In this document: in pieces, positions 1 to 58,736 of the stretch | Numbering within the stretch: the stretch's first letter is position 1 | Layout of the letters: each line of letters starts with the position of its first letter | IMG/VR virus record: IMGVR_UViG_3300023243_000165 | Coordinates: 1 to 58,736 of that record | Strand: one strand, 5' to 3' | From: a virus | Lineage: Duplodnaviria; Caudoviricetes | Length of the DNA stretch: 58,736 nucleotides | Translations under genes and position numbers: made by a program | The notes under the pieces: model-generated | Told to the model about the DNA's origin: nothing | Database searches by the model: none | What the model saw: only the letters and a program-made list of their open reading frames with translations

Positions 1-9
1 CCACTACCA

Positions 10-135
10 CCGCCGCCAAATATAAAACTCATATTATTTTAACTCCTTTGTGTATAAATATCTTTTTACTTGCCATTGTTTACCTTTTAAAAACTGTTGC
101 CAACCCGGTCTTGCATGCACTGCTATCTTTTTGCA
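10..135. repeat. Terminal overlap, copy 1 (circular assembly)
   Basis: 126 bp identical to 58611-58736; unit genome ~58,601 bp. Confidence 0.97.
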
Positions 136-495
136 ACCTTCTGATATCGCTAAATCCTCTATAGTGTCTGCAGCTTCGTCTTGCCATAGTTCTCTTTTTT
201 CTCCTTTTAACAAAATAACTTCACACTGTTTATAGTTTGGAAGTATCATTATTCTTGTTACAAATACTCCAAACACTTTGTATCGTATTCCGTCATCAGA
301 ACCAAACATTGTAAACAATTGAAAGGCTCCTTCTTTAATTCCTTCTTTAAGATCTTCAATACTCATGGGTTCACCATCGTGTTTAAGACCCTCTCTTAAC
401 ATAAACTCCACAAGTGACCAATACTCGTCAAGTTTCGTAGCGTCGATGTGTAGTACACCGACTTGTTTTTTAATTTGTTTCTTTTCTAGACGCAT
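34..495 (-). CDS. Conserved phage protein in ejection-gene block (possible GNAT-like/tail assembly protein)
   Basis: 153 aa ORF between putative ejection genes; C-terminal 'GCKKIAVHARPGW' resembles GNAT-like podovirus proteins. Confidence 0.55.
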   Translation of the reverse strand: MRLEKKQIKKQVGVLHIDATKLDEYWSLVEFMLREGLKHDGEPMSIEDLKEGIKEGAFQLFTMFGSDDGIRYKVFGVFVTRIMILPNYKQCEVILLKGEKRELWQDEAADTIEDLAISEGCKKIAVHARPGWQQFLKGKQWQVKRYLYTKELK

Positions 496-1441
496 CTAAT
501 AAATCAAAAATTCTTTTAAATTTAGCTTGTTGTCCATAAAAAAACGCAGCACCTTTTTTACGCATATCTTTATAGCTTTTTGGATCGCCGCCTTCCATAA
601 TACCTGCACCTAATATTGCATCTGCTCTTGATACAAATTCCCCATCTGCTAGCTGAGCTAACATAGTGTCTTCATCTTTATCACCATTACCTGAACCGTC
701 TTCTACATAACCCATTGCTCTAGTGTAGTTGTTTGTATCGTTCTTGTCATGATCTGTCATAGAAGGTAAGTAATTTATACCACCTTTATTAAATTTTTTT
801 ATTTCTGCAATTCCACCTTTATTAAAACTATACAAAGAATCAGAACCTCCACCATAATCATACGGAGATTGAGTTTGATTAACCCCTGCAGCATCTGCTT
901 CATAATCATAAGTGTTTAAAATATTTTCTAATTGTTTATCAGCTTTTACTTTAGCTTCAGCGTAATCTTCAGGTTTAGTACCTTCAGGCATTTCTGCCGG
1001 ATCATCTTCACCAGCTAATAATGTTGTTAGTCCCGCACCTATTCCTAATTGTGCTCCTGTACCTAGACTCATAAATCCAGAACCTTTTGCAGCATCTGTT
1101 GCTGCCTTGCCTGATAAGTTTGCAGCTTCAATTTGTTCTGCTGTTAAAGCTTTTTCTCCTAATAAATTTGAAATACCACTACCTGCAGTAGTTTGTCCAA
1201 ATTGTTGAGTTAACGGCATATTTATAAGTTGACCCGCAGGACCAGTGGTTTGTCCTATGAACTGACCTGTCATACCCGGCAATGATGTTTGGCCAAACGC
1301 CTGCATTCCAGGTACTCCCGCCATACCACCTAATTGACCTAAACCACCTGCTATTGCAGCGTCTCTTAATGATCTTTTTGTAGATTTGCCTCTAAGCTTT
1401 TGAACGCCGAAAGTTGCTAGTGCTATTGTAAATGGATCCAT
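470..1441 (-). CDS. Putative internal virion/ejection protein
   Basis: Gly/Ala-rich hydrophobic N-terminus; FNKGG twice, then 'GSGNGDKDEDTMLAQLADGEFV', a tape-measure-like C-terminal motif. Confidence 0.7.
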   Translation of the reverse strand: MDPFTIALATFGVQKLRGKSTKRSLRDAAIAGGLGQLGGMAGVPGMQAFGQTSLPGMTGQFIGQTTGPAGQLINMPLTQQFGQTTAGSGISNLLGEKALTAEQIEAANLSGKAATDAAKGSGFMSLGTGAQLGIGAGLTTLLAGEDDPAEMPEGTKPEDYAEAKVKADKQLENILNTYDYEADAAGVNQTQSPYDYGGGSDSLYSFNKGGIAEIKKFNKGGINYLPSMTDHDKNDTNNYTRAMGYVEDGSGNGDKDEDTMLAQLADGEFVSRADAILGAGIMEGGDPKSYKDMRKKGAAFFYGQQAKFKRIFDLLDASRKETN

Positions 1442-1484
1442 AATAATTTTTTACAGTTATTATGTTATTTTAACTTATATAAGA

Positions 1485-2255
1485 CTATTCTTCAATATCA
1501 CCCAACTTTTGCAAGTCATCCATAAACTTACCTGTATAATGGTATTCACCAACATGGCTTATTTCTTCGTTTATAAGAGCATGTATTTTACCACCCATTG
1601 AAGTCCATAATTTACAAAAATAGAAGTCTTCCCCAGTGTAGGTTTTATCTTTCGGGCTATAGTATGAATCAAAAAAATTATAATAATGAGGTCTCTCTAC
1701 TAGCTCTCCATTGACCATAGTCTTTTGAACAATGTTAAGGTTATCATATTCTTTTTCTAACTGTTCAAACACAGTTCTTTTAATCATCATCATACCTGTA
1801 GGTCCTCTTGTCACTTCTATATAACCATCTTTAGGTGAAAGGTTATTAGGATCTTTAACAGTTAGAGGATATACATGACCCATCGTATTAGGTAAATCAT
1901 CAGGTCTTGCAATTAAATCAGTTCTAAACTTTTCGTAATTAACTGTTTTCATAGGATAAGGTATTAAAGAAACATCATAAGGTGAGTTGAACAATCTTAA
2001 TACTGACCGAGTGCTAAAATCCATATCGCTGTCTATAAAAATCATTCTATCTGCATCTGAATTCATAAAACCAGAAGCACACAGGTTTCTGCCTTGAGTA
2101 ACTAAAGATGATTTCATCAATTGAAAAGTAATTTTTATTTTATTTAAAATACATTCTTTTTGTAAATTTAAACAAGCTTTAGCAAAATGTATTGAAACAT
2201 CAGAATGTACTGGTGTACATACCATTAAATGGTTATTTTTGTTCTCGTTTGACAG
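1485..2255 (-). CDS. Glycosyltransferase, GT-A fold
   Basis: 'FIDSDMDF' DxD motif, 'GPTGMMMIKR', 'GEDFYFC'; start is ATG 2225 or in-frame CTG 2255 behind AGGAG. Confidence 0.8.
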   Translation of the reverse strand: MSNENKNNHLMVCTPVHSDVSIHFAKACLNLQKECILNKIKITFQLMKSSLVTQGRNLCASGFMNSDADRMIFIDSDMDFSTRSVLRLFNSPYDVSLIPYPMKTVNYEKFRTDLIARPDDLPNTMGHVYPLTVKDPNNLSPKDGYIEVTRGPTGMMMIKRTVFEQLEKEYDNLNIVQKTMVNGELVERPHYYNFFDSYYSPKDKTYTGEDFYFCKLWTSMGGKIHALINEEISHVGEYHYTGKFMDDLQKLGDIEE

Positions 2256-3174
2256 TGAGTGCTCCTTTTAAAAAGTTAGTCCAAAATTTACCTATTATTT
2301 TCCAATCATAGAATCTTTGGAAGTATTCTTGTTGATATTTTAGTCCCCAGGATAAATCTGTTTTTAGCATTTCTTTACATTGTAAAACACATTCAGCTAA
2401 TTGAATTGCTAGTTTTGCTTTGTCGGGTGTATAAGGAATGTAAATTGGAAATTCAGCACAGGTTTCTGGTAGTGCGCCAAGGTCCGTGGTTATTAATAAC
2501 TGACCCGCTGCCAATGATTCCATTGCAGATATACAAAATGTTTCTTCCCAAATACTAGGAAAACAATTTATATCATAGTCTTTTAACTTACTTACTAATT
2601 CATCATGTGGACAATAACCCATGTAATTAACATTAGGTAATGCTTTAGCTTTTTCATAAAGCTTTTCATATCCTTTATCGTTTTGGTTATGAAAAGATGA
2701 ACCATATATAATAGTACTTGAATAAACATCTAAAGTAATATCGGGATCTTTTATCGCTTCCATTGTAGCTAAAGCAACTTCCAACCCTCTCCAAGGAGTT
2801 GAGATGTAACACATTTTAACTTTTTCCTTAGGGGTAAAATCTGTTTTTAATTGCAACTCATCATAATCAACTGCGTTTTTTATTACTGTACATTTATCTT
2901 CAGGTATTTTAAAAAAGTATCTATACTTCTCGTAACTCCAATGTGAGTTAAATACATACCAATCATATTTAGAATGGTTATTTTTATCTTGAAACCAGCT
3001 TTGTAAGTTAGGTTGATCGTATGAATTTTTTATCCAAAGTATATTTGACTTAACCGGATCTAAAGGTATTTTTTCTGGTATAGAAGTTGTAATTTGTACT
3101 GAATCAATTAAAGATATAGGTACGTGTTTTTTTAGATAATCGAATTGTATTTCAGTTCCACCATAGGGTTTCAT
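2233..3174 (-). CDS. Glycosyltransferase, GT-B fold (GT4-like)
   Basis: 'PYGGTE' N-terminus and 'FPSIWEETFCISAMESLAAG' E-x7-E motif. Confidence 0.88.
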   Translation of the reverse strand: MKPYGGTEIQFDYLKKHVPISLIDSVQITTSIPEKIPLDPVKSNILWIKNSYDQPNLQSWFQDKNNHSKYDWYVFNSHWSYEKYRYFFKIPEDKCTVIKNAVDYDELQLKTDFTPKEKVKMCYISTPWRGLEVALATMEAIKDPDITLDVYSSTIIYGSSFHNQNDKGYEKLYEKAKALPNVNYMGYCPHDELVSKLKDYDINCFPSIWEETFCISAMESLAAGQLLITTDLGALPETCAEFPIYIPYTPDKAKLAIQLAECVLQCKEMLKTDLSWGLKYQQEYFQRFYDWKIIGKFWTNFLKGALTVKREQK

Positions 3175-3395
3175 AGTTTGGTTTTACCAAAAACCTGTAA
3201 AGATGCAACTGTTATTTTTTGATTAATTTGTAAATCTTCATTTGTAGTGTCTGTATCATTATTTGCTACATCAGCATCAAATTCTTCTTTTGATGCATAT
3301 TTCTTTTGAGTTCTTCTATTAATTACTTCTTCTTCAGCTTTAGCTGGAACAACTGGTACCTCTTCACCATTAATTATTACTGTTTTTTGTGTCAT
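3171..3395 (-). CDS. Hypothetical protein
   Basis: 74 aa ORF translationally coupled to neighbours. Confidence 0.75.
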   Translation of the reverse strand: MTQKTVIINGEEVPVVPAKAEEEVINRRTQKKYASKEEFDADVANNDTDTTNEDLQINQKITVASLQVFGKTKL

Positions 3396-3526
3396 TATGC
3401 TCTTCCTTGTTTGTTATACTTTTTATAACACCTTTTTTCATTTTTGTTAAGAGTCTTCTTATGACGTCTTGGACGCTTACGGGGTTTTGCTCTAGGTACG
3501 AATGAAGAAAAATTTTGTTTAGCCAT
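3395..3526 (-). CDS. Small highly basic protein (43 aa)
   Basis: Hand-translated MAKQNFSSFVPRAKPRKRPRRHKKTLNKNEKRCYKKYNKQGRA; fills the gap with TAATG coupling. Confidence 0.75.
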   Translation of the reverse strand: MAKQNFSSFVPRAKPRKRPRRHKKTLNKNEKRCYKKYNKQGRA

Positions 3527-3854
3527 TTTCCTGTGATCTATCTAATAAAGCATAACTTACAGCTCCTGTTATTTCATTTGCAGTATCTGCTTGCATTTTA
3601 AGAACATCGTCAGCTTCCATATTTAAAGTATTACTTATCATATTTGTATATTCTGCTGATAAAGTTTGGTGACTTATCTCAACGTCTGATCCACCAGATT
3701 TTTGCAAATAAGTATCTAAGACCACACTTCCTCCGGCCTTATGACTAGCCTGCACTGTTTTTACAAGAATAGTTGCATCTGCAGGACATGTTAAAATAGT
3801 AGTAAGATTAGTTGTAGTTAAATCGAATGTTTCGCTTTTGTATCTTATTGTCAT
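3519..3854 (-). CDS. Putative tail-associated structural protein
   Basis: 111 aa beta-rich ORF downstream of tail nozzle gene. Confidence 0.65.
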   Translation of the reverse strand: MTIRYKSETFDLTTTNLTTILTCPADATILVKTVQASHKAGGSVVLDTYLQKSGGSDVEISHQTLSAEYTNMISNTLNMEADDVLKMQADTANEITGAVSYALLDRSQENG

Positions 3855-4015
3855 GACATAAAGTAATTAAAGGAATCTTGTTCGTTTTTCAAGTCCTGTT
3901 GATAAGAAGTATTTAATTGATTTTCAACAGTGGCTAGTGCTTGGTTAATTTGTCTAAACCCTTCCGGAGAGTATTCGGGTTGTGGTTCTGGTATGTATAC
4001 GTTTATCTTAGCCAT
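3851..4015 (-). CDS. Small coiled-coil protein (54 aa), possible tail plug/needle-associated
   Basis: Hand-translated MAKINVYIPEPQPEYSPEGFRQINQALATVENQLNTSYQQDLKNEQDSFNYFMS; coupled at both ends. Confidence 0.7.
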   Translation of the reverse strand: MAKINVYIPEPQPEYSPEGFRQINQALATVENQLNTSYQQDLKNEQDSFNYFMS

Positions 4016-6150
4016 TATCTTTTTCCATCAGGGTTAACGTCTGCTCTAAAAGTTCCGAATCTCCAAGTCTCATTAACATTATTATTTTGTATTTTTAAAT
4101 TAGCTAGTCTACCTCTTGCTCTAGTATCTATTTTTTCTGTTGTAGAGTTTATAGTAAAAGGCCCTAATTGGGAAGAAGTCCCTGTATCAATTGGGAAGTC
4201 TTTTAAAAATATTGTAACTACTGCATTCCCTTGTAAATTTTTAAAATCTGGTATAAATCTACTAACTCTCATTAGATATTCACCATCACCTCCTGTGGGT
4301 AAATCAAAATCCCCCGATTGAATATAAGCTGCGATAGCTGTTTCTGTTCCATTTAAAGCTATTTCATTATTACCAATCTCATGGGCATAATATAAAGAAG
4401 AGCCAAAAGTATTAGTTGCACCACTTAAATTTGATATAGTAGGTATAGCAGTTGAATCATAATATGTTGCATAAGGTACATCATAAGTACTTGCGTCTGC
4501 ATAAGAACTTCTAGCTAAAGTCATTGTAGACCAGTTATTCTCTACATAATTATAAACAACCGATCTATCATTTTGAACTGCTGGACTACCTAAAGGAGTA
4601 CCTGCTGGATAAAACCAAACTATTTCATTGAATAAAGAGTTGTGTGAAGCATAAATAATCTCACTAGAGGAATAATTAATACCTTCATTAGATCCAGTGG
4701 TCGTGAATACAAAATCTTCCACAAGCGATGGAAGTAATTTAACTGTACCATCAAATACAAAAAAGCCTCCGCCGGCACCCATCCAGAAAACTTTACCATC
4801 TGCATAAACAGCAGCATGCTGTCCAATACATCCACAGTTAGAGCCCACTTGTCTTATTGAGAAAGTAAAAGGGGGTCCTACAAACTGCATTTGATAAGCA
4901 GCTTGATCTGTTAAAATTAAGTTGTAATCTTTACCTGAAATAGCAGCTACAATTTTATTTCCTGTATCTAATCTAAAAGTTCCTGCCGTATTAACTGAAG
5001 TAGGTTCATATATATTATAATTCTCTTGATCACTGAATCTAATAAACATAGGGTCTTGTGTTGATGTGTCACCAATAGTTGTTTCTGTCCCAAAGTGAAC
5101 TACGTGCCTATCCCTATCTGAAGTTATTGTTGATCTTGTGGCAGTTGGAGCACCTACCATAATAACTGCTCTCTGTTCTAAAGGATTTGAATCAGCTGGA
5201 TTCCAAGTAAATGTTTTACCATCTTTAATTGTTGCAATTAATTGTTCTCCGAAGTTATCTAAAGACCATGAACCTGGGTCTAGAATAATAGTTGAGCTAG
5301 TTGTACCTGACCCCCAAGAAAGCCTGCTCCAATTACCTGTACCCCAACCATAACCATAAGTTTGAATTGTTGGACCAATATCTTCGTAAGGATTTATTGT
5401 AGCTCCTCCACCTGCCGTCATTCCTGTTCCAGTTTCAGTTGTTGTCATTTGAATTGTAAAAGAATTTGTAGCTATTGTAAGAATTTCAAAAGTATTTGTT
5501 GTAAAATCTGTTGTATTGTATCTTGTAACTGTTGCTTCTCTTACTGCAGTTGTATCTACATGAGCTACGGCAGTGGTACTATTAGTACCTCTTGTGCAAC
5601 CTGTTAGGTCATTTGTAGATATACTCGCATAGGTTATTAGCTCATCCCCTATTCTTACCGTTCCGGCGGCAGAAAAACCTGATGCACTCGTTAAAGTTAT
5701 TGTAGTATCAGAATCTGTTATAGCACCATTTAAAGTTGTAGTTTGTCCAGGCACTGTTACAGAACTTAAAGTAATATATTCCCCGACATCCAATGGGTGT
5801 GATGTTTTATTTACAGTTACAATATTTGATCCGTTGGTGCTTGTAAAAGTTGCACCTGTGATTGCTGTTGCTAGTGGAGTAATATCGTAAAATTTATCTT
5901 CATAATAAATGTATAATGCTTTTGATGTACCTAGTGCTGCATATCTTCTACCTTCTAAATCATTCCAAGTATGTTGAGCACGCGTAGGCCCTGCAATAGT
6001 TTCTTGTCCAATAGCGGTATAGCCACCTATTTTTTCTGGTTGACCATATCTAAATCTAACAAAATCACCATCTATCCACTGTCCTTCAGCACCCGATGGG
6101 GTATCTGCTTTATTAATACCTGGTGCTATTTTTACATTTGTTAAAGGCAT
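4015..6150 (-). CDS. Tail nozzle/stabilisation protein (P22 gp10-like beta-propeller) with inserted beta domains
   Basis: 711 aa; 'VRFRYGQPEKIGG', 'IRFSDQEN', 'NCGCIGQHA', 'YNYVENNW'; position before ejection genes. Confidence 0.8.
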   Translation of the reverse strand: MPLTNVKIAPGINKADTPSGAEGQWIDGDFVRFRYGQPEKIGGYTAIGQETIAGPTRAQHTWNDLEGRRYAALGTSKALYIYYEDKFYDITPLATAITGATFTSTNGSNIVTVNKTSHPLDVGEYITLSSVTVPGQTTTLNGAITDSDTTITLTSASGFSAAGTVRIGDELITYASISTNDLTGCTRGTNSTTAVAHVDTTAVREATVTRYNTTDFTTNTFEILTIATNSFTIQMTTTETGTGMTAGGGATINPYEDIGPTIQTYGYGWGTGNWSRLSWGSGTTSSTIILDPGSWSLDNFGEQLIATIKDGKTFTWNPADSNPLEQRAVIMVGAPTATRSTITSDRDRHVVHFGTETTIGDTSTQDPMFIRFSDQENYNIYEPTSVNTAGTFRLDTGNKIVAAISGKDYNLILTDQAAYQMQFVGPPFTFSIRQVGSNCGCIGQHAAVYADGKVFWMGAGGGFFVFDGTVKLLPSLVEDFVFTTTGSNEGINYSSSEIIYASHNSLFNEIVWFYPAGTPLGSPAVQNDRSVVYNYVENNWSTMTLARSSYADASTYDVPYATYYDSTAIPTISNLSGATNTFGSSLYYAHEIGNNEIALNGTETAIAAYIQSGDFDLPTGGDGEYLMRVSRFIPDFKNLQGNAVVTIFLKDFPIDTGTSSQLGPFTINSTTEKIDTRARGRLANLKIQNNNVNETWRFGTFRADVNPDGKR

Positions 6151-6169
6151 AAAGCCATTTTACATCATT

Positions 6170-6844
6170 TTAGAGCTTCATCCAAGTAGACGGAGAAGGT
6201 ATATTATGTTCAGATTTTACACCCTCTTTCATAGTTAACATGATATCCCCTGATATAGATAGTCTTGGAGTATCTTTATTATTCTTACCCGTCTCATGAA
6301 ACATCATTGAAGGGAATATAATTACATTGCCTGTCTCAGCTGGGTATTCAGCTTTACCGTAATTACTGTTATCCCACTCTGTAAAATAAGGATCTCTTTT
6401 TGGTATTGTTAAACCAACTTTATGTGCTTCATCATCTAGTAAAAACAAGTTACCTTGTTCATGAGCTTGTGGGTAGTAGACAAAACTAAAATGACTGCTC
6501 ATGTGTCTGTGGTAAGAAATGAACTGTTCTTTAGCGGATAGAGTTGCCCAAGACTTTGTAATATAAACTTCAAATAAATCTAAGTTATATTTTTGTGCAG
6601 ACAAACAACCTTGTATAACTTTAGTTAACTCAATATATAATTCTTTAAATCTTTTATCTTTGTGTAAGTTATCATCTATTGATTGTAATTCTTTTGGTTT
6701 TACATCCGTGGTCCGTGAGTACTGAGAATTGGTTGGAGTAATATCTTTAGTGATGATAGGTACAATTTTTTTATTAATCTCTTCGAAGTTTTCTAACTTA
6801 GTTATGTATACAGGATAACCAAACCATTTAGATATATTTGCCAT
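6170..6844 (-). CDS. Putative 2OG-Fe(II) oxygenase (TIGR02466-like)
   Basis: HxH 'HRH', 'IFPSMMFHE', 'RLSISGD'. Confidence 0.85.
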   Translation of the reverse strand: MANISKWFGYPVYITKLENFEEINKKIVPIITKDITPTNSQYSRTTDVKPKELQSIDDNLHKDKRFKELYIELTKVIQGCLSAQKYNLDLFEVYITKSWATLSAKEQFISYHRHMSSHFSFVYYPQAHEQGNLFLLDDEAHKVGLTIPKRDPYFTEWDNSNYGKAEYPAETGNVIIFPSMMFHETGKNNKDTPRLSISGDIMLTMKEGVKSEHNIPSPSTWMKL

Positions 6845-6855
6845 AAGGCACTATA

Positions 6856-7779
6856 CTAATTTACTCTTAAAAATCTATACTGAATTTCACCTGTTCCGCC
6901 TGAGCCCCCTTGAGTAGATCCAGGGCCATATTGAGCTCCACCACCTCCTCCCCCAGAACCTCTTGTTCCTGCTGATCCATTAGTTGATGAACCTACTGGA
7001 GAACCTGCTCCACCAGAAACATTTCCAGAATAAGAAGCAGCCCCTGTAGAACCACCAATTTGACAGTTATCTCCACCGCAGTTACCGTTGTTTCCCCCAA
7101 CAGCACCATTTCCATTACTATTAAAAGTACCTGTTGGACCTGAAGTTAATGTAGTAACTGATTTAGTGGCTCCGTCTGTATCTCTAAAATTTCCTGAAGT
7201 GATTACAGATCCTGAAATTGTATTTGAACCTGCGGTTCCTGCTGTGTTACTTCTTAAAGGGCCTTGTACACCACCTCCTGAAGCTGAAGCTCCGCCACCG
7301 CCAGTTAATGTAAATATACTTCCCGTTGTGGATCCAGATATAGTTGTGCTAGCACCTCCGCCTGCACTTCCACTATAAGTACCTGTGCCATTTGCACCAG
7401 ATGAACCGACACTATAAGAGATTGTTTCACCAGTAGTTACAGTAAATACTTTATCAGATACATAAGCTCCTGATCCACCACCTGCACCTGCTGATTCTCC
7501 GCCTGCTTTATCATAATCAATACCCCGCATTGCACCACCACCACCGCCAGCACTTGCTTGAATGTGAATTGCGTTAGCACCATCTGGTACTGTAAATGTT
7601 CCTGAACCTGAACTTAATGTTTGAACTGAACCTGCAGTGAAAGCTGCAAATACTAACTCCCAAGTACCAGAGTTTTTAGCATAAATTTCATCAGCTTCTT
7701 CCCATACTCCGGAAACTTTTCCATAAGCATTTTCTACTTCTTCAAATGTTCCTGAAACCTTTGCATAGGTATTAGCCAT
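6856..7779 (-). CDS. Glycine-rich tail fibre/spike protein
   Basis: Polyglycine repeats, 'GTFTVPDGA', 'GGGGGG'. Confidence 0.75.
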   Translation of the reverse strand: MANTYAKVSGTFEEVENAYGKVSGVWEEADEIYAKNSGTWELVFAAFTAGSVQTLSSGSGTFTVPDGANAIHIQASAGGGGGAMRGIDYDKAGGESAGAGGGSGAYVSDKVFTVTTGETISYSVGSSGANGTGTYSGSAGGGASTTISGSTTGSIFTLTGGGGASASGGGVQGPLRSNTAGTAGSNTISGSVITSGNFRDTDGATKSVTTLTSGPTGTFNSNGNGAVGGNNGNCGGDNCQIGGSTGAASYSGNVSGGAGSPVGSSTNGSAGTRGSGGGGGGAQYGPGSTQGGSGGTGEIQYRFLRVN

Positions 7780-7781
7780 TA

Positions 7782-7976
7782 TTAATTATACCCCAATGCT
7801 TCATCTGTGTTAATTTGATCAGGATCAGCTAAAATATCAATTCTTTTAATTTTAACAACATTACCCTTTTCATTTCTAAAAACTTGTTCAACATCTTTAA
7901 TGTTTGAGCTTGAGTTGTAGTTTTCTTCTAAACTACTAATCTCATTAGTTGAGTAATAAAATTTATAAGTAGCCAT
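7782..7976 (-). CDS. Hypothetical protein
   Basis: 64 aa ORF in tail operon. Confidence 0.6.
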   Translation of the reverse strand: MATYKFYYSTNEISSLEENYNSSSNIKDVEQVFRNEKGNVVKIKRIDILADPDQINTDEALGYN

Positions 7977-7984
7977 TTAAAACC

Positions 7985-8650
7985 TTATGAATATTTAAAC
8001 CAAATATCCCCATCATTACCTCCCGAAGGGGCTGCTGTACTAATTGTAAATTTTCTTTCAAGTTTTGCAGCGGTTACTGCATCATTAACTAATTGAGTTG
8101 TGTCGACAGCATCAGCAGCTACTTTTGCGTTAGTTACCGCATCTGCTGCAATTTGATCTGAGTCCACTGCATTATCCGCTATTTTAGCATTTGTAACAGC
8201 GTCATCAGCTATTTGTGTAGTTCCAATAGTTCCACCTAAAGTGTTAAGGGCTACTTCATTTACATTTGTTCCGTCAGAATAAGCCGCATGAATTTTACCT
8301 TCGTCTAGTTCAAAACCCGTTCCAGATACCGTTTTAAAAGTTAAAGTGTTTCCGCTATGGGTAGTACCATCTTTTAAAATATAAAATTTTTCGATTGAAT
8401 CAGGAATGGTAACAGTTCTAGTTCCTGCTAGGGTTCCTGTAAAACTAAGAACCATATTTCTAGCATTAGAAATAGAAGCATTAGACATTACTAGAGCTAC
8501 ATCACTAGCTGCTACATCAATTGCTTGATAACCTGCAATTGCTTGTTGTACTAAATCTAGGTTTGTATTTGTTTTAGTTCCCCATGTACCGGCATTTTCG
8601 CCAGTTGCCATAAGTTCTAATTTAAGATCTGCAGAATATGTTGAAGCCAT
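7985..8650 (-). CDS. Tail fibre-like structural protein
   Basis: 'GENAGTWGTKTNTNL' N-terminus, repeated IADDAVT units, 'PSGGNDGDIWFKY' end. Confidence 0.75.
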   Translation of the reverse strand: MASTYSADLKLELMATGENAGTWGTKTNTNLDLVQQAIAGYQAIDVAASDVALVMSNASISNARNMVLSFTGTLAGTRTVTIPDSIEKFYILKDGTTHSGNTLTFKTVSGTGFELDEGKIHAAYSDGTNVNEVALNTLGGTIGTTQIADDAVTNAKIADNAVDSDQIAADAVTNAKVAADAVDTTQLVNDAVTAAKLERKFTISTAAPSGGNDGDIWFKYS

Positions 8651-8667
8651 GCCTTATTATATCCTTA

Positions 8668-9351
8668 CTATGCTGCGATATCAACCTCAACCCAATTATT
8701 TGAAACCCCTTCATTTACTTCAGTCCATGTATTTGTTACATCAGGGTCTACATTTGACCATGCAGTAATTAGTGGTGAATTTAAAGAAGTATTTAATTGA
8801 GATCCGGTAACAGGTACTTCTGTAATTACCTCAACAGTTACTGAATTTATTGTAGTGGTTAATTGAGATCCTGTAGTATCAACAGGAGTGTTTATATCTA
8901 TGGTTTCTATACCAAGTGTTGTTGTTAACTGTTGTCCCGTAACACTAACATCAGCGTTAGCTGTTGTTGTAACTGATCCTGTATCTAATTCAAGTTCTTG
9001 TTCAGCACCTGATATAACACTAGTGTTACCTTCTGCTGAAACAGAGTAAGTTCCTATAGTCCAGTTTAATTGTTCTCCAGTAACAGAAACAATTACATCG
9101 ACAACTATGTTTTCATCCCCTAAAGATAAAGTTAAATCTTCTCCGGTTACATTTACAGGAGTGTTTAAATTAATAGTTACATCATCAACAGAAGATGTTA
9201 AAGGGATACCTGTCAGATTGACAATAGCACCTGCGATAACTGTTGTATTACCAATAGCTGTATTAAGTTCTATACCTACTACATCTACATTAACATTAGT
9301 TCCCCCTAATGAGGCTATCGGTGATTGGGATAAAGTTGTTATTCCTAACAA
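8668..9351 (-). CDS. Tail-associated structural protein with VTG repeats
   Basis: Thr/Val-rich repeats; TTG start behind AGGAG. Confidence 0.7.
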   Translation of the reverse strand: MLGITTLSQSPIASLGGTNVNVDVVGIELNTAIGNTTVIAGAIVNLTGIPLTSSVDDVTINLNTPVNVTGEDLTLSLGDENIVVDVIVSVTGEQLNWTIGTYSVSAEGNTSVISGAEQELELDTGSVTTTANADVSVTGQQLTTTLGIETIDINTPVDTTGSQLTTTINSVTVEVITEVPVTGSQLNTSLNSPLITAWSNVDPDVTNTWTEVNEGVSNNWVEVDIAA

Positions 9352-9375
9352 TGTAAACTCCTATAATTTTATGAA

Positions 9376-9412
9376 GGAAGCAGCAAGACATGTGGTGGAT
9401 GCCCCTGCCTCC
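9376..9412 (-). promoter_or_regulatory. Leader RNA hairpin downstream of an extended -10 element
   Basis: GGAGGCAG/CUGCUUCC and GGGCAU/AUGUCU stems, CCACCAC loop; G:U pairs work only on the minus strand; TGATATAAT at ~9420-9428. Confidence 0.5.
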
Positions 9413-9437
9413 ATTATAAAATTATATCACTATAAAC

Positions 9438-10055
9438 TTAAAGTATCAATTCTGTTAAATCTTTATTTGAACCTATTGTACCTTTATAAAAAGTATTAAA
9501 AGCTAAACTTATTCTAGTATTAGTGCCTTGTTTGGTTTCTACTTGATGAGTGGTTGATGATGGAAACATTACTAATTGACCAGTTTCTAAAGGAAACCAC
9601 CAAGTTTCAGAGTTCCATATATTAAAATCTTTTGTTTCAGGTTTTATTTGCTGGTAGCCTACTGGATTTGAAAATTTAATTTTATCATTTTCTTTGTCAC
9701 AATCAAAATATAATACACCAGATACAACTGAATTTGGGTGTGCATGAATATGATGATATTGATTTTCTTCTGTATAGTTTAACCAAGATTGAGTTATATA
9801 AAGTTCTATATTGTTTTTAGGGGAGATAATTTTTTCAAGATAATCTTTACAACATTGATCTAAAAATTTTTTAATATTTTTAAACTCTTTTCTATTTAAA
9901 ATGTAGTTATCTTTAGTGTTAATATTTCCTTCATTTTTACTACAATGTTTTTTTTGTTCATTTACAAATTGTAATTCTTGTTTTGTAAATTTTCTATCTA
10001 TATTTGACATATAAATAGGTATTGGAAATAAATTTTCAATAATAGGTTCTTTCAT
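9438..10055 (-). CDS. Putative 2OG-Fe(II) oxygenase (TIGR02466-like)
   Basis: 'HIHAHPNSVVSGVLY', 'MFPSSTTHQV', 'RISLAFN'. Confidence 0.88.
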   Translation of the reverse strand: MKEPIIENLFPIPIYMSNIDRKFTKQELQFVNEQKKHCSKNEGNINTKDNYILNRKEFKNIKKFLDQCCKDYLEKIISPKNNIELYITQSWLNYTEENQYHHIHAHPNSVVSGVLYFDCDKENDKIKFSNPVGYQQIKPETKDFNIWNSETWWFPLETGQLVMFPSSTTHQVETKQGTNTRISLAFNTFYKGTIGSNKDLTELIL

Positions 10056-10067
10056 ATTATTAACAAA

Positions 10068-10508
10068 TTAATAAATATTTGTTAAATCCCAATTTTGATT
10101 TTCTTCATTCCAAACATAACGCCAACTATGAGTTTCAGCTGTATTTTGATCTTGTTGTTCAGAATTTAATGTTGGCATATTACCAATAGGTGATTCCCAA
10201 ATACAAGTAGTTTCATTTAATATCCATGATGCGTAAGGTTTAGGTGCTATAAAAGCATCTCTATCTTCATCATAAGTATAACCAATACTAGCATGATTTT
10301 TTCTAAAAGGTGTTCCACCATTATCATGTACTCCACTATGAGTATTATAAGAAGTCTGAACCCAAATAGACCAACCAGTTAATTTAGTTAGAAAATCTAT
10401 TCCATTAACTTCTTGTTCAACTCCATTACTATCATGTAGCACTTCATTAACTACTGATTGAACTTCTATTACTTTATTGTTTAAACCTATTTTTGCGAAT
10501 GATGCCAT
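10068..10508 (-). CDS. Tail-fibre partner/chaperone
   Basis: 'FAKIG..WVQTSYN..RKNHASIGYTYDEDRDAFIAPKPY'; paralogue of 11883..12227. Confidence 0.75.
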   Translation of the reverse strand: MASFAKIGLNNKVIEVQSVVNEVLHDSNGVEQEVNGIDFLTKLTGWSIWVQTSYNTHSGVHDNGGTPFRKNHASIGYTYDEDRDAFIAPKPYASWILNETTCIWESPIGNMPTLNSEQQDQNTAETHSWRYVWNEENQNWDLTNIY

Positions 10509-11881
10509 TATGATGTGTAACTCCCTGAACCATTAAATGTTAAAACTGTTTTTCCACTAACTCCTGTAGCAACTGTTGGAGAACCTGATGTAGTTCCTGA
10601 ATAACTTGCGTCTGGCATACTTAAAATAACCACACCTTTACCACCAGCACCACTTTGACCAGAAGAAAAAGCTCCACCACCACCACCACCAGTATTAACT
10701 GTTGCATTACCACCTGCTGGAGAACCACTTCTAGCACCTGTTCCACCACCACCAGCACCACCAGAAGCAACTGGTAAAGTTGAACGACCTCCACCTCCTC
10801 CTCCTGCTCTTGTTACTGCTGAACCAGTTATTGAAGATGATGTTCCTGCACCACCAGTTGAAACATCAGAACCATTTACACCAACTGCACTTGCACCACC
10901 TCCACCACCTGCTCTATTAGGAGAAGTTTCTGAAGTTCCACCATTGTTGCCTTGACTTGGAGATGTACTTGGGGTGTTACCTGCTCCAAAAGAAGTATCA
11001 TAATAAGCACCACCACCAGAACCACCAGTTCTACCATTAGTCTCATAAAAACCACCACCACCTCCACCTGTACTTGTAATTGTAGATAAACCAGTTCCAG
11101 ATATTGATGAATTTGAACCATTATTAGACGCAATGGGACCACTTGAAATTGCTGCACCACCATCACCAACTGTAACTGTAATTGAATTTCCAGAAGATGC
11201 AGTTTGAGTTGATGTTCTATAACCACCTGCACCACCACCCCCTCCTTCAGAGAAACCACCAGAACCACCACCTGCAACAACTAAAAACTCTATACTATAA
11301 GGAGGAATAACAGGAGCATCTACTACAGCATCATCTTCAGTTGGAATCCAACCTTGTGTAGCACCTGAATAAACTATTCTTAATGATTGACCATTAGTAT
11401 TATATTCAACCGTTAAAGCATCTGTATCACCTTGATATTTTAAACCATTGCTATCTATTATAATTTTGTTTGAACCCCAAGTTCTAGCATAATCTACAAA
11501 AATTAATTCATCACCAACACTTGCTGATGCTGGAAGTGTAATAGTACAAGCATTAGAAGTCGTATCAATCCAATATCCATTTCCTGCAACTGCTGTTAAA
11601 GTTGCTGCTGTAACAATTGAAGATTGCCAAGCAATTCCCGCTCCTTCTAGAGTGGCCCCACCTGCAACAGAAACTGTATCTCCTGATGCTCCTAATGTTA
11701 CTGTAGTTCCTGCTTTAGAAATAACGACTGCACCTGCAGAATCTTTTAAAGTAGAAGATTTTAAATCACCTGTAACAGCTATCGCCGCACCACTAGGCAC
11801 ATTAAAATTATCGCCACTATCTCCTAGTGTAACGTCAGTACCGGACCGTGGACTAATTTTATTTACTTTTACTTCGCTCAT
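10508..11881 (-). CDS. Glycine-rich tail fibre protein
   Basis: N-terminal 'VKVNKISPRSGT' anchor, 'LVVAGGG' glycine-rich C-terminal domain. Confidence 0.82.
   Translation of the reverse strand: MSEVKVNKISPRSGTDVTLGDSGDNFNVPSGAAIAVTGDLKSSTLKDSAGAVVISKAGTTVTLGASGDTVSVAGGATLEGAGIAWQSSIVTAATLTAVAGNGYWIDTTSNACTITLPASASVGDELIFVDYARTWGSNKIIIDSNGLKYQGDTDALTVEYNTNGQSLRIVYSGATQGWIPTEDDAVVDAPVIPPYSIEFLVVAGGGSGGFSEGGGGGAGGYRTSTQTASSGNSITVTVGDGGAAISSGPIASNNGSNSSISGTGLSTITSTGGGGGGFYETNGRTGGSGGGAYYDTSFGAGNTPSTSPSQGNNGGTSETSPNRAGGGGGASAVGVNGSDVSTGGAGTSSSITGSAVTRAGGGGGGRSTLPVASGGAGGGGTGARSGSPAGGNATVNTGGGGGGAFSSGQSGAGGKGVVILSMPDASYSGTTSGSPTVATGVSGKTVLTFNGSGSYTS
11514..11557. repeat. 44 bp exact repeat shared by tail fibre paralogues (second copy 13295-13338)
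   Basis: ccaacacttgctgatgctggaagtgtaatagtacaagcattaga occurs twice. Confidence 0.9.
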
Positions 11882-11882
11882 A

Positions 11883-12227
11883 TTATTCTATTATATCCCA
11901 ATTTTGATTAATTTCATTCCAATTATATCTGTTTTCTGTGTCAGGTAAAGCAACAGGTGCTTCCCATTGACAAGTAGTTTCGTTTAATATCCAACTATTA
12001 AAAGGTTTTTTAGGTATGAAAGCATCTCTATCTTCATCATAAGTATAATCTATTCCTGCAAAGTTTTTTCTTTGACTTCTGTCTTTAAAAGTTTGTACCC
12101 AAAACGGATAGTTAGTATGTTTCTGTAAATATTCTATTCCAGCTTTTTCAGTTGGTACATATTTATCACCAATATGTGTTGTTTCAACAACCTTACTATT
12201 TAAACCTAATTTTGCAAAATATATCAT
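11883..12227 (-). CDS. Tail-fibre partner/chaperone
   Basis: Paralogue of 10068..10508 (YTYDEDRDAFI). Confidence 0.75.
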   Translation of the reverse strand: MIYFAKLGLNSKVVETTHIGDKYVPTEKAGIEYLQKHTNYPFWVQTFKDRSQRKNFAGIDYTYDEDRDAFIPKKPFNSWILNETTCQWEAPVALPDTENRYNWNEINQNWDIIE

Positions 12228-12228
12228 A

Positions 12229-13581
12229 TTATGTTACCAATGTTGCTGGACTTGCTGTCCATGTTATAATTGTATCTGAACCACTTACAGCTGTTGTATG
12301 AGTGCCTGTTACAGTAATTATATTATAATCGGAAGTTGATAGTCTAACGATAACAACTCCATTTCCACCATCACCTCCAACAAAGTTTGTTCCATTATAA
12401 GTTGCTCCACCACCTCCACCACCTAAACCATCTGTACCATTTCCACCAACAGCACCAGGTGATGAAGCTGATCCAGCATTTCCCCCACCTCCAGTTCCAC
12501 CAGAACCTACTGTTCCACCATTATAAGTTGCACCGCCACCGCCTCCAGCATAAATAACTGCTGAACCTGTTATTGAATTTGAGTTTCCATCACCACCATC
12601 ACCACCAACGGTAGTTGTACCATTGTTTCCAACTTCGGAAGCTCCTCCACCTCCACCAGAACCATAATTGGGTCCACCTAATCCTGTTCCACCAGCAAAT
12701 CCTTGACTTGGGGTTGTACTAGGTGTGTTTCCAGAACCTGAAGTTTTAGTAATACAACCACCTCCACCAGAACCTCCATCTTGTCCATTAGCAGCAGTAG
12801 AAGAACCACCTCCACCACCACCTGTTGCAATAACATCTGTAATGTCTGCACCTGTAAATGAACTGTTATTACCACCTGTTCCAGTAGTTCCAGTAAGAGT
12901 AGCTCCAGCACCACCTGTGCCAACTGTAATAGTATAAGTATTTCCATTACTTAAAGTATAAGCTGAACCACCATAATTTGTTAGATAACCACCAGCACCT
13001 CCACCAGCACCAGCAATAGTATTTGGACTCCAAGTTGAACCACCTCCACCGCCTCCAGCGACAACTAAATAATAAGCTGTTCCTTCAATTTGCGGTGTTT
13101 TATTAGTTACATCATCATCAACTGTTGGAATCCAACCTTGAGTTGCTCCTGAATAAATAATGTTAACTGATTGACCATCTGTATTATAAATAGGATTAGG
13201 AGATGTGTATCCTTGAAAATTTAATGAATTTTGATTTATTGTAACTGCGTTGGTTCCCCATGTTCTTAAATAGTCTGTAAAAATAATTTGGTCTCCAACA
13301 CTTGCTGATGCTGGAAGTGTAATAGTACAAGCATTAGATGTTGTATTAATCCAATAACCATTACCAGCTACTGCTGTTAAAGTTGATGCTGTTACAATAC
13401 TTGATTGCCAAGCAATTCCTTCGAAGAACCCTGTAGCCGTTCCGTTATTAGCTAAAGTAGCACCACTAGGTATTGTAATAGTGTCCCCAGATGCTCCAAC
13501 TGTAATTACATTAGCATTTTCGTTGATAATGTTATTACCGTCTTGGTCCTGAACTGTGTCTACTTTTATTATGCTACTCAT
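12229..13581 (-). CDS. Glycine-rich tail fibre protein
   Basis: Paralogue of 10508..11881. Confidence 0.82.
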   Translation of the reverse strand: MSSIIKVDTVQDQDGNNIINENANVITVGASGDTITIPSGATLANNGTATGFFEGIAWQSSIVTASTLTAVAGNGYWINTTSNACTITLPASASVGDQIIFTDYLRTWGTNAVTINQNSLNFQGYTSPNPIYNTDGQSVNIIYSGATQGWIPTVDDDVTNKTPQIEGTAYYLVVAGGGGGGSTWSPNTIAGAGGGAGGYLTNYGGSAYTLSNGNTYTITVGTGGAGATLTGTTGTGGNNSSFTGADITDVIATGGGGGGSSTAANGQDGGSGGGGCITKTSGSGNTPSTTPSQGFAGGTGLGGPNYGSGGGGGASEVGNNGTTTVGGDGGDGNSNSITGSAVIYAGGGGGATYNGGTVGSGGTGGGGNAGSASSPGAVGGNGTDGLGGGGGGATYNGTNFVGGDGGNGVVIVRLSTSDYNIITVTGTHTTAVSGSDTIITWTASPATLVT

Positions 13582-13648
13582 TATTCTCCTTTGGATATTT
13601 AGCTTTAACTGCTAGGCAGTCGTCAATATATTTTTGTACTTGTGCCAT
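13574..13648 (-). pseudogene. Remnant of a tail-fibre chaperone gene (24 codons)
   Basis: MAQVQKYIDDCLAVKAKYPKENNE; 'AVKAKYPK' is a typical chaperone C-terminus, here placed directly after a start. Confidence 0.55.
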
Positions 13649-13830
13649 TACTCTCCACCTCCATTATCTATTACTGTTCCACCATCTGCTATCCATTCTT
13701 GGATTGCTTGGTAATCTTTGTTTGCTTCATCTAGTGGTACTCCATATTCTTTACCATTATTTAAAACCATTTTGTAACCAACTATTTCATTAGTTACATT
13801 ATCTTTTATGTTATAAACATTTGTAATCAT
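13648..13830 (-). CDS. Small tail-fibre partner protein
   Basis: 'VPLDEANKDYQAIQEWIADG' motif after fibre gene. Confidence 0.75.
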   Translation of the reverse strand: MITNVYNIKDNVTNEIVGYKMVLNNGKEYGVPLDEANKDYQAIQEWIADGGTVIDNGGGE

Positions 13831-15104
13831 AATTCTGAATCATATCCTATTGTTGAATTTGCTGCTGGAATTACTGGTTCATTATCTTGTAAACCAGTAA
13901 AACCACTATTTGCTCTAGAAGTTACTCCTGTATCGTCTGTAACAACAGATGTTGCTGTTACTGAACTTGAAATTGCACCATTACCAGCATCACCATAATA
14001 ATATTGATAAGTTCCAGCATCAATAGTTGGTGCAGCTCTTAAAGGAGTTACAGTAAATAATTTAATACCCAGGATTGCAGATGTGCCATTAGCTCTAGCT
14101 CCAGCAAAATAACTGTTTTGAACTATTTGTTGATAATACCTCTGACATCTTCTTTTATTCACATCAACAGGCAAGAACTCAAAATCAGATGCTGATGTTC
14201 CAGCTTCTAATTGTACTCCTGTAATGTAAAATTCGTTTGATGTGCTGTCTGCTATGTTCACTTGACCTACTGCTCTATCAGTTGCTGTTAAAGTTCCCCA
14301 AGATGTTTGTAAAGTACCTGATGTATAATCAGTTCCAGCATATAACCAATTTGCTAATCTTAAACTTGTACTATTATCATTATCAAAAGCACCAGATGTA
14401 TCTCCAGCAAAAGTTAAAGTTTTCTTTTCCCAAGTATCAGCAACATCTATAGTGTAAGATTTACTTATTGCTCTTGCGTTATCCATATCTCTTAATTCAG
14501 AAATATAAGTTCCTGTTTTATTTGATTTTACCCAAAATGAAAGAGTTGTACTTTCAGCGTTTGCTGTTCCTTTTTTTAAATATTGTAAATTTTGACCTTC
14601 AATAAATTGACTTATTCTTAATGCATCTGAACTACCTAAACTTGCATCAGCAGTTGTACAATCCATTTTTAAAGAAGTTGCAAAACCTTGACCAGTTGGT
14701 ACATCAGTATCTTGTGACATTGTAAATGTACCACCAGATGAACCTGCACTACCTATTTGAAATCTATCAACTGTATAATAACCACTTCCAGTTATCCCAG
14801 TAACAGAAGTAGCTCTTTGAGCCTGTGAAAAATCTCCATTGATGATGATGTTTCTAAATGGATTTGGATTATATGCTAATTTAGCAGTGGTTACACTATC
14901 ATCAATTAATTGTGATGCGTTAATAGTTTTATTCGTTAAAGTTTGTGTGCCAGTTGTTGTAACAACTGTTGCAGGTAGAGTATTAGTTGCTGCACTTGAA
15001 TCAAATGTTGCACCTGCGGGTACAGTAATAGTATCTCCAGAAGCACCTATTGTTAGGTCTGTTCCTGATTGTGGTTCTACTGCATCTACTTCTATTTTGC
15101 TCAT
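13827..15104 (-). CDS. Tail fibre protein with carbohydrate-binding-like domain
   Basis: 'RNIIINGDFSQAQR', 'YTVDRF', 'TGVQLEAG', 'RCQRYYQ'. Confidence 0.82.
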   Translation of the reverse strand: MSKIEVDAVEPQSGTDLTIGASGDTITVPAGATFDSSAATNTLPATVVTTTGTQTLTNKTINASQLIDDSVTTAKLAYNPNPFRNIIINGDFSQAQRATSVTGITGSGYYTVDRFQIGSAGSSGGTFTMSQDTDVPTGQGFATSLKMDCTTADASLGSSDALRISQFIEGQNLQYLKKGTANAESTTLSFWVKSNKTGTYISELRDMDNARAISKSYTIDVADTWEKKTLTFAGDTSGAFDNDNSTSLRLANWLYAGTDYTSGTLQTSWGTLTATDRAVGQVNIADSTSNEFYITGVQLEAGTSASDFEFLPVDVNKRRCQRYYQQIVQNSYFAGARANGTSAILGIKLFTVTPLRAAPTIDAGTYQYYYGDAGNGAISSSVTATSVVTDDTGVTSRANSGFTGLQDNEPVIPAANSTIGYDSEL

Positions 15105-15562
15105 TATACGATTACCAATGTTCCTGTTATAGTTTGTGCTCCAGTAATTGTTACGGGTCCTGCTAATACTCCTGAATCTAAAGTTTGATCTTCATCTAAA
15201 GTAGATGCATGAGTGACTACATATCCTGTGGCTTCCATTACTGGAGACATAGCTTTCTTTGCAGGGATTGTACAAAATACTTCTTTTGCACCCGCTGCAA
15301 AATCAATTTTAGCTGTGGTACCTAAGTTATTACTTATGACTGTGTCTCTTGATAAAGTGTCTGTTGCAGCATCGGTTACTGTACCAACACCAACTTCAAA
15401 TTCATCTGTTCCAGTGTTTGTAATACAATAATACGTAGTATTAGTATTACCTACACCCGATACGAATGAAATAAAATCATCAGAAGCACCTGCTAGGTCG
15501 AACGTTCCTGTTCCAGTAGTGGTACTTGTTTCTTTAACTCTATCGTTAATGACAAGGGCCAT
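15104..15562 (-). CDS. Tail fibre attachment/structural protein
   Basis: 'DRVKETSTTTGTG..FEVGVGT..LSR' conserved virion N-terminal domain. Confidence 0.72.
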   Translation of the reverse strand: MALVINDRVKETSTTTGTGTFDLAGASDDFISFVSGVGNTNTTYYCITNTGTDEFEVGVGTVTDAATDTLSRDTVISNNLGTTAKIDFAAGAKEVFCTIPAKKAMSPVMEATGYVVTHASTLDEDQTLDSGVLAGPVTITGAQTITGTLVIV

Positions 15563-15570
15563 CTATACTC

Positions 15571-15999
15571 CTAAGCTATTCTTAATATTGCTGCTGTTGT
15601 CGTAAATGCTGGGAACTGAATAGTGAATGTTCCTGCAGTTGCAGTTTTAACTCCACCAAAATCTAAAACACAAACTGCTTTTTTACCGTCTGTACTATTA
15701 TAAATTAAAGCCCCTTCAGCTGATAAAGTTACTCCAGTAAATGATAAGTTTGCAAAATCAACAATTGCAACTCCTGATGCAACTGATGTTTCTTGTGATT
15801 GTAGCTGTGATCCTTTAGCTGTGTATTGCCCTGAATTAGCTACTTCACTACCTGTTGTGTAAGATGTTGTTGCTGCGTTAATTGTTGCTAATGATGTGTA
15901 TAACGCTAAATTAAATGCGTCGCCACCTGAAGCTAAATCGTGAACTCCGTCTAATAATTCTTTTTTAAATGAATTACATACTGCTTGTGTTATTGCCAT
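15571..15999 (-). CDS. Virion structural protein
   Basis: 'SFKKELL..H..ALYT..GALIYN..LDFGG'. Confidence 0.72.
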   Translation of the reverse strand: MAITQAVCNSFKKELLDGVHDLASGGDAFNLALYTSLATINAATTSYTTGSEVANSGQYTAKGSQLQSQETSVASGVAIVDFANLSFTGVTLSAEGALIYNSTDGKKAVCVLDFGGVKTATAGTFTIQFPAFTTTAAILRIA

Positions 16000-16022
16000 A
16001 ATATTTCTCCTTTAATAATTTA

Positions 16023-16691
16023 TCATGAATTAGGTGAAGGCGAAGGCACTTTTATACGTGGTACACCATCATCAAATTCAGCACGTCTTCTTCTTCCTAT
16101 TTGTTGAAGAGCAAACGCTTGTATTTCTTCATTATACTTCCCTTTATAGAGATTGTACATATCTAGGGGTCCTTTTAGATAAGAAAAAGCTTCAGTTAAA
16201 ACACCGTGAAGCAGTAAAGATTCTTGATACTGAGATAGATAATTTGTACTTGTTGAAGTAAATCCAAGAGGATCAATTATATAGTTTAATTGAACTGCAT
16301 AAGCTTGATCTGGAGTTGGAGCTACAACAACATTATCGTCATCCCAATTAGCATAATACTTAGGTTTACCTGTAGCACCAGAACTATTATATTCTGAGAT
16401 AAAACTAGTATCTCTTTTTTCCATAAAATCTCTAGTTCCTGTTTGATCAGTAGTAGAGAATATTTGTAATGATCTAATAATTAAAAAATCAGCAGGCATA
16501 ACAAGATACCTTTTATCAGCTGTAAATGAAGAAGTAGCGTACTTTCTAGTTTCATCATAATCTACCGCACCTGCAATCCCTAATTCTGTGTTTCTAATAA
16601 ACTGTTGGATTAGAGTGTCTGTTAATACATTAGCATCAACCTCTGTATAGCTTCTTACTTGTGTTAAAAAATTTGAATAAGTTATTGCCAT
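16023..16691 (-). CDS. Head-tail adaptor/tail tubular protein
   Basis: 'GKPKYYA..VAPTPDQAY..Y' adaptor-type motif. Confidence 0.72.
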   Translation of the reverse strand: MAITYSNFLTQVRSYTEVDANVLTDTLIQQFIRNTELGIAGAVDYDETRKYATSSFTADKRYLVMPADFLIIRSLQIFSTTDQTGTRDFMEKRDTSFISEYNSSGATGKPKYYANWDDDNVVVAPTPDQAYAVQLNYIIDPLGFTSTSTNYLSQYQESLLLHGVLTEAFSYLKGPLDMYNLYKGKYNEEIQAFALQQIGRRRRAEFDDGVPRIKVPSPSPNS

Positions 16692-17035
16692 TATGTAATA
16701 CTAATTACTACCTTTCCTACTCTAGTTCCTATTTGTCTTTTATTGTTTTCTTCTAATGGGTCCGTAGAAGGCTGCATACCATTTGAAGTAAATTGTCCAG
16801 GCCAATATTGTGGGTCTAAATAAACTGTAACCGGAGCTGCTCTTTGAGGTCTAGCATTCCATAACGCTTGAGGATCCGCCATATGTGGTTTTGGATCTAG
16901 TTGTGGATGCTTAGCTTCAAATTCAGATGTATGTACCCATGAACCATTCCATTCTTTTACCATTTCTAAATACGGAAAAGCTTGTCCTGATCTATCTGAT
17001 ATTGATTGAGAGCGTTTTCCTTTTGCGTAAGCCAT
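16691..17035 (-). CDS. Conserved virion-associated protein
   Basis: 'ISDRSGQAFPY..EWNG..EAKHPQL'. Confidence 0.7.
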   Translation of the reverse strand: MAYAKGKRSQSISDRSGQAFPYLEMVKEWNGSWVHTSEFEAKHPQLDPKPHMADPQALWNARPQRAAPVTVYLDPQYWPGQFTSNGMQPSTDPLEENNKRQIGTRVGKVVISIT

Positions 17036-17709
17036 TATGATCCTTGTGGGTAATAGACATTAGGTGTGATATAAACAGAAGTTCTCTGTCCATCTTCTTC
17101 TAATGCTCTTTTTAATTCATCTTCATATAATAATTTTAATGCTTGAATTCTATCAGGTGCAATTTTTTGTGATAAGTAGAAAGCTAATCCAGATACCATA
17201 CAAGGAAAAAATCTAAAAGGCATATCTGAAGTATTAGTGTAAGCCCCTACATCTTCAATTCTTGCAAGATAGTAATAGAATATATTACTCACGGCGCTCG
17301 TAGCAGGCGCCAGATATAAACTTATAGTTGGATTAATTTGTCTATTAACATAATACTGCGAAGGTGTTCCTGCTATAGTCTTATCAGGTATCGCAATATA
17401 CTCAGATCTAGATACTTTTGTTAATGTTTGTTGATTACCGCCTGTTGTAGTTACAACAGCTTCAAGTACATCATTACAATCACTAGGTGTGTTATAAGTT
17501 ACTTGTCCATTAATAAGTGTTGTAGTTTCAGATTTAACTTTCCAAAGGTTAATACCTCTGTTACCCCATTCAGAAAATAGTAAGTTTAAACTTCTTCTAG
17601 CAGAACGAATATCGTTACCTGAATTAGTTCTTACGCCACATCTTTCGTAAGCTTCTTCAATAACTTCATCGATTGTAATATTAAAACTTGTAGTTCCTGA
17701 TGTAGCCAT
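17035..17709 (-). CDS. Head-tail connector/adaptor protein
   Basis: 'EEAYERCG..ARRSLNLLFSEWGNRGINLW'; position after capsid block. Confidence 0.75.
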   Translation of the reverse strand: MATSGTTSFNITIDEVIEEAYERCGVRTNSGNDIRSARRSLNLLFSEWGNRGINLWKVKSETTTLINGQVTYNTPSDCNDVLEAVVTTTGGNQQTLTKVSRSEYIAIPDKTIAGTPSQYYVNRQINPTISLYLAPATSAVSNIFYYYLARIEDVGAYTNTSDMPFRFFPCMVSGLAFYLSQKIAPDRIQALKLLYEDELKRALEEDGQRTSVYITPNVYYPQGS

Positions 17710-17716
17710 TGCATCC

Positions 17717-17896
17717 TTATACTAAGATTGCTTTTTTCAAACCGTTTGGTAAGTTTTTTTGTCCGCCAACAAGTTTACCTGTTTTAGCATTCATCATTTT
17801 ACCATATTTAGCTTGACCAATTTGTCCAGTCATTTTATAGTTTTTGTGTCCACCACCAGCAGACATACCGCCTGACATTTTCTTTTGCATCTTCAT
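17717..17896 (-). CDS. Small basic GG-motif protein (59 aa)
   Basis: Hand-translated MKMQKKMSGGMSAGGGHKNYKMTGQIGQAKYGKMMNAKTGKLVGGQKNLPNGLKKAILV. Confidence 0.7.
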   Translation of the reverse strand: MKMQKKMSGGMSAGGGHKNYKMTGQIGQAKYGKMMNAKTGKLVGGQKNLPNGLKKAILV

Positions 17897-17898
17897 AA

Positions 17899-18078
17899 TT
17901 ATTTTACTCCCTCAAATTTACCACCTTTAACAGCGATACCCATACCACCGCAAGATAGATTGATTATTTTATTTTTAGCTGCAGCTTTTGCAGCACTATC
18001 CTGTTTGTCACCTTTGACAGAATCCGTTGCTTCTTTTAATGCTTTTAAGTAAGCTTTATATTCAGTTGCTTCATCCAT
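17899..18078 (-). CDS. Small GG-motif protein (59 aa)
   Basis: Hand-translated; ends LSCGGMGIAVKGGKFEGVK; TAATG-coupled. Confidence 0.75.
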   Translation of the reverse strand: MDEATEYKAYLKALKEATDSVKGDKQDSAAKAAAKNKIINLSCGGMGIAVKGGKFEGVK

Positions 18079-18287
18079 TACTTTAATAAATCTCCATAAT
18101 AGTTTGTTAAATTTTTATTTGATAAATCTATTCCACCTGAATCATGCTTAATAAATTTACCTTGATAAGCTTCAGTTACATGTGATCCCTTACTAGCTTT
18201 CTTAACACAGTTAGGAACTTTTCTTCCACCCTTGGATTTCATTCCAATCATTTCATACCCTTCCCAACAAGGTCCTTTTTTAGCCAT
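18078..18287 (-). CDS. Small basic protein
   Basis: 'PCWEGYEMIGMKSKGGRKVPNCV'; AAGGAG RBS. Confidence 0.75.
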   Translation of the reverse strand: MAKKGPCWEGYEMIGMKSKGGRKVPNCVKKASKGSHVTEAYQGKFIKHDSGGIDLSNKNLTNYYGDLLK

Positions 18288-18443
18288 TTAAATCTCCTTT
18301 TGTGCCGCGGCATTCAGAGTGTATAACTTCTGCTGTTTGCGGTTATATAACTTCTTTGATTGTATCACCTTAGGGCTAAACAGTAAACGTCTTTGCAAGA
18401 GGGTTCTTGCGACCGGGTTTCTTTTCTTTATAGACTTTTCCAT
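18288..18443 (-). CDS. Small basic protein, ArfA-like motif (51 aa)
   Basis: MEKSIKKRNPVARTLLQRRLLFSPKVIQSKKLYNRKQQKLYTLNAAAQKEI; stop abuts next ATG. Confidence 0.6.
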   Translation of the reverse strand: MEKSIKKRNPVARTLLQRRLLFSPKVIQSKKLYNRKQQKLYTLNAAAQKEI

Positions 18444-18537
18444 GTGTTTTTGCGATTACTTTATCAAATTTTCTTTTATCTGATGACCCTAGACCAGGTT
18501 CTAATTGTCTAGCCATCTGTGCTCTTGTTATTGCCAT
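18376..18537 (-). CDS. Micro-protein with capsid-like N-terminus (53 aa)
   Basis: MAITRAQMARQLEPGL...; TAATG-coupled to endolysin stop. Confidence 0.65.
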   Translation of the reverse strand: MAITRAQMARQLEPGLGSSDKRKFDKVIAKTHGKVYKEKKPGRKNPLAKTFTV

Positions 18538-19010
18538 TATAAATCTACTGCCTTTCCTATTATTGGTTTATATTTAGTTTTACCCTCTTCTCTAAATGCA
18601 TGCAAGAACTGCTTCCTAGGTTTATCTTCAACATAACTACAATGACACCACCCGCTGTTAGGTTCTCCTTTTTTGTAGAACTCGAGAATCATTTGATCAA
18701 AATCAAGATTACTATATATCCAATCGCAGAGCTCTGCATTATCAACTCCTGGACATTCGAAATCAACGGCTTCCGCATCACAGTGCTGACTATTAACTGA
18801 ACTACCGATTGCAACTGATAACTCTGGAGATCTATAACATGATGTCACAACTACAGGACCAAAATGATCTCTGACGGGTTGTAAAATATTATCACACAGT
18901 AATTTTAGTTTTGCTATCTGATCTGAGTTGGGGTTGTTATCTATGCCCTTACGGACAGCAGTGTCGGATTTAATTAATTCTTGAAGAGTGAAATTTCGGG
19001 AAAGATTCAT
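18537..19010 (-). CDS. Peptidase M15-family endolysin
   Basis: 'LSRNFTLQEL', 'SCYRSPEL', 'SQHCDAEAVD', 'WCHCSY' zinc-binding motifs. Confidence 0.9.
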   Translation of the reverse strand: MNLSRNFTLQELIKSDTAVRKGIDNNPNSDQIAKLKLLCDNILQPVRDHFGPVVVTSCYRSPELSVAIGSSVNSQHCDAEAVDFECPGVDNAELCDWIYSNLDFDQMILEFYKKGEPNSGWCHCSYVEDKPRKQFLHAFREEGKTKYKPIIGKAVDL

Positions 19011-19145
19011 TTATTGACAAGATAAACACTCATCGCTGTCACTGTCAAGATCAGCTAGTGCTTCTTGTTTACATTCATCGCTACAGAACATATCAAATTC
19101 TTCTTTAGCTTCGAATTCTTTTGTACATTTTTTACAATTTTTCAT
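19011..19145 (-). CDS. Zinc-finger micro-protein with acidic CxxC tail (44 aa)
   Basis: MKNCKKCTKEFEAKEEFDMFCSDECKQEALADLDSDSDECLSCQ; exactly fills the gap. Confidence 0.75.
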   Translation of the reverse strand: MKNCKKCTKEFEAKEEFDMFCSDECKQEALADLDSDSDECLSCQ

Positions 19146-19333
19146 TATTTACCTCTAACGGAATCGATGAAATTATATACTCTCCCGAATTGCTTATCAA
19201 TAGACATCAAATCAGTTTGAATCATGGTTACTGTTAATTGAAGTTCTATGAGTGTGACAAGTGTCCAGGTAGCGAGTCCCATAAGAATCATACCTAATAA
19301 ACTTATTAACATAGTGTTAGTTTTTCTAGTCAT
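19145..19333 (-). CDS. Small membrane protein
   Basis: N-terminal hydrophobic helix followed by coiled coil. Confidence 0.65.
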   Translation of the reverse strand: MTRKTNTMLISLLGMILMGLATWTLVTLIELQLTVTMIQTDLMSIDKQFGRVYNFIDSVRGK

Positions 19334-19416
19334 AAGGGTGCCACTAATATTGTTAGTATAATAAATCCAATAATTAAAGCTCCTGTAAAATAATAGTTCA
19401 CACTAGCACACTCCAT
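19330..19416 (-). CDS. Single-pass membrane peptide (~23-28 aa)
   Basis: (MECAS)VNYYFTGALIIGFIILTILVAPL; ATGA-coupled. Confidence 0.5.
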   Translation of the reverse strand: MECASVNYYFTGALIIGFIILTILVAPL

Positions 19417-19428
19417 ATTAATTAGAAT

Positions 19429-19542
19429 CTACTTTATAATTGCAATAATTAACACAACTGCAACAATAATTACTGCTGCTTTGTGATCTGTCCAATAATG
19501 CATCGCTGCATCTTTAATTTGTTCTTTAATTTGATCAATCAT
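19429..19542 (-). CDS. Single-pass membrane peptide (37 aa)
   Basis: MIDQIKEQIKDAAMHYWTDHKAAVIIVAVVLIIAIIK; AAGGAG RBS. Confidence 0.65.
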   Translation of the reverse strand: MIDQIKEQIKDAAMHYWTDHKAAVIIVAVVLIIAIIK

Positions 19543-19747
19543 TCTTTACTCCTTTTTTACACTTACATCTTTTACCAGCTAACTTTTCAGCTATCCATTC
19601 ACAGATATCATCCATTGCTCCAAAGAATTTATAACAAAATTTATCTATCATGGTTCTAAAAAATATTCCTAATAAAGTTATTAAAAAAACTAATGATAGC
19701 ATAAGATAAATAAATATATCTACAACACACCAATATATTTTAGACAT
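19535..19747 (-). CDS. Small membrane protein
   Basis: 70 aa, one TM segment, C-terminal RCKCKK. Confidence 0.6.
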   Translation of the reverse strand: MSKIYWCVVDIFIYLMLSLVFLITLLGIFFRTMIDKFCYKFFGAMDDICEWIAEKLAGKRCKCKKGVKND

Positions 19748-19914
19748 TACTTCTTAGCTATTGTGTCTTTATTTACGCCCTTTTTAATAATATAATCTTG
19801 AGTTCCGTTGGCACCTGTTTCTACTTCTTTTTTAAGGCTTCTAAATAAAATCATTTCTTTTACTTTTTTATATTTTGTTTTTAGGAACTGTTCTATTAAT
19901 TTTGAATCTCTCAT
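19747..19914 (-). CDS. Small basic protein (55 aa)
   Basis: MRDSKLIEQFLK...KEVETGANGTQDYIIKKGVNKDTIAKK; coupled at both ends. Confidence 0.65.
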   Translation of the reverse strand: MRDSKLIEQFLKTKYKKVKEMILFRSLKKEVETGANGTQDYIIKKGVNKDTIAKK

Positions 19915-20123
19915 TTACTACCACCAATGTAACCACCAATAACTCCAATTAATCCTGTAACCGACATCTTCATTAAGGTTATTACACTATCATCTACTGG
20001 TCTATTTTCTTCTAATGCTACAATATAATCTCCAACAATAATAGTACCTAATAAAATTAGAACACCACTTGTAATTAATAGTATTACTATGTCTTTAAAA
20101 TTCTTAATCATTAGCACTTCCAT
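19911..20123 (-). CDS. Two-TM membrane protein (holin candidate)
   Basis: Two hydrophobic helices near endolysin; start probably 20111. Confidence 0.6.
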   Translation of the reverse strand: MEVLMIKNFKDIVILLITSGVLILLGTIIVGDYIVALEENRPVDDSVITLMKMSVTGLIGVIGGYIGGSK

Positions 20124-20431
20124 CTTCTTCTAGCCTGTCTTATTCTAGAATTAGGATCATTTCTTGTTTTAGCTGATGCATTTTTTAGTTGACCAAGAGA
20201 TCTTGCACAATAGGACTTTCGTCTTTTTGAAGCTTTACTACCTTTTTTAACCTTACCTGTAACGGCTGTTTTTAATTTTGATCCTGGATTTAATTTTCGG
20301 TAAGCTTTAACACCCTTACGTGTCATTCCTGCACCTGATTTAGTAGAACGGTAATTCTTTTTGTTACGCGCAGGCATACCACCTTTAGCGAAACCGTCGA
20401 TCTCTATACCTAAGTCAGCATAGTAATCCAT
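20111..20431 (-). CDS. Basic conserved protein (DUF6321-like) with FAKGG
   Basis: 'GAGMTRKGV..NPGSKLK..RRKSYCARS..ARRRWKC'. Confidence 0.75.
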   Translation of the reverse strand: MDYYADLGIEIDGFAKGGMPARNKKNYRSTKSGAGMTRKGVKAYRKLNPGSKLKTAVTGKVKKGSKASKRRKSYCARSLGQLKNASAKTRNDPNSRIRQARRRWKC

Positions 20432-20438
20432 GTTCTAC

Positions 20439-20759
20439 CTAATATGTTAATCCTGGCGCTGAATATTTATCAGTTAATAATGTGTAAGCAGCAACATTTG
20501 TTTTTGTTTTACAAAAAATACCTTTTGGGAAAGGTATACCGTCTTCTGGAAAAGAAAAGTTAATCACATCACCTGAAGGTACATCTCCAACAAACAAAGT
20601 TACGCCCGAATTTGAAGTGGTTGTTAATTCTAAAACCCCTGCTCCAACAGCATCGGATGCAATAATAATTCCTCTTAATCTAATTGGCCCTGCAATAATA
20701 GCAGTAGCTCCTGCCGCGGCAGTTGATCTTGTTGCTTGTACGTCGCTTTTATATCCCAT
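20439..20759 (-). CDS. Virion structural protein
   Basis: 'RLRGI..FPEDGIPF..GI' beta protein after MCP. Confidence 0.65.
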   Translation of the reverse strand: MGYKSDVQATRSTAAAGATAIIAGPIRLRGIIIASDAVGAGVLELTTTSNSGVTLFVGDVPSGDVINFSFPEDGIPFPKGIFCKTKTNVAAYTLLTDKYSAPGLTY

Positions 20760-20784
20760 AATAAATCCTATTATAAACTTTAAA

Positions 20785-20811
20785 TATAGGGGCGTAAAGT
20801 ACGCCCCTATA
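20785..20811 (-). terminator. Rho-independent terminator after MCP
   Basis: tataggggcgt-aaagt-acgcccctata 11 bp stem followed by a U-rich tract. Confidence 0.75.
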
Positions 20812-20821
20812 AAGTATCTTA

Positions 20822-21754
20822 TTACGCTCCCGGAGAACCGAAGATTCCTCTAGGATCAGACCAACCGAAGCTGTATCTTTCTCTAGCTTTGAATCTAACG
20901 TTACCCGTGTCGAAATCACCTTCAATAGCTGTTTTGATAGGACTTCTAATGAAGTTCTTCAAGCCATTTGGTGCATCAGTCATAATGAAGAATGCATCAG
21001 TATCAGTCAAGAAGTGGTTAACTCTGTAACCTTCTGGAATCATACCCATGTTCATCATTGCGTTGATGTCGTTTTTCGCAAACGCAGATGATCCACCTGG
21101 AGTTGTAGATAAAGGTGAGTTCATAATTCTCTCAGCAGTAAATTGTAATTCTTTTGGAATTATCATTTTTCTACCTTGAAGAGCTATTTTTAACCCTCTT
21201 TCGTCTACGAACGCCGCGATGTCAATCAACGATTGTTCTAACGATGTTTCAGACAAGTCAGAAGCAGTAGAAAGTTCATTTCTGAACGTTCCACCTGTAG
21301 CTAACGGGTGATCAGTAGTAATAAGTGCTTTACCGTCACCACCATTGTATGAACCACCAGTGTCGAAACCGTTGTTCAAAATGTTAGCTGCTGTGATTTG
21401 TTTTGATTGCGCCATTGATCTAGCAAGAGCTCTTGTATATCTGCCCGCTAATCTGTCGTATAAGTTATCTTCAATCGCCTCTTCTGTGATAGCAAATGCT
21501 AACGCAGTAGTATTGTGCGTGTATCTTGAAGTATATACTTCAGAAGCTTGGTCAAACGTGACCATAGCACCCTCAGCTTTAGTAGCTGCTGTGCCAAACC
21601 CAGATAACATAACTTCTTCTTCAAACGCTCTGTCTGAAGACTCAGTCATGAAGATCTCTGCATGCTCATTGTCGTATCTATTGTATTCCAGGCCGAATAG
21701 TGCATTCAATCCTGGCTCTAGTTCTTTAACTAGTTGTGATCGTGATATAGCCAT
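20822..21754 (-). CDS. Major capsid protein
   Basis: 310 aa 'MAISRSQLVKELEPGLNALFGLEY...KARERYSFGWSDPRG'; follows scaffold and decoration genes; terminator downstream. Confidence 0.92.
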   Translation of the reverse strand: MAISRSQLVKELEPGLNALFGLEYNRYDNEHAEIFMTESSDRAFEEEVMLSGFGTAATKAEGAMVTFDQASEVYTSRYTHNTTALAFAITEEAIEDNLYDRLAGRYTRALARSMAQSKQITAANILNNGFDTGGSYNGGDGKALITTDHPLATGGTFRNELSTASDLSETSLEQSLIDIAAFVDERGLKIALQGRKMIIPKELQFTAERIMNSPLSTTPGGSSAFAKNDINAMMNMGMIPEGYRVNHFLTDTDAFFIMTDAPNGLKNFIRSPIKTAIEGDFDTGNVRFKARERYSFGWSDPRGIFGSPGA

Positions 21755-21770
21755 AATTTATATTCTCCTA

Positions 21771-22349
21771 TTATATGCCTGTGCCTTGAGCATAGAAATG
21801 GTTATTAATTCTAACCAATACATCTACGTTCACGCTTCCAGCAGTTGAACTATTAGTATCTTGCGATATGTCAATTGCTTGAAGAACAGTTCCACTTACA
21901 GTTAAGCCAGAAACACTGTAGTCCATTTGAACTTCAGATATTCCAGATAAAGTGTTACCTGTTGCTGTTGTTATTGCAAAGTTTTTGAAGATGTCCGCAA
22001 CTGCGAACGCTCCATCAGAGTCAACTGAGTAGACTACATCTGGATCATCAACGACAGTAGCGACAATGTCACTAGCGTTAACTGTTCCTGGATAATAGTT
22101 TTTCCAAGTTGGTTTCTGAGTAGTAGGGTCAGTGTAAAACACTCCGTTAAAAACGCCCACAACAAGATCAGAAGTATTAGCAACCGCTCTTTCGATTCCA
22201 CCACCTGTAACAGGTTTTACCAAGTCACCTTGATAAATTGGCGTACCGTAGTTCGCTGCTATTCTATATCTGTTTTGCGCATTAATAAAAGGAGAGCCAT
22301 CTAACTTTCTTACAGGTCTTAGACCATATTTTTCAGCTGTGTTAGCCAT
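21771..22349 (-). CDS. Capsid decoration/cement-like protein
   Basis: 'YGLRPVR..IYQGDLV..GVFNG..DDPD'; immediately upstream of MCP. Confidence 0.7.
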   Translation of the reverse strand: MANTAEKYGLRPVRKLDGSPFINAQNRYRIAANYGTPIYQGDLVKPVTGGGIERAVANTSDLVVGVFNGVFYTDPTTQKPTWKNYYPGTVNASDIVATVVDDPDVVYSVDSDGAFAVADIFKNFAITTATGNTLSGISEVQMDYSVSGLTVSGTVLQAIDISQDTNSSTAGSVNVDVLVRINNHFYAQGTGI

Positions 22350-22405
22350 AGTTATTTTCTCCGTTTAGTTGTTTACTTTTTTTTGGAGTGAACATTACCA
22401 AATCA

Positions 22406-22876
22406 TTAGGATTTGTTTCCACCACCAAAAGTTACGCGAGATTGTCTATCAATATTGATAGGCATCTCAGGTCGTTGTTCCTTCATGACATCGTTGTCCA
22501 CCGCGTCGATTCTTTCTTGAGTAATTCTTTTGAAATACTCAGCACGGCTTTTAACAATTTCTTCCGGTATCCTTCCCAACACAAGGCCAGCAACCCCGAT
22601 CAAACCTGCGTAAGTTCCCTGAGCTATGACTGGATAATTATGATCACCTGTAGAATTTTTCAATTCTTCTGCTCTCACAAATTCCCAACCTTCCCTCATT
22701 TTTTTAGATACGTTAGCCGTATCTTGAAAACCCATACTCTCGGTTCTTATCCATCTATGACAATAACCGTCTGGCGCAGGTGGTGCATCCAGAGATGATG
22801 GTGGCGTCCATGGTTGTAGTCTCTTTTTTTCGACTTCAACAGACGCGCGCGAAGTTCTATTTATTTTATCACTCAT
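22406..22876 (-). CDS. Conserved head-module protein
   Basis: 'WTPPSSLDAP..HRWIR..REGWEFV'. Confidence 0.7.
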   Translation of the reverse strand: MSDKINRTSRASVEVEKKRLQPWTPPSSLDAPPAPDGYCHRWIRTESMGFQDTANVSKKMREGWEFVRAEELKNSTGDHNYPVIAQGTYAGLIGVAGLVLGRIPEEIVKSRAEYFKRITQERIDAVDNDVMKEQRPEMPINIDRQSRVTFGGGNKS

Positions 22877-22879
22877 TTG

Positions 22880-23875
22880 CTATTCCTCCTTCACGAATTT
22901 AGCGTATTCTTCTAGTGGCACCCCTAATTTTTTGGCAATAGCCACCTGTGACTTGGTGAGTCTCACAGATCTACGTCCCTGCTGGGTTCTACCGGCAGAA
23001 GCAACTTTTTGGACGGGTCTTCGTTGCTCTTGAGTAACGAAACGGTGAGGGAAATTTTCCTTCATTCGTTTGTTTATCTCATTATAATACTCATCGCTCT
23101 CTACATCAACACCTATGCCCACTAGATCTTCGTGCACCGTCATTGCTGCATTGGTCATGATTTTATCATTACCAAACCACGTATTATCACCTGCCCAATC
23201 CCTAGCTCGTGTACTAGGTTGTGCGGGGACTACGTCCTGTTCTGAGTATTTTGGCTCTTCTTTAACGCTATTCTTTTGTTCCTCAAGCTGTTTTAATCTT
23301 GACTCTCTATCGGCAAGTTTAATTCTAGCTTTTTCTTTTTCAATAGATAACCGAACAAGTTCGTCGTTTGATTCCATGATTTTATCTGGATCATTAGTTT
23401 CAATCGCTTCTTTCAGTTTTCTTTTGACTTCTTCTCTTTGAGAATCAACTCTAGCGTCAAATTCAGTTAAGTATTTTTCATCTGCAGAATCATATTTAGA
23501 TTCAGAATCCTCATACTTTTTTTGTAAACCTTTAGCAAAATCTAAAGCTGCCTGTTCTCTTCTTTCAGACTCTCTAAATTTTCTTGTAAGTTTATCAATT
23601 CTCTTTTTGACTTGATCTGAAACTTGAGTAAGGTCTTCTACCTCGCTTTTTGTTTCTTCTTGTGGTTCTTCCTGAACTTCTTCATATGCAACTTTTTCTT
23701 TTGGTTGCTCTTTATCGTGATCAGTATAACCTAAATCAACTTCACCAGAATTTAAATTTGGTTCTTTTGATTCTTCCTGTATAGTTTCTTCAACCTGGAC
23801 GTTTGTTTCCTTTACGTCATCAAGATCAATTTCAACCTCAGGTTGTATGTTAGCTCGCTCCTGTGCATCAGCCAT
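22880..23875 (-). CDS. Capsid scaffolding protein
   Basis: Acidic coiled coil; C-terminal 'VRLTKSQVAIAKKLGVPLEEYAK'. Confidence 0.8.
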   Translation of the reverse strand: MADAQERANIQPEVEIDLDDVKETNVQVEETIQEESKEPNLNSGEVDLGYTDHDKEQPKEKVAYEEVQEEPQEETKSEVEDLTQVSDQVKKRIDKLTRKFRESERREQAALDFAKGLQKKYEDSESKYDSADEKYLTEFDARVDSQREEVKRKLKEAIETNDPDKIMESNDELVRLSIEKEKARIKLADRESRLKQLEEQKNSVKEEPKYSEQDVVPAQPSTRARDWAGDNTWFGNDKIMTNAAMTVHEDLVGIGVDVESDEYYNEINKRMKENFPHRFVTQEQRRPVQKVASAGRTQQGRRSVRLTKSQVAIAKKLGVPLEEYAKFVKEE

Positions 23876-23894
23876 GATGTTTTCTCCTTAACGT

Positions 23895-24356
23895 TTAATA
23901 TAAATGCAGAATATCTTCTGGTTTACTTATGGTTGCGATGATTTCATCATCGTTTAAAATACGGTGCTCACCATATTTTGTTTTAAATCTTGAACCGGCA
24001 TATCTACCGTAGATTACAAATTGTCCTGTTTCACACCAAGGCCCTTTAGGAAATTTATCATTGTCTTGATAACAAAGATCCCCCATCGCAACGACTAAAC
24101 CAACAACGGTTGTCATTTGAATTGTTTCGCTTGCTGTGTCAGTAAAGATAATTCCACCTTTAGTTTTTTTAGGACCTGAATAAGGTCTAACTAAAAGTCT
24201 GTAACCAACTGGTTTCGGTATTAGTTCAAGGTATTTATCAATACCTGCTTTATCAGTAGGTATAGCTGTTTCATTTGAATCAGGTGCAGCCTCACCCTTT
24301 TTTTTAATCCCTATTAAAGGATCCGTTTGTATTATCGTCATCGACATTCTCCTCAT
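23895..24356 (-). CDS. groES: GroES-like co-chaperonin
   Basis: 'PVGYRLLV..KTKGGII..G.VVAMG..RYAGSR..RILNDDEIIA'. Confidence 0.85.
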   Translation of the reverse strand: MRRMSMTIIQTDPLIGIKKKGEAAPDSNETAIPTDKAGIDKYLELIPKPVGYRLLVRPYSGPKKTKGGIIFTDTASETIQMTTVVGLVVAMGDLCYQDNDKFPKGPWCETGQFVIYGRYAGSRFKTKYGEHRILNDDEIIATISKPEDILHLY

Positions 24357-24531
24357 TTCTCTGCAGGTCTTTAAGATCCTGAAGCAGCGTTTCTAATCCG
24401 CTGAGTTTCCCTTTAGCATACTTGAGGTTGTCGATTGTGTCTATACCGTACACTATATCTTCTTTAACTTGTTTAATTTGTTTATTAATATAGTGCTTTA
24501 TAGCGTCTAGTGTATTTAGATCAAGATTCAT
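24304..24531 (-). CDS. Conserved small helical protein
   Basis: 75 aa ORF upstream of GroES. Confidence 0.7.
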   Translation of the reverse strand: MNLDLNTLDAIKHYINKQIKQVKEDIVYGIDTIDNLKYAKGKLSGLETLLQDLKDLQRNEENVDDDNTNGSFNRD

Positions 24532-25081
24532 TTTTTTCTAAACAGATTTTGTTTTCACCCTCTTCTATAACTAAGAAACCAAAATGTGTAAGAGTTTCGT
24601 TTATTAAACTTTGGTTATACTTAGTAAAATCATCAAAAATAAATCTAGTTTTTGGGGCTGCTCTGTTCGCAAACCAAACAGCTTCAGTGATAACATCTTT
24701 AGTCATGTGGGGACCATCAAAATGCACAAATGCAAACTTAGAATCCTTATGTTCTGTATGGTTCATAAATTTTGTATCGGTCATGTTACATAAAGTAAAC
24801 TTACCTTCATTCCTGTAAGAATAAAAATCATTTAGCATTGTATCTCTCATCTGATCCGTGTAATCACAAGTGTAAGAACCTGTGCTATCGTAATGTTGAT
24901 AATTTAAATTACCGTAAGGATCCACACCAACATGAATATAATTATTAATGATATTATCCATAATAATTTTAGAACCAAGCCCTTCACGAACTCCGATTTC
25001 ACATGATTTAAAACCTTGGCAATCGAATCCCTTACTCCATTTAATAAGTAATTCATAATCTGTGCTATCACCTCTAATCAT
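24521..25081 (-). CDS. Class I SAM-dependent methyltransferase
   Basis: 'EIGVREGLGS', 'VDPYG', 'VHFDGPH', 'FDD'. Confidence 0.85.
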   Translation of the reverse strand: MIRGDSTDYELLIKWSKGFDCQGFKSCEIGVREGLGSKIIMDNIINNYIHVGVDPYGNLNYQHYDSTGSYTCDYTDQMRDTMLNDFYSYRNEGKFTLCNMTDTKFMNHTEHKDSKFAFVHFDGPHMTKDVITEAVWFANRAAPKTRFIFDDFTKYNQSLINETLTHFGFLVIEEGENKICLEKNES

Positions 25082-25123
25082 ATAGTAGTTATAGCAACTA
25101 TTTACGTTTTGTAAAGATCTGAA

Positions 25124-25504
25124 CTATTTTCGCTTAATTAGATCTGTTGCTTTAAGTCCATAGACACTCGCAATGACTCCTACGAAAATTGTTTGATACC
25201 AAAAAGGTAGATTTCCAAAATGCAAAAAGAATAATTCCATTTTTTCCATATGTTCGGGATTATCTGACCAGACTGACCATCCCAGCATTACGATTGGAAT
25301 TGACAGCAAAAGCAAAATAAATTCGTCCTTCCAATCAGATTGTCTAGCTTCTAGTAATTTTCCAGAATACTCTAATTGCCCACTACTCATTTTTTGTGCA
25401 TGCATTAACTGTGCATCAGACATTGCTTGTTTAGTCTTCTGACGGTTTGAATATAGGTGAGCTCCAGTTTTTAGGCCCATTCCCAATAGATTTAACCACA
25501 TCAT
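25124..25504 (-). CDS. Holin-like membrane protein (3TM GTA-holin type)
   Basis: 'SDWKDEF', 'LPFWY', 'ASVYGLK'; Met-Met start at 25504/25501. Confidence 0.7.
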   Translation of the reverse strand: MMWLNLLGMGLKTGAHLYSNRQKTKQAMSDAQLMHAQKMSSGQLEYSGKLLEARQSDWKDEFILLLLSIPIVMLGWSVWSDNPEHMEKMELFFLHFGNLPFWYQTIFVGVIASVYGLKATDLIKRK

Positions 25505-25820
25505 AATATTGTTCTTTTCTCCTTTTGCATAAATATGGTAGCATCTCCTCCATAAGGTGTAAAGCACGGTAACCTTTTATAGAAAACCTGTAAATATCTT
25601 TGTAGTGTGCTTTTTCTTTTTTGCTTTTCTTACGAATGTTTCTATTTGTTTTTAAATATCGTTGAAATAGTATAACAACTTCTTCATCGGACATCTGCAC
25701 TTCCAAAACTGCTGCAGGAGTGTGTCCTTCTTTCTTTTTTTGAATTCCGAACCAGCCTTCACCTTCGAATAGCCCTGCTAAGAATATTAATTGTTCTTTT
25801 TTTGTGAGTTCGTCAAACAC
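25431..25820 (-). CDS. Free-standing single-motif LAGLIDADG endonuclease
   Basis: 'FLAGLFEGEGWF', 'LPYLCKRRKEQ'. Confidence 0.8.
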   Translation of the reverse strand: MFDELTKKEQLIFLAGLFEGEGWFGIQKKKEGHTPAAVLEVQMSDEEVVILFQRYLKTNRNIRKKSKKEKAHYKDIYRFSIKGYRALHLMEEMLPYLCKRRKEQYYDVVKSIGNGPKNWSSPIFKPSED

Positions 25821-25826
25821 TCGATC

Positions 25827-26060
25827 TTATAACAGATCTTTTATGTATTCGCTACCTTTTTTTAACTCTATTTCTCCACCTGAGGATTTACCAGGTATAG
25901 ATTTAGGCCCCATATCTTTTAATCTAATTAAACCAAGAACATTACTAGTATTTGCTTCATGTGACATACTAGGATCATATTCTGTTTTCATTAAATTATC
26001 AAAAAGTATTTGCTTCTCTGGATTATTTGCTAAAACTTTTTTTGCTGTACTACTTGGCAT
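25827..26060 (-). CDS. Small GG-motif protein
   Basis: Ends KSSGGEIELKKGSEYIKDLL. Confidence 0.7.
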   Translation of the reverse strand: MPSSTAKKVLANNPEKQILFDNLMKTEYDPSMSHEANTSNVLGLIRLKDMGPKSIPGKSSGGEIELKKGSEYIKDLL

Positions 26061-26190
26061 TTAATAACCTACAAGTTGGACAACCTTTTTTATATTTATC
26101 ATGTTTATTACAATGTGATTTAACAACAAACGGTTCTTGTCTGCTAGGGGTTACTGAATCAACTATAAACTTCCATATTTTTCTTAACAT
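26050..26190 (-). CDS. Small zinc-binding protein (46 aa)
   Basis: MLRKIWKF...HCNKHDKYKKGCPTC. Confidence 0.65.
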   Translation of the reverse strand: MLRKIWKFIVDSVTPSRQEPFVVKSHCNKHDKYKKGCPTCRLLNAK

Positions 26191-26360
26191 TATTTTTTAC
26201 CTTTATGATCACTGTCTTTCATAATTTTACCATTAGGCATTTTGTGATAACCTACTTTTATTTCTTTTTTACTTCCTACTTTTAATTTAATAGGTGGTAC
26301 TTGTGAATTAGGTCCTTTTTTAGGAGCAACAGTTGTTGTAAGTCTTTTATTTTTTATCAT
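26190..26360 (-). CDS. Small basic protein (56 aa)
   Basis: 'LTTTVAPKKGPNSQ..GYHKMPNGKIMKDSDH'; coupled at both ends. Confidence 0.65.
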   Translation of the reverse strand: MIKNKRLTTTVAPKKGPNSQVPPIKLKVGSKKEIKVGYHKMPNGKIMKDSDHKGKK

Positions 26361-26899
26361 AATAAACTTTTATCTACGTTAGATGATATCACAACTTCAC
26401 CACCGTCGTCATAAGATTGAAAGTTACTCAAGAATGGGCTTTTTGCTGGTGCTTTAATTTGTGTTGTTGGTGTTTTGCACGGAGGGTTAGTTCCATCAGG
26501 ACAAGTGTTATTTATACTATTTGAATTATCTCCACCAATTGTTGCAGGACCTGTAGTTTTTTTACCTGTGGTTAACATTTCACCACCAAGGATGTCATCC
26601 TTACGAGCTTCTTTTAAATTTTTATTATTGTAAATACCTTTTGAGATTGCATTAAAACCTGCAGTCAAAGGTCCAATTGTTGGTAGTTGAAAAGCACCAC
26701 TTCTTGCAGTTACTTGATTTGTTTGGTTATTTAGAACATTTCCAGATCCACTCATCGTAGATGTTTTGCCACCTAGGTTTGAATCTCTTCTTCCTACAGA
26801 AGTGTTACCCATAGAAGCACTTTTTGCTTGGTTAGACTCATTACCTGCATCCATACCTCCACCCTTAAATTTTCTAATTTTTCTGTTGTTTGCTTTCAT
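26357..26899 (-). CDS. Low-complexity GG-motif protein
   Basis: FKGGG near N-terminus; ends YDDGGEVVISSNVDKSLL. Confidence 0.7.
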   Translation of the reverse strand: MKANNRKIRKFKGGGMDAGNESNQAKSASMGNTSVGRRDSNLGGKTSTMSGSGNVLNNQTNQVTARSGAFQLPTIGPLTAGFNAISKGIYNNKNLKEARKDDILGGEMLTTGKKTTGPATIGGDNSNSINNTCPDGTNPPCKTPTTQIKAPAKSPFLSNFQSYDDGGEVVISSNVDKSLL

Positions 26900-29216
26900 T
26901 CTGTTTCTCCCTGTTCAGGTCAATTTTTTCTTCTGCAATTCTAATTCTTTCTCCAGCTTGATCTTCTGAAGATTCTAATTTCATTTTATCAAGGTCTATT
27001 CTTTCTTCAAACTCTCCGGATTTTCTTTCTTCGGATTCTACATTTTCTTGTGCTTTTCTTTGCATGTCCATAGCTCTTAAATCTAATTCTCTTTGTTTCA
27101 AAGCAACTAATGGGTCTTCTTTTTGTCCACCCGCTTCTTCTTGAGCTAAAGCTGTAGTTATCTCAGCAATTCTTTTTGCAACCATAGAATCAAACATAAT
27201 TTTAAATCCTTTTGGATCCATTTGTGCTTGTTGTTGCATCTCTGGAGATTCTTGTACTAAGTTACCTACTTCTCCATGAGCTTGTAACGCAATATGATCT
27301 GAAATATGTCCTTGAAGCAATGCGTACACCATTGGATTTATTTGAACCATTCTCGTAGCCATAAATGCTCTGTGTGCCGCCATATGTGACTCATGATCTT
27401 GTTCAGGAAACGCTTTTAACATTTGTGTTTGTAATGCTTTAGCATTTTCAGTCGCAGGATCCTCGGGTTGAGGTTGAACTTCTGGTTTTAGTAATGCATC
27501 AATATGTTTTGTACCTAAAGCTTCATAAACTCTTCTGTAAGCCTCTCTTAAATTATGCATTTGTGGATTTGATACTGCAATTTTTAAATTCTCATTCGCT
27601 AAAGTTACTCTTTGTGACATAGAAAAGATATTTGGGTCTGCAACAGGAATTACATCTACTCTGTCGTCAAAATCTTTTAATTTTACGAACCTGTCTGCGT
27701 TTGTAACTGCGTATGGATACACCGGAGGTAAGTAATCAGCAAAAACTTTTGCTAAAAGTCTAAATTCTTGTCTCATTCCGTAGTAGCAACGTTTGTGGAT
27801 AGCACTCATGACACGAGAACCACGCTCCAAGAGAGCAATTGTAGTCCCAACAGCTGCTTGTTGGTTTCCATCACCAACTTGCATGTCTGCAATCGATGCA
27901 AATCTTTGTCCTGCTTGTACTACAAAGCCTAAAAGTTGAAATAAAGTTCCACTTGGCTCTTTAAAAGGTAAAATTTGAAACTGATCTTTAATATTTCCGC
28001 CTGGCGCATCAACATCTCTGAATTCTCCGGGTTGAAAAGGTTGGTCATCATCTCTAATTCTTATTCCTCTAGATTTAAATCCAGCAGGTAAGTTCGCTAA
28101 AGTACCCGCATCTAGTAATTGTCTTAATGCTTGAGTAGCAGATCTAGATAAGCCACCAATCATGTGAATTAAACCAAAACCATAGAAACCTAGACCCGGT
28201 AAAAACTTATAGTGAACAAAATATTCTCTTCTTGATGCTAAGTCATCATCTTGGTTATAGTTTCTATAAATAGATAATACTTCCCCTGAACCTTCATCAA
28301 TTGAAACAATGTATGGAAGCTTAACTTCTTTTTCTGCATCTTCTTTTTCAAACTGATTTATGTTTAAATCAATATGCATTTCTAAAATATTGTATTGGTA
28401 TTCTTTTTCTCCTGCAGGCTTAACACCTTCAAGTTCATTTAGTTTATCTTGTACAGGGTTTTGTTCAGCTTGTTTTGCTATTAATTCTACATCTCTATAG
28501 AAACCCGCTTTTTGTTGTTTAAGAATAGTGTTCTCTGACATCTTAACAACGTGTGTAATTCTTTCACAATCTTTTAAATCAGTTGCGTAGTAAGGAACAA
28601 TTAAATCCTCTGCAGGTACAAATTTTGATACTGCTCTTTGTTTAATCTCGTCGTAGTAAATCTTTTTAAATGCAGACCCTGCTAATGGTAAATAGAATAA
28701 CATCTGATCCGTGTCTGGAGTGTACTCTTCCATCTCCTCCATTAACATATAGTTCATGAAATCTTTTACACGTTCTGCTTGTTGTTGTGTTTCTGGTGTG
28801 TCTGCTCCAATGACAGCTGTTCTTACAGGGCCATCACTTGGTAATAATTCTTTATAAGCTTGTGCTTGAAATTGTGTAACAGCTTCTGATAAGAGCGGAT
28901 GGGTAACACCACTTGCACCTTGAAATGGTCTAGTATTATTTACATACTTAAACCCAAGTAAATCTAAACCACTAGTGTAAGCCTGTTCCCAATCCGATCT
29001 TGAAACTTTGTCTCTTTTATAATCCTGAATAAGTTCAGCAGAGATTCGACCTAATGTTCGGTCATCCATCTCTTCAGCTAAGTTTCTATAAAAGTCTTCT
29101 TCGGTTTCTTCTTCTTCTTGAGGAATTTCTTCCTCTCCACCTTCGACTTCTACGTCAACTTCTTCTGTTACTTCTTCTTCTTCAGGAAGTTCATTTTGTT
29201 TCTCTACTTCAGCCAT
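26874..29216 (-). CDS. Portal protein (P22-like)
   Basis: 780 aa; 'HPLLSEAVTQFQAQAYKELLP', 'FLPGLGFYGFG', C-terminal coiled coil. Confidence 0.92.
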   Translation of the reverse strand: MAEVEKQNELPEEEEVTEEVDVEVEGGEEEIPQEEEETEEDFYRNLAEEMDDRTLGRISAELIQDYKRDKVSRSDWEQAYTSGLDLLGFKYVNNTRPFQGASGVTHPLLSEAVTQFQAQAYKELLPSDGPVRTAVIGADTPETQQQAERVKDFMNYMLMEEMEEYTPDTDQMLFYLPLAGSAFKKIYYDEIKQRAVSKFVPAEDLIVPYYATDLKDCERITHVVKMSENTILKQQKAGFYRDVELIAKQAEQNPVQDKLNELEGVKPAGEKEYQYNILEMHIDLNINQFEKEDAEKEVKLPYIVSIDEGSGEVLSIYRNYNQDDDLASRREYFVHYKFLPGLGFYGFGLIHMIGGLSRSATQALRQLLDAGTLANLPAGFKSRGIRIRDDDQPFQPGEFRDVDAPGGNIKDQFQILPFKEPSGTLFQLLGFVVQAGQRFASIADMQVGDGNQQAAVGTTIALLERGSRVMSAIHKRCYYGMRQEFRLLAKVFADYLPPVYPYAVTNADRFVKLKDFDDRVDVIPVADPNIFSMSQRVTLANENLKIAVSNPQMHNLREAYRRVYEALGTKHIDALLKPEVQPQPEDPATENAKALQTQMLKAFPEQDHESHMAAHRAFMATRMVQINPMVYALLQGHISDHIALQAHGEVGNLVQESPEMQQQAQMDPKGFKIMFDSMVAKRIAEITTALAQEEAGGQKEDPLVALKQRELDLRAMDMQRKAQENVESEERKSGEFEERIDLDKMKLESSEDQAGERIRIAEEKIDLNREKQNESKQQKN

Positions 29217-29606
29217 TTAACAAATCTTAGTTGGTTTACTTCTTGCTAGTTTGTTTCCTCTTGATTCAACCATAACACCATTACTAGCTTTAATCATTTT
29301 ACCGTATTTAGCTCCGTCCATTGAACCTAAACCAATACCTGAGTAATCTCCAGCTAATGTTCCGCCTTTTTTAGATGTAGCATTTGGTCCTGGACCTGTG
29401 TTAAGTCCTTTTTTTCTATAAACGTTAACTGCATCCATTACTTTTTCTTTAAAGCCTTTTTTCTTTGCAATTTTGCTTATCATTGATTTGTCGCCACCTT
29501 CAGTTTTAAGGTAGGCATCCATTTCTTTTTTCTGCCCTAGCATTTTAGATCCCGCATAAGCTGCGACACCTGCTGCTAGAAATTTTTTAAGTTTTTTGCT
29601 TGCCAT
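29217..29606 (-). CDS. Small basic protein
   Basis: 'AKYGKMIKASNG..SRGNKLARSKPTKIC'; AGGAG RBS. Confidence 0.72.
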   Translation of the reverse strand: MASKKLKKFLAAGVAAYAGSKMLGQKKEMDAYLKTEGGDKSMISKIAKKKGFKEKVMDAVNVYRKKGLNTGPGPNATSKKGGTLAGDYSGIGLGSMDGAKYGKMIKASNGVMVESRGNKLARSKPTKIC

Positions 29607-29643
29607 GATAATTATCTCCTATTGTTATAACAGGTTTATAATA

Positions 29644-31899
29644 TCATGCAAATATATTTACGACTAGTCCACCCGTGTTATAGGCTTTAAAAGGCTTATC
29701 CACCATTTCTTTATTAACTCTAATAGCGTAAGCATCAAAATATAACCTAGGATCACCTTCCATTATCTTCTCAACCTCTCCGTTATAACGTCCTGCATAA
29801 TACTGAGCTTCTTGTTCAGTTTTAAAAGCAGCTTTATGTTGAGTTCTTGATTTGTCTGGGTTAAGACCAAATTCTTTTTTAGTATCTACTTGTTGCACAA
29901 CTTTAAAAGGTTTATTAGGATCTGACTTTGCAACCGGTATTGTTTTAACTTCTGAACCATATTCTCTAGCTATTTTATCCATTGCTGCAGGTAGAGTTGC
30001 TTTCTTTTTAGGATCTGTAAAACCTTGTATTGGAACTTCATTATCGTTAGCATCTTTTCTAACCACCCCTTGTCTACCGCCATATCCTTTAAAACCTGCT
30101 TTACCTGTTCTTGTTCCGTAAAATTCTATGTCCCCTAAATACTTAGTTCTTTTTGCATGGTGTAAGTATTCAACAGGTGAGATGGCTACCCAATCCACAC
30201 CCCTGTCTGCTGCATCCTTAATTTGATTTTTAAGAGCATGTGCACCCCAGTTCTCTTTTCCGTAAAGAGGTAAAAAAGGAATCCCGTCTTGAGCTTCTCT
30301 GTTTGTTATATTAGATAAGTTAAGTGAGTTAGATCTCATTTCTCTAAATTCACTATTTAATGTATTAAATCTCGCTTGGTCTTCTCTAGTCGCTTTAATC
30401 CCTTTAGCTGAAATTGTTTTCATTTCATCAACCATTTTTTCAAGCTTTCTATTTGCAGAAAAGAATTCTATCTCTGAACCAAAAGCATTTTGTACTTTAT
30501 CCCTTGTTGGATTAATCTTTCTTAGTTTTTGGTGGTAGTCAGATTGTATCTCATCAAGCATCATAACTTTTTGATTCTCATTACCCCCACTTCTAATACT
30601 ACCTCTTACATGATAAATCTGATTAGGTATTTTTTTCTCACCACTGTTATAGTGTCTATTAAAACCACTACTTAGTTTCTGACCCATAGGTAATTCTTTA
30701 GGATAATACACTACATTTTCAAAATACTCATCACCACCCTTAATTCTATACTCACCGTAATTTCCATACTTAGTTTCGAAGCCTTGTGATTTTTGTAATT
30801 GTAGTCTTCTAAAAATATCTATGTCTTTTGCTTTACCTGCTTCAGTAATTCTACTTATCTCTAATGGGTCTACCTCAACCCCAAGCCGTCTAACTTTTGG
30901 TATTAAAGCTTCGTAGCTGCCTATAAGATCACCAAAAGGAGACTTATCAAAATCAGAGTATTGATCCTCTACTTCTTTAAATTTATTGTACATTAAAGAA
31001 TTTTGTTTTCTGATATTTTTTTGAAGTGAGTCTACAATCTCTACAATATCTTCTGTTTCTTGACTGTCCCCTGCTTTAGCAATAACTTTATTTTTTATAC
31101 CATCTAAACTATTATTAATGTCACGTCCTAAATCCTCAGCTTCATCTACTATTTTAACATCGGTTCCAAGCTTTCTCATTTTTAAATTATTAACAGGTGC
31201 TTTTTCTACAATGTATAATAAATCCATTTTAGTTAATGGAATCTTTTTTTCTTGAGCTACCTTTAGAAACCCACCTACAAGATTTCCAGCTTTATCAAAC
31301 TGTGCAATATTTGCGTCCCACATCTCTTCTCTTTTGACTGCTTGTGATATATTTTTGAATTCAGGATTGCCGGTCTTAAAAGATCCTGGACCTCCTGATT
31401 TAAAATCTTTAATCCACTCTTCTGGTTTTCTAGCTCCAGCAATAGGGTGTCTTGCAATGTAATCGTAAAGAGAGGAACCAATTCTTTTTGTTTTACCCCC
31501 ACGAGAAAGTGGAGCGTTGTAAGACATCTTTTTAAGTTCGTTTGATCTTGCGATTGCAACTTGTCTAATTTGTTCTTGTTGTGATATCTGAGGTGCTGTC
31601 ATTGCTCGACCTCTATCCATCTTAGTTGGAACTATAGATAATATTTCATCTACCTCATCAACTGGTCCCGTGGTTCGTGAAACGGGAGCCTTGGGTAATT
31701 TGATTCCTGCGATTTTTTTTATAACTCTACCGATAGGGTTCCTAAGGGCCACGGCTCCTGCACCAGCTAATGCTAATCCTGCAACGCCTCTAGCTGCTGA
31801 TGGTTCGTATGGTTCTAGATCAGATTTATTAACAGGTACTGAGGATGTTTTATCATTCTCAATAATTTCTTGCCTATTTAAATCTGCAAGTCCAGCCAT
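29644..31899 (-). CDS. Large putative internal/injected protein
   Basis: 751 aa; 'HVRG...LDEIQSDYHQ' motif; C-terminal YNTGGLV. Confidence 0.65.
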   Translation of the reverse strand: MAGLADLNRQEIIENDKTSSVPVNKSDLEPYEPSAARGVAGLALAGAGAVALRNPIGRVIKKIAGIKLPKAPVSRTTGPVDEVDEILSIVPTKMDRGRAMTAPQISQQEQIRQVAIARSNELKKMSYNAPLSRGGKTKRIGSSLYDYIARHPIAGARKPEEWIKDFKSGGPGSFKTGNPEFKNISQAVKREEMWDANIAQFDKAGNLVGGFLKVAQEKKIPLTKMDLLYIVEKAPVNNLKMRKLGTDVKIVDEAEDLGRDINNSLDGIKNKVIAKAGDSQETEDIVEIVDSLQKNIRKQNSLMYNKFKEVEDQYSDFDKSPFGDLIGSYEALIPKVRRLGVEVDPLEISRITEAGKAKDIDIFRRLQLQKSQGFETKYGNYGEYRIKGGDEYFENVVYYPKELPMGQKLSSGFNRHYNSGEKKIPNQIYHVRGSIRSGGNENQKVMMLDEIQSDYHQKLRKINPTRDKVQNAFGSEIEFFSANRKLEKMVDEMKTISAKGIKATREDQARFNTLNSEFREMRSNSLNLSNITNREAQDGIPFLPLYGKENWGAHALKNQIKDAADRGVDWVAISPVEYLHHAKRTKYLGDIEFYGTRTGKAGFKGYGGRQGVVRKDANDNEVPIQGFTDPKKKATLPAAMDKIAREYGSEVKTIPVAKSDPNKPFKVVQQVDTKKEFGLNPDKSRTQHKAAFKTEQEAQYYAGRYNGEVEKIMEGDPRLYFDAYAIRVNKEMVDKPFKAYNTGGLVVNIFA

Positions 31900-32249
31900 T
31901 ACTTAACTCCTGAAAATTTAGTACCTTGAATTGCAACTCCACCACCAGATGAGAATTTTTTCTTTATTTGAAACCCAACATAATCTTTACCTATTGAAGC
32001 AGAAGTTTGTGCTTTTGTTTCATCAGGAACATACCCAGGGTTTTCCCCTCCTTGAAATTTACTTTTTTGTTTTGTAAGGTTAATACGAATTTTACCTTTT
32101 CCATCTTCTTTAAATAAACTTTTAAGGTCAGAGCCTCCTAAAGTAGTATGATACATACCTTCTTTATTTCTATCGTAAGTTTTTTCAGGGTCATTTACTG
32201 ATAAACCAAAACTATAAAGATTTTTATTATTAGTTTTTTTCTTTCCCAT
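31899..32249 (-). CDS. Small GG-motif protein
   Basis: Ends FSSGGGVAIQGTKFSGVK. Confidence 0.72.
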   Translation of the reverse strand: MGKKKTNNKNLYSFGLSVNDPEKTYDRNKEGMYHTTLGGSDLKSLFKEDGKGKIRINLTKQKSKFQGGENPGYVPDETKAQTSASIGKDYVGFQIKKKFSSGGGVAIQGTKFSGVK

Positions 32250-32251
32250 GA

Positions 32252-32662
32252 TTAGTCTATAAGATCTTTAATGTAATCTCCACCTTTACCAACTACATTC
32301 TCTACGATTCCAGGGTTGCCTCTTGGTCTTGGTTTATGTCCCATATCCATTCCACCACCTTTGTTCATAGTTCTAGGTACTGCTGCCATACCAGGCGCTG
32401 AAGAAAGCACTTCTTTTTTTCCTTTAAAAAATTTCTTTAAAGTATCTCTACCTTTTTTAGTTCCTAATACTGCAACTCCAAGTACTGCTTTAATTGGCTC
32501 ACCACCTTTGCTTCTCTTTTTTGGTTTTAACTCAAAAGGGTTAGGGTCTTTTACTACTGACGCTAAGTCTCTGTCAATTTCATTTTCTAAGAATGCTGCT
32601 TCGTTGGAAGCTTTTAAAGCTGCTTTTTCTGCAGCTATTTCTGCTTTAGTTTTTTGTGGCAT
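32252..32662 (-). CDS. Small GG-motif protein
   Basis: RSKGG, MNKGG; ends GKGGDYIKDLID. Confidence 0.72.
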   Translation of the reverse strand: MPQKTKAEIAAEKAALKASNEAAFLENEIDRDLASVVKDPNPFELKPKKRSKGGEPIKAVLGVAVLGTKKGRDTLKKFFKGKKEVLSSAPGMAAVPRTMNKGGGMDMGHKPRPRGNPGIVENVVGKGGDYIKDLID

Positions 32663-32670
32663 AATATCTC

Positions 32671-34146
32671 CTAATAATATTTATATTCCTTTGGAACATT
32701 GTAAAACTCATCCTCATAGTCGTTCATCATTTCTATGAAGTTTCCTTGACGGTATCTTAACACAGCCTGAGTGGTGCTGTCGACATAGTCATCATAGGCT
32801 CCATGAGGAAAAGCAGCACATTCCTCAATTACTTCCTCTGCATATTTCTCGTCTTCTGGATAGTAAATACCACCAGATTCGAATACTGGTGCGCAGGCGT
32901 TGACCCGTGAGTGTTTGTCCTTGCCCCTAGATGGAACGAATGGAATGACAGGAATCCCCATACGTCGGAACTCTTGCATAAGGGGTTCTCCTGTAGCCTT
33001 AGCTTCAATGATCACGGACTCCGGCTCCCAATATTTATACTGATCCATTGCAACTACTTTAAGTTCTGGAAAATCAAATTTACCTTTAAGGGCATCTAAT
33101 AATATTAATGCAGGTTTACCATCTTCATTTGGAAAAAATACACCCCATGTTGTTATAGCAGAATAATCGGCAGTTTCTTTTGCACTAAACGCAGTATCAT
33201 AAGATTGTATTATATGATGTAGTTTTGGAATTTTTTCTTTCTTCCAAGGGACCCACCATTCTCTTTTAAGAATTGCACCTTCCTCTGATGTAGGGTTCTG
33301 CATATATTGTGCAGACCAATTTCGAATAGGAACTGAAGCTTTAACTTTTTCTAATTCCTCTAGTTCCCAATACTCAGGCCAAACAGGTTTCCCTGAATCT
33401 AATATTGCAGGAAAAGAAATTACTTCCCAATTGTCAGCCTTAGGTTCTTTTTGAGCCTTAATTAAACGACCTGTCAAATCATCTTCTGCCCATCTAGTCA
33501 TTACAACTACAATTGAGCCTCCAGGTTGTAAACGTTGTCTAGGTCCTGACACATACCAATCATACGCTCTTTCCATAGCAGACTCTGACATAGAATCTTG
33601 CTCCGTATGTGGATCGTCAATAATAAGCAAATCAGCCCCTCGACCTGTGATAGATCCGCCAACACCCGCTGCAAAGTACTCACCGCCATGGTTAGTCTCC
33701 CACCTGCCTTTTGCTTTTGAGTCTTCCCTTAGTTTAACATCCCCAAAGATCTGTTTATACTCCCTTTGTTCCATAAGGTTCCTTACTTTAGAACCAAACC
33801 TTGATGATAATTCTGCATTGTGAGAAACTTGCATAATTTTTAAATTTGGATACTTCCCTATCATCCAAGCAGGAAACAAATAGGATGCAAATTCAGATTT
33901 AGTATGTCTAGGTGGCATATTGATTATGAGCCTCCCTTTTTTCTTATTAGAAATTCTTGTAAACTCAGCTGCTATATGTTGGTGGTGGCCCCACTTTTTA
34001 GGATCCGCATCTAGCCTACAAATAAAGTCAGGCCAAACTTCCTTCACAAAATATATAAAATTATCTTGACACAATTTAATGTGTTCAATCCATTTTTTTT
34101 CTACAGTTATTCTTAACTGGTCATTAGTTAGTAATTCTTTATTCAT
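32671..34146 (-). CDS. terL: Terminase large subunit
   Basis: Walker A-like 'MPPRHTKS', Walker B 'LLIIDDP', 'SYDTA', 'DDYVDS' RNase H motifs. Confidence 0.95.
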   Translation of the reverse strand: MNKELLTNDQLRITVEKKWIEHIKLCQDNFIYFVKEVWPDFICRLDADPKKWGHHQHIAAEFTRISNKKKGRLIINMPPRHTKSEFASYLFPAWMIGKYPNLKIMQVSHNAELSSRFGSKVRNLMEQREYKQIFGDVKLREDSKAKGRWETNHGGEYFAAGVGGSITGRGADLLIIDDPHTEQDSMSESAMERAYDWYVSGPRQRLQPGGSIVVVMTRWAEDDLTGRLIKAQKEPKADNWEVISFPAILDSGKPVWPEYWELEELEKVKASVPIRNWSAQYMQNPTSEEGAILKREWWVPWKKEKIPKLHHIIQSYDTAFSAKETADYSAITTWGVFFPNEDGKPALILLDALKGKFDFPELKVVAMDQYKYWEPESVIIEAKATGEPLMQEFRRMGIPVIPFVPSRGKDKHSRVNACAPVFESGGIYYPEDEKYAEEVIEECAAFPHGAYDDYVDSTTQAVLRYRQGNFIEMMNDYEDEFYNVPKEYKYY

Positions 34147-34344
34147 TTGGGTCCCTTTTTAATATATACCCATAATATAAATAACGCCAGTGTTTCTATT
34201 TGAGTGAGTTTAAAGCACGAATCTCGGTATAATCACGACAAGCTAACGTGGGAACAACATCTTGTGGTTAAGTTTGAGTTTCGTACTAGGTTTGGTACCT
34301 CTATCAAGGCTAGGTGTCAGGGTATTGATGCGAAGGTAGGGTGT

Positions 34345-34370
34345 ACCTGTAAGCCCGAAGGCTTACAGGT
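34345..34370 (-). other. Stable hairpin with cUUCGg tetraloop at the end of the early transcript
   Basis: acctgtaagcc-ttcg-ggcttacaggt on minus strand, 11 bp stem, no U-tract. Confidence 0.65.
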
Positions 34371-34378
34371 GAGAGCGA

Positions 34379-34636
34379 CTACTGATTGAAGTCGTTATTG
34401 TTTTGTAGTAATTCAAGGATAGGCTTTAGATTATTAACAAGCTTAGCCTTTAACTCATTGATAATAGGGTCGTTAGGGTACTGTATGATTATCTCCTCAA
34501 CAGCGCTCTCTAATTGCTTATACATGAATTGATAGTTAAGCCCACTATCAAGCGAATTTGTACTCGCTTGTTCAACCTCGCTCGTGTTCTTTTTACTTTC
34601 AATGATGTTATTAACCATTTTTACTAGATTAGACAT
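34379..34636 (-). CDS. Hypothetical early protein
   Basis: 85 aa; AAGGAG RBS. Confidence 0.75.
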   Translation of the reverse strand: MSNLVKMVNNIIESKKNTSEVEQASTNSLDSGLNYQFMYKQLESAVEEIIIQYPNDPIINELKAKLVNNLKPILELLQNNNDFNQ

Positions 34637-34637
34637 A

Positions 34638-34982
34638 TTAGTTTAACTCCTTTGATTGAACTTTGATTTTGATTTCTTTAGTATCCATCTCAACTAAAAA
34701 CTCCTCATATACCTTTGGATATTTCTCCTTGAACTTTGATACATCAAATCGTTTCATTGTTCGTTTAATCAACTGAGCAAAACCCTCAACACCCTCAACC
34801 TTATCCAAAATAATAAGATTAGTTTTAATGGTTTCAAATAACTCAACATGAGTTGGTTTGATTAAGTCGTTAGCTTTTTTTTGTGCCTTAACTTGCTCAA
34901 CTGAATAATGATAATTAACAATATCATTTTGTTGAACTTTCGTTGCTTTCACTTGACGTTTAATTGTCTTTAGTGTTTTCAT
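34638..34982 (-). CDS. Hypothetical early protein
   Basis: 114 aa; 'RFDVSKFKEKYPKVYEEF'; AAGGAG RBS. Confidence 0.78.
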   Translation of the reverse strand: MKTLKTIKRQVKATKVQQNDIVNYHYSVEQVKAQKKANDLIKPTHVELFETIKTNLIILDKVEGVEGFAQLIKRTMKRFDVSKFKEKYPKVYEEFLVEMDTKEIKIKVQSKELN

Positions 34983-35019
34983 AACATTTCTCCTTTATAA
35001 GTTTAATTGTTATCCCATC

Positions 35020-35047
35020 TTTATAAGATATTAAAAAGTTTAATCAA
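35020..35047 (-). promoter_or_regulatory. Sigma70-like early promoter
   Basis: TTGATT-16-TATAAA followed by ATGGGATA box. Confidence 0.5.
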
Positions 35048-35173
35048 GCGATTATTTACTTTTATTTAAAAAAAGATTTAAGCTTATTTGAGTTGATATA
35101 GAGAAAGGTTAATCACTCATTACTAACACACATATAAAAAGATTAAGTTGTCCAAATTCCAACCGAGTTTTGT

Positions 35174-35265
35174 ACTGGCGACTGGCACTGGTGCCGTAGG
35201 TTTAGTTTAAGTTAAGCACACGACGGTGTGGGCGTGGGCGTGGGGCGAGGGTGTACACCCTCGCC
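35174..35265 (+). repeat. GC-rich tripartite repeat unit plus 22 bp palindrome
   Basis: CTGGTGCC..TAGTTTAA..GTGGGCGTGGGCGTGGGG; palindrome ggcgagggtgtacaccctcgcc at 35244-35265. Confidence 0.75.
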
Positions 35266-35347
35266 TTTAAACAGTCGTTATCTAGTGTTTAAACTCACTA
35301 GCCCCAACGGGTACGGAATCCGATTGAACTGTTTAAACCGTACTAAC

Positions 35348-35851
35348 TTAACAGATACGGAAACCGTTTGATTCTTCACAGAATCTTATAAACTCCTCAA
35401 CATTACCCATTGTAAATGGATAGCTTGAGCCATAAGAATATTTAGATTGTATCCAATCCCAAGTATCGTGGTCATCTTTAGGATAATCACATGGTGCTAT
35501 GTTGGTCTTGCCTACCTCTTGCTCAACTTTCTTACGCAACATCTCGTGACACAACTCAACGTGCTTGTTGTTTGCCTCGCTGACTTTCATCTCTCCCTCA
35601 ACCTCATGTATTACTTTTGATACCGTGCCGTCTTTGATAAGTGCCTTTAATTGCTTTGCGACTTGCATAGCTTTTTCTTCACTAACCTCATGCCCACTAT
35701 TAGTCTGCCAATGCTCTCTATCTTGTTCATCAATGACACCCGTTTTTTCTACAACGAAGTCTGCCAATCTTCTCCACCACCAAACATTGTTTCTAAAGTA
35801 TTCGCCCTTGTCTGTTTTGTGATTACCTAATGAGTATAAATCAAATCCCAT
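35348..35851 (-). CDS. Conserved early protein
   Basis: 'MGFDLY..YFRNNVWWWRRL..YPF..NVEEF..SNGFRIC'; strong RBS. Confidence 0.82.
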   Translation of the reverse strand: MGFDLYSLGNHKTDKGEYFRNNVWWWRRLADFVVEKTGVIDEQDREHWQTNSGHEVSEEKAMQVAKQLKALIKDGTVSKVIHEVEGEMKVSEANNKHVELCHEMLRKKVEQEVGKTNIAPCDYPKDDHDTWDWIQSKYSYGSSYPFTMGNVEEFIRFCEESNGFRIC

Positions 35852-35884
35852 TTTGTTTTCTCCTTTGTTAAGTTAATTTCTTCT

Positions 35885-35912
35885 TTCTTATCATATCCCA
35901 CCAACAATGCAA
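35885..35912 (-). promoter_or_regulatory. Sigma70-like early promoter
   Basis: TTGCAT-16-TAAGAA with GTGGGATA in spacer. Confidence 0.45.
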
Positions 35913-35934
35913 ATGTTTTTTTTTCTGACCTTTT

Positions 35935-36123
35935 CCAGCTCGTCCTGAAGCACTGGTGCCTGGTGCCCAGCTCCTTATGTTCATGTGTACCATTAGCAAC
36001 GTCGACGGTAGTGGGCGTGGGGGTAGAGCTTCCCGATCCAGCAACCATTTCCCAGCTGGCCAGCTGGTGCCGTTTACTAGTTTAAGGACCTCTTCCAGCA
36101 ACGTCGACTGCGTGGGCGTGGGC
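35935..36123 (+). repeat. Two GC-rich tripartite repeat units
   Basis: CTGGTGCC...AGCAACGTCGAC..GTGGGCGTGGG twice. Confidence 0.78.
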
Positions 36124-36233
36124 TCAGGTAATCCCTGTGCATCCGCGGACCACGGCCGTCAGTAAAAGGATGTAGATCCATCCAGCCGCTCTAGGATAGA
36201 AGACTAGTGGTACAACAAGAACAAGCAACCATG

Positions 36234-36554
36234 TCAGGCTGCCTCCAGCTCAGCCAGTAACTGCTGGGCGCAAACCTCTACAGCGAACCAAACCAAGTCG
36301 TTCTTCAGTGTGGTAAGGGAGTGTGGGTCTTTGCAAATGTTATACAACATCAACCCATTCAGGATCCCAGCAGCGTCAGCTGCATCACTGAGCTCCTGCC
36401 ATACCTCCTGTTCATGAGCATCGTAGAAGGCGGCGGTCTCGTTGTAGTATGTGAGACCTGGCACTCCGCCACTACAGCCGTGCTTCGCGATGTCAGAGAT
36501 CAAGAAGGATTCGTCCTTCTCTCCTTGTGCCAACCAATCTTTTATACTACTCAT
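36234..36554 (-). CDS. Acidic early protein
   Basis: 'DIAKHGCSGGVPGLTYYNET..LKNDLVWFAVE'. Confidence 0.8.
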   Translation of the reverse strand: MSSIKDWLAQGEKDESFLISDIAKHGCSGGVPGLTYYNETAAFYDAHEQEVWQELSDAADAAGILNGLMLYNICKDPHSLTTLKNDLVWFAVEVCAQQLLAELEAA

Positions 36555-36741
36555 CTACCACCTCCGACTCTTTCCATGTGTTACCACTAGCAATGCATGC
36601 GGTGCCTTTAGCCCCTGTTAGGGCGTAGACTTTGCCTGTCTCAGGTTTGTCTGCGTCTGTAGGCTTTGAGTCATCTTTGATATACTCAGTCCCATAGTAA
36701 TCATTCATTTGCTGTATTATATTTTTTTTTATTTTCCCCAT
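36547..36741 (-). CDS. Hypothetical early protein
   Basis: 64 aa; GAGG RBS; coupled. Confidence 0.7.
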   Translation of the reverse strand: MGKIKKNIIQQMNDYYGTEYIKDDSKPTDADKPETGKVYALTGAKGTACIASGNTWKESEVVDE

Positions 36742-37070
36742 GTGATGCCCTCCTCGTCGGTCTTGAATTTAACTTTGTCTCTTAGCTTTAACTGCGAAAG
36801 TATCTTAGGTACGTTATCCAAGGTGCCAACACCCTTGAGTCTAGATCCTTTGGTAATCCTTACCCACATCTTTTCCGATTGACCACGCTTCTTAAACCAC
36901 ACGTAGACGTAGTCTTGCATGTTCCTCTGCCCCTCAAGAGCTTTGATTCGAAAGTATGTTTCCTTGCCATGCTCTGCACATGTGTAGACTACATTACCTT
37001 TGGCTTCTTCAGAGTCCAATGGATTTTTCCAAATAAAGTTATCTGTTATATTTTTTTTGATATTTACCAT
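36729..37070 (-). CDS. Early protein, YegJ/DUF2314-like
   Basis: 'EKMWV..GTLDNVP'; start at 37070 behind GGGGGTG. Confidence 0.7.
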   Translation of the reverse strand: MVNIKKNITDNFIWKNPLDSEEAKGNVVYTCAEHGKETYFRIKALEGQRNMQDYVYVWFKKRGQSEKMWVRITKGSRLKGVGTLDNVPKILSQLKLRDKVKFKTDEEGITWGK

Positions 37071-37153
37071 ATGATCACCCCCATGTAGGTAAGCAATCCT
37101 AGCCAAGCAATTGCAAAAAGCAATTCTGGAAGTATTGTGTTTGTCATTTTCAT
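37064..37153 (-). CDS. Early membrane peptide (29 aa)
   Basis: MKMTNTILPELLFAIAWLGLLTYMGVIIW; AAGGAG RBS directly after promoter. Confidence 0.65.
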   Translation of the reverse strand: MKMTNTILPELLFAIAWLGLLTYMGVIIW

Positions 37154-37173
37154 TCTCCTTTGGTTATACATTA

Positions 37174-37202
37174 TAGATAAGACATGATGGGATAAATGTC
37201 AA
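37174..37202 (-). promoter_or_regulatory. Sigma70-like early promoter
   Basis: TTGACA-17-TATCTA with TATCCCAT in spacer. Confidence 0.65.
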
Positions 37203-37249
37203 GAGAACTTTTCATCTTTTTTTACAGCAGGAAAGCAAAAGCATCAGGT

Positions 37250-37690
37250 TCCGAGCTGGCACGCCAGTCCCCTTCAGTTCTATGGAATCCCGACCAAATT
37301 AGTCAGGTATTGGTAGTGGGGGTGTGGGTCGAGAAAGGAAAATGAATTAACCAATGCCCACACCTTGAAGAAATCATACCACATTTCCAGCATCTCAGCA
37401 CGCCAGTCTGCCTGGCCAGCACCAGTGTCTTTTAGTTTAAAGGATAGTTGCAGATGTGGGAGTAGGCGTGGGCGTGGGATCAGGGATTTTCTCTTCCCAG
37501 CTGGTGCCGTCAGAGCTCTGGCGCCAGGGACGTTGGAGCTTAGGTCTATTCGTAGCGTGGGGGTGGGATCTCGGTGCGTGGGCGTGGGATCACGCTTCAG
37601 GATGGCCAGCTCCCAGCACCAGGGACGCTGCGATGGTGATCAAAGTTTTAAGATCCGTGTGGCGGGCGAGTGGGACGGCGGTGCGGGACT
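37250..37690 (+). repeat. Three to four GC-rich tripartite repeat units
   Basis: CCAG/CTGG clusters, TAGTTTAA at 37433, GTGGG(C/G)GTGGG-like at 37316, 37468, 37557, 37578. Confidence 0.72.
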
Positions 37691-37979
37691 CACGATCCAC
37701 GGCCAGAAGTACATAGGGCGCCTTCACGAGGGGTCTATTCAAGATAAATACTTTACCACCTGCTTTCTGATACTTAATATGCCAATTGATTTGGTACTTT
37801 GATAAGCCTTCGTTCTTGCTGGTGTTGGCTTTGAGTTCAATCCAAAAAACTTGACTGTTTACGACACAGTGGACATCGGGAATACCATTAATTGTATTAG
37901 ATTCTATGCGAGTAAAATGCCAAGTGCTGTCTAAATTTTTAAGCTGTTGCCAAATTCTAGATTCTTTATTTTGTGCCAT
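37590..37979 (-). CDS. VRR-NUC/Holliday-junction-resolvase-like PD-(D/E)XK nuclease
   Basis: 'GIPDV..FWIELK..LSKYQINW..AGGKVFIL'. Confidence 0.85.
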   Translation of the reverse strand: MAQNKESRIWQQLKNLDSTWHFTRIESNTINGIPDVHCVVNSQVFWIELKANTSKNEGLSKYQINWHIKYQKAGGKVFILNRPLVKAPYVLLAVDRESRTAVPLARHTDLKTLITIAASLVLGAGHPEA

Positions 37980-37990
37980 AATTTAATCGG

Positions 37991-38263
37991 TCAAGAATTG
38001 CAGATATGACCTATAACAGGGTTACCATTTATAGTATGTATGTAAATATTTTCACCTTGTTTTGGGTCCAATCTTTCATTAATTTTTAGATGGTTTTGCC
38101 ACCAAATTTCACATGGAACATCTATTTCGTAAGATACCAGGCTATAGCCATCAGTTCCACTAATATAAATAATTCCAATCCGCTCACTTAATTCTGATAA
38201 GCTTAGTGATGACGGAGTTAGGAATAATAGTACTACCACCAATAGTTTCAATATAACCTTCAT
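37991..38263 (-). CDS. Hypothetical, possibly exported protein
   Basis: Signal-peptide-like N-terminus; overlaps upstream gene. Confidence 0.45.
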   Translation of the reverse strand: MKVILKLLVVVLLFLTPSSLSLSELSERIGIIYISGTDGYSLVSYEIDVPCEIWWQNHLKINERLDPKQGENIYIHTINGNPVIGHICNS

Positions 38264-38522
38264 CGCCTTCCTTTTTATCTTTTAAACCGTAGTCAGAGAA
38301 TATTCTTGTGACACCTTTGTCTGTTGAATATAACCAACCCCTAGATATCATTCTACCAAGTTGAGATGTATGTAATTGATCAAAAGTTTGCCAGCCCGCT
38401 TCACCAACAATATCAAGCCAATGCACTTCTACAAAAGGGTACTTACTTATTTTTTCTTTATGGATTTTTTTATCAGGTTGTATGGTTTCAGCTTTCTTTC
38501 TAAATAGTCTTTTACTTCTCAT
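38184..38522 (-). CDS. Conserved phage protein
   Basis: 'VHWLDI..GW..SRGWL..IIP'. Confidence 0.75.
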   Translation of the reverse strand: MRSKRLFRKKAETIQPDKKIHKEKISKYPFVEVHWLDIVGEAGWQTFDQLHTSQLGRMISRGWLYSTDKGVTRIFSDYGLKDKKEGDEGYIETIGGSTIIPNSVITKLIRIK

Positions 38523-38617
38523 TTTTTCTCCCCGTTAATACACTTACGATTCCAACAGAAGTTGTTAAAGTACTATTATGCACTTCATTAAAAACTGTCA
38601 AGAAATTATTCCAATCT

Positions 38618-39130
38618 TTACTCTTTACTAATTTCAATTGGCGTAACGTCAATGATATTTTTAGCTTCTCCGATTTTTGATTCAAGCTCCTCAAGTCTTT
38701 TCTCCAGTTGTTCTCTGTTCATGCTCTCTAAACCAATATGGCTTATTTCCTTTCTATCAACAAAATGCCCTGCCATTTGATCTCTACGATACTGAGCAGT
38801 TATCGCTGCTGTCATCTGGCCTTTTTTCTCTGAGGTTTCCCTCATTCTAGCATAATGTTTATATGATAAAAGTTTGTCCTTTTCTTCTTTTTCTAGCTCT
38901 TGAGACATTCTTTTTTCAAAATATCTAACAACATGAGGATTCTTGTCTGGATTTAATAATCTACTTGCTTGATCAGTAGGGCCATATTTGTTAGTTGAGG
39001 TAAAACCAGCTTGTTTGGCAGCTTCAACTTTGCTAATCTCACCATAGTTAGAAACATACACATCAACAAATTTACGTTGTTTAGGTGTTAATTCAGATAT
39101 AGTCTTTAATTGATTAGCTTTTTTTGGCAC
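38618..39130 (-). CDS. terS: Terminase small subunit
   Basis: 'LTPKQRKFVDVY..AAKQAGF..ASRLL..P.V' HTH; likely GTG start 39130 (upstream ORF extension runs through repeats). Confidence 0.82.
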   Translation of the reverse strand: MPKKANQLKTISELTPKQRKFVDVYVSNYGEISKVEAAKQAGFTSTNKYGPTDQASRLLNPDKNPHVVRYFEKRMSQELEKEEKDKLLSYKHYARMRETSEKKGQMTAAITAQYRRDQMAGHFVDRKEISHIGLESMNREQLEKRLEELESKIGEAKNIIDVTPIEISKE

Positions 39131-39140
39131 TCGTTTACTA

Positions 39141-39479
39141 TATACCCCTTCCTTAGAAAAATAAACTACTAGTAAAAAAAATGCACCCCCCTGCCTCAAG
39201 GAGTAATTTACTCCTAGCTTTTCTAGGAGTACTCCTAGCTTTTTTTTCATTTCTAGGAGTGAATTTATGCTTATATTTCAATAAGATAAGGTGTTTACTC
39301 CTAGATTCCTAGCTTTTTTCCTAAGTCCTAGAGAGTTTTTTATTTTTTTTTTTTCTAAGGAGAGGGTATACAGGGTAAATTTCTAGGAATCCACGTAATA
39401 CCTAGTGTTTTTTACTCCATTTCTAGGAGTAACCCTGGCCCGTGAACCGTGAACCGTGGCTCTTGTCTCTTGTCTCTTT
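39141..39479. repeat. Iteron and inverted-repeat cluster (putative origin or pac region)
   Basis: Six exact CTAGGAGT/ACTCCTAG plus variants; 21 bp inverted repeats at 39141-39161 and 39350-39370; T-tract; heptamer tandems. Confidence 0.75.
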
Positions 39480-39553
39480 TATCTCGGCTCTCGTACCCTT
39501 ATCAATGACGAGGGTATATTTACTTTAGAACCATTATAAACTAAACTTTATCC

Positions 39554-39583
39554 TTGACTTATTAACCACGATCCATGTATGAT
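39554..39583 (+). promoter_or_regulatory. Sigma70-like promoter for small RNA
   Basis: TTGACT-18-TATGAT. Confidence 0.55.
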
Positions 39584-39588
39584 GAATT

Positions 39589-39659
39589 GTTTTCATAACA
39601 ACTTAGTTCTTTGGTTAAGTTAGATAGGGGCACTTCGGGAGACTGAGCTGCCCCTTTTT
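39589..39659 (+). ncRNA. Candidate ~70 nt small regulatory RNA
   Basis: Between promoter and terminator aggggca...tgcccct-tttt; no plausible ORF; complementary to early-gene leaders. Confidence 0.5.
39626..39659 (+). terminator. Rho-independent terminator
   Basis: AGGGGCA...TGCCCCT followed by T-run on + strand. Confidence 0.65.
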
Positions 39660-40119
39660 ATATGCTGGTAACTAAATTCGATATAAACACAGTCGTACAA
39701 AGATCCACTGCATGTCTTAAATGAGTCAAATGCTTTCTATGATATTTTTTAGATTCTACTTCCTTACAATTACGATACTTAGTAAATTGTGTTGAATATT
39801 TTTTCCAAGCAAAATTTCGAGGAGAGAACTGAATATCCCCTTTCATAATAGCCATTTTATATCTTTCTTTTACATGGTCAGGTTCAAACCCTGAGTAATA
39901 GCATACCGTATAAAAATCAGTGACATTGGACATAAGCCACTCATGAGCATCACATTTATATATTGAAGGCTTTCGGTCCTGGGACTTTGATCCAGCGTCC
40001 TCTATGGCGTTAACAAGCACACCACGCCACATCTTTTCTTCGGGCTCAACATCAGTACTTAATAATTGAGTTGCGAAGCTAGTGCCCATAAGTTTTAATA
40101 AGGAAAGAGAGTAAGTCAC
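39658..40119 (-). CDS. Conserved phage protein
   Basis: 'EEKMWRGVLVNAIEDA..A..W..DF..VC..G'; start probably MGTSF. Confidence 0.75.
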   Translation of the reverse strand: MTYSLSLLKLMGTSFATQLLSTDVEPEEKMWRGVLVNAIEDAGSKSQDRKPSIYKCDAHEWLMSNVTDFYTVCYYSGFEPDHVKERYKMAIMKGDIQFSPRNFAWKKYSTQFTKYRNCKEVESKKYHRKHLTHLRHAVDLCTTVFISNLVTSI

Positions 40120-40297
40120 GGTAATAAATAGTTTGATCTATATTATCTCTACTTTTTTTGTGCATTTCATAATCAATATGTACACCATCAATTACTTCGT
40201 GTATATCCTGCCCGTTGTGTTTTGGTTGATCAGGTTCTTTTAAAAAAATGTCTCTTGCCATAAGGTTATTATATTGGTTTAACACCATCTTTTCCAC
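40079..40297 (-). CDS. Hypothetical protein
   Basis: Coupled ORF; start uncertain. Confidence 0.65.
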   Translation of the reverse strand: MEKMVLNQYNNLMARDIFLKEPDQPKHNGQDIHEVIDGVHIDYEMHKKSRDNIDQTIYYRDLLSFLIKTYGH

Positions 40298-40544
40298 CTT
40301 TGATGACCTTTAATTTGTAAAGCTTAGCCTGTGTTTTAAATTTTTTTTCTTTTCTGAATTGCCAGACAGCATTAATATCAGCCATAAACTGTGGATCAAA
40401 GCTTTCTCTGTATCCTAATTTATCCCCCATATACAAACGAAACATACTCGTTGTAACGGTTTTATATTCTTTATCGGTTAGTTTCCCTGCTAAAATTTGC
40501 AGGGATCCCATTAATGGGTTAATGGATGGTGTTTTTTTTGCCAC
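40269..40544 (-). CDS. Hypothetical protein
   Basis: 91 aa, ends with LKVIKGGK. Confidence 0.7.
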   Translation of the reverse strand: MAKKTPSINPLMGSLQILAGKLTDKEYKTVTTSMFRLYMGDKLGYRESFDPQFMADINAVWQFRKEKKFKTQAKLYKLKVIKGGKDGVKPI

Positions 40545-40779
40545 TTATGAACTCCTTCAACAAATCAATTAATTTAAGCACATAGGCCGTTGAGACTGTT
40601 GCGGGTTCGTGGTTCGTGTTTATTTTATCTGTTTCAAAGTGACCTGCTCCTTTACACTCTTTGCATGTCTGCGTTTCTGAGTATGGAATTATTCTAACAA
40701 ATCCATTCCCTTTGCAGTTAGCACATATTTTGTAAGGATCACCGTATTTCATCTTCTTTTTATATCTTTTTTTAGCCAT
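40519..40779 (-). CDS. DnaJ-type zinc-finger protein
   Basis: Two CxxCxGxG motifs. Confidence 0.78.
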   Translation of the reverse strand: MAKKRYKKKMKYGDPYKICANCKGNGFVRIIPYSETQTCKECKGAGHFETDKINTNHEPATVSTAYVLKLIDLLKEFISGKKNTIH

Positions 40780-41011
40780 GAGTAAAGTCTTTTTTTCTAG
40801 GGTTTCTGTTCTTAGGCCACCTACATTTAAACTTCTGTACTACGACATTGTCTAAATTTTTCTCATCGCCAGTTACAATGAGAATATTATGACCATTTTT
40901 GTGTGAGTGCACATGATGAGTAATGAAGTTATTAACCTCAATCTCTCTTGTATTAGTTTTTAAATCATCAATGTATTTATTAAGATCAATACAATCTTTG
41001 TCAGTCATCAT
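40772..41011 (-). CDS. Hypothetical protein
   Basis: 79 aa coupled ORF. Confidence 0.7.
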   Translation of the reverse strand: MMTDKDCIDLNKYIDDLKTNTREIEVNNFITHHVHSHKNGHNILIVTGDEKNLDNVVVQKFKCRWPKNRNPRKKDFTHG

Positions 41012-41163
41012 TACTTACGCTCCACACCCCTTAAAATATTCAAGGCTGCATCACAACTTTTTGATACACTTACCCTTAAATTATCTAAGCTATCTTGTGT
41101 TTCTTTTAAAGTTTTCTCAAGCTTTAAAATAGTTTCTTTAGCTTTTTTTATTTCTTCTTCCAT
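41011..41163 (-). CDS. Small coiled-coil protein (50 aa)
   Basis: MEEEIKKAKETILKLEKTLKETQDSLDNLR...; GAGG RBS; TAATG-coupled. Confidence 0.65.
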   Translation of the reverse strand: MEEEIKKAKETILKLEKTLKETQDSLDNLRVSVSKSCDAALNILRGVERK

Positions 41164-41401
41164 TTGTACCTCTTGTTAGTTTCTTTTTTTTAGTTGTAAT
41201 TGGTGCTGCATCTACTTTTAAAATATGCTCTTTGTATGCAGGAATAGTCATTTTATTTTTTATAGCTTGAAATTGAACATACTCGTTCACAAGCTTTGAG
41301 ATCATTGATGCAGGTGACCTAAACTTTTGATTACAAAGTCCTTGTAAGACATCATAGTCAGGTTTTCTTACGGCCACACTCTTAAATTTATTTGTATCCA
41401 T
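41138..41401 (-). CDS. Ribbon-helix-helix-like DNA-binding protein
   Basis: 'KFKSVAVRKPDYDVLQGLC..RSPASMISKLV' beta-alpha-alpha pattern. Confidence 0.65.
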   Translation of the reverse strand: MDTNKFKSVAVRKPDYDVLQGLCNQKFRSPASMISKLVNEYVQFQAIKNKMTIPAYKEHILKVDAAPITTKKKKLTRGTNGRRNKKS

Positions 41402-41585
41402 GTTTTTTTAACTCCTCTTTCATTTGTTGTTTAGTTTTTATTTTTGGATCTGGTAATACAATCATCATTCTTTCAAAGTATGGATTGTTGTCGCTGAAGT
41501 TCCAACCTCTTTTTCTAGTTAATCTAGCATGAGCTTGGTACTGTCTATTTTTCCAATCTATCTCGCTAAATTTTAAAGTAGCCAT
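41388..41585 (-). CDS. Hypothetical protein
   Basis: Likely start MATLKF at 41585. Confidence 0.65.
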   Translation of the reverse strand: MATLKFSEIDWKNRQYQAHARLTRKRGWNFSDNNPYFERMMIVLPDPKIKTKQQMKEELKKHGYK

Positions 41586-41668
41586 ATTGATGCCCCTAAC
41601 ACTAATGCAAGTTTTGGAAATAATAATGTAAGTATTACTATTCCAATTATTAAATGAATCCAACTCAT
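41573..41668 (-). CDS. Membrane peptide (31 aa)
   Basis: MSWIHLIIGIVILTLLFPKLALVLGASIWLL; ATGA-coupled, GGAG RBS. Confidence 0.6.
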   Translation of the reverse strand: MSWIHLIIGIVILTLLFPKLALVLGASIWLL

Positions 41669-41862
41669 CTGCTCTCCAATTCATTCATTGCTAATATAGT
41701 ACACAAATCTGTGTGTAATGGTTTTTCATACATATCTTTATTTTTAATATGCACATTCTTTAACTTACCAGCTATCTCATCAAAATTAGTTCCTTCTGAT
41801 AGAGCAATATCTATCTTCTCAACTAATGATTTAAATAACTTTGATTTACTTTTTAGGTTCAT
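41665..41862 (-). CDS. Hypothetical protein
   Basis: First gene after promoter 41885-41913; AAGGAG RBS. Confidence 0.75.
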   Translation of the reverse strand: MNLKSKSKLFKSLVEKIDIALSEGTNFDEIAGKLKNVHIKNKDMYEKPLHTDLCTILAMNELESR

Positions 41863-41884
41863 TTTGTTTTCTCCTTATCCCATT

Positions 41885-41913
41885 AATATAAGAAATCCCA
41901 TGTCATATGTCAA
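41885..41913 (-). promoter_or_regulatory. Sigma70 promoter with two ATGGGAT boxes
   Basis: TTGACA-17-TATATT. Confidence 0.75.
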
Positions 41914-41939
41914 GCTGTATTTTTGTGCTAATATAATTT

Positions 41940-42170
41940 ATGAAAGAATTTTTTCTATTTGGTATTTTATGCACAATTAACCCAATGACTGGTGTAGAAC
42001 AGTGCGCCTATATCAATGAGGCTCCAATAGTATATTACTATGAAAAAACCTGTAAAGACGTAGCAGTTAAAAAAGTCAATGAAATAGGGACTAATTTAAC
42101 TAAAGTAGGGGTCAAAATAACTCAATTAAAGATAGCCTGCATTGTTGACAAGTCTAAAGTAAACACTTGA
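41940..42170 (+). CDS. Small Cys-containing exported-like protein
   Basis: 76 aa, hydrophobic N-terminus, four Cys. Confidence 0.65.
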   Translation: MKEFFLFGILCTINPMTGVEQCAYINEAPIVYYYEKTCKDVAVKKVNEIGTNLTKVGVKITQLKIACIVDKSKVNT

Positions 42171-42195
42171 TTTTACACCAAATAGTTGATAAGAT
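42167..42195 (+). promoter_or_regulatory. Sigma70 promoter giving leaderless mRNA
   Basis: TTGATT-17-TAAGAT, 6 nt before ATG 42202. Confidence 0.6.
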
Positions 42196-42201
42196 AATCA
42201 C

Positions 42202-42465
42202 ATGAAGCAATATCGTTTTCAATGTTACGCAGCTGGGCTATATTTCACTAGTGTCGTAAACGCTGCTAATGATGAGGATGCGATAGAAGGCTTCGCACAG
42301 AATATAATTGATAAAAAGTATTCTGTAGAAACCGATGGTTTCGGTCGTGGTAAACGTCGAATCCATCTTACTTATGAGGAGCTAGATAATGGCACTACAA
42401 AAGTTGATATCGGAGAAGCTACAGCTGGAATCCAAATGGGCCAGCCAAGCATTGTCGCAGGGTAG
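42202..42465 (+). CDS. Hypothetical protein
   Basis: 87 aa downstream of promoter. Confidence 0.7.
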   Translation: MKQYRFQCYAAGLYFTSVVNAANDEDAIEGFAQNIIDKKYSVETDGFGRGKRRIHLTYEELDNGTTKVDIGEATAGIQMGQPSIVAG

Positions 42466-42574
42466 AGTTACTACCGACATGAAGTGGATCGATATTAAAA
42501 TTAAAGAATTAAGAGTTGCAATTAACAACCAAAGTGTAGTTGATGCAAATACTCTTTATAAAAAAACTGCTTAA
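42389..42574 (+). CDS. Small coiled-coil protein
   Basis: GAGGAG RBS; 'LESKWAS..GRVTTDMKWID'. Confidence 0.72.
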   Translation: MALQKLISEKLQLESKWASQALSQGRVTTDMKWIDIKIKELRVAINNQSVVDANTLYKKTA

Positions 42575-42605
42575 TTAGTAGTTTTATATTAATTTTCTAA
42601 AATCA

Positions 42606-42764
42606 TTAATTTGGTAAAGGACCTTGCACCGCTTTTTTTAAGGCACACTCTGCACAGAAATATTCTTTATTCTCTATAACTACTGCTTTAGATTTACAGA
42701 TCTTACATTCTCTGTAAATAGATGAGGAACTTTCTCTGTGTATTTTTTCATTTTTCCCTGCCAT
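42606..42764 (-). CDS. Small zinc-finger protein (52 aa)
   Basis: Hand-translated ...ECKICKSKAVVIENKEYFCAECALKK. Confidence 0.6.
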   Translation of the reverse strand: MAGKNEKIHRESSSSIYRECKICKSKAVVIENKEYFCAECALKKAVQGPLPN

Positions 42765-43135
42765 AATTTATCCATTAGTTGTTTCATGTCCGGGTGAAGC
42801 TCCCAGGTCAGAACATTTAGTCTTGAAAAGAAATTTACTTCTTCTCTTGTTTTAGCAACATAGAAAAAACTAGCATCACCATGTTTTTTAATAGCTCTAA
42901 ATCTATGATTACCATTTCTAATTTCATTTTTAAGGTCTATAACTATTGGACATAGTAAACCATTTTGTTCGATATCATTTCTAACTACAGCTTTAAAATC
43001 TGCATGGGTTCCGTGAATCATTTTAAGATCTTCAAACTTTCTAAGTTCTAGTCTATGTTTAAATATTGTATATTGGGGCCAAATAGTTTCACCAAAGCCT
43101 GCAATTATATTTTTATGAAGCTTGTCCAAAATCAT
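42680..43135 (-). CDS. ParB/Srx-like domain protein
   Basis: 'GLLCPIVI..IRNGNHRFRA'. Confidence 0.7.
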   Translation of the reverse strand: MILDKLHKNIIAGFGETIWPQYTIFKHRLELRKFEDLKMIHGTHADFKAVVRNDIEQNGLLCPIVIDLKNEIRNGNHRFRAIKKHGDASFFYVAKTREEVNFFSRLNVLTWELHPDMKQLMDKLWQGKMKKYTEKVPHLFTENVRSVNLKQ

Positions 43136-44984
43136 CTCCTAAGGCAACGTCAACTTTACTTGGAACTTTGAACTCCATACAGTTTTCCATTGCTTCTTTA
43201 ATTATTTTAACATCTTTTTCATTTTCTATATCAAAACAAAGTTCATCATGTATCTGTACTTTCGGTAGATACCCTGCATCATAACAAGCAATAATAGCTT
43301 GTTTAGTTTGATCCGCAGCAGAACCTTGTATTAATCTGTTTAATGCTTTGTAAGTAAAAGCTCTTTTGATATTACTTCTACCATATTTCGATGAAGCATT
43401 TTCAAAAGTTTCAGCTGTATGAATACCAAAGTCTCTTGGCTCCCACATCTCAAATCTACACTTTCTACCCTTTTTAGTTCTGATAACACCTTCGTCACTT
43501 GCTTTCTTCATACATCTATCAGATAATAGCTTCACAAATGGAACCTTTCTATTATATTTTGCTATTAGGGCTGATGCTTCTTCAGTTGATAATCCTAGAG
43601 AATTGGCCAGCTTATTTTTCCCCATACCATACATTAATCCTAGCCCTATTGTCTTTGCTTGCTTTCGTTCTATGCCTGCTAAATCGGCTACAGTCTGGTG
43701 AAAGTCAGTTTCTGAGTTTGTATACGCCTCTACTAGTTCATTAGAGCCTTCATAGCCCTCACCAATAGAGGCTGCATAGTGTACTACCATTCTTGGTTCT
43801 TGCTGTGAGTAATCAAAACTTCCCCATTTACAACCTGTTTCGGGTAAGAAGAGACCTCTGATTTTTGGTCCAAAGTCCTTATTACGAGCGGGTAACTGTT
43901 GAAGATTAGGATTAGCCATAGACAGACGGCCAGAGACAGTGCCCCCACTGTCAGAACGTAACTGATTAATTTCCCCATGTATCCTTCCCTTGTGTTCGTA
44001 TTTTAATATTGAGTCTAAGAATGTACCATGAAACTTGTTGATCTCCCTGGCTTGTGCTATATATTTACTAATTTCGTGTTTCGAATTAGATAACCAATTT
44101 TGTGTAAAAGATGGCTCATGAGTTTTGTCAGTACGTGGATAATCTATCCCTAATTTGTCGTAGGCTTCGGCTATTTGTCTTGCTGCCCATATGTCTACTT
44201 CTTTTCCACATAACTGTTTTATTTTTATTAAAAATTCTTTTTCCTGAGCTTGAAATTCTTTCTTTAATCTATGAGCTTTTTCAACGTCTACTTTTATACC
44301 TTTCTGTCTCATTTTAATTAAGATAGGTAATAATTTAGTTTCAAGTTCCCATACCGTTTGTAAATTTTGATTGTTAATTTCTGGTTTAAATCTTTGCCAT
44401 AAAAGATAAGTTAAACGTGCATCCTGCTCTGCATAAAAACCAACATGCTCTGCAGGTAACATCCACATCTCCCCTTTAGGATCTATACCGTGATCCTTTG
44501 CAGCTTCTTTTAGATCTTGTTCGGACTTTAGCTCACCAAGATAATCTTTAGATAATGCGTTTAAGCTATAAGACCATCTGTTCTCATCAATTACAGCAGC
44601 TGTAATCATTGTATCCACTATTTCACCTTCTACTTTTATACCCATTTGTGCTAACCAACCTACGTCGTACTGTCCATTATGGAATATTTTTCTTGAAGGT
44701 AACTTACACACATCTTTCATGTATTGAATTACTTGTGGCTCAATCATATTACCACCACCAAAATGTTTAAAAGGATAATAACCCTGCCATCCCTCTACTG
44801 CTACAGCAAAACCAATAACATAACCATTACCAGTTGCCCAACCTGCACCTAATTTATTATTAATTCCATCATCTCTTGTTTCTAAATCAATTGCTATCTC
44901 GTCATATTGAGATAGATCTTTGTATTCCGATGGACAAGACCAAATATGTTTTTTTAAATTAAATGTTAATTGTAAACCTGTCAT
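43113..44984 (-). CDS. polA: DNA polymerase family A with 3'-5' exonuclease
   Basis: Exo 'DLET','HNGQYD','YAEQD'; motif A 'DYSQQEPR', motif B 'KTIGLGLMYG', motif C 'QIHDEL'. Confidence 0.96.
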   Translation of the reverse strand: MTGLQLTFNLKKHIWSCPSEYKDLSQYDEIAIDLETRDDGINNKLGAGWATGNGYVIGFAVAVEGWQGYYPFKHFGGGNMIEPQVIQYMKDVCKLPSRKIFHNGQYDVGWLAQMGIKVEGEIVDTMITAAVIDENRWSYSLNALSKDYLGELKSEQDLKEAAKDHGIDPKGEMWMLPAEHVGFYAEQDARLTYLLWQRFKPEINNQNLQTVWELETKLLPILIKMRQKGIKVDVEKAHRLKKEFQAQEKEFLIKIKQLCGKEVDIWAARQIAEAYDKLGIDYPRTDKTHEPSFTQNWLSNSKHEISKYIAQAREINKFHGTFLDSILKYEHKGRIHGEINQLRSDSGGTVSGRLSMANPNLQQLPARNKDFGPKIRGLFLPETGCKWGSFDYSQQEPRMVVHYAASIGEGYEGSNELVEAYTNSETDFHQTVADLAGIERKQAKTIGLGLMYGMGKNKLANSLGLSTEEASALIAKYNRKVPFVKLLSDRCMKKASDEGVIRTKKGRKCRFEMWEPRDFGIHTAETFENASSKYGRSNIKRAFTYKALNRLIQGSAADQTKQAIIACYDAGYLPKVQIHDELCFDIENEKDVKIIKEAMENCMEFKVPSKVDVALGDDFGQAS

Positions 44985-45172
44985 GCTGATGCCTTTTGAT
45001 TAAGATAATAAACTCTTCTTTGAGAGCCATCATATTTTGCTAACCTTCGTTTCATTTTTTGATTCTCCTCGTATAGTTCTTCATTACGCTCAGTAAGCTT
45101 TTTAATTTTCGCTCCATATATTTTTCTATAGAGTAAGCTCCAATTTCTACCTACGCTTTTTTGCTTTATCAT
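44981..45172 (-). CDS. Small coiled-coil protein
   Basis: 63 aa coupled ORF. Confidence 0.65.
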   Translation of the reverse strand: MIKQKSVGRNWSLLYRKIYGAKIKKLTERNEELYEENQKMKRRLAKYDGSQRRVYYLNQKASA

Positions 45173-45401
45173 CTGTCAGTTTTTTTATTTCTAAATCACA
45201 ATAATGTTTTATTTTTTCTAGATCCTGTATACCTGCCTTGTTTTTGTAACGACAAACATATTTAATTACATTGCCTTGAAAAAAAGATAAGTCGTTCTTT
45301 GAAATAAACTCATAAGGTTGTATATGAAACTCCTTGTAATGATTTCCCCCAACTTGTTTATCTTGTGGAAATGAATCTTCAAACATATCTTTATGTGTCA
45401 T
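45147..45401 (-). CDS. DUF3310/SaV-like protein
   Basis: 'QVGGNHY..IQP..GNVIKYVCRY..K.GIQDLEK'. Confidence 0.85.
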   Translation of the reverse strand: MTHKDMFEDSFPQDKQVGGNHYKEFHIQPYEFISKNDLSFFQGNVIKYVCRYKNKAGIQDLEKIKHYCDLEIKKLTDDKAKKRR

Positions 45402-45645
45402 ACTCCACACATCCCTTCACATTCATTATTAAATAAATCAGGACCATCATCGTTTTTAAACTTTACTTCATCTAAAGGTACACATTTTCTATGTACAAAG
45501 TTTTTTACTTTTGGATTATGCATACGCATCTTTTTATCAAATTCTACAGCAGATGCAAATTCTTTTGGTCTATTATTCTTCATATCTATCCAAAAATTAT
45601 CATCATGAAAAGGACATCCAATACATGCTGATTTAACTGGTATTT
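45398..45645 (-). pseudogene. C-terminal remnant of a PAPS-reductase-like Fe-S protein
   Basis: In-frame KIPVKSACIGCPFHDDNFWIDM...ECEGMCGV with no ATG upstream of the Cys motif; abuts helicase stop. Confidence 0.65.
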
Positions 45646-47289
45646 TTAATTGTTTCCTTGTAAATATACAAGATAATCTTCACCAATAGGGTAATGATAT
45701 TTATAATCAGTACTTAATAAATGTAAACTATCCCTCGCTCTTGTAACCCCTGTATACCAAACTTTCTTTTCATTTGATTTTTCATCATTGTTTTTATGTC
45801 TATAACTTGCAGGCCAATTAGCTTTTGAATAAAGTAATACATGATTAGCCTCATCTCCTTTAACAGAATGTATTGTATCTATTATAACATTAGGGTTACC
45901 ATCCAGCTTATCTTGTTTATATCTTCTCAATAACCTTAAAAAGTAAATAACTTGTCTTGGTTTAAAGTTACGTCTAAGGATCCACCACCATTGTTTACTT
46001 TGATCTTCATCAGGTAGATCTAAGCCACACCATTCTTTTAAACCTTTAAAGTTATATCTCGTATAATCTGGTTGCTGCGACCAAAACTTATTGGTTCTAT
46101 AATCAGAGCTAGTTACTTGTCTAATATATTTATACATAGCTTCAGCTTCTTTTTTCATAATCTCTTTACCATTAGAAATAGCTGTCCAGGCTTTAATAGC
46201 TACCCATTGATTCTGATCAAATGACTTACGGCCTTTGTTATCCGCAAAATATATTCCTGCATCTTTGGCTAATGCTTTTAGTTCATTAACTGTTGTGTGT
46301 ATTCTTCCAAGTAAAAACCATTTACCATCATCTTTCTCAAAAGGTATTTCTTTAAAACTTAAATATCTTTTAACTGTTCCGTCTTTAACCAAAGGTTCAA
46401 ATTCTTTATCTACACTATCAATTATTCCTTTTCTAACTATCTGTGAGAACTGGTGTATTGCAGTGCCAAATCTTCTAGTCTTACGTAATACTACTTTTCT
46501 TCCTGGAAAATACTTAGTAAAGTAATTTGTATCCGCACCATTCCATTGGTAAATAGCTTGGTCATCATCTCCAGCTAAATAAATTCTTTTTACATTCTCA
46601 GACATCTTATAAATCAAAGACCATTGTAATGGAGTAAAGTCCTGAGCTTCATCTAATATTAATACATCTAATGCTGGAAAATCTACTTCATGTAGAGCTC
46701 GTTCAATCATATCTGTAAAATCTAAAAAAGATTTATCACTTCCATTTTTCTTATAGTGTTTGTACGTGTCTATCTTTCTAGTAAACACATCAAGTGATTC
46801 TTTCTTCTGTGATTCTCTTTTGTAAATTAATATTGGATCCTCTAATAAGTTTCTTGATTTGTCATAAACACCTAAGGACCAATCAACATAAGTAAAATTA
46901 TCTTGAGATAATCTATTATCAGATCTCTTAACAAAATTATTAGTTAATGCGTAATCAATCATGCAGTCTTTAGTATCAAATATCTCTTCCTCAAAATATC
47001 TTCTACAGTATGAGTGTAGTGTTCTAAATCTTGAGAATGATTGTGAATTTAAATTAGGGAAAGCCTCTAAAGCTCTTATCTTAGCCGTGTCCACTGCTTT
47101 ATTAGTAAAAGATATAAAAGCAATCTTATCTGGATCAATACCTTGTTTAAGATATTTTTTAACAACTCTCTCAATTAAAGTCCAAGTCTTACCTGTTCCC
47201 GGAGGACCAAAGATTTTAATTGTTTTGTTGTGTATCTTTTTTTGTTTCTGGAGTCCTAAATTTTGCGTGGTATCCATCATCCATCTCAC
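45646..47289 (-). CDS. UvrD/Rep-like SF1 helicase
   Basis: 'GPPGTGKT', 'DEAQD', 'GDDDQAIY', 'TIHSVKGDE', 'YTGVTRAR'. Confidence 0.93.
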   Translation of the reverse strand: MRWMMDTTQNLGLQKQKKIHNKTIKIFGPPGTGKTWTLIERVVKKYLKQGIDPDKIAFISFTNKAVDTAKIRALEAFPNLNSQSFSRFRTLHSYCRRYFEEEIFDTKDCMIDYALTNNFVKRSDNRLSQDNFTYVDWSLGVYDKSRNLLEDPILIYKRESQKKESLDVFTRKIDTYKHYKKNGSDKSFLDFTDMIERALHEVDFPALDVLILDEAQDFTPLQWSLIYKMSENVKRIYLAGDDDQAIYQWNGADTNYFTKYFPGRKVVLRKTRRFGTAIHQFSQIVRKGIIDSVDKEFEPLVKDGTVKRYLSFKEIPFEKDDGKWFLLGRIHTTVNELKALAKDAGIYFADNKGRKSFDQNQWVAIKAWTAISNGKEIMKKEAEAMYKYIRQVTSSDYRTNKFWSQQPDYTRYNFKGLKEWCGLDLPDEDQSKQWWWILRRNFKPRQVIYFLRLLRRYKQDKLDGNPNVIIDTIHSVKGDEANHVLLYSKANWPASYRHKNNDEKSNEKKVWYTGVTRARDSLHLLSTDYKYHYPIGEDYLVYLQGNN

Positions 47290-48811
47290 TAAGTTCTTCT
47301 TGGTTATTATTTTTTGGTTTTATTTTTTGGTGGTTAACAAAGTCAGGCATAGTTACATACCAGACGTTACGCTCGCCTTCAAAGAAATCATGCTTCTCAC
47401 ATTTAAGTAATCTAACTGCTTGGTTAACAGTGTTAAATGGAGTTTTACGTCTACCTAAAAAGTCTGCAAGTGTATTACGTTTGAAGTAACAAATGTTTAC
47501 CTTACTATCTAATACTGTGTAGCCATCTTTAAGTTTAGTAAAATCATCTTGTTCAATCGTACTTTCAAAAAATATTTTAAGTGTATTATACTTCTCTTCC
47601 TCTACTGTATCTTCATATTTAAATGAAGTATTCTCTACAGCACTTTCTAATAAATGTTTCATTAATAACTCAAATGGACTAGGCCCCTTTTTAGGTCTAG
47701 GTAAAGTAAGCCAAAAGATTCTGTACTTAGCTAAACATACACGCCATGATTTCTCATCTTTAGTGTCTTCCGGTTTAAATGTAATATGTCTATCTCTAAA
47801 ATCACACTCATATAAAATACCTTTTGAATCTTCTGTGTAAGTTAAATCTGTAAATTCATTTTTAATATCTGGCGCCTGAGCACCAATTCCAAGTTTTCTA
47901 AGCTTACAAGTTTCTTTATCACATATAGAGGATACAAACATATGTTTAGGTGGACAAAAGTATTCATAACCTTTTGTATGTACTGACTGCGCAGTTCCAT
48001 CACTTTCAGTTCTTTTTAAAGCACCTTTAGGGTGGGTGGCAAATATTGTTTTTTGTCTTTCCCAAGCAATGTCTTTTAATTGTTTTACAGTAAGATTACC
48101 TTCTGCTTTTTTCATTTCAGTAACACAAACATTAAACAACATACTGTTTCTTTCTCCAGACCAGCCTTCTTGAATTACTTTTTGCACACAAGGTGGGTAG
48201 TCTCTCCAATCTGTTTCAGCATTGTACTCAGTTACTTTATAATTATAAAAATCTTTAGGGGTAATAGTTTTCTTTTTTGCTAATTCTAAAAAGCCACCTA
48301 ACATTAGAGGTGTATTGCTATCATCAAACGCATACTCAACTGCAGCATTTGCATTAAAGTAAGGCATCCCTACTGCTTTATTAAGTGGAAATACTTCTTT
48401 AGATAAAAAGTATTCTTTGTTAATCTCTTCTAGTTTTTCTTTTACTTTTTGTTTGTCTGCCCAATCTGAAAAAAATATAAATAAATGTAATCCACCTGAC
48501 TTAGATTTAACAGGCAGTAAGGGTAATTCAAAATCTTTAATAATGTCTACGTATTTTTTAGATGTGTATTCTTTGTAGTTAGCTGGATCAATATCTATGC
48601 AAGACCATTTAAGCTTGTCACCATCTTCCGGTCTTACCCCTATTTGTTTTTTACCATCCACATGACCCTTCCACAATTCTTCTGTGACTGGTTCGTGGAT
48701 CGTGAGGTAATCAGCTTTTCTCTTACCCCGTTCATCCATCTCCCCCGTCAGAGAGATGGTGATGAACTGGGAAGAGTCACCTTCAAATAAATGAAGTAAC
48801 TCTTTTTGCAT
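47216..48811 (-). CDS. AEP-superfamily primase
   Basis: 'IDID', 'SKSGGLHLF', 'PPC' C-terminal domain with Cys cluster. Confidence 0.82.
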   Translation of the reverse strand: MQKELLHLFEGDSSQFITISLTGEMDERGKRKADYLTIHEPVTEELWKGHVDGKKQIGVRPEDGDKLKWSCIDIDPANYKEYTSKKYVDIIKDFELPLLPVKSKSGGLHLFIFFSDWADKQKVKEKLEEINKEYFLSKEVFPLNKAVGMPYFNANAAVEYAFDDSNTPLMLGGFLELAKKKTITPKDFYNYKVTEYNAETDWRDYPPCVQKVIQEGWSGERNSMLFNVCVTEMKKAEGNLTVKQLKDIAWERQKTIFATHPKGALKRTESDGTAQSVHTKGYEYFCPPKHMFVSSICDKETCKLRKLGIGAQAPDIKNEFTDLTYTEDSKGILYECDFRDRHITFKPEDTKDEKSWRVCLAKYRIFWLTLPRPKKGPSPFELLMKHLLESAVENTSFKYEDTVEEEKYNTLKIFFESTIEQDDFTKLKDGYTVLDSKVNICYFKRNTLADFLGRRKTPFNTVNQAVRLLKCEKHDFFEGERNVWYVTMPDFVNHQKIKPKNNNQEELSEMDDGYHAKFRTPETKKDTQQNN

Positions 48812-49635
48812 TAGAACGGTGTACTTTGACTTTCAACCTGCTTAGTCTCAGCAGATCCATCTTTACCGAAGTCTACCTTACCAAAGATATCGCTTTTCTT
48901 AGCGGTCTCATAAAACGCTCTTGTCGACTCTAATGTGCCCGACAATTTTGGATCATCTAGATAGCTATCAAATTCGACAACCCAACCGTACCAAGAGTTT
49001 TGTGAGTTACTTTCTTTAGTGGTCTTTAGTCTATAGGCCGTTGCCCAAGACGGTGGAGTAAAGAAACCATTTTTACCTTTTAATCTACGACTCTGCATCA
49101 TAGAGTTCCAGGTTTTACTCTTTTTCTTTTGAGTAGATTTCATAGAGATTAGTGCGGTCTCAACCGGTAAATAATCTTTATCCAAGATATATACAAAATG
49201 GTTCCCTGTATCTTCGATATAGTTTCCATTTTCTAATCTATCTTTACCATCATCGCCTCTACTTGTTTGAGACATGATTGCAAGATCATTGTGAATACCC
49301 ACAGGTCTCCCCGGACTATCACCTCTATCTTTCCACTCATTGAAAGTGTTTATATATAAACACGGTACAACAATTAATCCGTCTTTTCCTTTGAAAAGAT
49401 TTCCAGACGTCTCATTGTAGATGTCACCTTGTTTAGCAGATTCAATATACTTGCCATCTGAATCGTCAAGTACTGGTGAATTGCTATAAAGGATTTTTAA
49501 GATAGGGAGTTTAGTATCCCTTGCAGTCACGAACTCTTGTCCTTGTCCTGCTAACTCTTCCAAATTAAATTGCGTTGGAACACCCGCTTCTTTTTTCACA
49601 GCTACATTGTTAGCTGCATCGTTTGCTTTTTGCAT
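48811..49635 (-). CDS. Putative single-stranded DNA-binding protein
   Basis: 'ISMKSTQKKKSKTWNS', 'SWYGW', PF C-terminus; replication operon. Confidence 0.7.
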   Translation of the reverse strand: MQKANDAANNVAVKKEAGVPTQFNLEELAGQGQEFVTARDTKLPILKILYSNSPVLDDSDGKYIESAKQGDIYNETSGNLFKGKDGLIVVPCLYINTFNEWKDRGDSPGRPVGIHNDLAIMSQTSRGDDGKDRLENGNYIEDTGNHFVYILDKDYLPVETALISMKSTQKKKSKTWNSMMQSRRLKGKNGFFTPPSWATAYRLKTTKESNSQNSWYGWVVEFDSYLDDPKLSGTLESTRAFYETAKKSDIFGKVDFGKDGSAETKQVESQSTPF

Positions 49636-49636
49636 G

Positions 49637-50182
49637 TTACTCCTTCATTGTTAGTTTGGTTCTTGTTGCTACATAAACACCGAATAAATCGGCAGGAACG
49701 TCTTTCCCTTTTTCAATTTGTTCTCTTACGAACGCCTTGAGAGTCATCGGTTCTACCTTTTCGGCTTGTTTAACATTATGCCCTTTATTTCGTAATTCGT
49801 CAACCAAAGATTTTGCTGAATTGTCCTCGTTACGACCAAAAGTTAATGTTACGTTGTTTTTGATTAGATCTCCAAATTGATTTTCTCGGAGCCAATCAAA
49901 AGCTTCCTCTGTTCTGGATGCAGGTATTCTCGCACCATAGTATGGTTTAATCTCTACTGAGGAACCATCCGTAAGTTTGATTTGTGCTACACCAGCTTTT
50001 TGCATTAAGTTAGGGATATCCGATTCGGAAAGCTTCAACTCTTCTTCTTTTTTCTTTTTTAGTTTATCTTCTAGCGTTGATACTTCCTTCTGAATGTCCA
50101 ATAGCTTATTACATAGTTCAGCAATGTCTGACGACATGCTTGTATCGATAGTTATGTTTTTCGATAGTTGTTCTAAGTCCAT
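49637..50182 (-). CDS. Conserved replication-module protein
   Basis: 'AFDWLRENQFGDLIKN..VEPMTLKAFVRE'; AAGGAGG RBS before ATG 50182. Confidence 0.78.
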   Translation of the reverse strand: MDLEQLSKNITIDTSMSSDIAELCNKLLDIQKEVSTLEDKLKKKKEEELKLSESDIPNLMQKAGVAQIKLTDGSSVEIKPYYGARIPASRTEEAFDWLRENQFGDLIKNNVTLTFGRNEDNSAKSLVDELRNKGHNVKQAEKVEPMTLKAFVREQIEKGKDVPADLFGVYVATRTKLTMKE

Positions 50183-50200
50183 AATGACCTCCTTGAGTAC

Positions 50201-50245
50201 CATGTAAATTAATGATTTGACACTGTCAATAAAAAAATATATTTA
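50201..50245. promoter_or_regulatory. Overlapping divergent promoters
   Basis: TTGACA-C-TGTCAA (50217-50229) supplies -35 boxes on both strands. Confidence 0.6.
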
Positions 50246-50282
50246 TTTTTAAAAATACATTAAATTGTATTAAAAAAGAAAC

Positions 50283-51686
50283 ATGAAAAAATTTGAATAT
50301 AAAACTGAACCTTTTGATCATCAACGTACAGCATTGAAACAAGGTGCCAAGTGGGGAGCTTATGCTTACTTCATGGAGATGGGTACAGGCAAAACTAAAG
50401 TTGCCATAGACAATGCAAATTATTTATTTTCTACAGATTCTATTACACACGTCATGGTTGTTGCACCTAATTCAGTTTATAGAAATTGGATTAAAGAAAT
50501 AGATATTCATTCACATACTGATTACACAATAAGTGTACACAAAGATAAAAAAACTTATGGTAAAGGTAAAATACAATGGTTCTTAATTAATGTTGAAGCA
50601 TTGAGTCACAAAAGTGGAGTAGACGTAATATCAAAATTAATTAACCGTCATGGTCAGAAGATGATGTGGATTCTAGATGAATCCACGACAATAAAAAACA
50701 AAACAGCAAAAAGAACAAGAAACATTTGTAAACTAGGGAAACAAGTAGCATACAAACGTATCCTAACAGGCTCACCAATAACAAAATCTCCATTAGATTT
50801 ATATACACAATGCGAGTTCCTAAGTCCAGATCTTTTAGGTTTTACTTCTTATTTTACATTTAGAGCTAGATATGCAGTGATGCAACAGATTGAAATGGGT
50901 GGTAAACAAATGCTCTTCCCTAAATATTATACTAATCTTGAGGAGCTTGGTGAAAAATTAAAACTATTTTCATACAGGGTACAGAAAAAAGATTGTTTAG
51001 ATTTACCTGATAAATTATATCAAACTAGAAAAATACAACTAACTGTTAAACAAACAGAAATTTATAATAGATTAAAAAAGTTTGCTTATGCAATAATTAA
51101 TAAAGATGAAGTTAGTTTTGCAAATAAACTTACGGAGATATTAAGACTGCACCAGGTCACAAACGGTTTTGTTAACGCAGATGATGGTACTGTAAACGTG
51201 TTTGAAGATTGTCCTAAAATTAAAGAGTTATTAAATATTGCAGAAGAATCAGAAGGTAAGTTTATAATCTGGGCTAACTATGTACAGAATATTAAAACTA
51301 TTATTAAAAAATTAAAAGATAAGTATGGTCCTAGATCAGTTGTTGAGATCTTCGGTGAAGTATCGACAGAAGATAGACAAGAAGCCGTTAGAAGATTTCA
51401 GGAAGATCCAGAATGTCGTTTCTTTGTAGGTAACCCATCGACAGGGGGTTACGGTCTTACTCTTACGGCAGCTTCTTATGTAGTTTATTTTAGTAACTCA
51501 TATAATCTTGAGGTTCGTGAACAATCGGAAGATAGAGCTCATCGAATTGGACAAGATAAAAACGTAACTTATATAGATTTAATTGCAGAGAACACTATTG
51601 ATGAATTTATTGTAGGTGCCTTAGATAAGAAAATGAAACTTTCCGCACAAACTTTAGGTGAAGAAGTTAAGAAGTGGATAAAGTAG
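50283..51686 (+). CDS. SNF2-like SF2 helicase
   Basis: 'MEMGTGKT', 'DEST', 'LTGSP', 'GGYGLTL', 'QSEDRAHRIGQ'. Confidence 0.93.
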   Translation: MKKFEYKTEPFDHQRTALKQGAKWGAYAYFMEMGTGKTKVAIDNANYLFSTDSITHVMVVAPNSVYRNWIKEIDIHSHTDYTISVHKDKKTYGKGKIQWFLINVEALSHKSGVDVISKLINRHGQKMMWILDESTTIKNKTAKRTRNICKLGKQVAYKRILTGSPITKSPLDLYTQCEFLSPDLLGFTSYFTFRARYAVMQQIEMGGKQMLFPKYYTNLEELGEKLKLFSYRVQKKDCLDLPDKLYQTRKIQLTVKQTEIYNRLKKFAYAIINKDEVSFANKLTEILRLHQVTNGFVNADDGTVNVFEDCPKIKELLNIAEESEGKFIIWANYVQNIKTIIKKLKDKYGPRSVVEIFGEVSTEDRQEAVRRFQEDPECRFFVGNPSTGGYGLTLTAASYVVYFSNSYNLEVREQSEDRAHRIGQDKNVTYIDLIAENTIDEFIVGALDKKMKLSAQTLGEEVKKWIK

Positions 51687-52389
51687 AGTAATACTGTTCA
51701 ACCCTTTTAAACCATTTATCTTCATACTCAGATAATTTAGATTGATCCATTTTAAAACCTTGGAATAACAAATCTTTAGTACAGATAGCTATAAAACCTT
51801 GTAAGATCTCGCCATGTTGTTTCTTGTGGGCTAAGCTGTAGGCTGCAATTTGATAATAATAATCAATTATATACTCTTCTCTTTTAGGTTTATTTGATTG
51901 TTTGAAATCTATTATTGATGGTTTTCCATCATATATAGCTACTAAATCTGTAGATCCAGCCCACTGATCTTCATAGGCTAAGTTAACCTCACTGCCAAAC
52001 ACCTTCGTTAAGGGCCCTAAGCCGTCTTCTATTAAGCGATGAGCCATTAATCGGGCCTGGGCACCCTTTTTTGATAGATTAAAATACCCTTTACCGTTTA
52101 TATATTGTTCTAGCACATAGTGCATTTCTGTACCCCTAGTAGAGGCGTCAATCATGACCCGTTGAGCTTCTTGGTGTCCTACTCTTTCTCTCCAGGCGTC
52201 TAAAGATGCTTTCTTTTCTGGGCTTTGAGTAGCGTTTAATATGGTTGTAACTGAAGGGACTTTCTTTTCGCCTACTTTGTAGGTCCGTGGTCCGTTGTCA
52301 TCGTCTCTAAAATAATTGCCGTAAGAATATTTATTCTCCCAAACAAAGTCTGTAATAGTAAATTTTTGTTCGTCTCTGATTATTTTCAT
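51667..52389 (-). CDS. PD-(D/E)XK exonuclease
   Basis: 'PSVTTIL', 'RGTEMH', 'AGSTD', 'IIDFKQS', 'QIAAY'. Confidence 0.88.
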   Translation of the reverse strand: MKIIRDEQKFTITDFVWENKYSYGNYFRDDDNGPRTYKVGEKKVPSVTTILNATQSPEKKASLDAWRERVGHQEAQRVMIDASTRGTEMHYVLEQYINGKGYFNLSKKGAQARLMAHRLIEDGLGPLTKVFGSEVNLAYEDQWAGSTDLVAIYDGKPSIIDFKQSNKPKREEYIIDYYYQIAAYSLAHKKQHGEILQGFIAICTKDLLFQGFKMDQSKLSEYEDKWFKRVEQYYSTLSTS

Positions 52390-52401
52390 ATGTAGTTAAT
52401 A

Positions 52402-52578
52402 CTACATATGGTTAGAAAGTACAGCTAAAAGTATAGCTCCTAAACCCCCTATAATAAACTTCTCTAGTCTATTAATACGAGTTTCTATCTTTTCAATTTT
52501 TTCGAATGTTTGTTTTTGCATTAATCTGCAGATCTTTTCATGGTATTCAATTTTATCTAATGCAGACTTCTTAGTCAT
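52402..52578 (-). CDS. Coiled-coil plus TM small protein (XhlA/holin-like, 58 aa)
   Basis: Hand-translated 'HEKIC..RINRLEKFIIGGLGAILLAVL'. Confidence 0.65.
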   Translation of the reverse strand: MTKKSALDKIEYHEKICRLMQKQTFEKIEKIETRINRLEKFIIGGLGAILLAVLSNHM

Positions 52579-55500
52579 TATTGTTGTCCTCTGTTTGCTA
52601 TAGCTTGTCCTAATGGATCGTTTGGAAATAGACTTTGAAATTGCTGTGTATTAACTGGTTGTGTATTTTGAACAGGTTGAACCGGTTGTACAGGTTGTTG
52701 TGATAGATATTTTGGATCAACTAAACCTTGGTACGAAGGTGCTTGTCCTGAATTTTGTGGCATATAATTAGCTATTGCAGTTGCTGTTTGGCCACCCTTA
52801 TCAGAGCCTTCTAAGAAATTTACTCCTCCAATATCTTCTGCTTGTGAACTTTTGTTTACAACATTTATCTCTGGAAATAAATCATTTCTTAATTTAGGGT
52901 TAAAGGCACTAGTACTAAAACCAAATGCAGGTACTTTAATGTTTTTATTAATTAAATAGTCTGTAACTTCTTCAAAGTTAATCTTCTTAGGGTCTATATC
53001 AGGAAAATCTTTATCTTCATCTGCGGCCCAATTAAGTAATTTAAACATAGACTTAGGCATATTAGTCGGGCTTATTGTTTTACCTAACTTATCAAATCTC
53101 TCCATGTCTGTATAAACATCTAATAATAATTTTACCGATTTAGGATTAGATAATAAATAACCACCACCCCCTAAAAGTAATGCAAAAGGTATCGCTGCAG
53201 CAATAGTACCACCACCTGCAATAAATGCCCCAGCTGCTCCAGCCGCTCCACCAGAAAGAATAATTCTTCTCATAATAAATTGTTGTGAGTCTGAAATTAA
53301 TTTACCGTACTCTTTATCTAGAATATCAATCATTTGTCTTAAATCATTTGCTGCGGCCTTTCCTGAAGCTCCTCCGCCATACATTTCAGTCCATTTAGCC
53401 ATTGAAGCTTCTTTACTAGCTTCATCTGTATAACCCATAGCTTCTCTAAATTTTTTAATATTAAAGTTCCCAGCTTCCCCGGCTTTAATTCTTAAATCAG
53501 TTACATCCACTTCACCAATTTTATATTTTTGTGCAATCACAGGATCTATTCTTGTAACTTGTTCTAATTCTTTTGTTCCCGCTGTATCAAATATCTCATC
53601 GTAATTTTTATAGTTTACAGCACCTACTCTTTCTGCATCCGCTAATCTGTCGGCTATAGTTTTTCCAGCAAGATTAGGTTGTTTTTCAAATGATTTCATA
53701 AATGAATCCCAAATGTATCTTGATCTTGCTCTATTAAATAACTCATTACCTTCTTTAAAGTTAGGGTTGTTTGCACCAAATAAAAATCTTAATTCTTTAA
53801 TACCATCAGCTGAACCTTTAGAAAATTCTTGACTCAAAACTTTATTCCACATTTGGTCACCAGATACTTTAACCGGTAAATTATTTAACATTCCTTTTAC
53901 AGAAAAAATATTAGCTGAGCTATTTACAATTTTTCTTGCAGTAGGTTTATTAAAAGCCCCTACAATTGTACTAAAATATCTATTAGCAGATTCTAGTTGT
54001 ACACCAAAATCACCCATACCTTTTTGTATTTTCATAGCAAATTCATCAGCAGCTTCTTTTCCTGTTGAGTTTAAAAGGTCATCATATTGTTGTTTGAAAT
54101 TTGCACTTGCTAAATAACCTTGAATATTATTTGGATCAGCTACTTTGTTAAAGTCTTCCTTAAAACCAGTTCTTAAAGAATATGCTATTTGAGAGGGGTC
54201 TCTCATTCTAGTTATAGCTAAATTACCTGTTAATACTTTCATTAACCCTTGATATTCTCTTGGTGTTATTTGATCATCAATAGATCTAATTTTACTTATA
54301 ACTTCTATAAGAGAATCATCGAAACCAGATTCTTTCATTTTTGTAGCTGTGTACTCTGTAATACCTCTATCATCAGTTGATTTACCTAAAAAAGAGTCAG
54401 GCAAAGTTTCTTCAAACCTTTTCATAAAGTCAGAAGCTACTTGTTTAACTTTAGTAGTAGGTATAAATTTAGGATTGTTCATACCATCCGCTATTGTATC
54501 CACCATTTTAAACTGTGTTTGAATAGTTTTATTATAATCTAAAAAGTTTTTTTGCATTGCTGGTAAGAATTGATACTGCAACATACCTACTTGTTCTAAG
54601 GGTGCTTTAGCTATCACTTCATCTAAAAATCTTGTAAATAATTGTTTTTCAACTGCTGCTCTTTGTTTTTTTGCAAAGATATTAGCAAATGGAAATACAC
54701 CAAACACTTTTTCAAAGCCTTGTACAATTTTACCACCAAACTTTTCTGTTTGTGCTACAGTTGATGCACTCAATTTTATTCCTCTTGTTTGAGCTGCTTC
54801 CGTTAGCGCTTTAGATTCTTTACCTAAACCTAAAATACCTTTAGTTCCTTTTAATGTTGCACCTAATATAGGAGCTAAAGAAGATCCTGCTAAATTAAAA
54901 AAAGCTGCATTACGCATTGCTTCTACAGAATGAAGTAACACTTGTTGAGCATAAGGTAATTTTTTAACATCATTATCTGAAATCTCACCTAAATCATTAT
55001 TAGCTGCTACATTAAAATCAGTTGCAACATTAGCCATGTCATATAAAACTGAACCTGCTCCTGCGCCCCCTGCACCTGCTAATTGAGATTTTGCTTCCGT
55101 AATTAATAATTGTGAAGGTGCTTTTGATACTGTTCTAAAACCATCAGCAACTCTTCCAAATGCTCTTGCAACACTACCTAACATTTTAAAGTTTTTTACA
55201 ACTGGTAATTTGCCTAAAGCTTTTTCGTATTTGTCAAAATTTATAGACGCTGCTCTTAGTTTGTCTGCTGCATAAGTAGCACTTGGGTCTTTAGTAAATG
55301 CACTAACTATTTTAGGCATGTCGTTAAGGTAAACAGCTCCACTACCTGCTACGTCTCCTATTAATTCTAAATCAGATCTTTCAACACCTTCACCTGTAAA
55401 CGGAAAGATACCTTCTGTTGCTGTTTTAAAGGGATCTGCTTTTTTAGTTTTTTCTCTTGCTATTAATTTTGCACCAAGATTTCTTTCTTTTTCTACTTCA

Positions 55501-55634
55501 GCTACATTTGTGTAACCTTTAAGTTGGCCAGATTCTAAAGCTAAATCAACTGCTGCTCTTTGATCGTTGTTTAACGCTGAAGGATCAAATGTTTTTTCAT
55601 CTAATCTTTGTTGTAATTCTTGTAGTGTAGCCAT
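52578..55634 (-). CDS. Large internal virion/ejection protein
   Basis: 1018 aa helical; C-terminal TM-like segment and 'FQSLFPND'; last of three ejection genes. Confidence 0.72.
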   Translation of the reverse strand: MATLQELQQRLDEKTFDPSALNNDQRAAVDLALESGQLKGYTNVAEVEKERNLGAKLIAREKTKKADPFKTATEGIFPFTGEGVERSDLELIGDVAGSGAVYLNDMPKIVSAFTKDPSATYAADKLRAASINFDKYEKALGKLPVVKNFKMLGSVARAFGRVADGFRTVSKAPSQLLITEAKSQLAGAGGAGAGSVLYDMANVATDFNVAANNDLGEISDNDVKKLPYAQQVLLHSVEAMRNAAFFNLAGSSLAPILGATLKGTKGILGLGKESKALTEAAQTRGIKLSASTVAQTEKFGGKIVQGFEKVFGVFPFANIFAKKQRAAVEKQLFTRFLDEVIAKAPLEQVGMLQYQFLPAMQKNFLDYNKTIQTQFKMVDTIADGMNNPKFIPTTKVKQVASDFMKRFEETLPDSFLGKSTDDRGITEYTATKMKESGFDDSLIEVISKIRSIDDQITPREYQGLMKVLTGNLAITRMRDPSQIAYSLRTGFKEDFNKVADPNNIQGYLASANFKQQYDDLLNSTGKEAADEFAMKIQKGMGDFGVQLESANRYFSTIVGAFNKPTARKIVNSSANIFSVKGMLNNLPVKVSGDQMWNKVLSQEFSKGSADGIKELRFLFGANNPNFKEGNELFNRARSRYIWDSFMKSFEKQPNLAGKTIADRLADAERVGAVNYKNYDEIFDTAGTKELEQVTRIDPVIAQKYKIGEVDVTDLRIKAGEAGNFNIKKFREAMGYTDEASKEASMAKWTEMYGGGASGKAAANDLRQMIDILDKEYGKLISDSQQFIMRRIILSGGAAGAAGAFIAGGGTIAAAIPFALLLGGGGYLLSNPKSVKLLLDVYTDMERFDKLGKTISPTNMPKSMFKLLNWAADEDKDFPDIDPKKINFEEVTDYLINKNIKVPAFGFSTSAFNPKLRNDLFPEINVVNKSSQAEDIGGVNFLEGSDKGGQTATAIANYMPQNSGQAPSYQGLVDPKYLSQQPVQPVQPVQNTQPVNTQQFQSLFPNDPLGQAIANRGQQ

Positions 55635-57790
55635 TACTGAATACTCCCAAGTACGTCCTCTTGGTTTGCTTGTACGTTTGCAGTAGCTTGCGCACTATTT
55701 CTATCTGCATAAATTTTTCTAATATAAGGCATTTGTGTGAAACTTAATAAGAAATCTTCATTACCACCGGCTTCCATGTAGTTTTTAGATAGTCTTAAAA
55801 ACTGTGCTTCTAAGTCTTTAGATAAATTTCTGTAAGATGATCTAACTTCTTTTTCACCTGTAAATACACCCATAATTCTTGTAGCTTGTTCCGCATCTTG
55901 TACGTCAGCTCTCGTTAATCTATCTTCAGTTTTGTTAGCGTTTGCAAGAATATATTTCATTCTAACTTCAATTAGTCTTGCTCTTGTAATATTATCTAAT
56001 TCACCGTCAGTTGTTTTAGCTCCATCAGTAACTGATCTTATTTCTTTTTTATAGTCATCTACAACTTTCTGTGTATCTTTTCTTTCTTTTTCAGTACTTG
56101 CTACAACATTTCCAGCGTCATCTAATTTATCTGCTGTAATTAAATCAACTATTTCAGCATCAGCGTTTGTACTTGCAGTTCCAATGTCCCCAATACCTGC
56201 TAATTCAAATACATCTCCTATAGCTCCTGTAACTTTTTCAAAACCTAATTTACCTTTAGCAGTTAAACCAAATGCTTCTTTAGGTAACGAGTCTACTATT
56301 TGAGTAAATTTAAAACCTTGTTCAATACTAGATAATTGTTTTCTCATTTTATCTAATCTTGCAGGTGATTTTTTAACTGTTGTATATTCTGTATACTTCA
56401 TTGGAACAGCTTGTGTTCCCGTCCCATCTGCAGTTGGTACAAACATAATATCTAAACCTGTTTCTTTATCTATTCCTTTTTCTACTGTTCTTGCACCAAA
56501 AGGTAAACTTGGATCTCTGATAACAACTGTTTGTCTTGTTTTATCTGCTTTGATTACTCCAGCTGTCTTTTGTTTTTCTTTTGCTTTTAAAAACGATACT
56601 GCTAAATCTTTTCTTCTATCTTGTTCTTTACTAAATAAAGCTAAGGCTGTATCAGCAACCCCTCCACCTGATTGTCCTGCAACATCTAAAAACCCTCTAA
56701 CACCATCTCTAGAAGTTTTACCTGACATTAAACCTGTAGCAAACTTCATAAGTAAAAGATTACTTGTTTGATCATTACCACCAGTTAAGTTTGTAATTCT
56801 ATCGTAGAATGCATTAAATTCATCAGCATCTTTACTAGCTGCCATTTTCTTTTTAATAAGGGCACCTTTCTTAGCGTTATCCTCTTGTTGCTTAGCCATA
56901 AACTGTATCTCATCTTCATCTAAATCTGTTACTCTTGAAACTTTTGGTAACTCTGCTTCATTAGTTATATTAGCCCCGCCTGTTACATTTTTATCAAATG
57001 TAAACACATCCGCTATTTGATCTGCTGTAGCTGTAGGTGTTGTTTCCCCTGTTTGCTCATTTTTATAAGCTTCATCTAATTTCATTTGTGCAATTTTTTT
57101 GTAACTTGGTGATCCAATAATTACTTCTTGTCCATCAATAACCGTAGGTTTACCAAGATTGTTTTTATCTTGCTCTACACTTCTTAATACATCTTTTACT
57201 GTAAATGGAACTGGTTCACCTAAAACTTTTTCTTCTGCTGGTGCTTCATCCCCTAAAACTAAACCTGTCCCAATACCTCCTAGACCTACTGCTGTAGTTC
57301 CTTTTGGTATTCTTTTTGTAAATTCTTTTCCTGTTGATTGCATTGCTGCTGATGTTTGTGGAAACTTACTTTTTAATGTTCTTTGTGCACCTGTAAGTCT
57401 TAAACCTCTTGCTGCTAATGGTGTACCTAAAGCTAACTGACCTATACCTGAAGCAATTTGACCAAAGTCTCCCTCTCTACTACCTGTTACGATATCTCCA
57501 ACACCTTCTCCACCAAGTAAAACACCTGTACCAAGTTCCGTAGATCCTGTAGCTCCTGGAAACTTTTTAGCTCCTCTAGCCATTAAACCTTGTAACCCTG
57601 TACCTGATGTTCCTGTTCCTAAACCTGCACCTGAAGAACCTAAAGCTTTTTGATAACCCATTTTAGCACCTGATGCTGCACGAGCTGCTCTAATACCTTT
57701 AAGAGTTCTGTAACCTTTAGCCGCTGCGGGACCTACTCTTGCAAGAGTAGCGCCTATTCCCATCAATGCTGGTGGAATAAATAAAGGCAT
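55634..57790 (-). CDS. Internal virion/ejection protein
   Basis: 718 aa, Gly/Ala-rich N-terminus. Confidence 0.7.
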   Translation of the reverse strand: MPLFIPPALMGIGATLARVGPAAAKGYRTLKGIRAARAASGAKMGYQKALGSSGAGLGTGTSGTGLQGLMARGAKKFPGATGSTELGTGVLLGGEGVGDIVTGSREGDFGQIASGIGQLALGTPLAARGLRLTGAQRTLKSKFPQTSAAMQSTGKEFTKRIPKGTTAVGLGGIGTGLVLGDEAPAEEKVLGEPVPFTVKDVLRSVEQDKNNLGKPTVIDGQEVIIGSPSYKKIAQMKLDEAYKNEQTGETTPTATADQIADVFTFDKNVTGGANITNEAELPKVSRVTDLDEDEIQFMAKQQEDNAKKGALIKKKMAASKDADEFNAFYDRITNLTGGNDQTSNLLLMKFATGLMSGKTSRDGVRGFLDVAGQSGGGVADTALALFSKEQDRRKDLAVSFLKAKEKQKTAGVIKADKTRQTVVIRDPSLPFGARTVEKGIDKETGLDIMFVPTADGTGTQAVPMKYTEYTTVKKSPARLDKMRKQLSSIEQGFKFTQIVDSLPKEAFGLTAKGKLGFEKVTGAIGDVFELAGIGDIGTASTNADAEIVDLITADKLDDAGNVVASTEKERKDTQKVVDDYKKEIRSVTDGAKTTDGELDNITRARLIEVRMKYILANANKTEDRLTRADVQDAEQATRIMGVFTGEKEVRSSYRNLSKDLEAQFLRLSKNYMEAGGNEDFLLSFTQMPYIRKIYADRNSAQATANVQANQEDVLGSIQ

Positions 57791-57793
57791 GTG

Positions 57794-58633
57794 TTATCTC
57801 CTATTTGCCATGTTATAGGCAGCATATGCACCTATTCCTGTACCTGCTGCTTGCGCTAATGGATTAGTTCCTGGTGCCGTGGTCGCTGTAACGGCAGACT
57901 GCGATGTTGGCATATTAGTCATGATTCCTTTTAAGAACTCTAGTCTTTGGTAAGGCTCATAAGATTGTGCCATTGTACTTGCTCTTGATGCATCTAATGC
58001 TTGCTGTCCTAACTGTTGTTGTACTCCACCGGCTTGTAATAGACTAGCAATATCTGCTTGTTGCATTGCTTGTTGTTGACCACCTAAAGCTCCTAATAAT
58101 TGACCTGCTTGTTGTTGTAAACCTTGTTGTTGCATCCCTGCACCTAGCGCAGTGTTAAATCCTCCAGCCATTGATTGACCAATGTTTGCTTGAGTTGCTC
58201 TTTGTAATTCTGCTTGTTGCACACCTTCACGGCCTCCACCAAACGCTCCTGCATTAACTGCATTAGCTGATAGTTGATTTTGTGCCATTTGACCTTGTCT
58301 ACCAATTTCATCTGTCACGTATGATTGATAAGGATTTAAAAATTGATTAATGTTAGGTCCTGCTGTTGATTGTAGTACTGAACCTATTCCTGCAGCTGTA
58401 GTAGGTGCTCCAACACCTGTTGTACCTGCTTGTTGAAAACCTGTTTGTTGTAAACCACTAGGTCCTGCAACTTGAAAACCTGGAATACCTACCGGAGTAG
58501 ATGCAAGTTTTGCTGCCTGATCATAAAGAGCAAGCTTTCTGCTTTCTACTTCTGGTGCTTCTCTAGCTATTGATACTTGTGTCCCTGAAGAGGATCCACC
58601 GCCACCGCCGCCGCCGCCAAATATAAAACTCAT
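57794..58633 (-). CDS. DNA pilot/ejection protein
   Basis: Poly-Gly N-terminus, Gln-rich, 'NPYQSYV', 'GAFGGGR'. Confidence 0.78.
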   Translation of the reverse strand: MSFIFGGGGGGGGSSSGTQVSIAREAPEVESRKLALYDQAAKLASTPVGIPGFQVAGPSGLQQTGFQQAGTTGVGAPTTAAGIGSVLQSTAGPNINQFLNPYQSYVTDEIGRQGQMAQNQLSANAVNAGAFGGGREGVQQAELQRATQANIGQSMAGGFNTALGAGMQQQGLQQQAGQLLGALGGQQQAMQQADIASLLQAGGVQQQLGQQALDASRASTMAQSYEPYQRLEFLKGIMTNMPTSQSAVTATTAPGTNPLAQAAGTGIGAYAAYNMANRR

Positions 58634-58736
58634 ATTATTTTAACTCCTTTGTGTATAAATATCTTTTTACTTGCCATTGTTTACCTTTTAAAAACTGTTG
58701 CCAACCCGGTCTTGCATGCACTGCTATCTTTTTGCA
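58611..58736. repeat. Terminal overlap, copy 2
   Basis: Identical to 10-135; joins ORF 34..495 to ORF 57794..58633 across the circle. Confidence 0.97.

What the first reader, a model, noticed from the sequence alone, without database searches (positions are those of the whole stretch)
17717..32662. A shared xxGG tag and C-terminal motif vocabulary on ~11 unrelated late proteins: candidate capsid cargo-sorting or maturation system
Seen: otherwise unrelated, mostly basic, low-complexity proteins in three clusters (17.7-20.4, 25.8-26.9, 29.2-32.7 kb) share short motifs. The [FYML/K/R]xxGG tag appears as FAKGG (20111), FKGGG and YDDGG (26357), YNTGG (29644), FSSGG (31899), RSKGG and MNKGG (32252), KSSGG (25827), LSCGG (17899), KMSGG/MSAGG (17717), KSKGG (18078) and FNKGG twice (470). 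Shared C-termini: LSCGGMGIAVKGGKFEGVK (17899) vs FSSGGGVAIQGTKFSGVK (31899); KGGDYIKDLID (32252) vs KGSEYIKDLL (25827), with weaker NVDKSLL and YYGDLLK. AKYGKM.[KN]A..G is shared by 29217 and 17717. Known: T4 internal proteins use a capsid-targeting sequence, and adenovirus and ASFV proteases cut after GG. Inference: these are portable tags that load cargo into the procapsid or mark cleavage sites. I recognise no prohead protease gene, so the reader is unknown.
Basis: partly seen in the sequence, partly recalled or inferred. Interest (0 to 1): 0.8.

Follow-up and report, generated by a model that had tools for sequence, protein, structure and literature searches.

The report
Portable C-terminal tags on pelagiphage proteins
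A phage of the ocean bacterium SAR11 puts a few short, interchangeable end-pieces on many unrelated small proteins encoded among its head genes, which look like address labels, most likely for getting these proteins into the virus particle, though what reads them is unknown.

Summary
The window is a complete HTVC023P-type pelagiphage genome. The shared endings are five strictly C-terminal modules of 15-30 residues. All begin with a hydrophobic-x-x-Gly-Gly core followed by a short strand. They are A (..GGGxAIxGxKFxGVK), B (..GGxVxVxKGxDYIKDLL), C (..GKMIKAxxG..KPTKxx), D (..YxxGGLVVNIFA) and D' (..GGEVVISSNVDKxLL). In relatives they end the protein in nearly every case. B does so in 106 of 110 DNA pattern hits, and in 129 of 136 protein clusters found among 1.84 billion. 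They sit on at least 44 unrelated bodies and are swapped between orthologues exactly at the GG. The residues are invariant while synonymous sites vary. All tagged genes lie among head, portal and lysis genes, none in the replication module. The bodies are small, basic and almost free of known domains. No protease family was found, so cleavage after GG has no support. The most likely reading (about 0.45) is uncleaved docking peptides that bring a fast-changing set of small proteins into the virion. Binding was never tested: the co-folding job never ran, and two single-protein folds failed. The receptor is unknown.

The parts
31902..31955 (-). Type A C-terminal tag FSSGGGVAIQGTKFSGVK of the 116-aa protein (gene 31899..32249)
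   Evidence: It is conserved in orthologues down to 66% identity, with GVK and GVF variants.
17902..17958 (-). Type A C-terminal tag LSCGGMGIAVKGGKFEGVK of the 59-aa protein (gene 17899..18078)
   Evidence: The first 31 residues of this body match at 58% a protein with a type B tail in another contig (L020_622_987).
25830..25889 (-). Type B C-terminal tag KSSGGEIELKKGSEYIKDLL of the 77-aa protein (gene 25827..26060)
32255..32314 (-). Type B C-terminal tag PGIVENVVGKGGDYIKDLID of the 136-aa protein (gene 32252..32662). The protein also has internal RSKGG and MNKGGGMD motifs.
18081..18146 (-). Type B' C-terminal tag HDSGGIDLSNKNLTNYYGDLLK of the 69-aa protein (gene 18078..18287). Its body is the CWxGY..VPNC module.
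29220..29312 (-). Type C C-terminal module AKYGKMIKASNGVMVESRGNKLARSKPTKIC of the 129-aa protein (gene 29217..29606). The gene abuts the portal start codon.
   Evidence: KPTK lies two residues from the end in 55 of 57 hits.
17720..17812 (-). Type C-like end AKYGKMMNAKTGKLVGGQKNLPNGLKKAILV of the 59-aa protein (gene 17717..17896). It shares only the AKYGKM.[KN]A..G half with type C.
   Evidence: The type C profile does not hit it, so membership is weak.
29647..29691 (-). Type D C-terminal tag FKAYNTGGLVVNIFA of the 751-aa protein (gene 29644..31899)
   Evidence: GGLVVN[IL]FA is kept in homologues of 33% overall identity.
26360..26413 (-). Type D' C-terminal tag YDDGGEVVISSNVDKSLL of the 180-aa protein just after the portal gene (gene 26357..26899)
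   Evidence: The HTVC023P orthologue (33% identity) carries a type A tail instead.
26849..26881 (-). N-terminal KIRKFKGGGMD motif of the same 180-aa protein
   Evidence: It is conserved as RKF[KR]GGGMD or KILKAKGGADA in many orthologues.
20372..20428 (-). N-terminal extension DYYADLGIEIDGFAKGGMP of the DUF6321 protein (gene 20111..20431)
   Evidence: The extension is present in HTVC023P and absent from the DUF6321 proteins of HTVC100P and DSL-LC04.
767..826 (-). Two tandem internal FNKGGI motifs in the 323-aa protein (gene 470..1441), which lies beside the putative ejection-protein block
   Evidence: They are conserved as [FY]NxGG[ILV] twice in two related contigs.
26874..29216 (-). Portal protein, flanked on both sides by tagged genes; a candidate receptor
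20822..21754 (-). Major capsid protein (HK97-type family); a candidate receptor
22880..23875 (-). Scaffold-like protein: acidic N-terminal part, with a C-terminal end resembling the helix-turn-helix of phage scaffolds (by eye); a candidate receptor
24126..24176 (-). Predicted mobile loop GPKKTKGGIIFTDTASE of the phage GroES-like protein (gene 23895..24356). It carries the same xxGG-hydrophobic pattern.
   Evidence: The loop assignment is by eye against the Cpn10 family, not computed.

Best explanation
The shared motifs are portable, uncleaved C-terminal docking peptides. Each consists of a hinge-and-turn core (hydrophobic-x-x-Gly-Gly), a short beta-strand, and a type-specific cap (a second strand or a two-turn amphipathic helix).

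They attach two sets of proteins to a common assembly built from the head genes, most likely the procapsid interior or the portal vertex. One set is a conserved group of five proteins around the portal gene. The other is a rapidly changing repertoire of small, basic, largely domain-free proteins. On this reading the proteins travel in the virion and probably enter the cell with the DNA.

New tagged proteins arise by recombination at the Gly-Gly junction.

Shown: the tags exist, are terminal, are portable, are swapped, and are under protein-level selection in the late region.

Inferred: docking, the receptor, virion location and ejection.
For: Terminal position:
- Type B: 106 of 110 exact DNA-pattern hits in viral contigs have only 1-2 residues after KGxDYIKDL. 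The 4 exceptions lack the GG part.
- A profile of type B found 136 clusters among 1.84 billion representatives. In 129 the motif ends 0-1 residue from the end, 3 more are terminal variants, and 2 are false hits.
- Type A: 70 of 70 hits are at the end.
- Type C (KPTK): 55 of 57 hits lie two residues from the end.

Portability:
- 282 unique tagged proteins fall into 44 body families.
- 5 families carry two tag classes.
- The swap point is exactly after YSTGG in otherwise near-identical proteins.

Selection:
- In 101 unique DNA instances of tag B the residues are invariant while third codon positions vary, with entropy 0.5-1.6 bits.
- The same trend holds for A, C, D and D'.

Place:
- Tag profiles hit only genes at 17.7-32.7 kb, and no other frame or the replication module.
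- Synteny is conserved: TerL, variable A/B genes, ~750 aa with D, ~125 aa with C, portal, D', A, Cys-rich, B, GroES.

Relatives of the bodies:
- The DUF6321, CWxGY, PSAYAN and DUF5872 modules are separate small genes here.
- They are fused in one 517-aa protein of cyanophage S-SCSM1 that its GenBank record labels 'virion protein'.
- The paper on that phage says such labels come from mass spectrometry of purified virions (passages only).

Hydrophobic Gly/Ala-rich segments, as I recall for ejection proteins (not taken from any call), occur in the 751-aa, 129-aa and 136-aa tagged proteins.

Similar xxGG plus C-like tails occur in phages DSL-LC04 and Pag-Yong1, which share the same head module.
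Against: - No binding, virion presence or ejection is shown for any tagged protein.
- The likely large ejection proteins (1018, 718 and 279 aa) lack the tags, so the tags are not a general entry ticket.
- The same core also occurs N-terminally and internally, which fits a plain structural turn as well as a label.
- Five different tag types would need either one tolerant receptor or several.
- The bodies carry no enzymes, so 'cargo' may be too strong a word.
- RNA-library contigs cover some of the genes but do not prove transcription.
Confidence: 0.45

Rival explanations
1. The modules are self-associating or mutually associating structural elements (small beta-hairpin or strand-helix units). 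They let the tagged proteins form homo- or hetero-oligomers with each other, for example a portal-proximal complex of the five conserved tagged proteins. On this reading they are not labels read by a separate receptor.
For: Five conserved proteins with five different tags sit in fixed order around the portal gene. All tags share one core, and profiles of one type weakly touch other types. The core also occurs inside proteins.
Against: Tags A and B replace each other on the same body, which is easier to explain by a common reader than by specific pairing. No oligomer prediction was run.
Confidence: 0.17
2. The xxGG core is a short linear motif for a host factor. The leading candidate is the GroEL apical domain, by mimicry of the GroES mobile loop. 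Alternatively the endings are degrons for a host protease. On this reading the tags control folding, recruitment or lifetime of the proteins in the infected cell and do not address them to the virion.
For: The phage's own GroES-like protein carries KTKGGIIF in what by eye is its mobile loop. Types D and D', and several variants (GGLVV, GGMIF, GGIVF), have the same Gly-Gly plus hydrophobic run. The GroES-like gene lies in the same gene block.
Against: The commonest tag, B, alternates Glu and Val after GG, which is unlike a hydrophobic triplet. From established knowledge of GroES, single loops bind GroEL only weakly without sevenfold avidity. The bodies are short and low in complexity, so they are unlikely chaperonin clients. 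Nothing was tested.
Confidence: 0.1
3. The Gly-Gly marks a maturation cleavage site. The tag guides the protein into the prohead and is then cut off after GG by an unrecognised phage or host protease, as with T4 targeting sequences or adenovirus core precursors.
For: The GG is invariant and preceded by a hydrophobic residue at a fixed distance. It is the exact module boundary. GG-specific viral proteases exist (recalled, not from a call).
Against: No protease family was found in 73 proteins scanned in Pfam or 48 in PHROGs. The only peptidase is an M15 cell-wall enzyme. The capsid protein has no propeptide and has a separate scaffold. The spacing of the hydrophobic residue differs by one from the adenovirus consensus as I recall it.
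Confidence: 0.1
4. There is nothing functional in common. The similarities reflect Gly-rich composition, ordinary paralogy and recent duplication or recombination of DNA segments.
For: The loose motif is low in information, and the in-window test is post hoc. One window pair scores within the shuffle range. The proteins are Gly- and Lys-rich.
Against: Position-specific conservation across hundreds of sequences, strict terminal position, free synonymous variation, and occurrence on 44 body families.
Confidence: 0.03

Closest known systems
Capsid-targeting sequence of phage T4 internal proteins (IPI-III, Alt) and the variable internal-protein loci of T-even phages (recalled knowledge; review listings)
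   Same: A short conserved peptide sits on otherwise unrelated and fast-changing small basic proteins encoded among head genes. By analogy these would be packaged and injected.
   Different: The T4 sequence is N-terminal and is removed by the prohead protease. Here the tags are C-terminal, of at least five types, and no protease gene was found. Packaging is not shown here.
Encapsulin cargo-loading peptides (recalled knowledge)
   Same: A C-terminal, uncleaved, Gly-plus-small-hydrophobic peptide behind a flexible region. The shell is an HK97-fold protein, as is this phage's capsid protein.
   Different: No sequence relation was tested. The cargo here consists of small basic proteins, not enzymes. 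Binding to the capsid protein was not tested.
Phage T7 gp6.7 and gp7.3
   Same: Small, basic, Gly-rich proteins encoded just upstream of the portal gene. The T7 record describes them as virion-associated and injected. Their ends read ..SAFGGKK and ..SSGGGINI.
   Different: There is no detectable homology: the only match is 8 residues, E 0.21 in a single comparison. No portable tag has been described for them as far as my searches went.
GroES/Cpn10 mobile loop
   Same: The x-x-Gly-Gly plus hydrophobic-run pattern. The phage has its own copy in the same gene block.
   Different: The mobile loop is internal and works in a heptamer. Tag B lacks the hydrophobic triplet. No Cpn10 match was found for any tagged protein.
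Multi-module virion protein of T4-like cyanophages (S-SCSM1 gp029, 517 aa)
   Same: It holds the DUF5872-like, PSAYAN, CWxGY and DUF6321 modules that occur here and in HTVC023P as separate small genes.
   Different: It is one fused chain without the A-D tails. In the pelagiphages the split modules carry the tails: the CWxGY body with B' here, and the PSAYAN body with A in HTVC023P.

Membership tests
T4-type capsid-targeting sequence | N-terminal position of the peptide | tested here: not met
   The tags end the protein in 106 of 110, 129 of 136, 70 of 70 and 55 of 57 cases.
T4-type capsid-targeting sequence | Removal by a phage prohead protease | tested here: not met
   No protease family in Pfam or PHROGs scans of the window's proteins. 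Cleavage itself is not testable here.
T4-type capsid-targeting sequence | One conserved peptide on unrelated, variable proteins of the head gene region | tested here: met
   44 body families, tag swapping, and gene content that varies next to near-identical portals.
T4-type capsid-targeting sequence | Directs proteins into the prohead | not testable with these tools
   Needs virion proteomics or reporter fusions.
Encapsulin cargo-loading peptide | C-terminal, uncleaved short peptide behind a flexible linker | tested here: inconclusive
   Terminal position is met. Whether it stays uncleaved is unknown.
Encapsulin cargo-loading peptide | Binds the inner face of an HK97-fold shell protein | not tested
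   The capsid protein belongs to an HK97-type family. The co-folding job with the tag never ran.
Adenovirus/ASFV-type GG-X maturation sites | A cognate cysteine protease encoded by the virus | tested here: not met
   None found.
Adenovirus/ASFV-type GG-X maturation sites | Consensus hydrophobic-x-G-G before the cut | tested here: inconclusive
   Here the hydrophobic residue is three, not two, before the first Gly. The viral consensus is recalled, not taken from a call.
GroES mobile loop mimic | Gly-Gly followed by three hydrophobic residues that bind the GroEL apical domain | tested here: inconclusive
   The pattern is present in type D and some variants, and absent from type B. Binding was not tested.
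DUF6321 (Pfam PF19846) | Match above the curated cut-off | tested here: met
   20111..20431 scores 41.8 bits against a cut-off of 28.5. This concerns one body, not the tags.

The most novel reading that the evidence does not exclude
The most abundant known group of marine phages uses a short-linear-motif addressing system. Interchangeable C-terminal peptides anchored by hydrophobic-x-x-Gly-Gly plug into a site on the HK97-type capsid or the portal, in the manner of encapsulin cargo peptides. This loads a hypervariable arsenal of small basic proteins that are injected into SAR11 with the DNA. New members would be made simply by recombination at the Gly-Gly joint.
Probability: 0.3. Interest if true: 0.85.

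Novelty: new variant of a known kind. Interest (0 to 1): 0.68.

Why it matters

If the reading is right, a family of portable end-tags would give three things:
- an explanation for a block of 'hypothetical' genes in these genomes;
- a handle for finding virion-borne or injected proteins by sequence alone;
- a simple peptide for loading foreign proteins into a marine phage particle.

It would also be a C-terminal, apparently protease-free counterpart to the T4 targeting sequence.

HTVC023P is in culture, so the idea can be tested directly.

Tried and rejected
It never ran, because the queue was full or the machine gave no answer. There is therefore no result either way.
- AlphaFold2 of the 156-aa (22406..22876) and 192-aa (21771..22349) proteins gave unusable models, with pLDDT 40 and 31. 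The alignments held only close relatives. No fold search was made.
- Sequence searches of these two proteins and of the 751-aa protein against solved structures gave nothing below E 0.1.
- Atlas look-ups of the 751-aa and 156-aa proteins returned only unnamed viral clusters.
- tblastn of the 116-aa protein against phage records found nothing.
- The capsid-protein homologue search returned only sequences of 85-93% identity, so it did not deepen the alignment.
- The search with the 129-aa protein gave 350 clusters and no informative names.
- The 825-aa 'PcfJ-like' protein of DSL-LC04, at the same position, is not detectably related to the 751-aa protein.
- A DNA-level repeat explanation was rejected, because synonymous sites vary.
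- Earlier notes of this scan held nothing on this genome or sequence.
- Literature: a full-text search for DUF6321 found 0 papers. A search for capsid targeting sequence, C-terminal, internal proteins and phage listed T4, giant-phage, P1 and P22 papers, none on such tags judging by title and abstract. These two searches are the only basis for saying I found no prior description.
I could not check whether peptides of tagged proteins occur in ocean virion proteomes, or whether S-SCSM1 gp029 is in that paper's list of 45 virion proteins.
- RNA-library contigs of 4 runs from 3 studies cover parts of the region, including 18097-18556, 28860-29330 and 29344-29920. Contigs cannot show transcription or its level.
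- No tRNA or Rfam family is present in the window.

Full report
**What the window is.** All but a few genes lie on the minus strand. The portal protein is 69% identical to that of Pelagibacter phage HTVC023P and 55% to HTVC027P, and the window is a whole virus record of 58,736 bases.

Family scans give this order on the minus strand:
- large terminase (34146-32671);
- proteins of 136, 116, 751 and 129 aa;
- portal (29216-26874);
- proteins of 180, 56, 46 and 77 aa;
- a LAGLIDADG endonuclease, a phrog_2524 protein, a methyltransferase and a GroES-like protein;
- a scaffold-like protein, then proteins of 156 and 192 aa, then the major capsid protein (21754-20822);
- a 106-aa protein and a DUF6321 protein;
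- small membrane proteins and an M15 endolysin;
- three proteins of 69, 59 and 59 aa;
- two SU10-type adaptor homologues, then tail genes.

The replication module lies at 38-52 kb.

Taken alone, [FYMLKR]xxGG is a weak pattern. In the 10 candidate proteins it occurs 20 times against 6.9 in within-protein shuffles, and GG 33 times against 20.3. The other 85 proteins show 37 against 31.7. But the proteins and the residue class were chosen after the fact.

Within the window, the tails of 17899 and 31899 align with score 51, above the maximum of 47 in 60 shuffles. The tails of 25827 and 32252 score 41, above the mean shuffle maximum of 36.8 but inside the shuffle range. So the window alone gives one clearly non-random pair. 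The case rests on relatives.

**Relatives.** I used HTVC023P and HTVC027P, 80 portal-centred loci from viral contigs, and 80 loci fetched with a degenerate DNA pattern for KGxDYIKDL. They show that the endings are discrete modules:
- A: [S/A]RGxGxAI[KRQ]GxxFxGV[KFR], at the very end in 70 of 70 regex hits.
- B: hydrophobic-x-x-GG-x-[VI]-x-[VI]-x-KG-x-DYIKDL[LI], optionally with one more residue.
- C: GKM[IV]KARGGK..KPTKxx, with KPTK two residues from the end in 55 of 57 hits.
- D: PFKAYxxGGLVVNIFA, unchanged in homologues of the 751-aa protein at 33% identity.
- D': [FY][DE]xGGE[VI][VI]ISxNVDKxLL, on the protein after the portal.

For B, 87 regex hits in the portal loci lie 0 or 1 residue from the end in 85 cases. 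Of the DNA pattern hits, 106 of 110 have only 1-2 residues after the L. The 4 others lack the GG-strand half and look like chance.

A profile of 53 B tails (34 positions) was searched against 1.84 billion cluster representatives and found 136 clusters at E ≤ 0.001:
- 129 have the motif 0-1 residue from the end;
- 3 more are terminal variants;
- 2 are false hits;
- 1 is a read-through form and 1 a fragment.

Their lengths run from 35 to 297 residues among true hits, so no fusion to a large known protein appeared.

All five long contigs carrying tag B that I examined are HTVC023P-type.

**The xxGG core is real.** In 56 unique B tags the residue three before GG is M, F, Y, L, K or R in 50 cases. 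M/F/Y/L alone account for 41, against 16% in the same proteins overall. Position -2 is S, K or N in 47.

The core is also the joint between body and tag. Two otherwise near-identical proteins read ...NYSTGG then GVAIQGTKFTGVK in one contig, and ...NYSTGG then DVTVTKGGDYIKDLID in another.

Clustering the bodies of 282 unique tagged proteins gave 44 families. Five of them carry two tag classes: A/B four times and D'/A once. A sixth mixed cluster is an artefact of one in-frame fusion of a D body to a C protein.

**Protein-level or DNA-level conservation.** In 101 unique DNA instances of tag B the residues G, G, K, G, Y, I, K, D and L are invariant or nearly so. Their third codon positions vary, with entropy 0.5-1.6 bits, and up to four codons are used for Gly and Val. 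Tags A, C, D and D' behave alike. So this is selection on the peptide, not a conserved DNA site.

**Where the tags are.** Profiles of each tag were searched over all 765 stop-to-stop frames of the window. They hit only the named genes at 17.7-32.7 kb at significant E-values.

In the clade the order is conserved: TerL, 0-3 variable A/B-tagged genes, a ~750-aa protein with D, a ~125-aa protein with C, portal, a D' protein, a ~58-aa A protein, a ~48-aa Cys-rich protein, a ~77-aa B protein, and further on GroES. The window's 56-aa gene (26190..26360) has lost the A tail that its orthologues carry.

Variants of the core are conserved in other positions:
- at the N-terminus of the D' protein (RKF[KR]GGGMD);
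- twice inside the 323-aa protein of 470..1441 ([FY]NxGG[ILV]);
- in the N-terminal extension of the DUF6321 protein.

**What the tagged proteins are.** They are net basic. Of 104 B-tagged cluster representatives scanned, 98 have no Pfam domain, 3 have DUF6496, 2 have a dockerin/EF-hand-like N-terminus, and 1 holds a transporter fragment.

Two bodies in the window belong to a set of small modules: DUF6321 in 20111, and CWxGY..VPNC in 18078. Two more occur in HTVC023P: PSAYAN and DUF5872-like. All four are fused in the 517-aa gp029 of cyanomyovirus S-SCSM1. Its record calls gp029 a virion protein. The paper states that virion proteins were identified by mass spectrometry of CsCl-purified particles (passages). 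I could not see its list.

The 751-aa, 129-aa and 136-aa tagged proteins each hold a hydrophobic Gly/Ala-rich stretch.

No protease family was found. The only peptidase is the M15 endolysin. The 156-aa and 192-aa proteins between scaffold and capsid remain blank:
- they have no family name;
- they have no solved relative;
- the Atlas look-up of the 156-aa protein returned only unnamed viral clusters;
- both folds failed.

The head module (portal, GroES, scaffold, ~160 aa, ~190 aa, capsid) is shared with DSL-LC04, Pag-Yong1 and Caulobacter phage RW. The first two also have xxGG plus C-like tails, such as YAKGGLVTSKGQGRVIRSKKTRIC. RW has no clear one.

The co-folding job never ran.

**Explanation.** I read the modules as uncleaved C-terminal docking peptides that attach these proteins to the head assembly (confidence 0.45). 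The reasoning is by anatomy and context:
- strict terminal position;
- interchangeability on the same body;
- a conserved set flanking the portal gene;
- a variable set whose content changes next to similar portals;
- relatives of the bodies that are virion proteins elsewhere.

Rivals are mutual association of the tags (0.17), a host-factor motif such as a GroES-loop mimic or degron (0.10), cleavage after GG (0.10), and chance or composition (0.03). The rest is left for things not thought of.

The GroES idea comes from the phage's own GroES-like protein, which carries KTKGGIIF at what by eye is the mobile loop. Tag B, the commonest, does not have the hydrophobic triplet.

**Comparison with known systems.**
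- It works most like the T4 capsid-targeting sequence on variable internal proteins. It fails two defining features of that family, N-terminal position and protease removal.
- It resembles encapsulin cargo peptides in being C-terminal and in the kind of shell protein, but binding is untested.
- T7 gp6.7 and gp7.3 are the nearest class of protein: small, basic, Gly-rich, encoded before the portal gene, and injected according to the record. Their ends read ..SAFGGKK and ..SSGGGINI. There is no significant similarity.

**Verdict.** I rate it a new variant of a known kind, of interest because it concerns what a preprint calls the most abundant known marine phage group, and because a cultured member allows a direct test.

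Noticed in passing
window 18376..18537 (- strand): A 53-aa ORF begins MAITRAQMARQLEPGLG, close to the capsid protein's start MAISRSQLVKELEPGLN. HTVC023P has the same small gene (its start MAITRGQISKQVEG, L001 24871-25011). It overlaps another ORF (18288..18443) that matches phrog_20887.
   Followed up: no
window 8668..9351, 10068..10508, 11883..12227 (- strand): Three proteins share a C-terminal W..NE.NQNWD-type ending (tail score 64, the highest in the window). Two of them lie just downstream of Gly_rich_2 fibre-like genes. This may be a shared attachment or chaperone domain.
   Followed up: no
window 35900-36650 and 37250-37850: Two islands of 52-60% G+C in a genome of about 35%. The first covers a DUF7222 gene. 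The second covers the start of a 129-aa ORF with helicase/endonuclease-like PHROG hits. No tRNA or Rfam match.
   Followed up: partly
window 20000..20341, and small genes 19145..19333, 19747..19914, 25124..25567: The DUF6321 gene region is 78-91% identical in DNA to unrelated 34-36 kb pelagiphages (HTVC100P, HTVC024P, HTVC204P). By eye, three neighbouring small late genes resemble proteins translated from HTVC100P; no alignment was made. This suggests exchange of late accessory genes across phage groups.
   Followed up: partly
L083 2651-4204 (Synechococcus phage S-SCSM1 gp029): One 517-aa 'virion protein' strings together the DUF5872-like, PSAYAN, CWxGY and DUF6321 modules that pelagiphages encode as separate small genes.
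   Followed up: partly
L225 5168-6748 and 6754-9327 (Roseobacter phage CRP-901): Two large proteins after the portal gene end alike (..YFDAEGNPVDNLG and ..RYDIDGNPIVT). This is a different shared C-terminal motif in a phage with a related portal.
   Followed up: no
L010 1205-3220: In one viral contig the 751-aa body is fused in frame to the 129-aa type C protein. It loses its own type D tail. This could be a natural fusion or an assembly error.
   Followed up: no
window 25431..25820 and 25124..25567 (- strand): A LAGLIDADG-type endonuclease gene sits in the variable block after the portal. The GTG-started ORF of the next gene overlaps it by 137 bases, and that gene's family match starts at residue 22, so its true start is probably further in.
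   Followed up: no
window 52578..58633 and 34..1441: A block of large proteins (1018, 718 and 279 aa) with Gly-rich hydrophobic stretches. The 279-aa protein starts with a run of eight Gly and weakly matches a 'DNA ejection protein' family (E 2.4e-4). These are likely ejection proteins, and they lack the C-terminal tags. In a related contig the 279-aa gene abuts the homologue of 34..495, so the record is circularly permuted or terminally joined.
   Followed up: partly
window 25800..32700: Near-identical DNA (60-99% of sampled words) is held by 14 runs labelled salt lake metagenome. Marine RNA libraries hold only diverged parts.
   Followed up: no

What the first reader, a model, noticed from the sequence alone, without database searches (positions are those of the whole stretch)
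39554..39659. Candidate trans-acting sRNA antisense to the ribosome-binding regions of three early genes
Seen: a + strand promoter (TTGACT-18-TATGAT) and terminator bracket ~70 nt with no plausible ORF. TGTTTTCATAACA (39588-39600) is identical to 34974-34986, so it is complementary to the start codon region of minus-strand gene 34638..34982. CTTTGGTTAAGTTA (39609-39622) matches the leader of gene 35348..35851 (35863-35875, one bulge), and CTTTGGTTA matches the leader at 37158-37166. UUCUUUG can pair with CAAAGGA (the SD) using one G:U, and sits in the loop of an AACTTA/TAAGTT hairpin. The three targets are the first genes after each early promoter. Inference: a phage sRNA that shuts off early translation.
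Basis: partly seen in the sequence, partly recalled or inferred. Interest (0 to 1): 0.75.

Follow-up and report, generated by a model that had tools for sequence, protein, structure and literature searches.

The report
Conserved small RNA gene in pelagiphages
A structured RNA gene of about 70 bases, pointing against the phage's other genes just upstream of its DNA-packaging genes, is conserved in ocean viruses related to the SAR11 phage HTVC023P; it may damp translation of a few phage genes, but that role is untested.

Summary
The sequence facts hold. The exact matches, however, are no more than chance gives: 126 of 400 random 74-nt windows of this genome have a same-strand match of 13 nt or more.

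Comparison with relatives supports a real small RNA gene on the + strand. Sixty-six distinct copies from viral and metagenome contigs share these features:
- a CTTGACT -35 box;
- two helices, with changes on both sides in 16 of 23 pairs (0 of 500 shuffles reach this);
- 196 G:U cells against 5 A:C cells, which fixes the folded strand as +;
- a GAGA tetraloop at the terminator apex and a T-run on the + strand.

Each genome holds one copy. Rfam has no match.

The best-conserved part is the unpaired core (UCUUUCUAAGUUAG in most relatives, UUCUUUGGUUAAGUUAG here).

Trans-repression stays unproven:
- duplex energies are not outliers;
- HTVC023P, which lacks a confident copy, carries the same leader motif;
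- "early" is unverified, since the genes lie between terS and terL.

No strand-resolved RNA data were available. The scan has not noted this element on other DNA.

The parts
39554..39559 (+). -35 box TTGACT (CTTGACT with the preceding C)
   Evidence: Present in 27 of 28 position-chosen relatives that carry the element; the 28th is cut by its locus end. TTGACT in 65 of 66 extracted copies; L040's copy is seen.
39578..39583 (+). -10 box TATGAT, 18-nt spacer
   Evidence: Group A has TATGAT or TATCAT. Group B has TA-anchored hexamers at a 17-nt spacer (TAATGG, TATCTA, TAACTA and others) without a T at the last position.
39590..39660 (+). Predicted small RNA, about 70 nt. The 5' end is inferred from the -10 box (+/- 2 nt); the 3' end lies in the T-run.
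   Evidence: Folds. Covariance-model match at 39579-39662, 34.7 bits, E 1.6e-4. Covariation and strand test on 66 copies.
39588..39600 (+). 13-mer TGTTTTCATAACA, complementary to the start-codon region of gene 34638..34982
   Evidence: GTTGTTTTCATA is kept in group A, but the following bases vary. A match of this length is common by chance.
39606..39626 (+). Conserved core GTTCTTTGGTTAAGTTAGATA: an anti-SD-like UUCUUUG plus the anti-leader UUAAGUUAG
   Evidence: Kept in group A apart from one variant, L111, which has GTTCCATTGG. The group-B counterpart TCTTTCTAAGTTAGTTGG has 13 invariant columns, at positions 29-42 of the first sequence, and 13 of 18 invariant columns.
39627..39659 (+). Intrinsic terminator: stem, inner stem closing a GAGA tetraloop (39639-39642), then TTTTT at 39655-59
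   Evidence: Seven of 12 outer-stem pairs change on both sides. Wobble pairs occur only on the + strand. The T-run is at least 4 long in 65 of 66 copies.
39658..39660 (-). Stop codon of the upstream 153-aa gene (39658..40119), lying inside the RNA's T-run
   Evidence: ORF list and sequence. The gene is a homologue of HTVC023P gp19.
39533..39538 (-). TATAAT on the sense strand, 14 nt downstream of GTCAAG (the complement of the RNA's -35): a possible back-to-back promoter towards terS
   Evidence: GTCAAG-N14/15-TATAAT occurs in 16 of 85 distinct stretches, including all group-A ones.
34966..35011 (-). Start region of gene 34638..34982, a candidate target
   Evidence: Second-best non-self duplex in the - strand scan, -23.6 kcal/mol. 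The orthologous start region is the best (G002) or second-best (G001) start region.
35852..35890 (-). Leader of gene 35348..35851 (AAATTAACTTAACAAAGGAG), a candidate target
   Evidence: ACTAAC or TAACTTAAC is kept in 25 of 26 distinct sRNA/leader pairs.
37147..37175 (-). Leader of a 27-aa hydrophobic peptide gene (ATG at 37146; TATAACCAAAGGAG), a candidate target
   Evidence: (-22.2 kcal/mol, third-best non-self site).

Best explanation
A real, non-coding small RNA gene lies at 39554-39660 on the + strand. It is antisense to nearly all other genes of this HTVC023P-type pelagiphage.

Anatomy. It has its own host-type promoter (CTTGACT, 18 nt, TATGAT). It yields an RNA of about 70 nt here and about 80 nt in most relatives. 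The RNA has a 5' hairpin, then an exposed and almost invariant pyrimidine-rich core, then an intrinsic terminator capped by a GAGA tetraloop.

Most likely mechanism (inferred, not shown). The core pairs with the A/C-rich leader motif (A)ACUAACUUA(AC) and the adjoining Shine-Dalgarno purines of a few phage mRNAs. The anti-SD part is U-rich, so its U residues can pair with either A or G. The candidate mRNAs are the first genes behind CTTGAC-type promoters between terS and terL: the 27-aa peptide gene at 37146, gene 35851 and gene 34982. Pairing there would hinder ribosome binding.

Origin (inferred). The RNA's DNA looks like a copy of such a leader plus start region, read from the opposite strand.

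My odds: about 0.85 that the RNA gene is real, and about 0.35-0.4 that this trans mechanism is its function.
For: Shown: the element is conserved.
- It is present downstream of the 153-aa gene in 28 of 29 distinct position-chosen relatives. The 29th contig carries it about 570 nt further on (coordinates).
- 66 distinct full copies were collected, with one copy in each of 5 relatives' records searched whole and one match in the window.

Shown: it folds as RNA.
- 97.5% of cells form pairs, against 84.0% in shuffles. 16 of 23 pairs change on both sides, including all 8 pairs of the 5' hairpin. 0 of 500 shuffles reach this, and slid registers give 34-55% paired.

Shown: the folded strand is +.
- G:U cells number 196 and A:C cells 5. 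In the core pairs the counts are 57 and 5.
- The apex GG[GAGA]CU is a GNRA loop only on the + strand.
- The T-run follows the stem on the + strand.

Shown: it is not coding.
- There is no + strand ORF.
- The - strand mini-ORFs give 46 distinct peptides of 1-46 aa in 81 stretches, and 7 stretches have no ATG.

Shown: the unpaired core is the best-conserved part. It has 13 of 18 invariant columns, against 2 of 8 and 2 of 8 in the hairpin arms and 1 of 12 and 3 of 12 in the terminator arms (the same appears).

Shown: the core is complementary to the named leaders.
- Orthologous leaders of the three gene families keep 7-10 nt of contiguous complementarity to the local RNA in 21, 26 and 10 distinct combinations.
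- The motif lies 8-40 nt upstream of starts at 5 of 14 sites in G001, 5 of 14 in G002 (p 0.0015 each) and 3 of 16 in the window (p 0.087).
- In the window, two of the three best non-self duplexes fall at the 34982 and 37146 start regions.
- The group-A-specific AACCAAAG is shared by the group-A RNA locus and the group-A peptide leader.
Against: - No strand-resolved expression data exist.
- In group B the -10 hexamer lacks the usual final T.
- Duplex energies are not outliers. Start regions below the background 1st percentile number 1 of 97, 4 of 92 and 1 of 102, against means of 1.6, 0.8 and 1.2 for shuffled seeds.
- With the whole 5' part as query, the top hits in G001 and G002 are mostly inside genes.
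- The 13-mer is within chance.
- HTVC023P has no model match at E 0.01 or better genome-wide, yet shows the same leader-motif enrichment, 5 of 14 sites, p about 0.001. The motif therefore does not depend on the RNA.
- Two relatives have lost the motif in one leader while the RNA is unchanged: the L030 leader of the 35851 orthologue, and the L123/L002 peptide leader.
- Folding z-scores are similar on both strands. Energy alone does not pick a strand.
- The pattern scans required TAAGTTAG and GGGAGACT, so invariance of those 16 bases in the enlarged set is partly circular. It does hold in the position-chosen set.
Confidence: 0.4

Rival explanations
1. Boundary or cis-antisense element. The same + strand RNA gene is real, but it acts locally at the junction between the upstream operon and the terS operon. 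Its promoter fires head-on into sense read-through, and its -35 shares base pairs with the upstream part of a sense TATAAT promoter. The RNA is perfectly complementary to any sense read-through transcript, which could be cleaved as a duplex, as with lambda OOP and cII.
For: - The element always sits between the 153-aa gene and terS.
- The terminator abuts the stop codon of the upstream gene.
- On the sense strand the hairpin is followed by a poor U-tract (CCCCUAUCU here, CCCUUUUCC or CCCUUCUCC in relatives), so read-through is likely.
- GTCAAG-N14-TATAAT on the sense strand overlaps the RNA's -35 in all group-A copies and in 6 group-B stretches (16 of 85 stretches).
Against: - Complementarity in cis is automatic, so this reading does not explain why the unpaired core is the best-conserved part while the stems drift.
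- The overlap with the upstream coding sequence is at most 3 nt, unlike OOP.
- The sense TATAAT is missing as an exact hexamer in 69 of 85 stretches.
- There are no data on sense read-through.
Confidence: 0.25
2. The RNA is real, but its conserved core and GNRA apex serve another partner: host (SAR11) mRNAs, or a protein that it binds or titrates. The resemblance to phage leaders would then be only a trace of its origin.
For: - An invariant single-stranded core and an invariant apex fit any sequence-specific partner.
- The phage-internal target signal is weak.
- The leader motif is independent of the RNA.
Against: - Nothing positive: no host genome was scanned here and no protein partner was identified.
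- The neighbouring 153-aa protein has no recognisable fold or family.
Confidence: 0.2
3. There is no + strand RNA. The region is a sense-strand feature: the terminator of the upstream operon followed by a decayed or regulatory copy of a leader and start region. The + strand promoter is then a chance look-alike.
For: - The - strand reads like a start region, with leader motif, purine tract and ATGAAA.
- HTVC023P has, at the same place after gp19, a similar pseudo-start region and further on a start region with a 31-aa ORF.
- Folding z-scores are similar on both strands.
- Promoter-like sites are as common as in shuffles.
Against: - G:U against A:C is 196 to 5.
- The GAGA tetraloop exists only on the + strand.
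- The T-run is on the + strand, while the sense-side tail is poor.
- CTTGACT is invariant at a fixed distance.
- L108 has changed ATG to ACG with a compensating change in the other arm.
- The mini-ORFs are not conserved.
Confidence: 0.08

Closest known systems
Lambda OOP RNA (antisense to cII)
   Same: A short RNA with its own promoter and intrinsic terminator, transcribed against the main operon at the 3' end of a sense gene. OOP acts as an antisense RNA on cII mRNA and promotes its decay through RNase III (review PMC12197685, passages seen). Its size of about 77 nt is recalled.
   Different: Here the overlap with the upstream coding sequence is at most the stop codon. The best-conserved part is a core that matches distant leaders. 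The phage is a marine podovirus-type pelagiphage with no sign of lysogeny genes in what I examined. There is no sequence or Rfam relation.
P1/P7 c4 RNA (and P4 CI RNA, recalled)
   Same: A phage RNA whose exposed complementary stretches pair around the ribosome binding site of phage mRNA and block translation. [quoted passage not shown]
   Different: c4 is cut out of the same transcript as its target and serves immunity (recalled). Here there is a separate promoter on the opposite strand, several candidate targets 2-5 kb away, and no match to any Rfam model, so none to a c4 model either (that Rfam holds a c4 family is recalled).
Bacterial trans-acting sRNAs with a seed and a Rho-independent terminator (Hfq-type)
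   Same: The same architecture: a 5' hairpin, a conserved single-stranded seed, then a terminator hairpin with a U-tail. The same predicted action at the SD region.
   Different: It is encoded by a lytic-type phage. Whether the host has a chaperone for it was not tested. Target energies are not outliers.
A/U-rich leader enhancers upstream of the SD, such as the epsilon sequence UUAACUUUA of the T7 gene 10 leader (recalled, not from a call)
   Same: The leader motif that the RNA would pair with (UUAACUUAAC-AAAGGAG) resembles such an enhancer in sequence and in position.
   Different: This concerns the putative target, not the RNA. No function of the motif was tested. It is also present in HTVC023P.

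Membership tests
Any Rfam 15 family (which would include a phage c4 model if Rfam holds one; recalled) | A match to a curated covariance model | tested here: not met
   0 matches at gathering score in the whole window. 0 matches at E up to 1 in L001 (window 37800-41200) and L089, a group-B copy.
Intrinsic (Rho-independent) terminator | A GC-rich stem-loop immediately followed by a U-run on the transcribed strand | tested here: met
   Folds. Stem covariation. The longest T-run in the tail is at least 4 in 65 of 66 copies and at least 5 in 61 of 66.
Sigma-70-type promoter | -35 TTGACA-like and -10 TATAAT-like hexamers 16-18 nt apart | tested here: inconclusive
   The window scores 10 of 12, and the -35 is invariant. 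Group-B -10 hexamers keep TA but lack the final T. The same TATCTA type stands at a 17-nt spacer behind CTTGACA before the peptide gene at 37146. Host promoter rules were not tested.
Structured non-coding RNA (general criterion) | Compensatory base changes that keep helices, beyond controls | tested here: met
   16 of 23 pairs have changes on both sides. 155 cells against 50.0 in shuffles. 0 of 500 shuffles reach any of the five measures. Slid controls give 14-33 such cells.
OOP-like cis-antisense RNA | Substantial overlap with the 3' part of a sense coding sequence | tested here: not met
   Only the stop codon at 39658-60 lies under the T-run. In L010 the ORF ends at 5528 and the A-run of the hairpin starts about 3 nt further on.
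OOP-like cis-antisense RNA | RNase III-dependent cleavage of the duplex with the sense RNA | not testable with these tools
   This needs RNA end mapping in infected cells.
c4-type or trans anti-RBS RNA | Exposed stretches complementary to the ribosome binding region of the target mRNAs, kept across relatives | tested here: inconclusive
   Complementarity of 7-13 nt is kept in the three gene families. The energies are not outliers. The motif is also present without a confident RNA copy.
Protein-coding micro-gene on the - strand | An ORF conserved in length and sequence | tested here: not met
   46 distinct peptides of 1-46 aa in 81 stretches, 7 of them without an ATG. L108 has ACG in place of ATG, with a compensating change in the other arm.

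The most novel reading that the evidence does not exclude
A clade within the HTVC023P type carries a 'pan-leader' riboregulator. [quoted passage not shown]) A leader and start region was copied and is read backwards from its own promoter. This gives an RNA whose U-rich anti-SD stretch can wobble-pair with many SD variants, and whose invariant core recognises the shared leader motif. One 70-80 nt RNA could thereby time the translation of a whole set of promoter-proximal phage genes. It would be the first regulatory RNA described for viruses of SAR11.
Probability: 0.3. Interest if true: 0.75.

Novelty: new member of a known kind. Interest (0 to 1): 0.55.

Why it matters
[quoted passage not shown] In the one relative studied by RNA-seq, HTVC027P, the temporal gene classes are mosaic and all early genes are of unknown function (same paper).

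Two full-text searches found no paper on a regulatory RNA of a pelagiphage: 'pelagiphage' with 'small RNA' returned 2 unrelated papers, and the five-term search listed none among the 10 of its 60 papers shown.

A conserved, structurally supported RNA gene at the border of the packaging module gives a concrete handle on how these phages order their gene expression. A diverged positional counterpart may exist in the cultured phage HTVC023P. That phage has a laboratory host, so the question can be tested directly.

Tried and rejected
1. Expression data. The look-up of sequencing runs gave only runs kept as assembled contigs, with small shares of the query words. I laid four metatranscriptome runs on 35000-43000. 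The bin 39539-39805 had low summed depth (1.67, 1.99, 0.02, 0.56), and none of the 32 listed pieces covers 39554-39660; 122 more pieces were not shown. Contigs show neither strand nor ends, and they lose short RNAs. This says nothing for or against the RNA.

2. Folding energy as a strand test. The + strand is more stable in 31 of 31 copies, but shuffles show this is composition, with similar z-scores on both strands. I dropped it in favour of counting G:U against A:C.

3. Target prediction by duplex energy. There was no enrichment at start regions beyond shuffled seeds. These were crude gene calls of my own and took no account of accessibility.

4. k-mer hits of the complement: 7 of 33 9-mer positions fall in start zones, which is weak.

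5. The upstream 153-aa protein. It has no PHROG, Pfam, PDB-sequence or atlas name. The AlphaFold model is all-helical with pLDDT 71. Foldseek against the PDB gave no match at E 0.001 or better. I left it as unknown.

6. More distant relatives.
- The model found nothing convincing in 36 loci with terS identity of 48-65%, apart from a GGGAGAC-loop hairpin on the sense strand of L071/L072 (E 0.74). I treat that as possibly chance.
- HTVC027P and phage 023Pt_psg01 gave nothing at E 0.01 or better in whole records. In the stretches around terS with filters off, their best matches were E 0.17 and 0.073. Both have terS on the other strand.
- HTVC023P gave only weak matches.

7. blastn of 39000-40200 against the phage collection found no match. 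There are no tRNA genes.

8. Supplementary Table S3 of PMC12753301 lists the temporal class of each HTVC027P gene.

9. I did not scan any SAR11 genome for targets or for Hfq or RNase III.

Full report
CONTEXT. The window is a complete virus record of 58,736 bases (CheckV 100%), and almost all of its genes lie on the - strand. Its large terminase is 76% identical to that of Pelagibacter phage HTVC023P. The phage is therefore a relative of the HTVC023P-type pelagiphages, and its host is probably SAR11; the host is inferred from the relative, not shown. The candidate lies in a 407-nt gap between a 153-aa gene of unknown function (39658..40119, -) and the small terminase gene (38618..39250, -; phrog_51). 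The large terminase is at 32671..34146.

THE OBSERVATION. None of them stands out from chance by itself.
- Promoter-like sites are as frequent as in shuffles: 28 found, 27.0 expected.
- 126 of 400 random 74-nt windows have an exact same-strand match of 13 nt or more elsewhere.
- 9-mers of the complement hit 33 positions across the genome.

RELATIVES. Searches with the two flanking proteins gave 80 and 38 loci from viral contigs. I took the 226 nt after the 153-aa gene from 36 of the 38 loci plus the window; two truncated matches, L112 and L113, were left out. This gave 29 distinct sequences.
- 28 of the 29 carry the element.
- The 29th, L101, has about 570 nt inserted before it. The element of that contig is in L030 (coordinates).

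Two subgroups appear.
- Group A comprises the window and 6 other distinct copies.
- Group B comprises all the rest. It shares the -35 box, the motif UAAGUUAG, the pyrimidine tract and the terminator. It also has a clear 8-9 bp 5' hairpin (UGAUUAUG-UUU-CAUAAUCA).

Pattern scans of viral contigs (41 stretches) and metagenome contigs (81 stretches) raised the set to 66 distinct full copies. All 66 match a covariance model built from 26 group-B copies. The window has one match, and so does each of five related records searched whole.

IT IS A FOLDED RNA. On the 57 distinct aligned rows, 97.5% of cells form standard pairs, against 84.0% in shuffles. 16 of 23 pairs carry changes on both sides, including all 8 pairs of the 5' hairpin. 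No shuffle out of 500 reaches any of the five measures, and sliding the partners drops pairing to 34-55%. Some copies have quite different hairpin sequences at the same place (L108, L096, L013, L184, L212). The alignment was fitted to the model, which leans towards the structure. However, the helices are flanked by invariant blocks, so the register is not in doubt.

THE STRAND. Minimum free energy favours the + strand in 31 of 31 copies. Shuffles show that this is base composition, and z-scores are alike on both strands, so I did not use it.
- The decisive count is of wobble pairs. Cells that pair only on the + strand (G:U) number 196, and cells that would pair only on the - strand (A:C) number 5.
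- Without the A-run/U-run pairs and one invariant G:U, the counts are 57 and 5. The five A:C cells sit in the outermost hairpin pair or in rows where the hairpin differs.
- The terminator apex GG[GAGA]CU is a GNRA tetraloop closed by G-C and G:U on the + strand only.
- The run of T follows the stem on the + strand. On the sense strand the tail is CCCCUAUCU here and CCCUUUUCC or CCCUUCUCC elsewhere.

PROMOTER. CTTGACT is invariant.
- The -10 box is TATGAT or TATCAT at 18 nt in group A.
- In group B the hexamer at 17 nt keeps TA but ends in G, A or C. This is a weak point.
- The same TATCTA type stands at 17 nt behind CTTGACA before the peptide gene at 37146. Other sense promoters of the phage also start with CTTGA.
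- I recall, without a call, that alphaproteobacterial promoters are described as CTTGAC-N17-CTATAT and are laxer at the end of the -10 box.

NOT CODING. The + strand has no ORF. The - strand reads like a start region, with leader motif, purine tract and ATGAAA. The ORFs that follow give 46 different peptides of 1-46 aa in 81 distinct stretches, a few of which may be chance pattern hits. Seven stretches have no ATG. L108 has ACG with a compensating change in the other arm.

WHAT IS CONSERVED MOST. In group B the unpaired stretch between the helices has 13 of 18 invariant columns. The hairpin arms have 2 of 8 and 2 of 8, and the terminator arms have 1 of 12 and 3 of 12. Eight bases of that stretch, and the apex, were required by my scan pattern, so the enlarged set is partly circular. 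The protein-anchored alignment did not require TAAGTTAG, and it shows the same 13 invariant columns.

TARGETS. The complement of the core is (A)ACUAACUUA plus a purine tract.
- Leaders of the orthologues of genes 34982, 35851 and the 27-aa peptide gene keep 7-10 nt of this, next to the SD, in 21, 26 and 10 distinct RNA/leader combinations.
- The motif lies 8-40 nt upstream of start codons at 5 of 14 sites in each of two complete relatives (p 0.0015 each), and at 3 of 16 sites in the window (p 0.087).
- In the window, two of the three best non-self duplexes on the - strand are the 34982 and 37146 start regions.
- The group-A-specific AACCAAAG is shared by the RNA locus and the group-A peptide leader.

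Against this:
- Scans with the core alone find start regions below the background first percentile in 1 of 97, 4 of 92 and 1 of 102 cases. Shuffled seeds do as well.
- With the whole 5' part as query, the best sites in the two relatives are mostly inside genes.
- One relative has lost the motif before the 35851 orthologue and another before the peptide gene, with the RNA unchanged.
- HTVC023P has no model match at E 0.01 or better genome-wide, yet has the same leader-motif enrichment, 5 of 14 sites. The motif therefore exists for its own reasons. It resembles leader enhancers such as the T7 epsilon sequence (recalled).

ORIGIN AND WIDER RELATIVES. HTVC023P gp19 is a homologue of the 153-aa protein (36% identity, E 8e-37). 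Right after gp19 lies a hairpin followed by a pseudo-start region similar to the one here. On the opposite strand, two weak model matches (16.3 and 20.6 bits) are found in a 351-nt search (fold). HTVC023P also has an antisense protein gene, gp20, at this place. In group B a second, terminator-less copy of the unit lies upstream of the RNA's promoter. The picture fits a leader copy that came to be read from the other strand.

LOCAL GEOMETRY. In group A and in six group-B stretches, the complement of the -35 box (GTCAAG) is followed after 14 nt by TATAAT on the sense strand (16 of 85 stretches). This would be a back-to-back promoter towards terS. It keeps the cis rival alive.

EXPRESSION. Only assembled contigs of metatranscriptomes were on offer, and they cannot show strand, ends or short RNAs.

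LITERATURE. No paper on a pelagiphage regulatory RNA was found (listings only). I saw passages of PMC12753301 and of the review PMC12197685. PMC9599517 held none of my search terms.

VERDICT. The RNA gene is very likely real, at about 0.85. It is a new RNA family of a known kind. It is not demonstrated, and three rivals remain.

Noticed in passing
window 39200-39440 (- strand leader of terS); L010 5760-6000; L114 3600-3760: Repeats of CTAGGA / TACTCCTAG and a CACGG-type tandem lie upstream of terS. They are conserved in kind in group B and in HTVC023P. They may be terS recognition (pac) sites or sites for a late regulator.
   Followed up: partly
window 35100-35340, 35900-36300, 37230-37650: GC-rich repeats (CCCACGCCCACGCC, GGCACCAG) lie in the gaps between terS and terL of a 36% GC genome. 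Metatranscriptome contigs of relatives differ there by inserted or lost repeat units, for example a 12-base insertion behind 35233.
   Followed up: no
window 37064-37147 (-): A hydrophobic peptide gene of 27 aa (ATG at 37146) stands as the first gene behind CTTGACA-17-TATCTA. It is conserved in 13 loci by tblastn.
   Followed up: partly
L010 5630-5720 and other group-B loci: A second, terminator-less copy of the unit lies upstream of the RNA's promoter. On the RNA's strand it reads CTAAGGAGG-AAAAA-ATG-ACT-TGA, a strong SD with a two-codon ORF whose stop overlaps the -35 box. On the sense strand the same bases form an anti-SD-like UCCUCCUUAG.
   Followed up: no
L114 2922-3320 (HTVC023P gp20) and 2883-2978: At the equivalent place HTVC023P has an antisense protein gene (gp20) whose 3' UTR carries GUUAGUUAAC before its terminator. 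It also has an unannotated sense ORF of 31 aa behind a leader-motif start region.
   Followed up: partly
L071 and L072, 5104-5133 (+): A hairpin with the same GGGAGAC apex lies on the sense strand, just upstream of the 144-aa homologue of the 153-aa gene, and is followed directly by TTGACA. It may be chance (E 0.74).
   Followed up: no
window 41876-41913, 35011-35040, 35894-35900, 37187-37210: The sense promoters share CTTGA-type -35 boxes and an ATGGGAT box, inverted at 37188. Many group-B RNA promoters carry TAATGGGAAG at the same relative place.
   Followed up: partly
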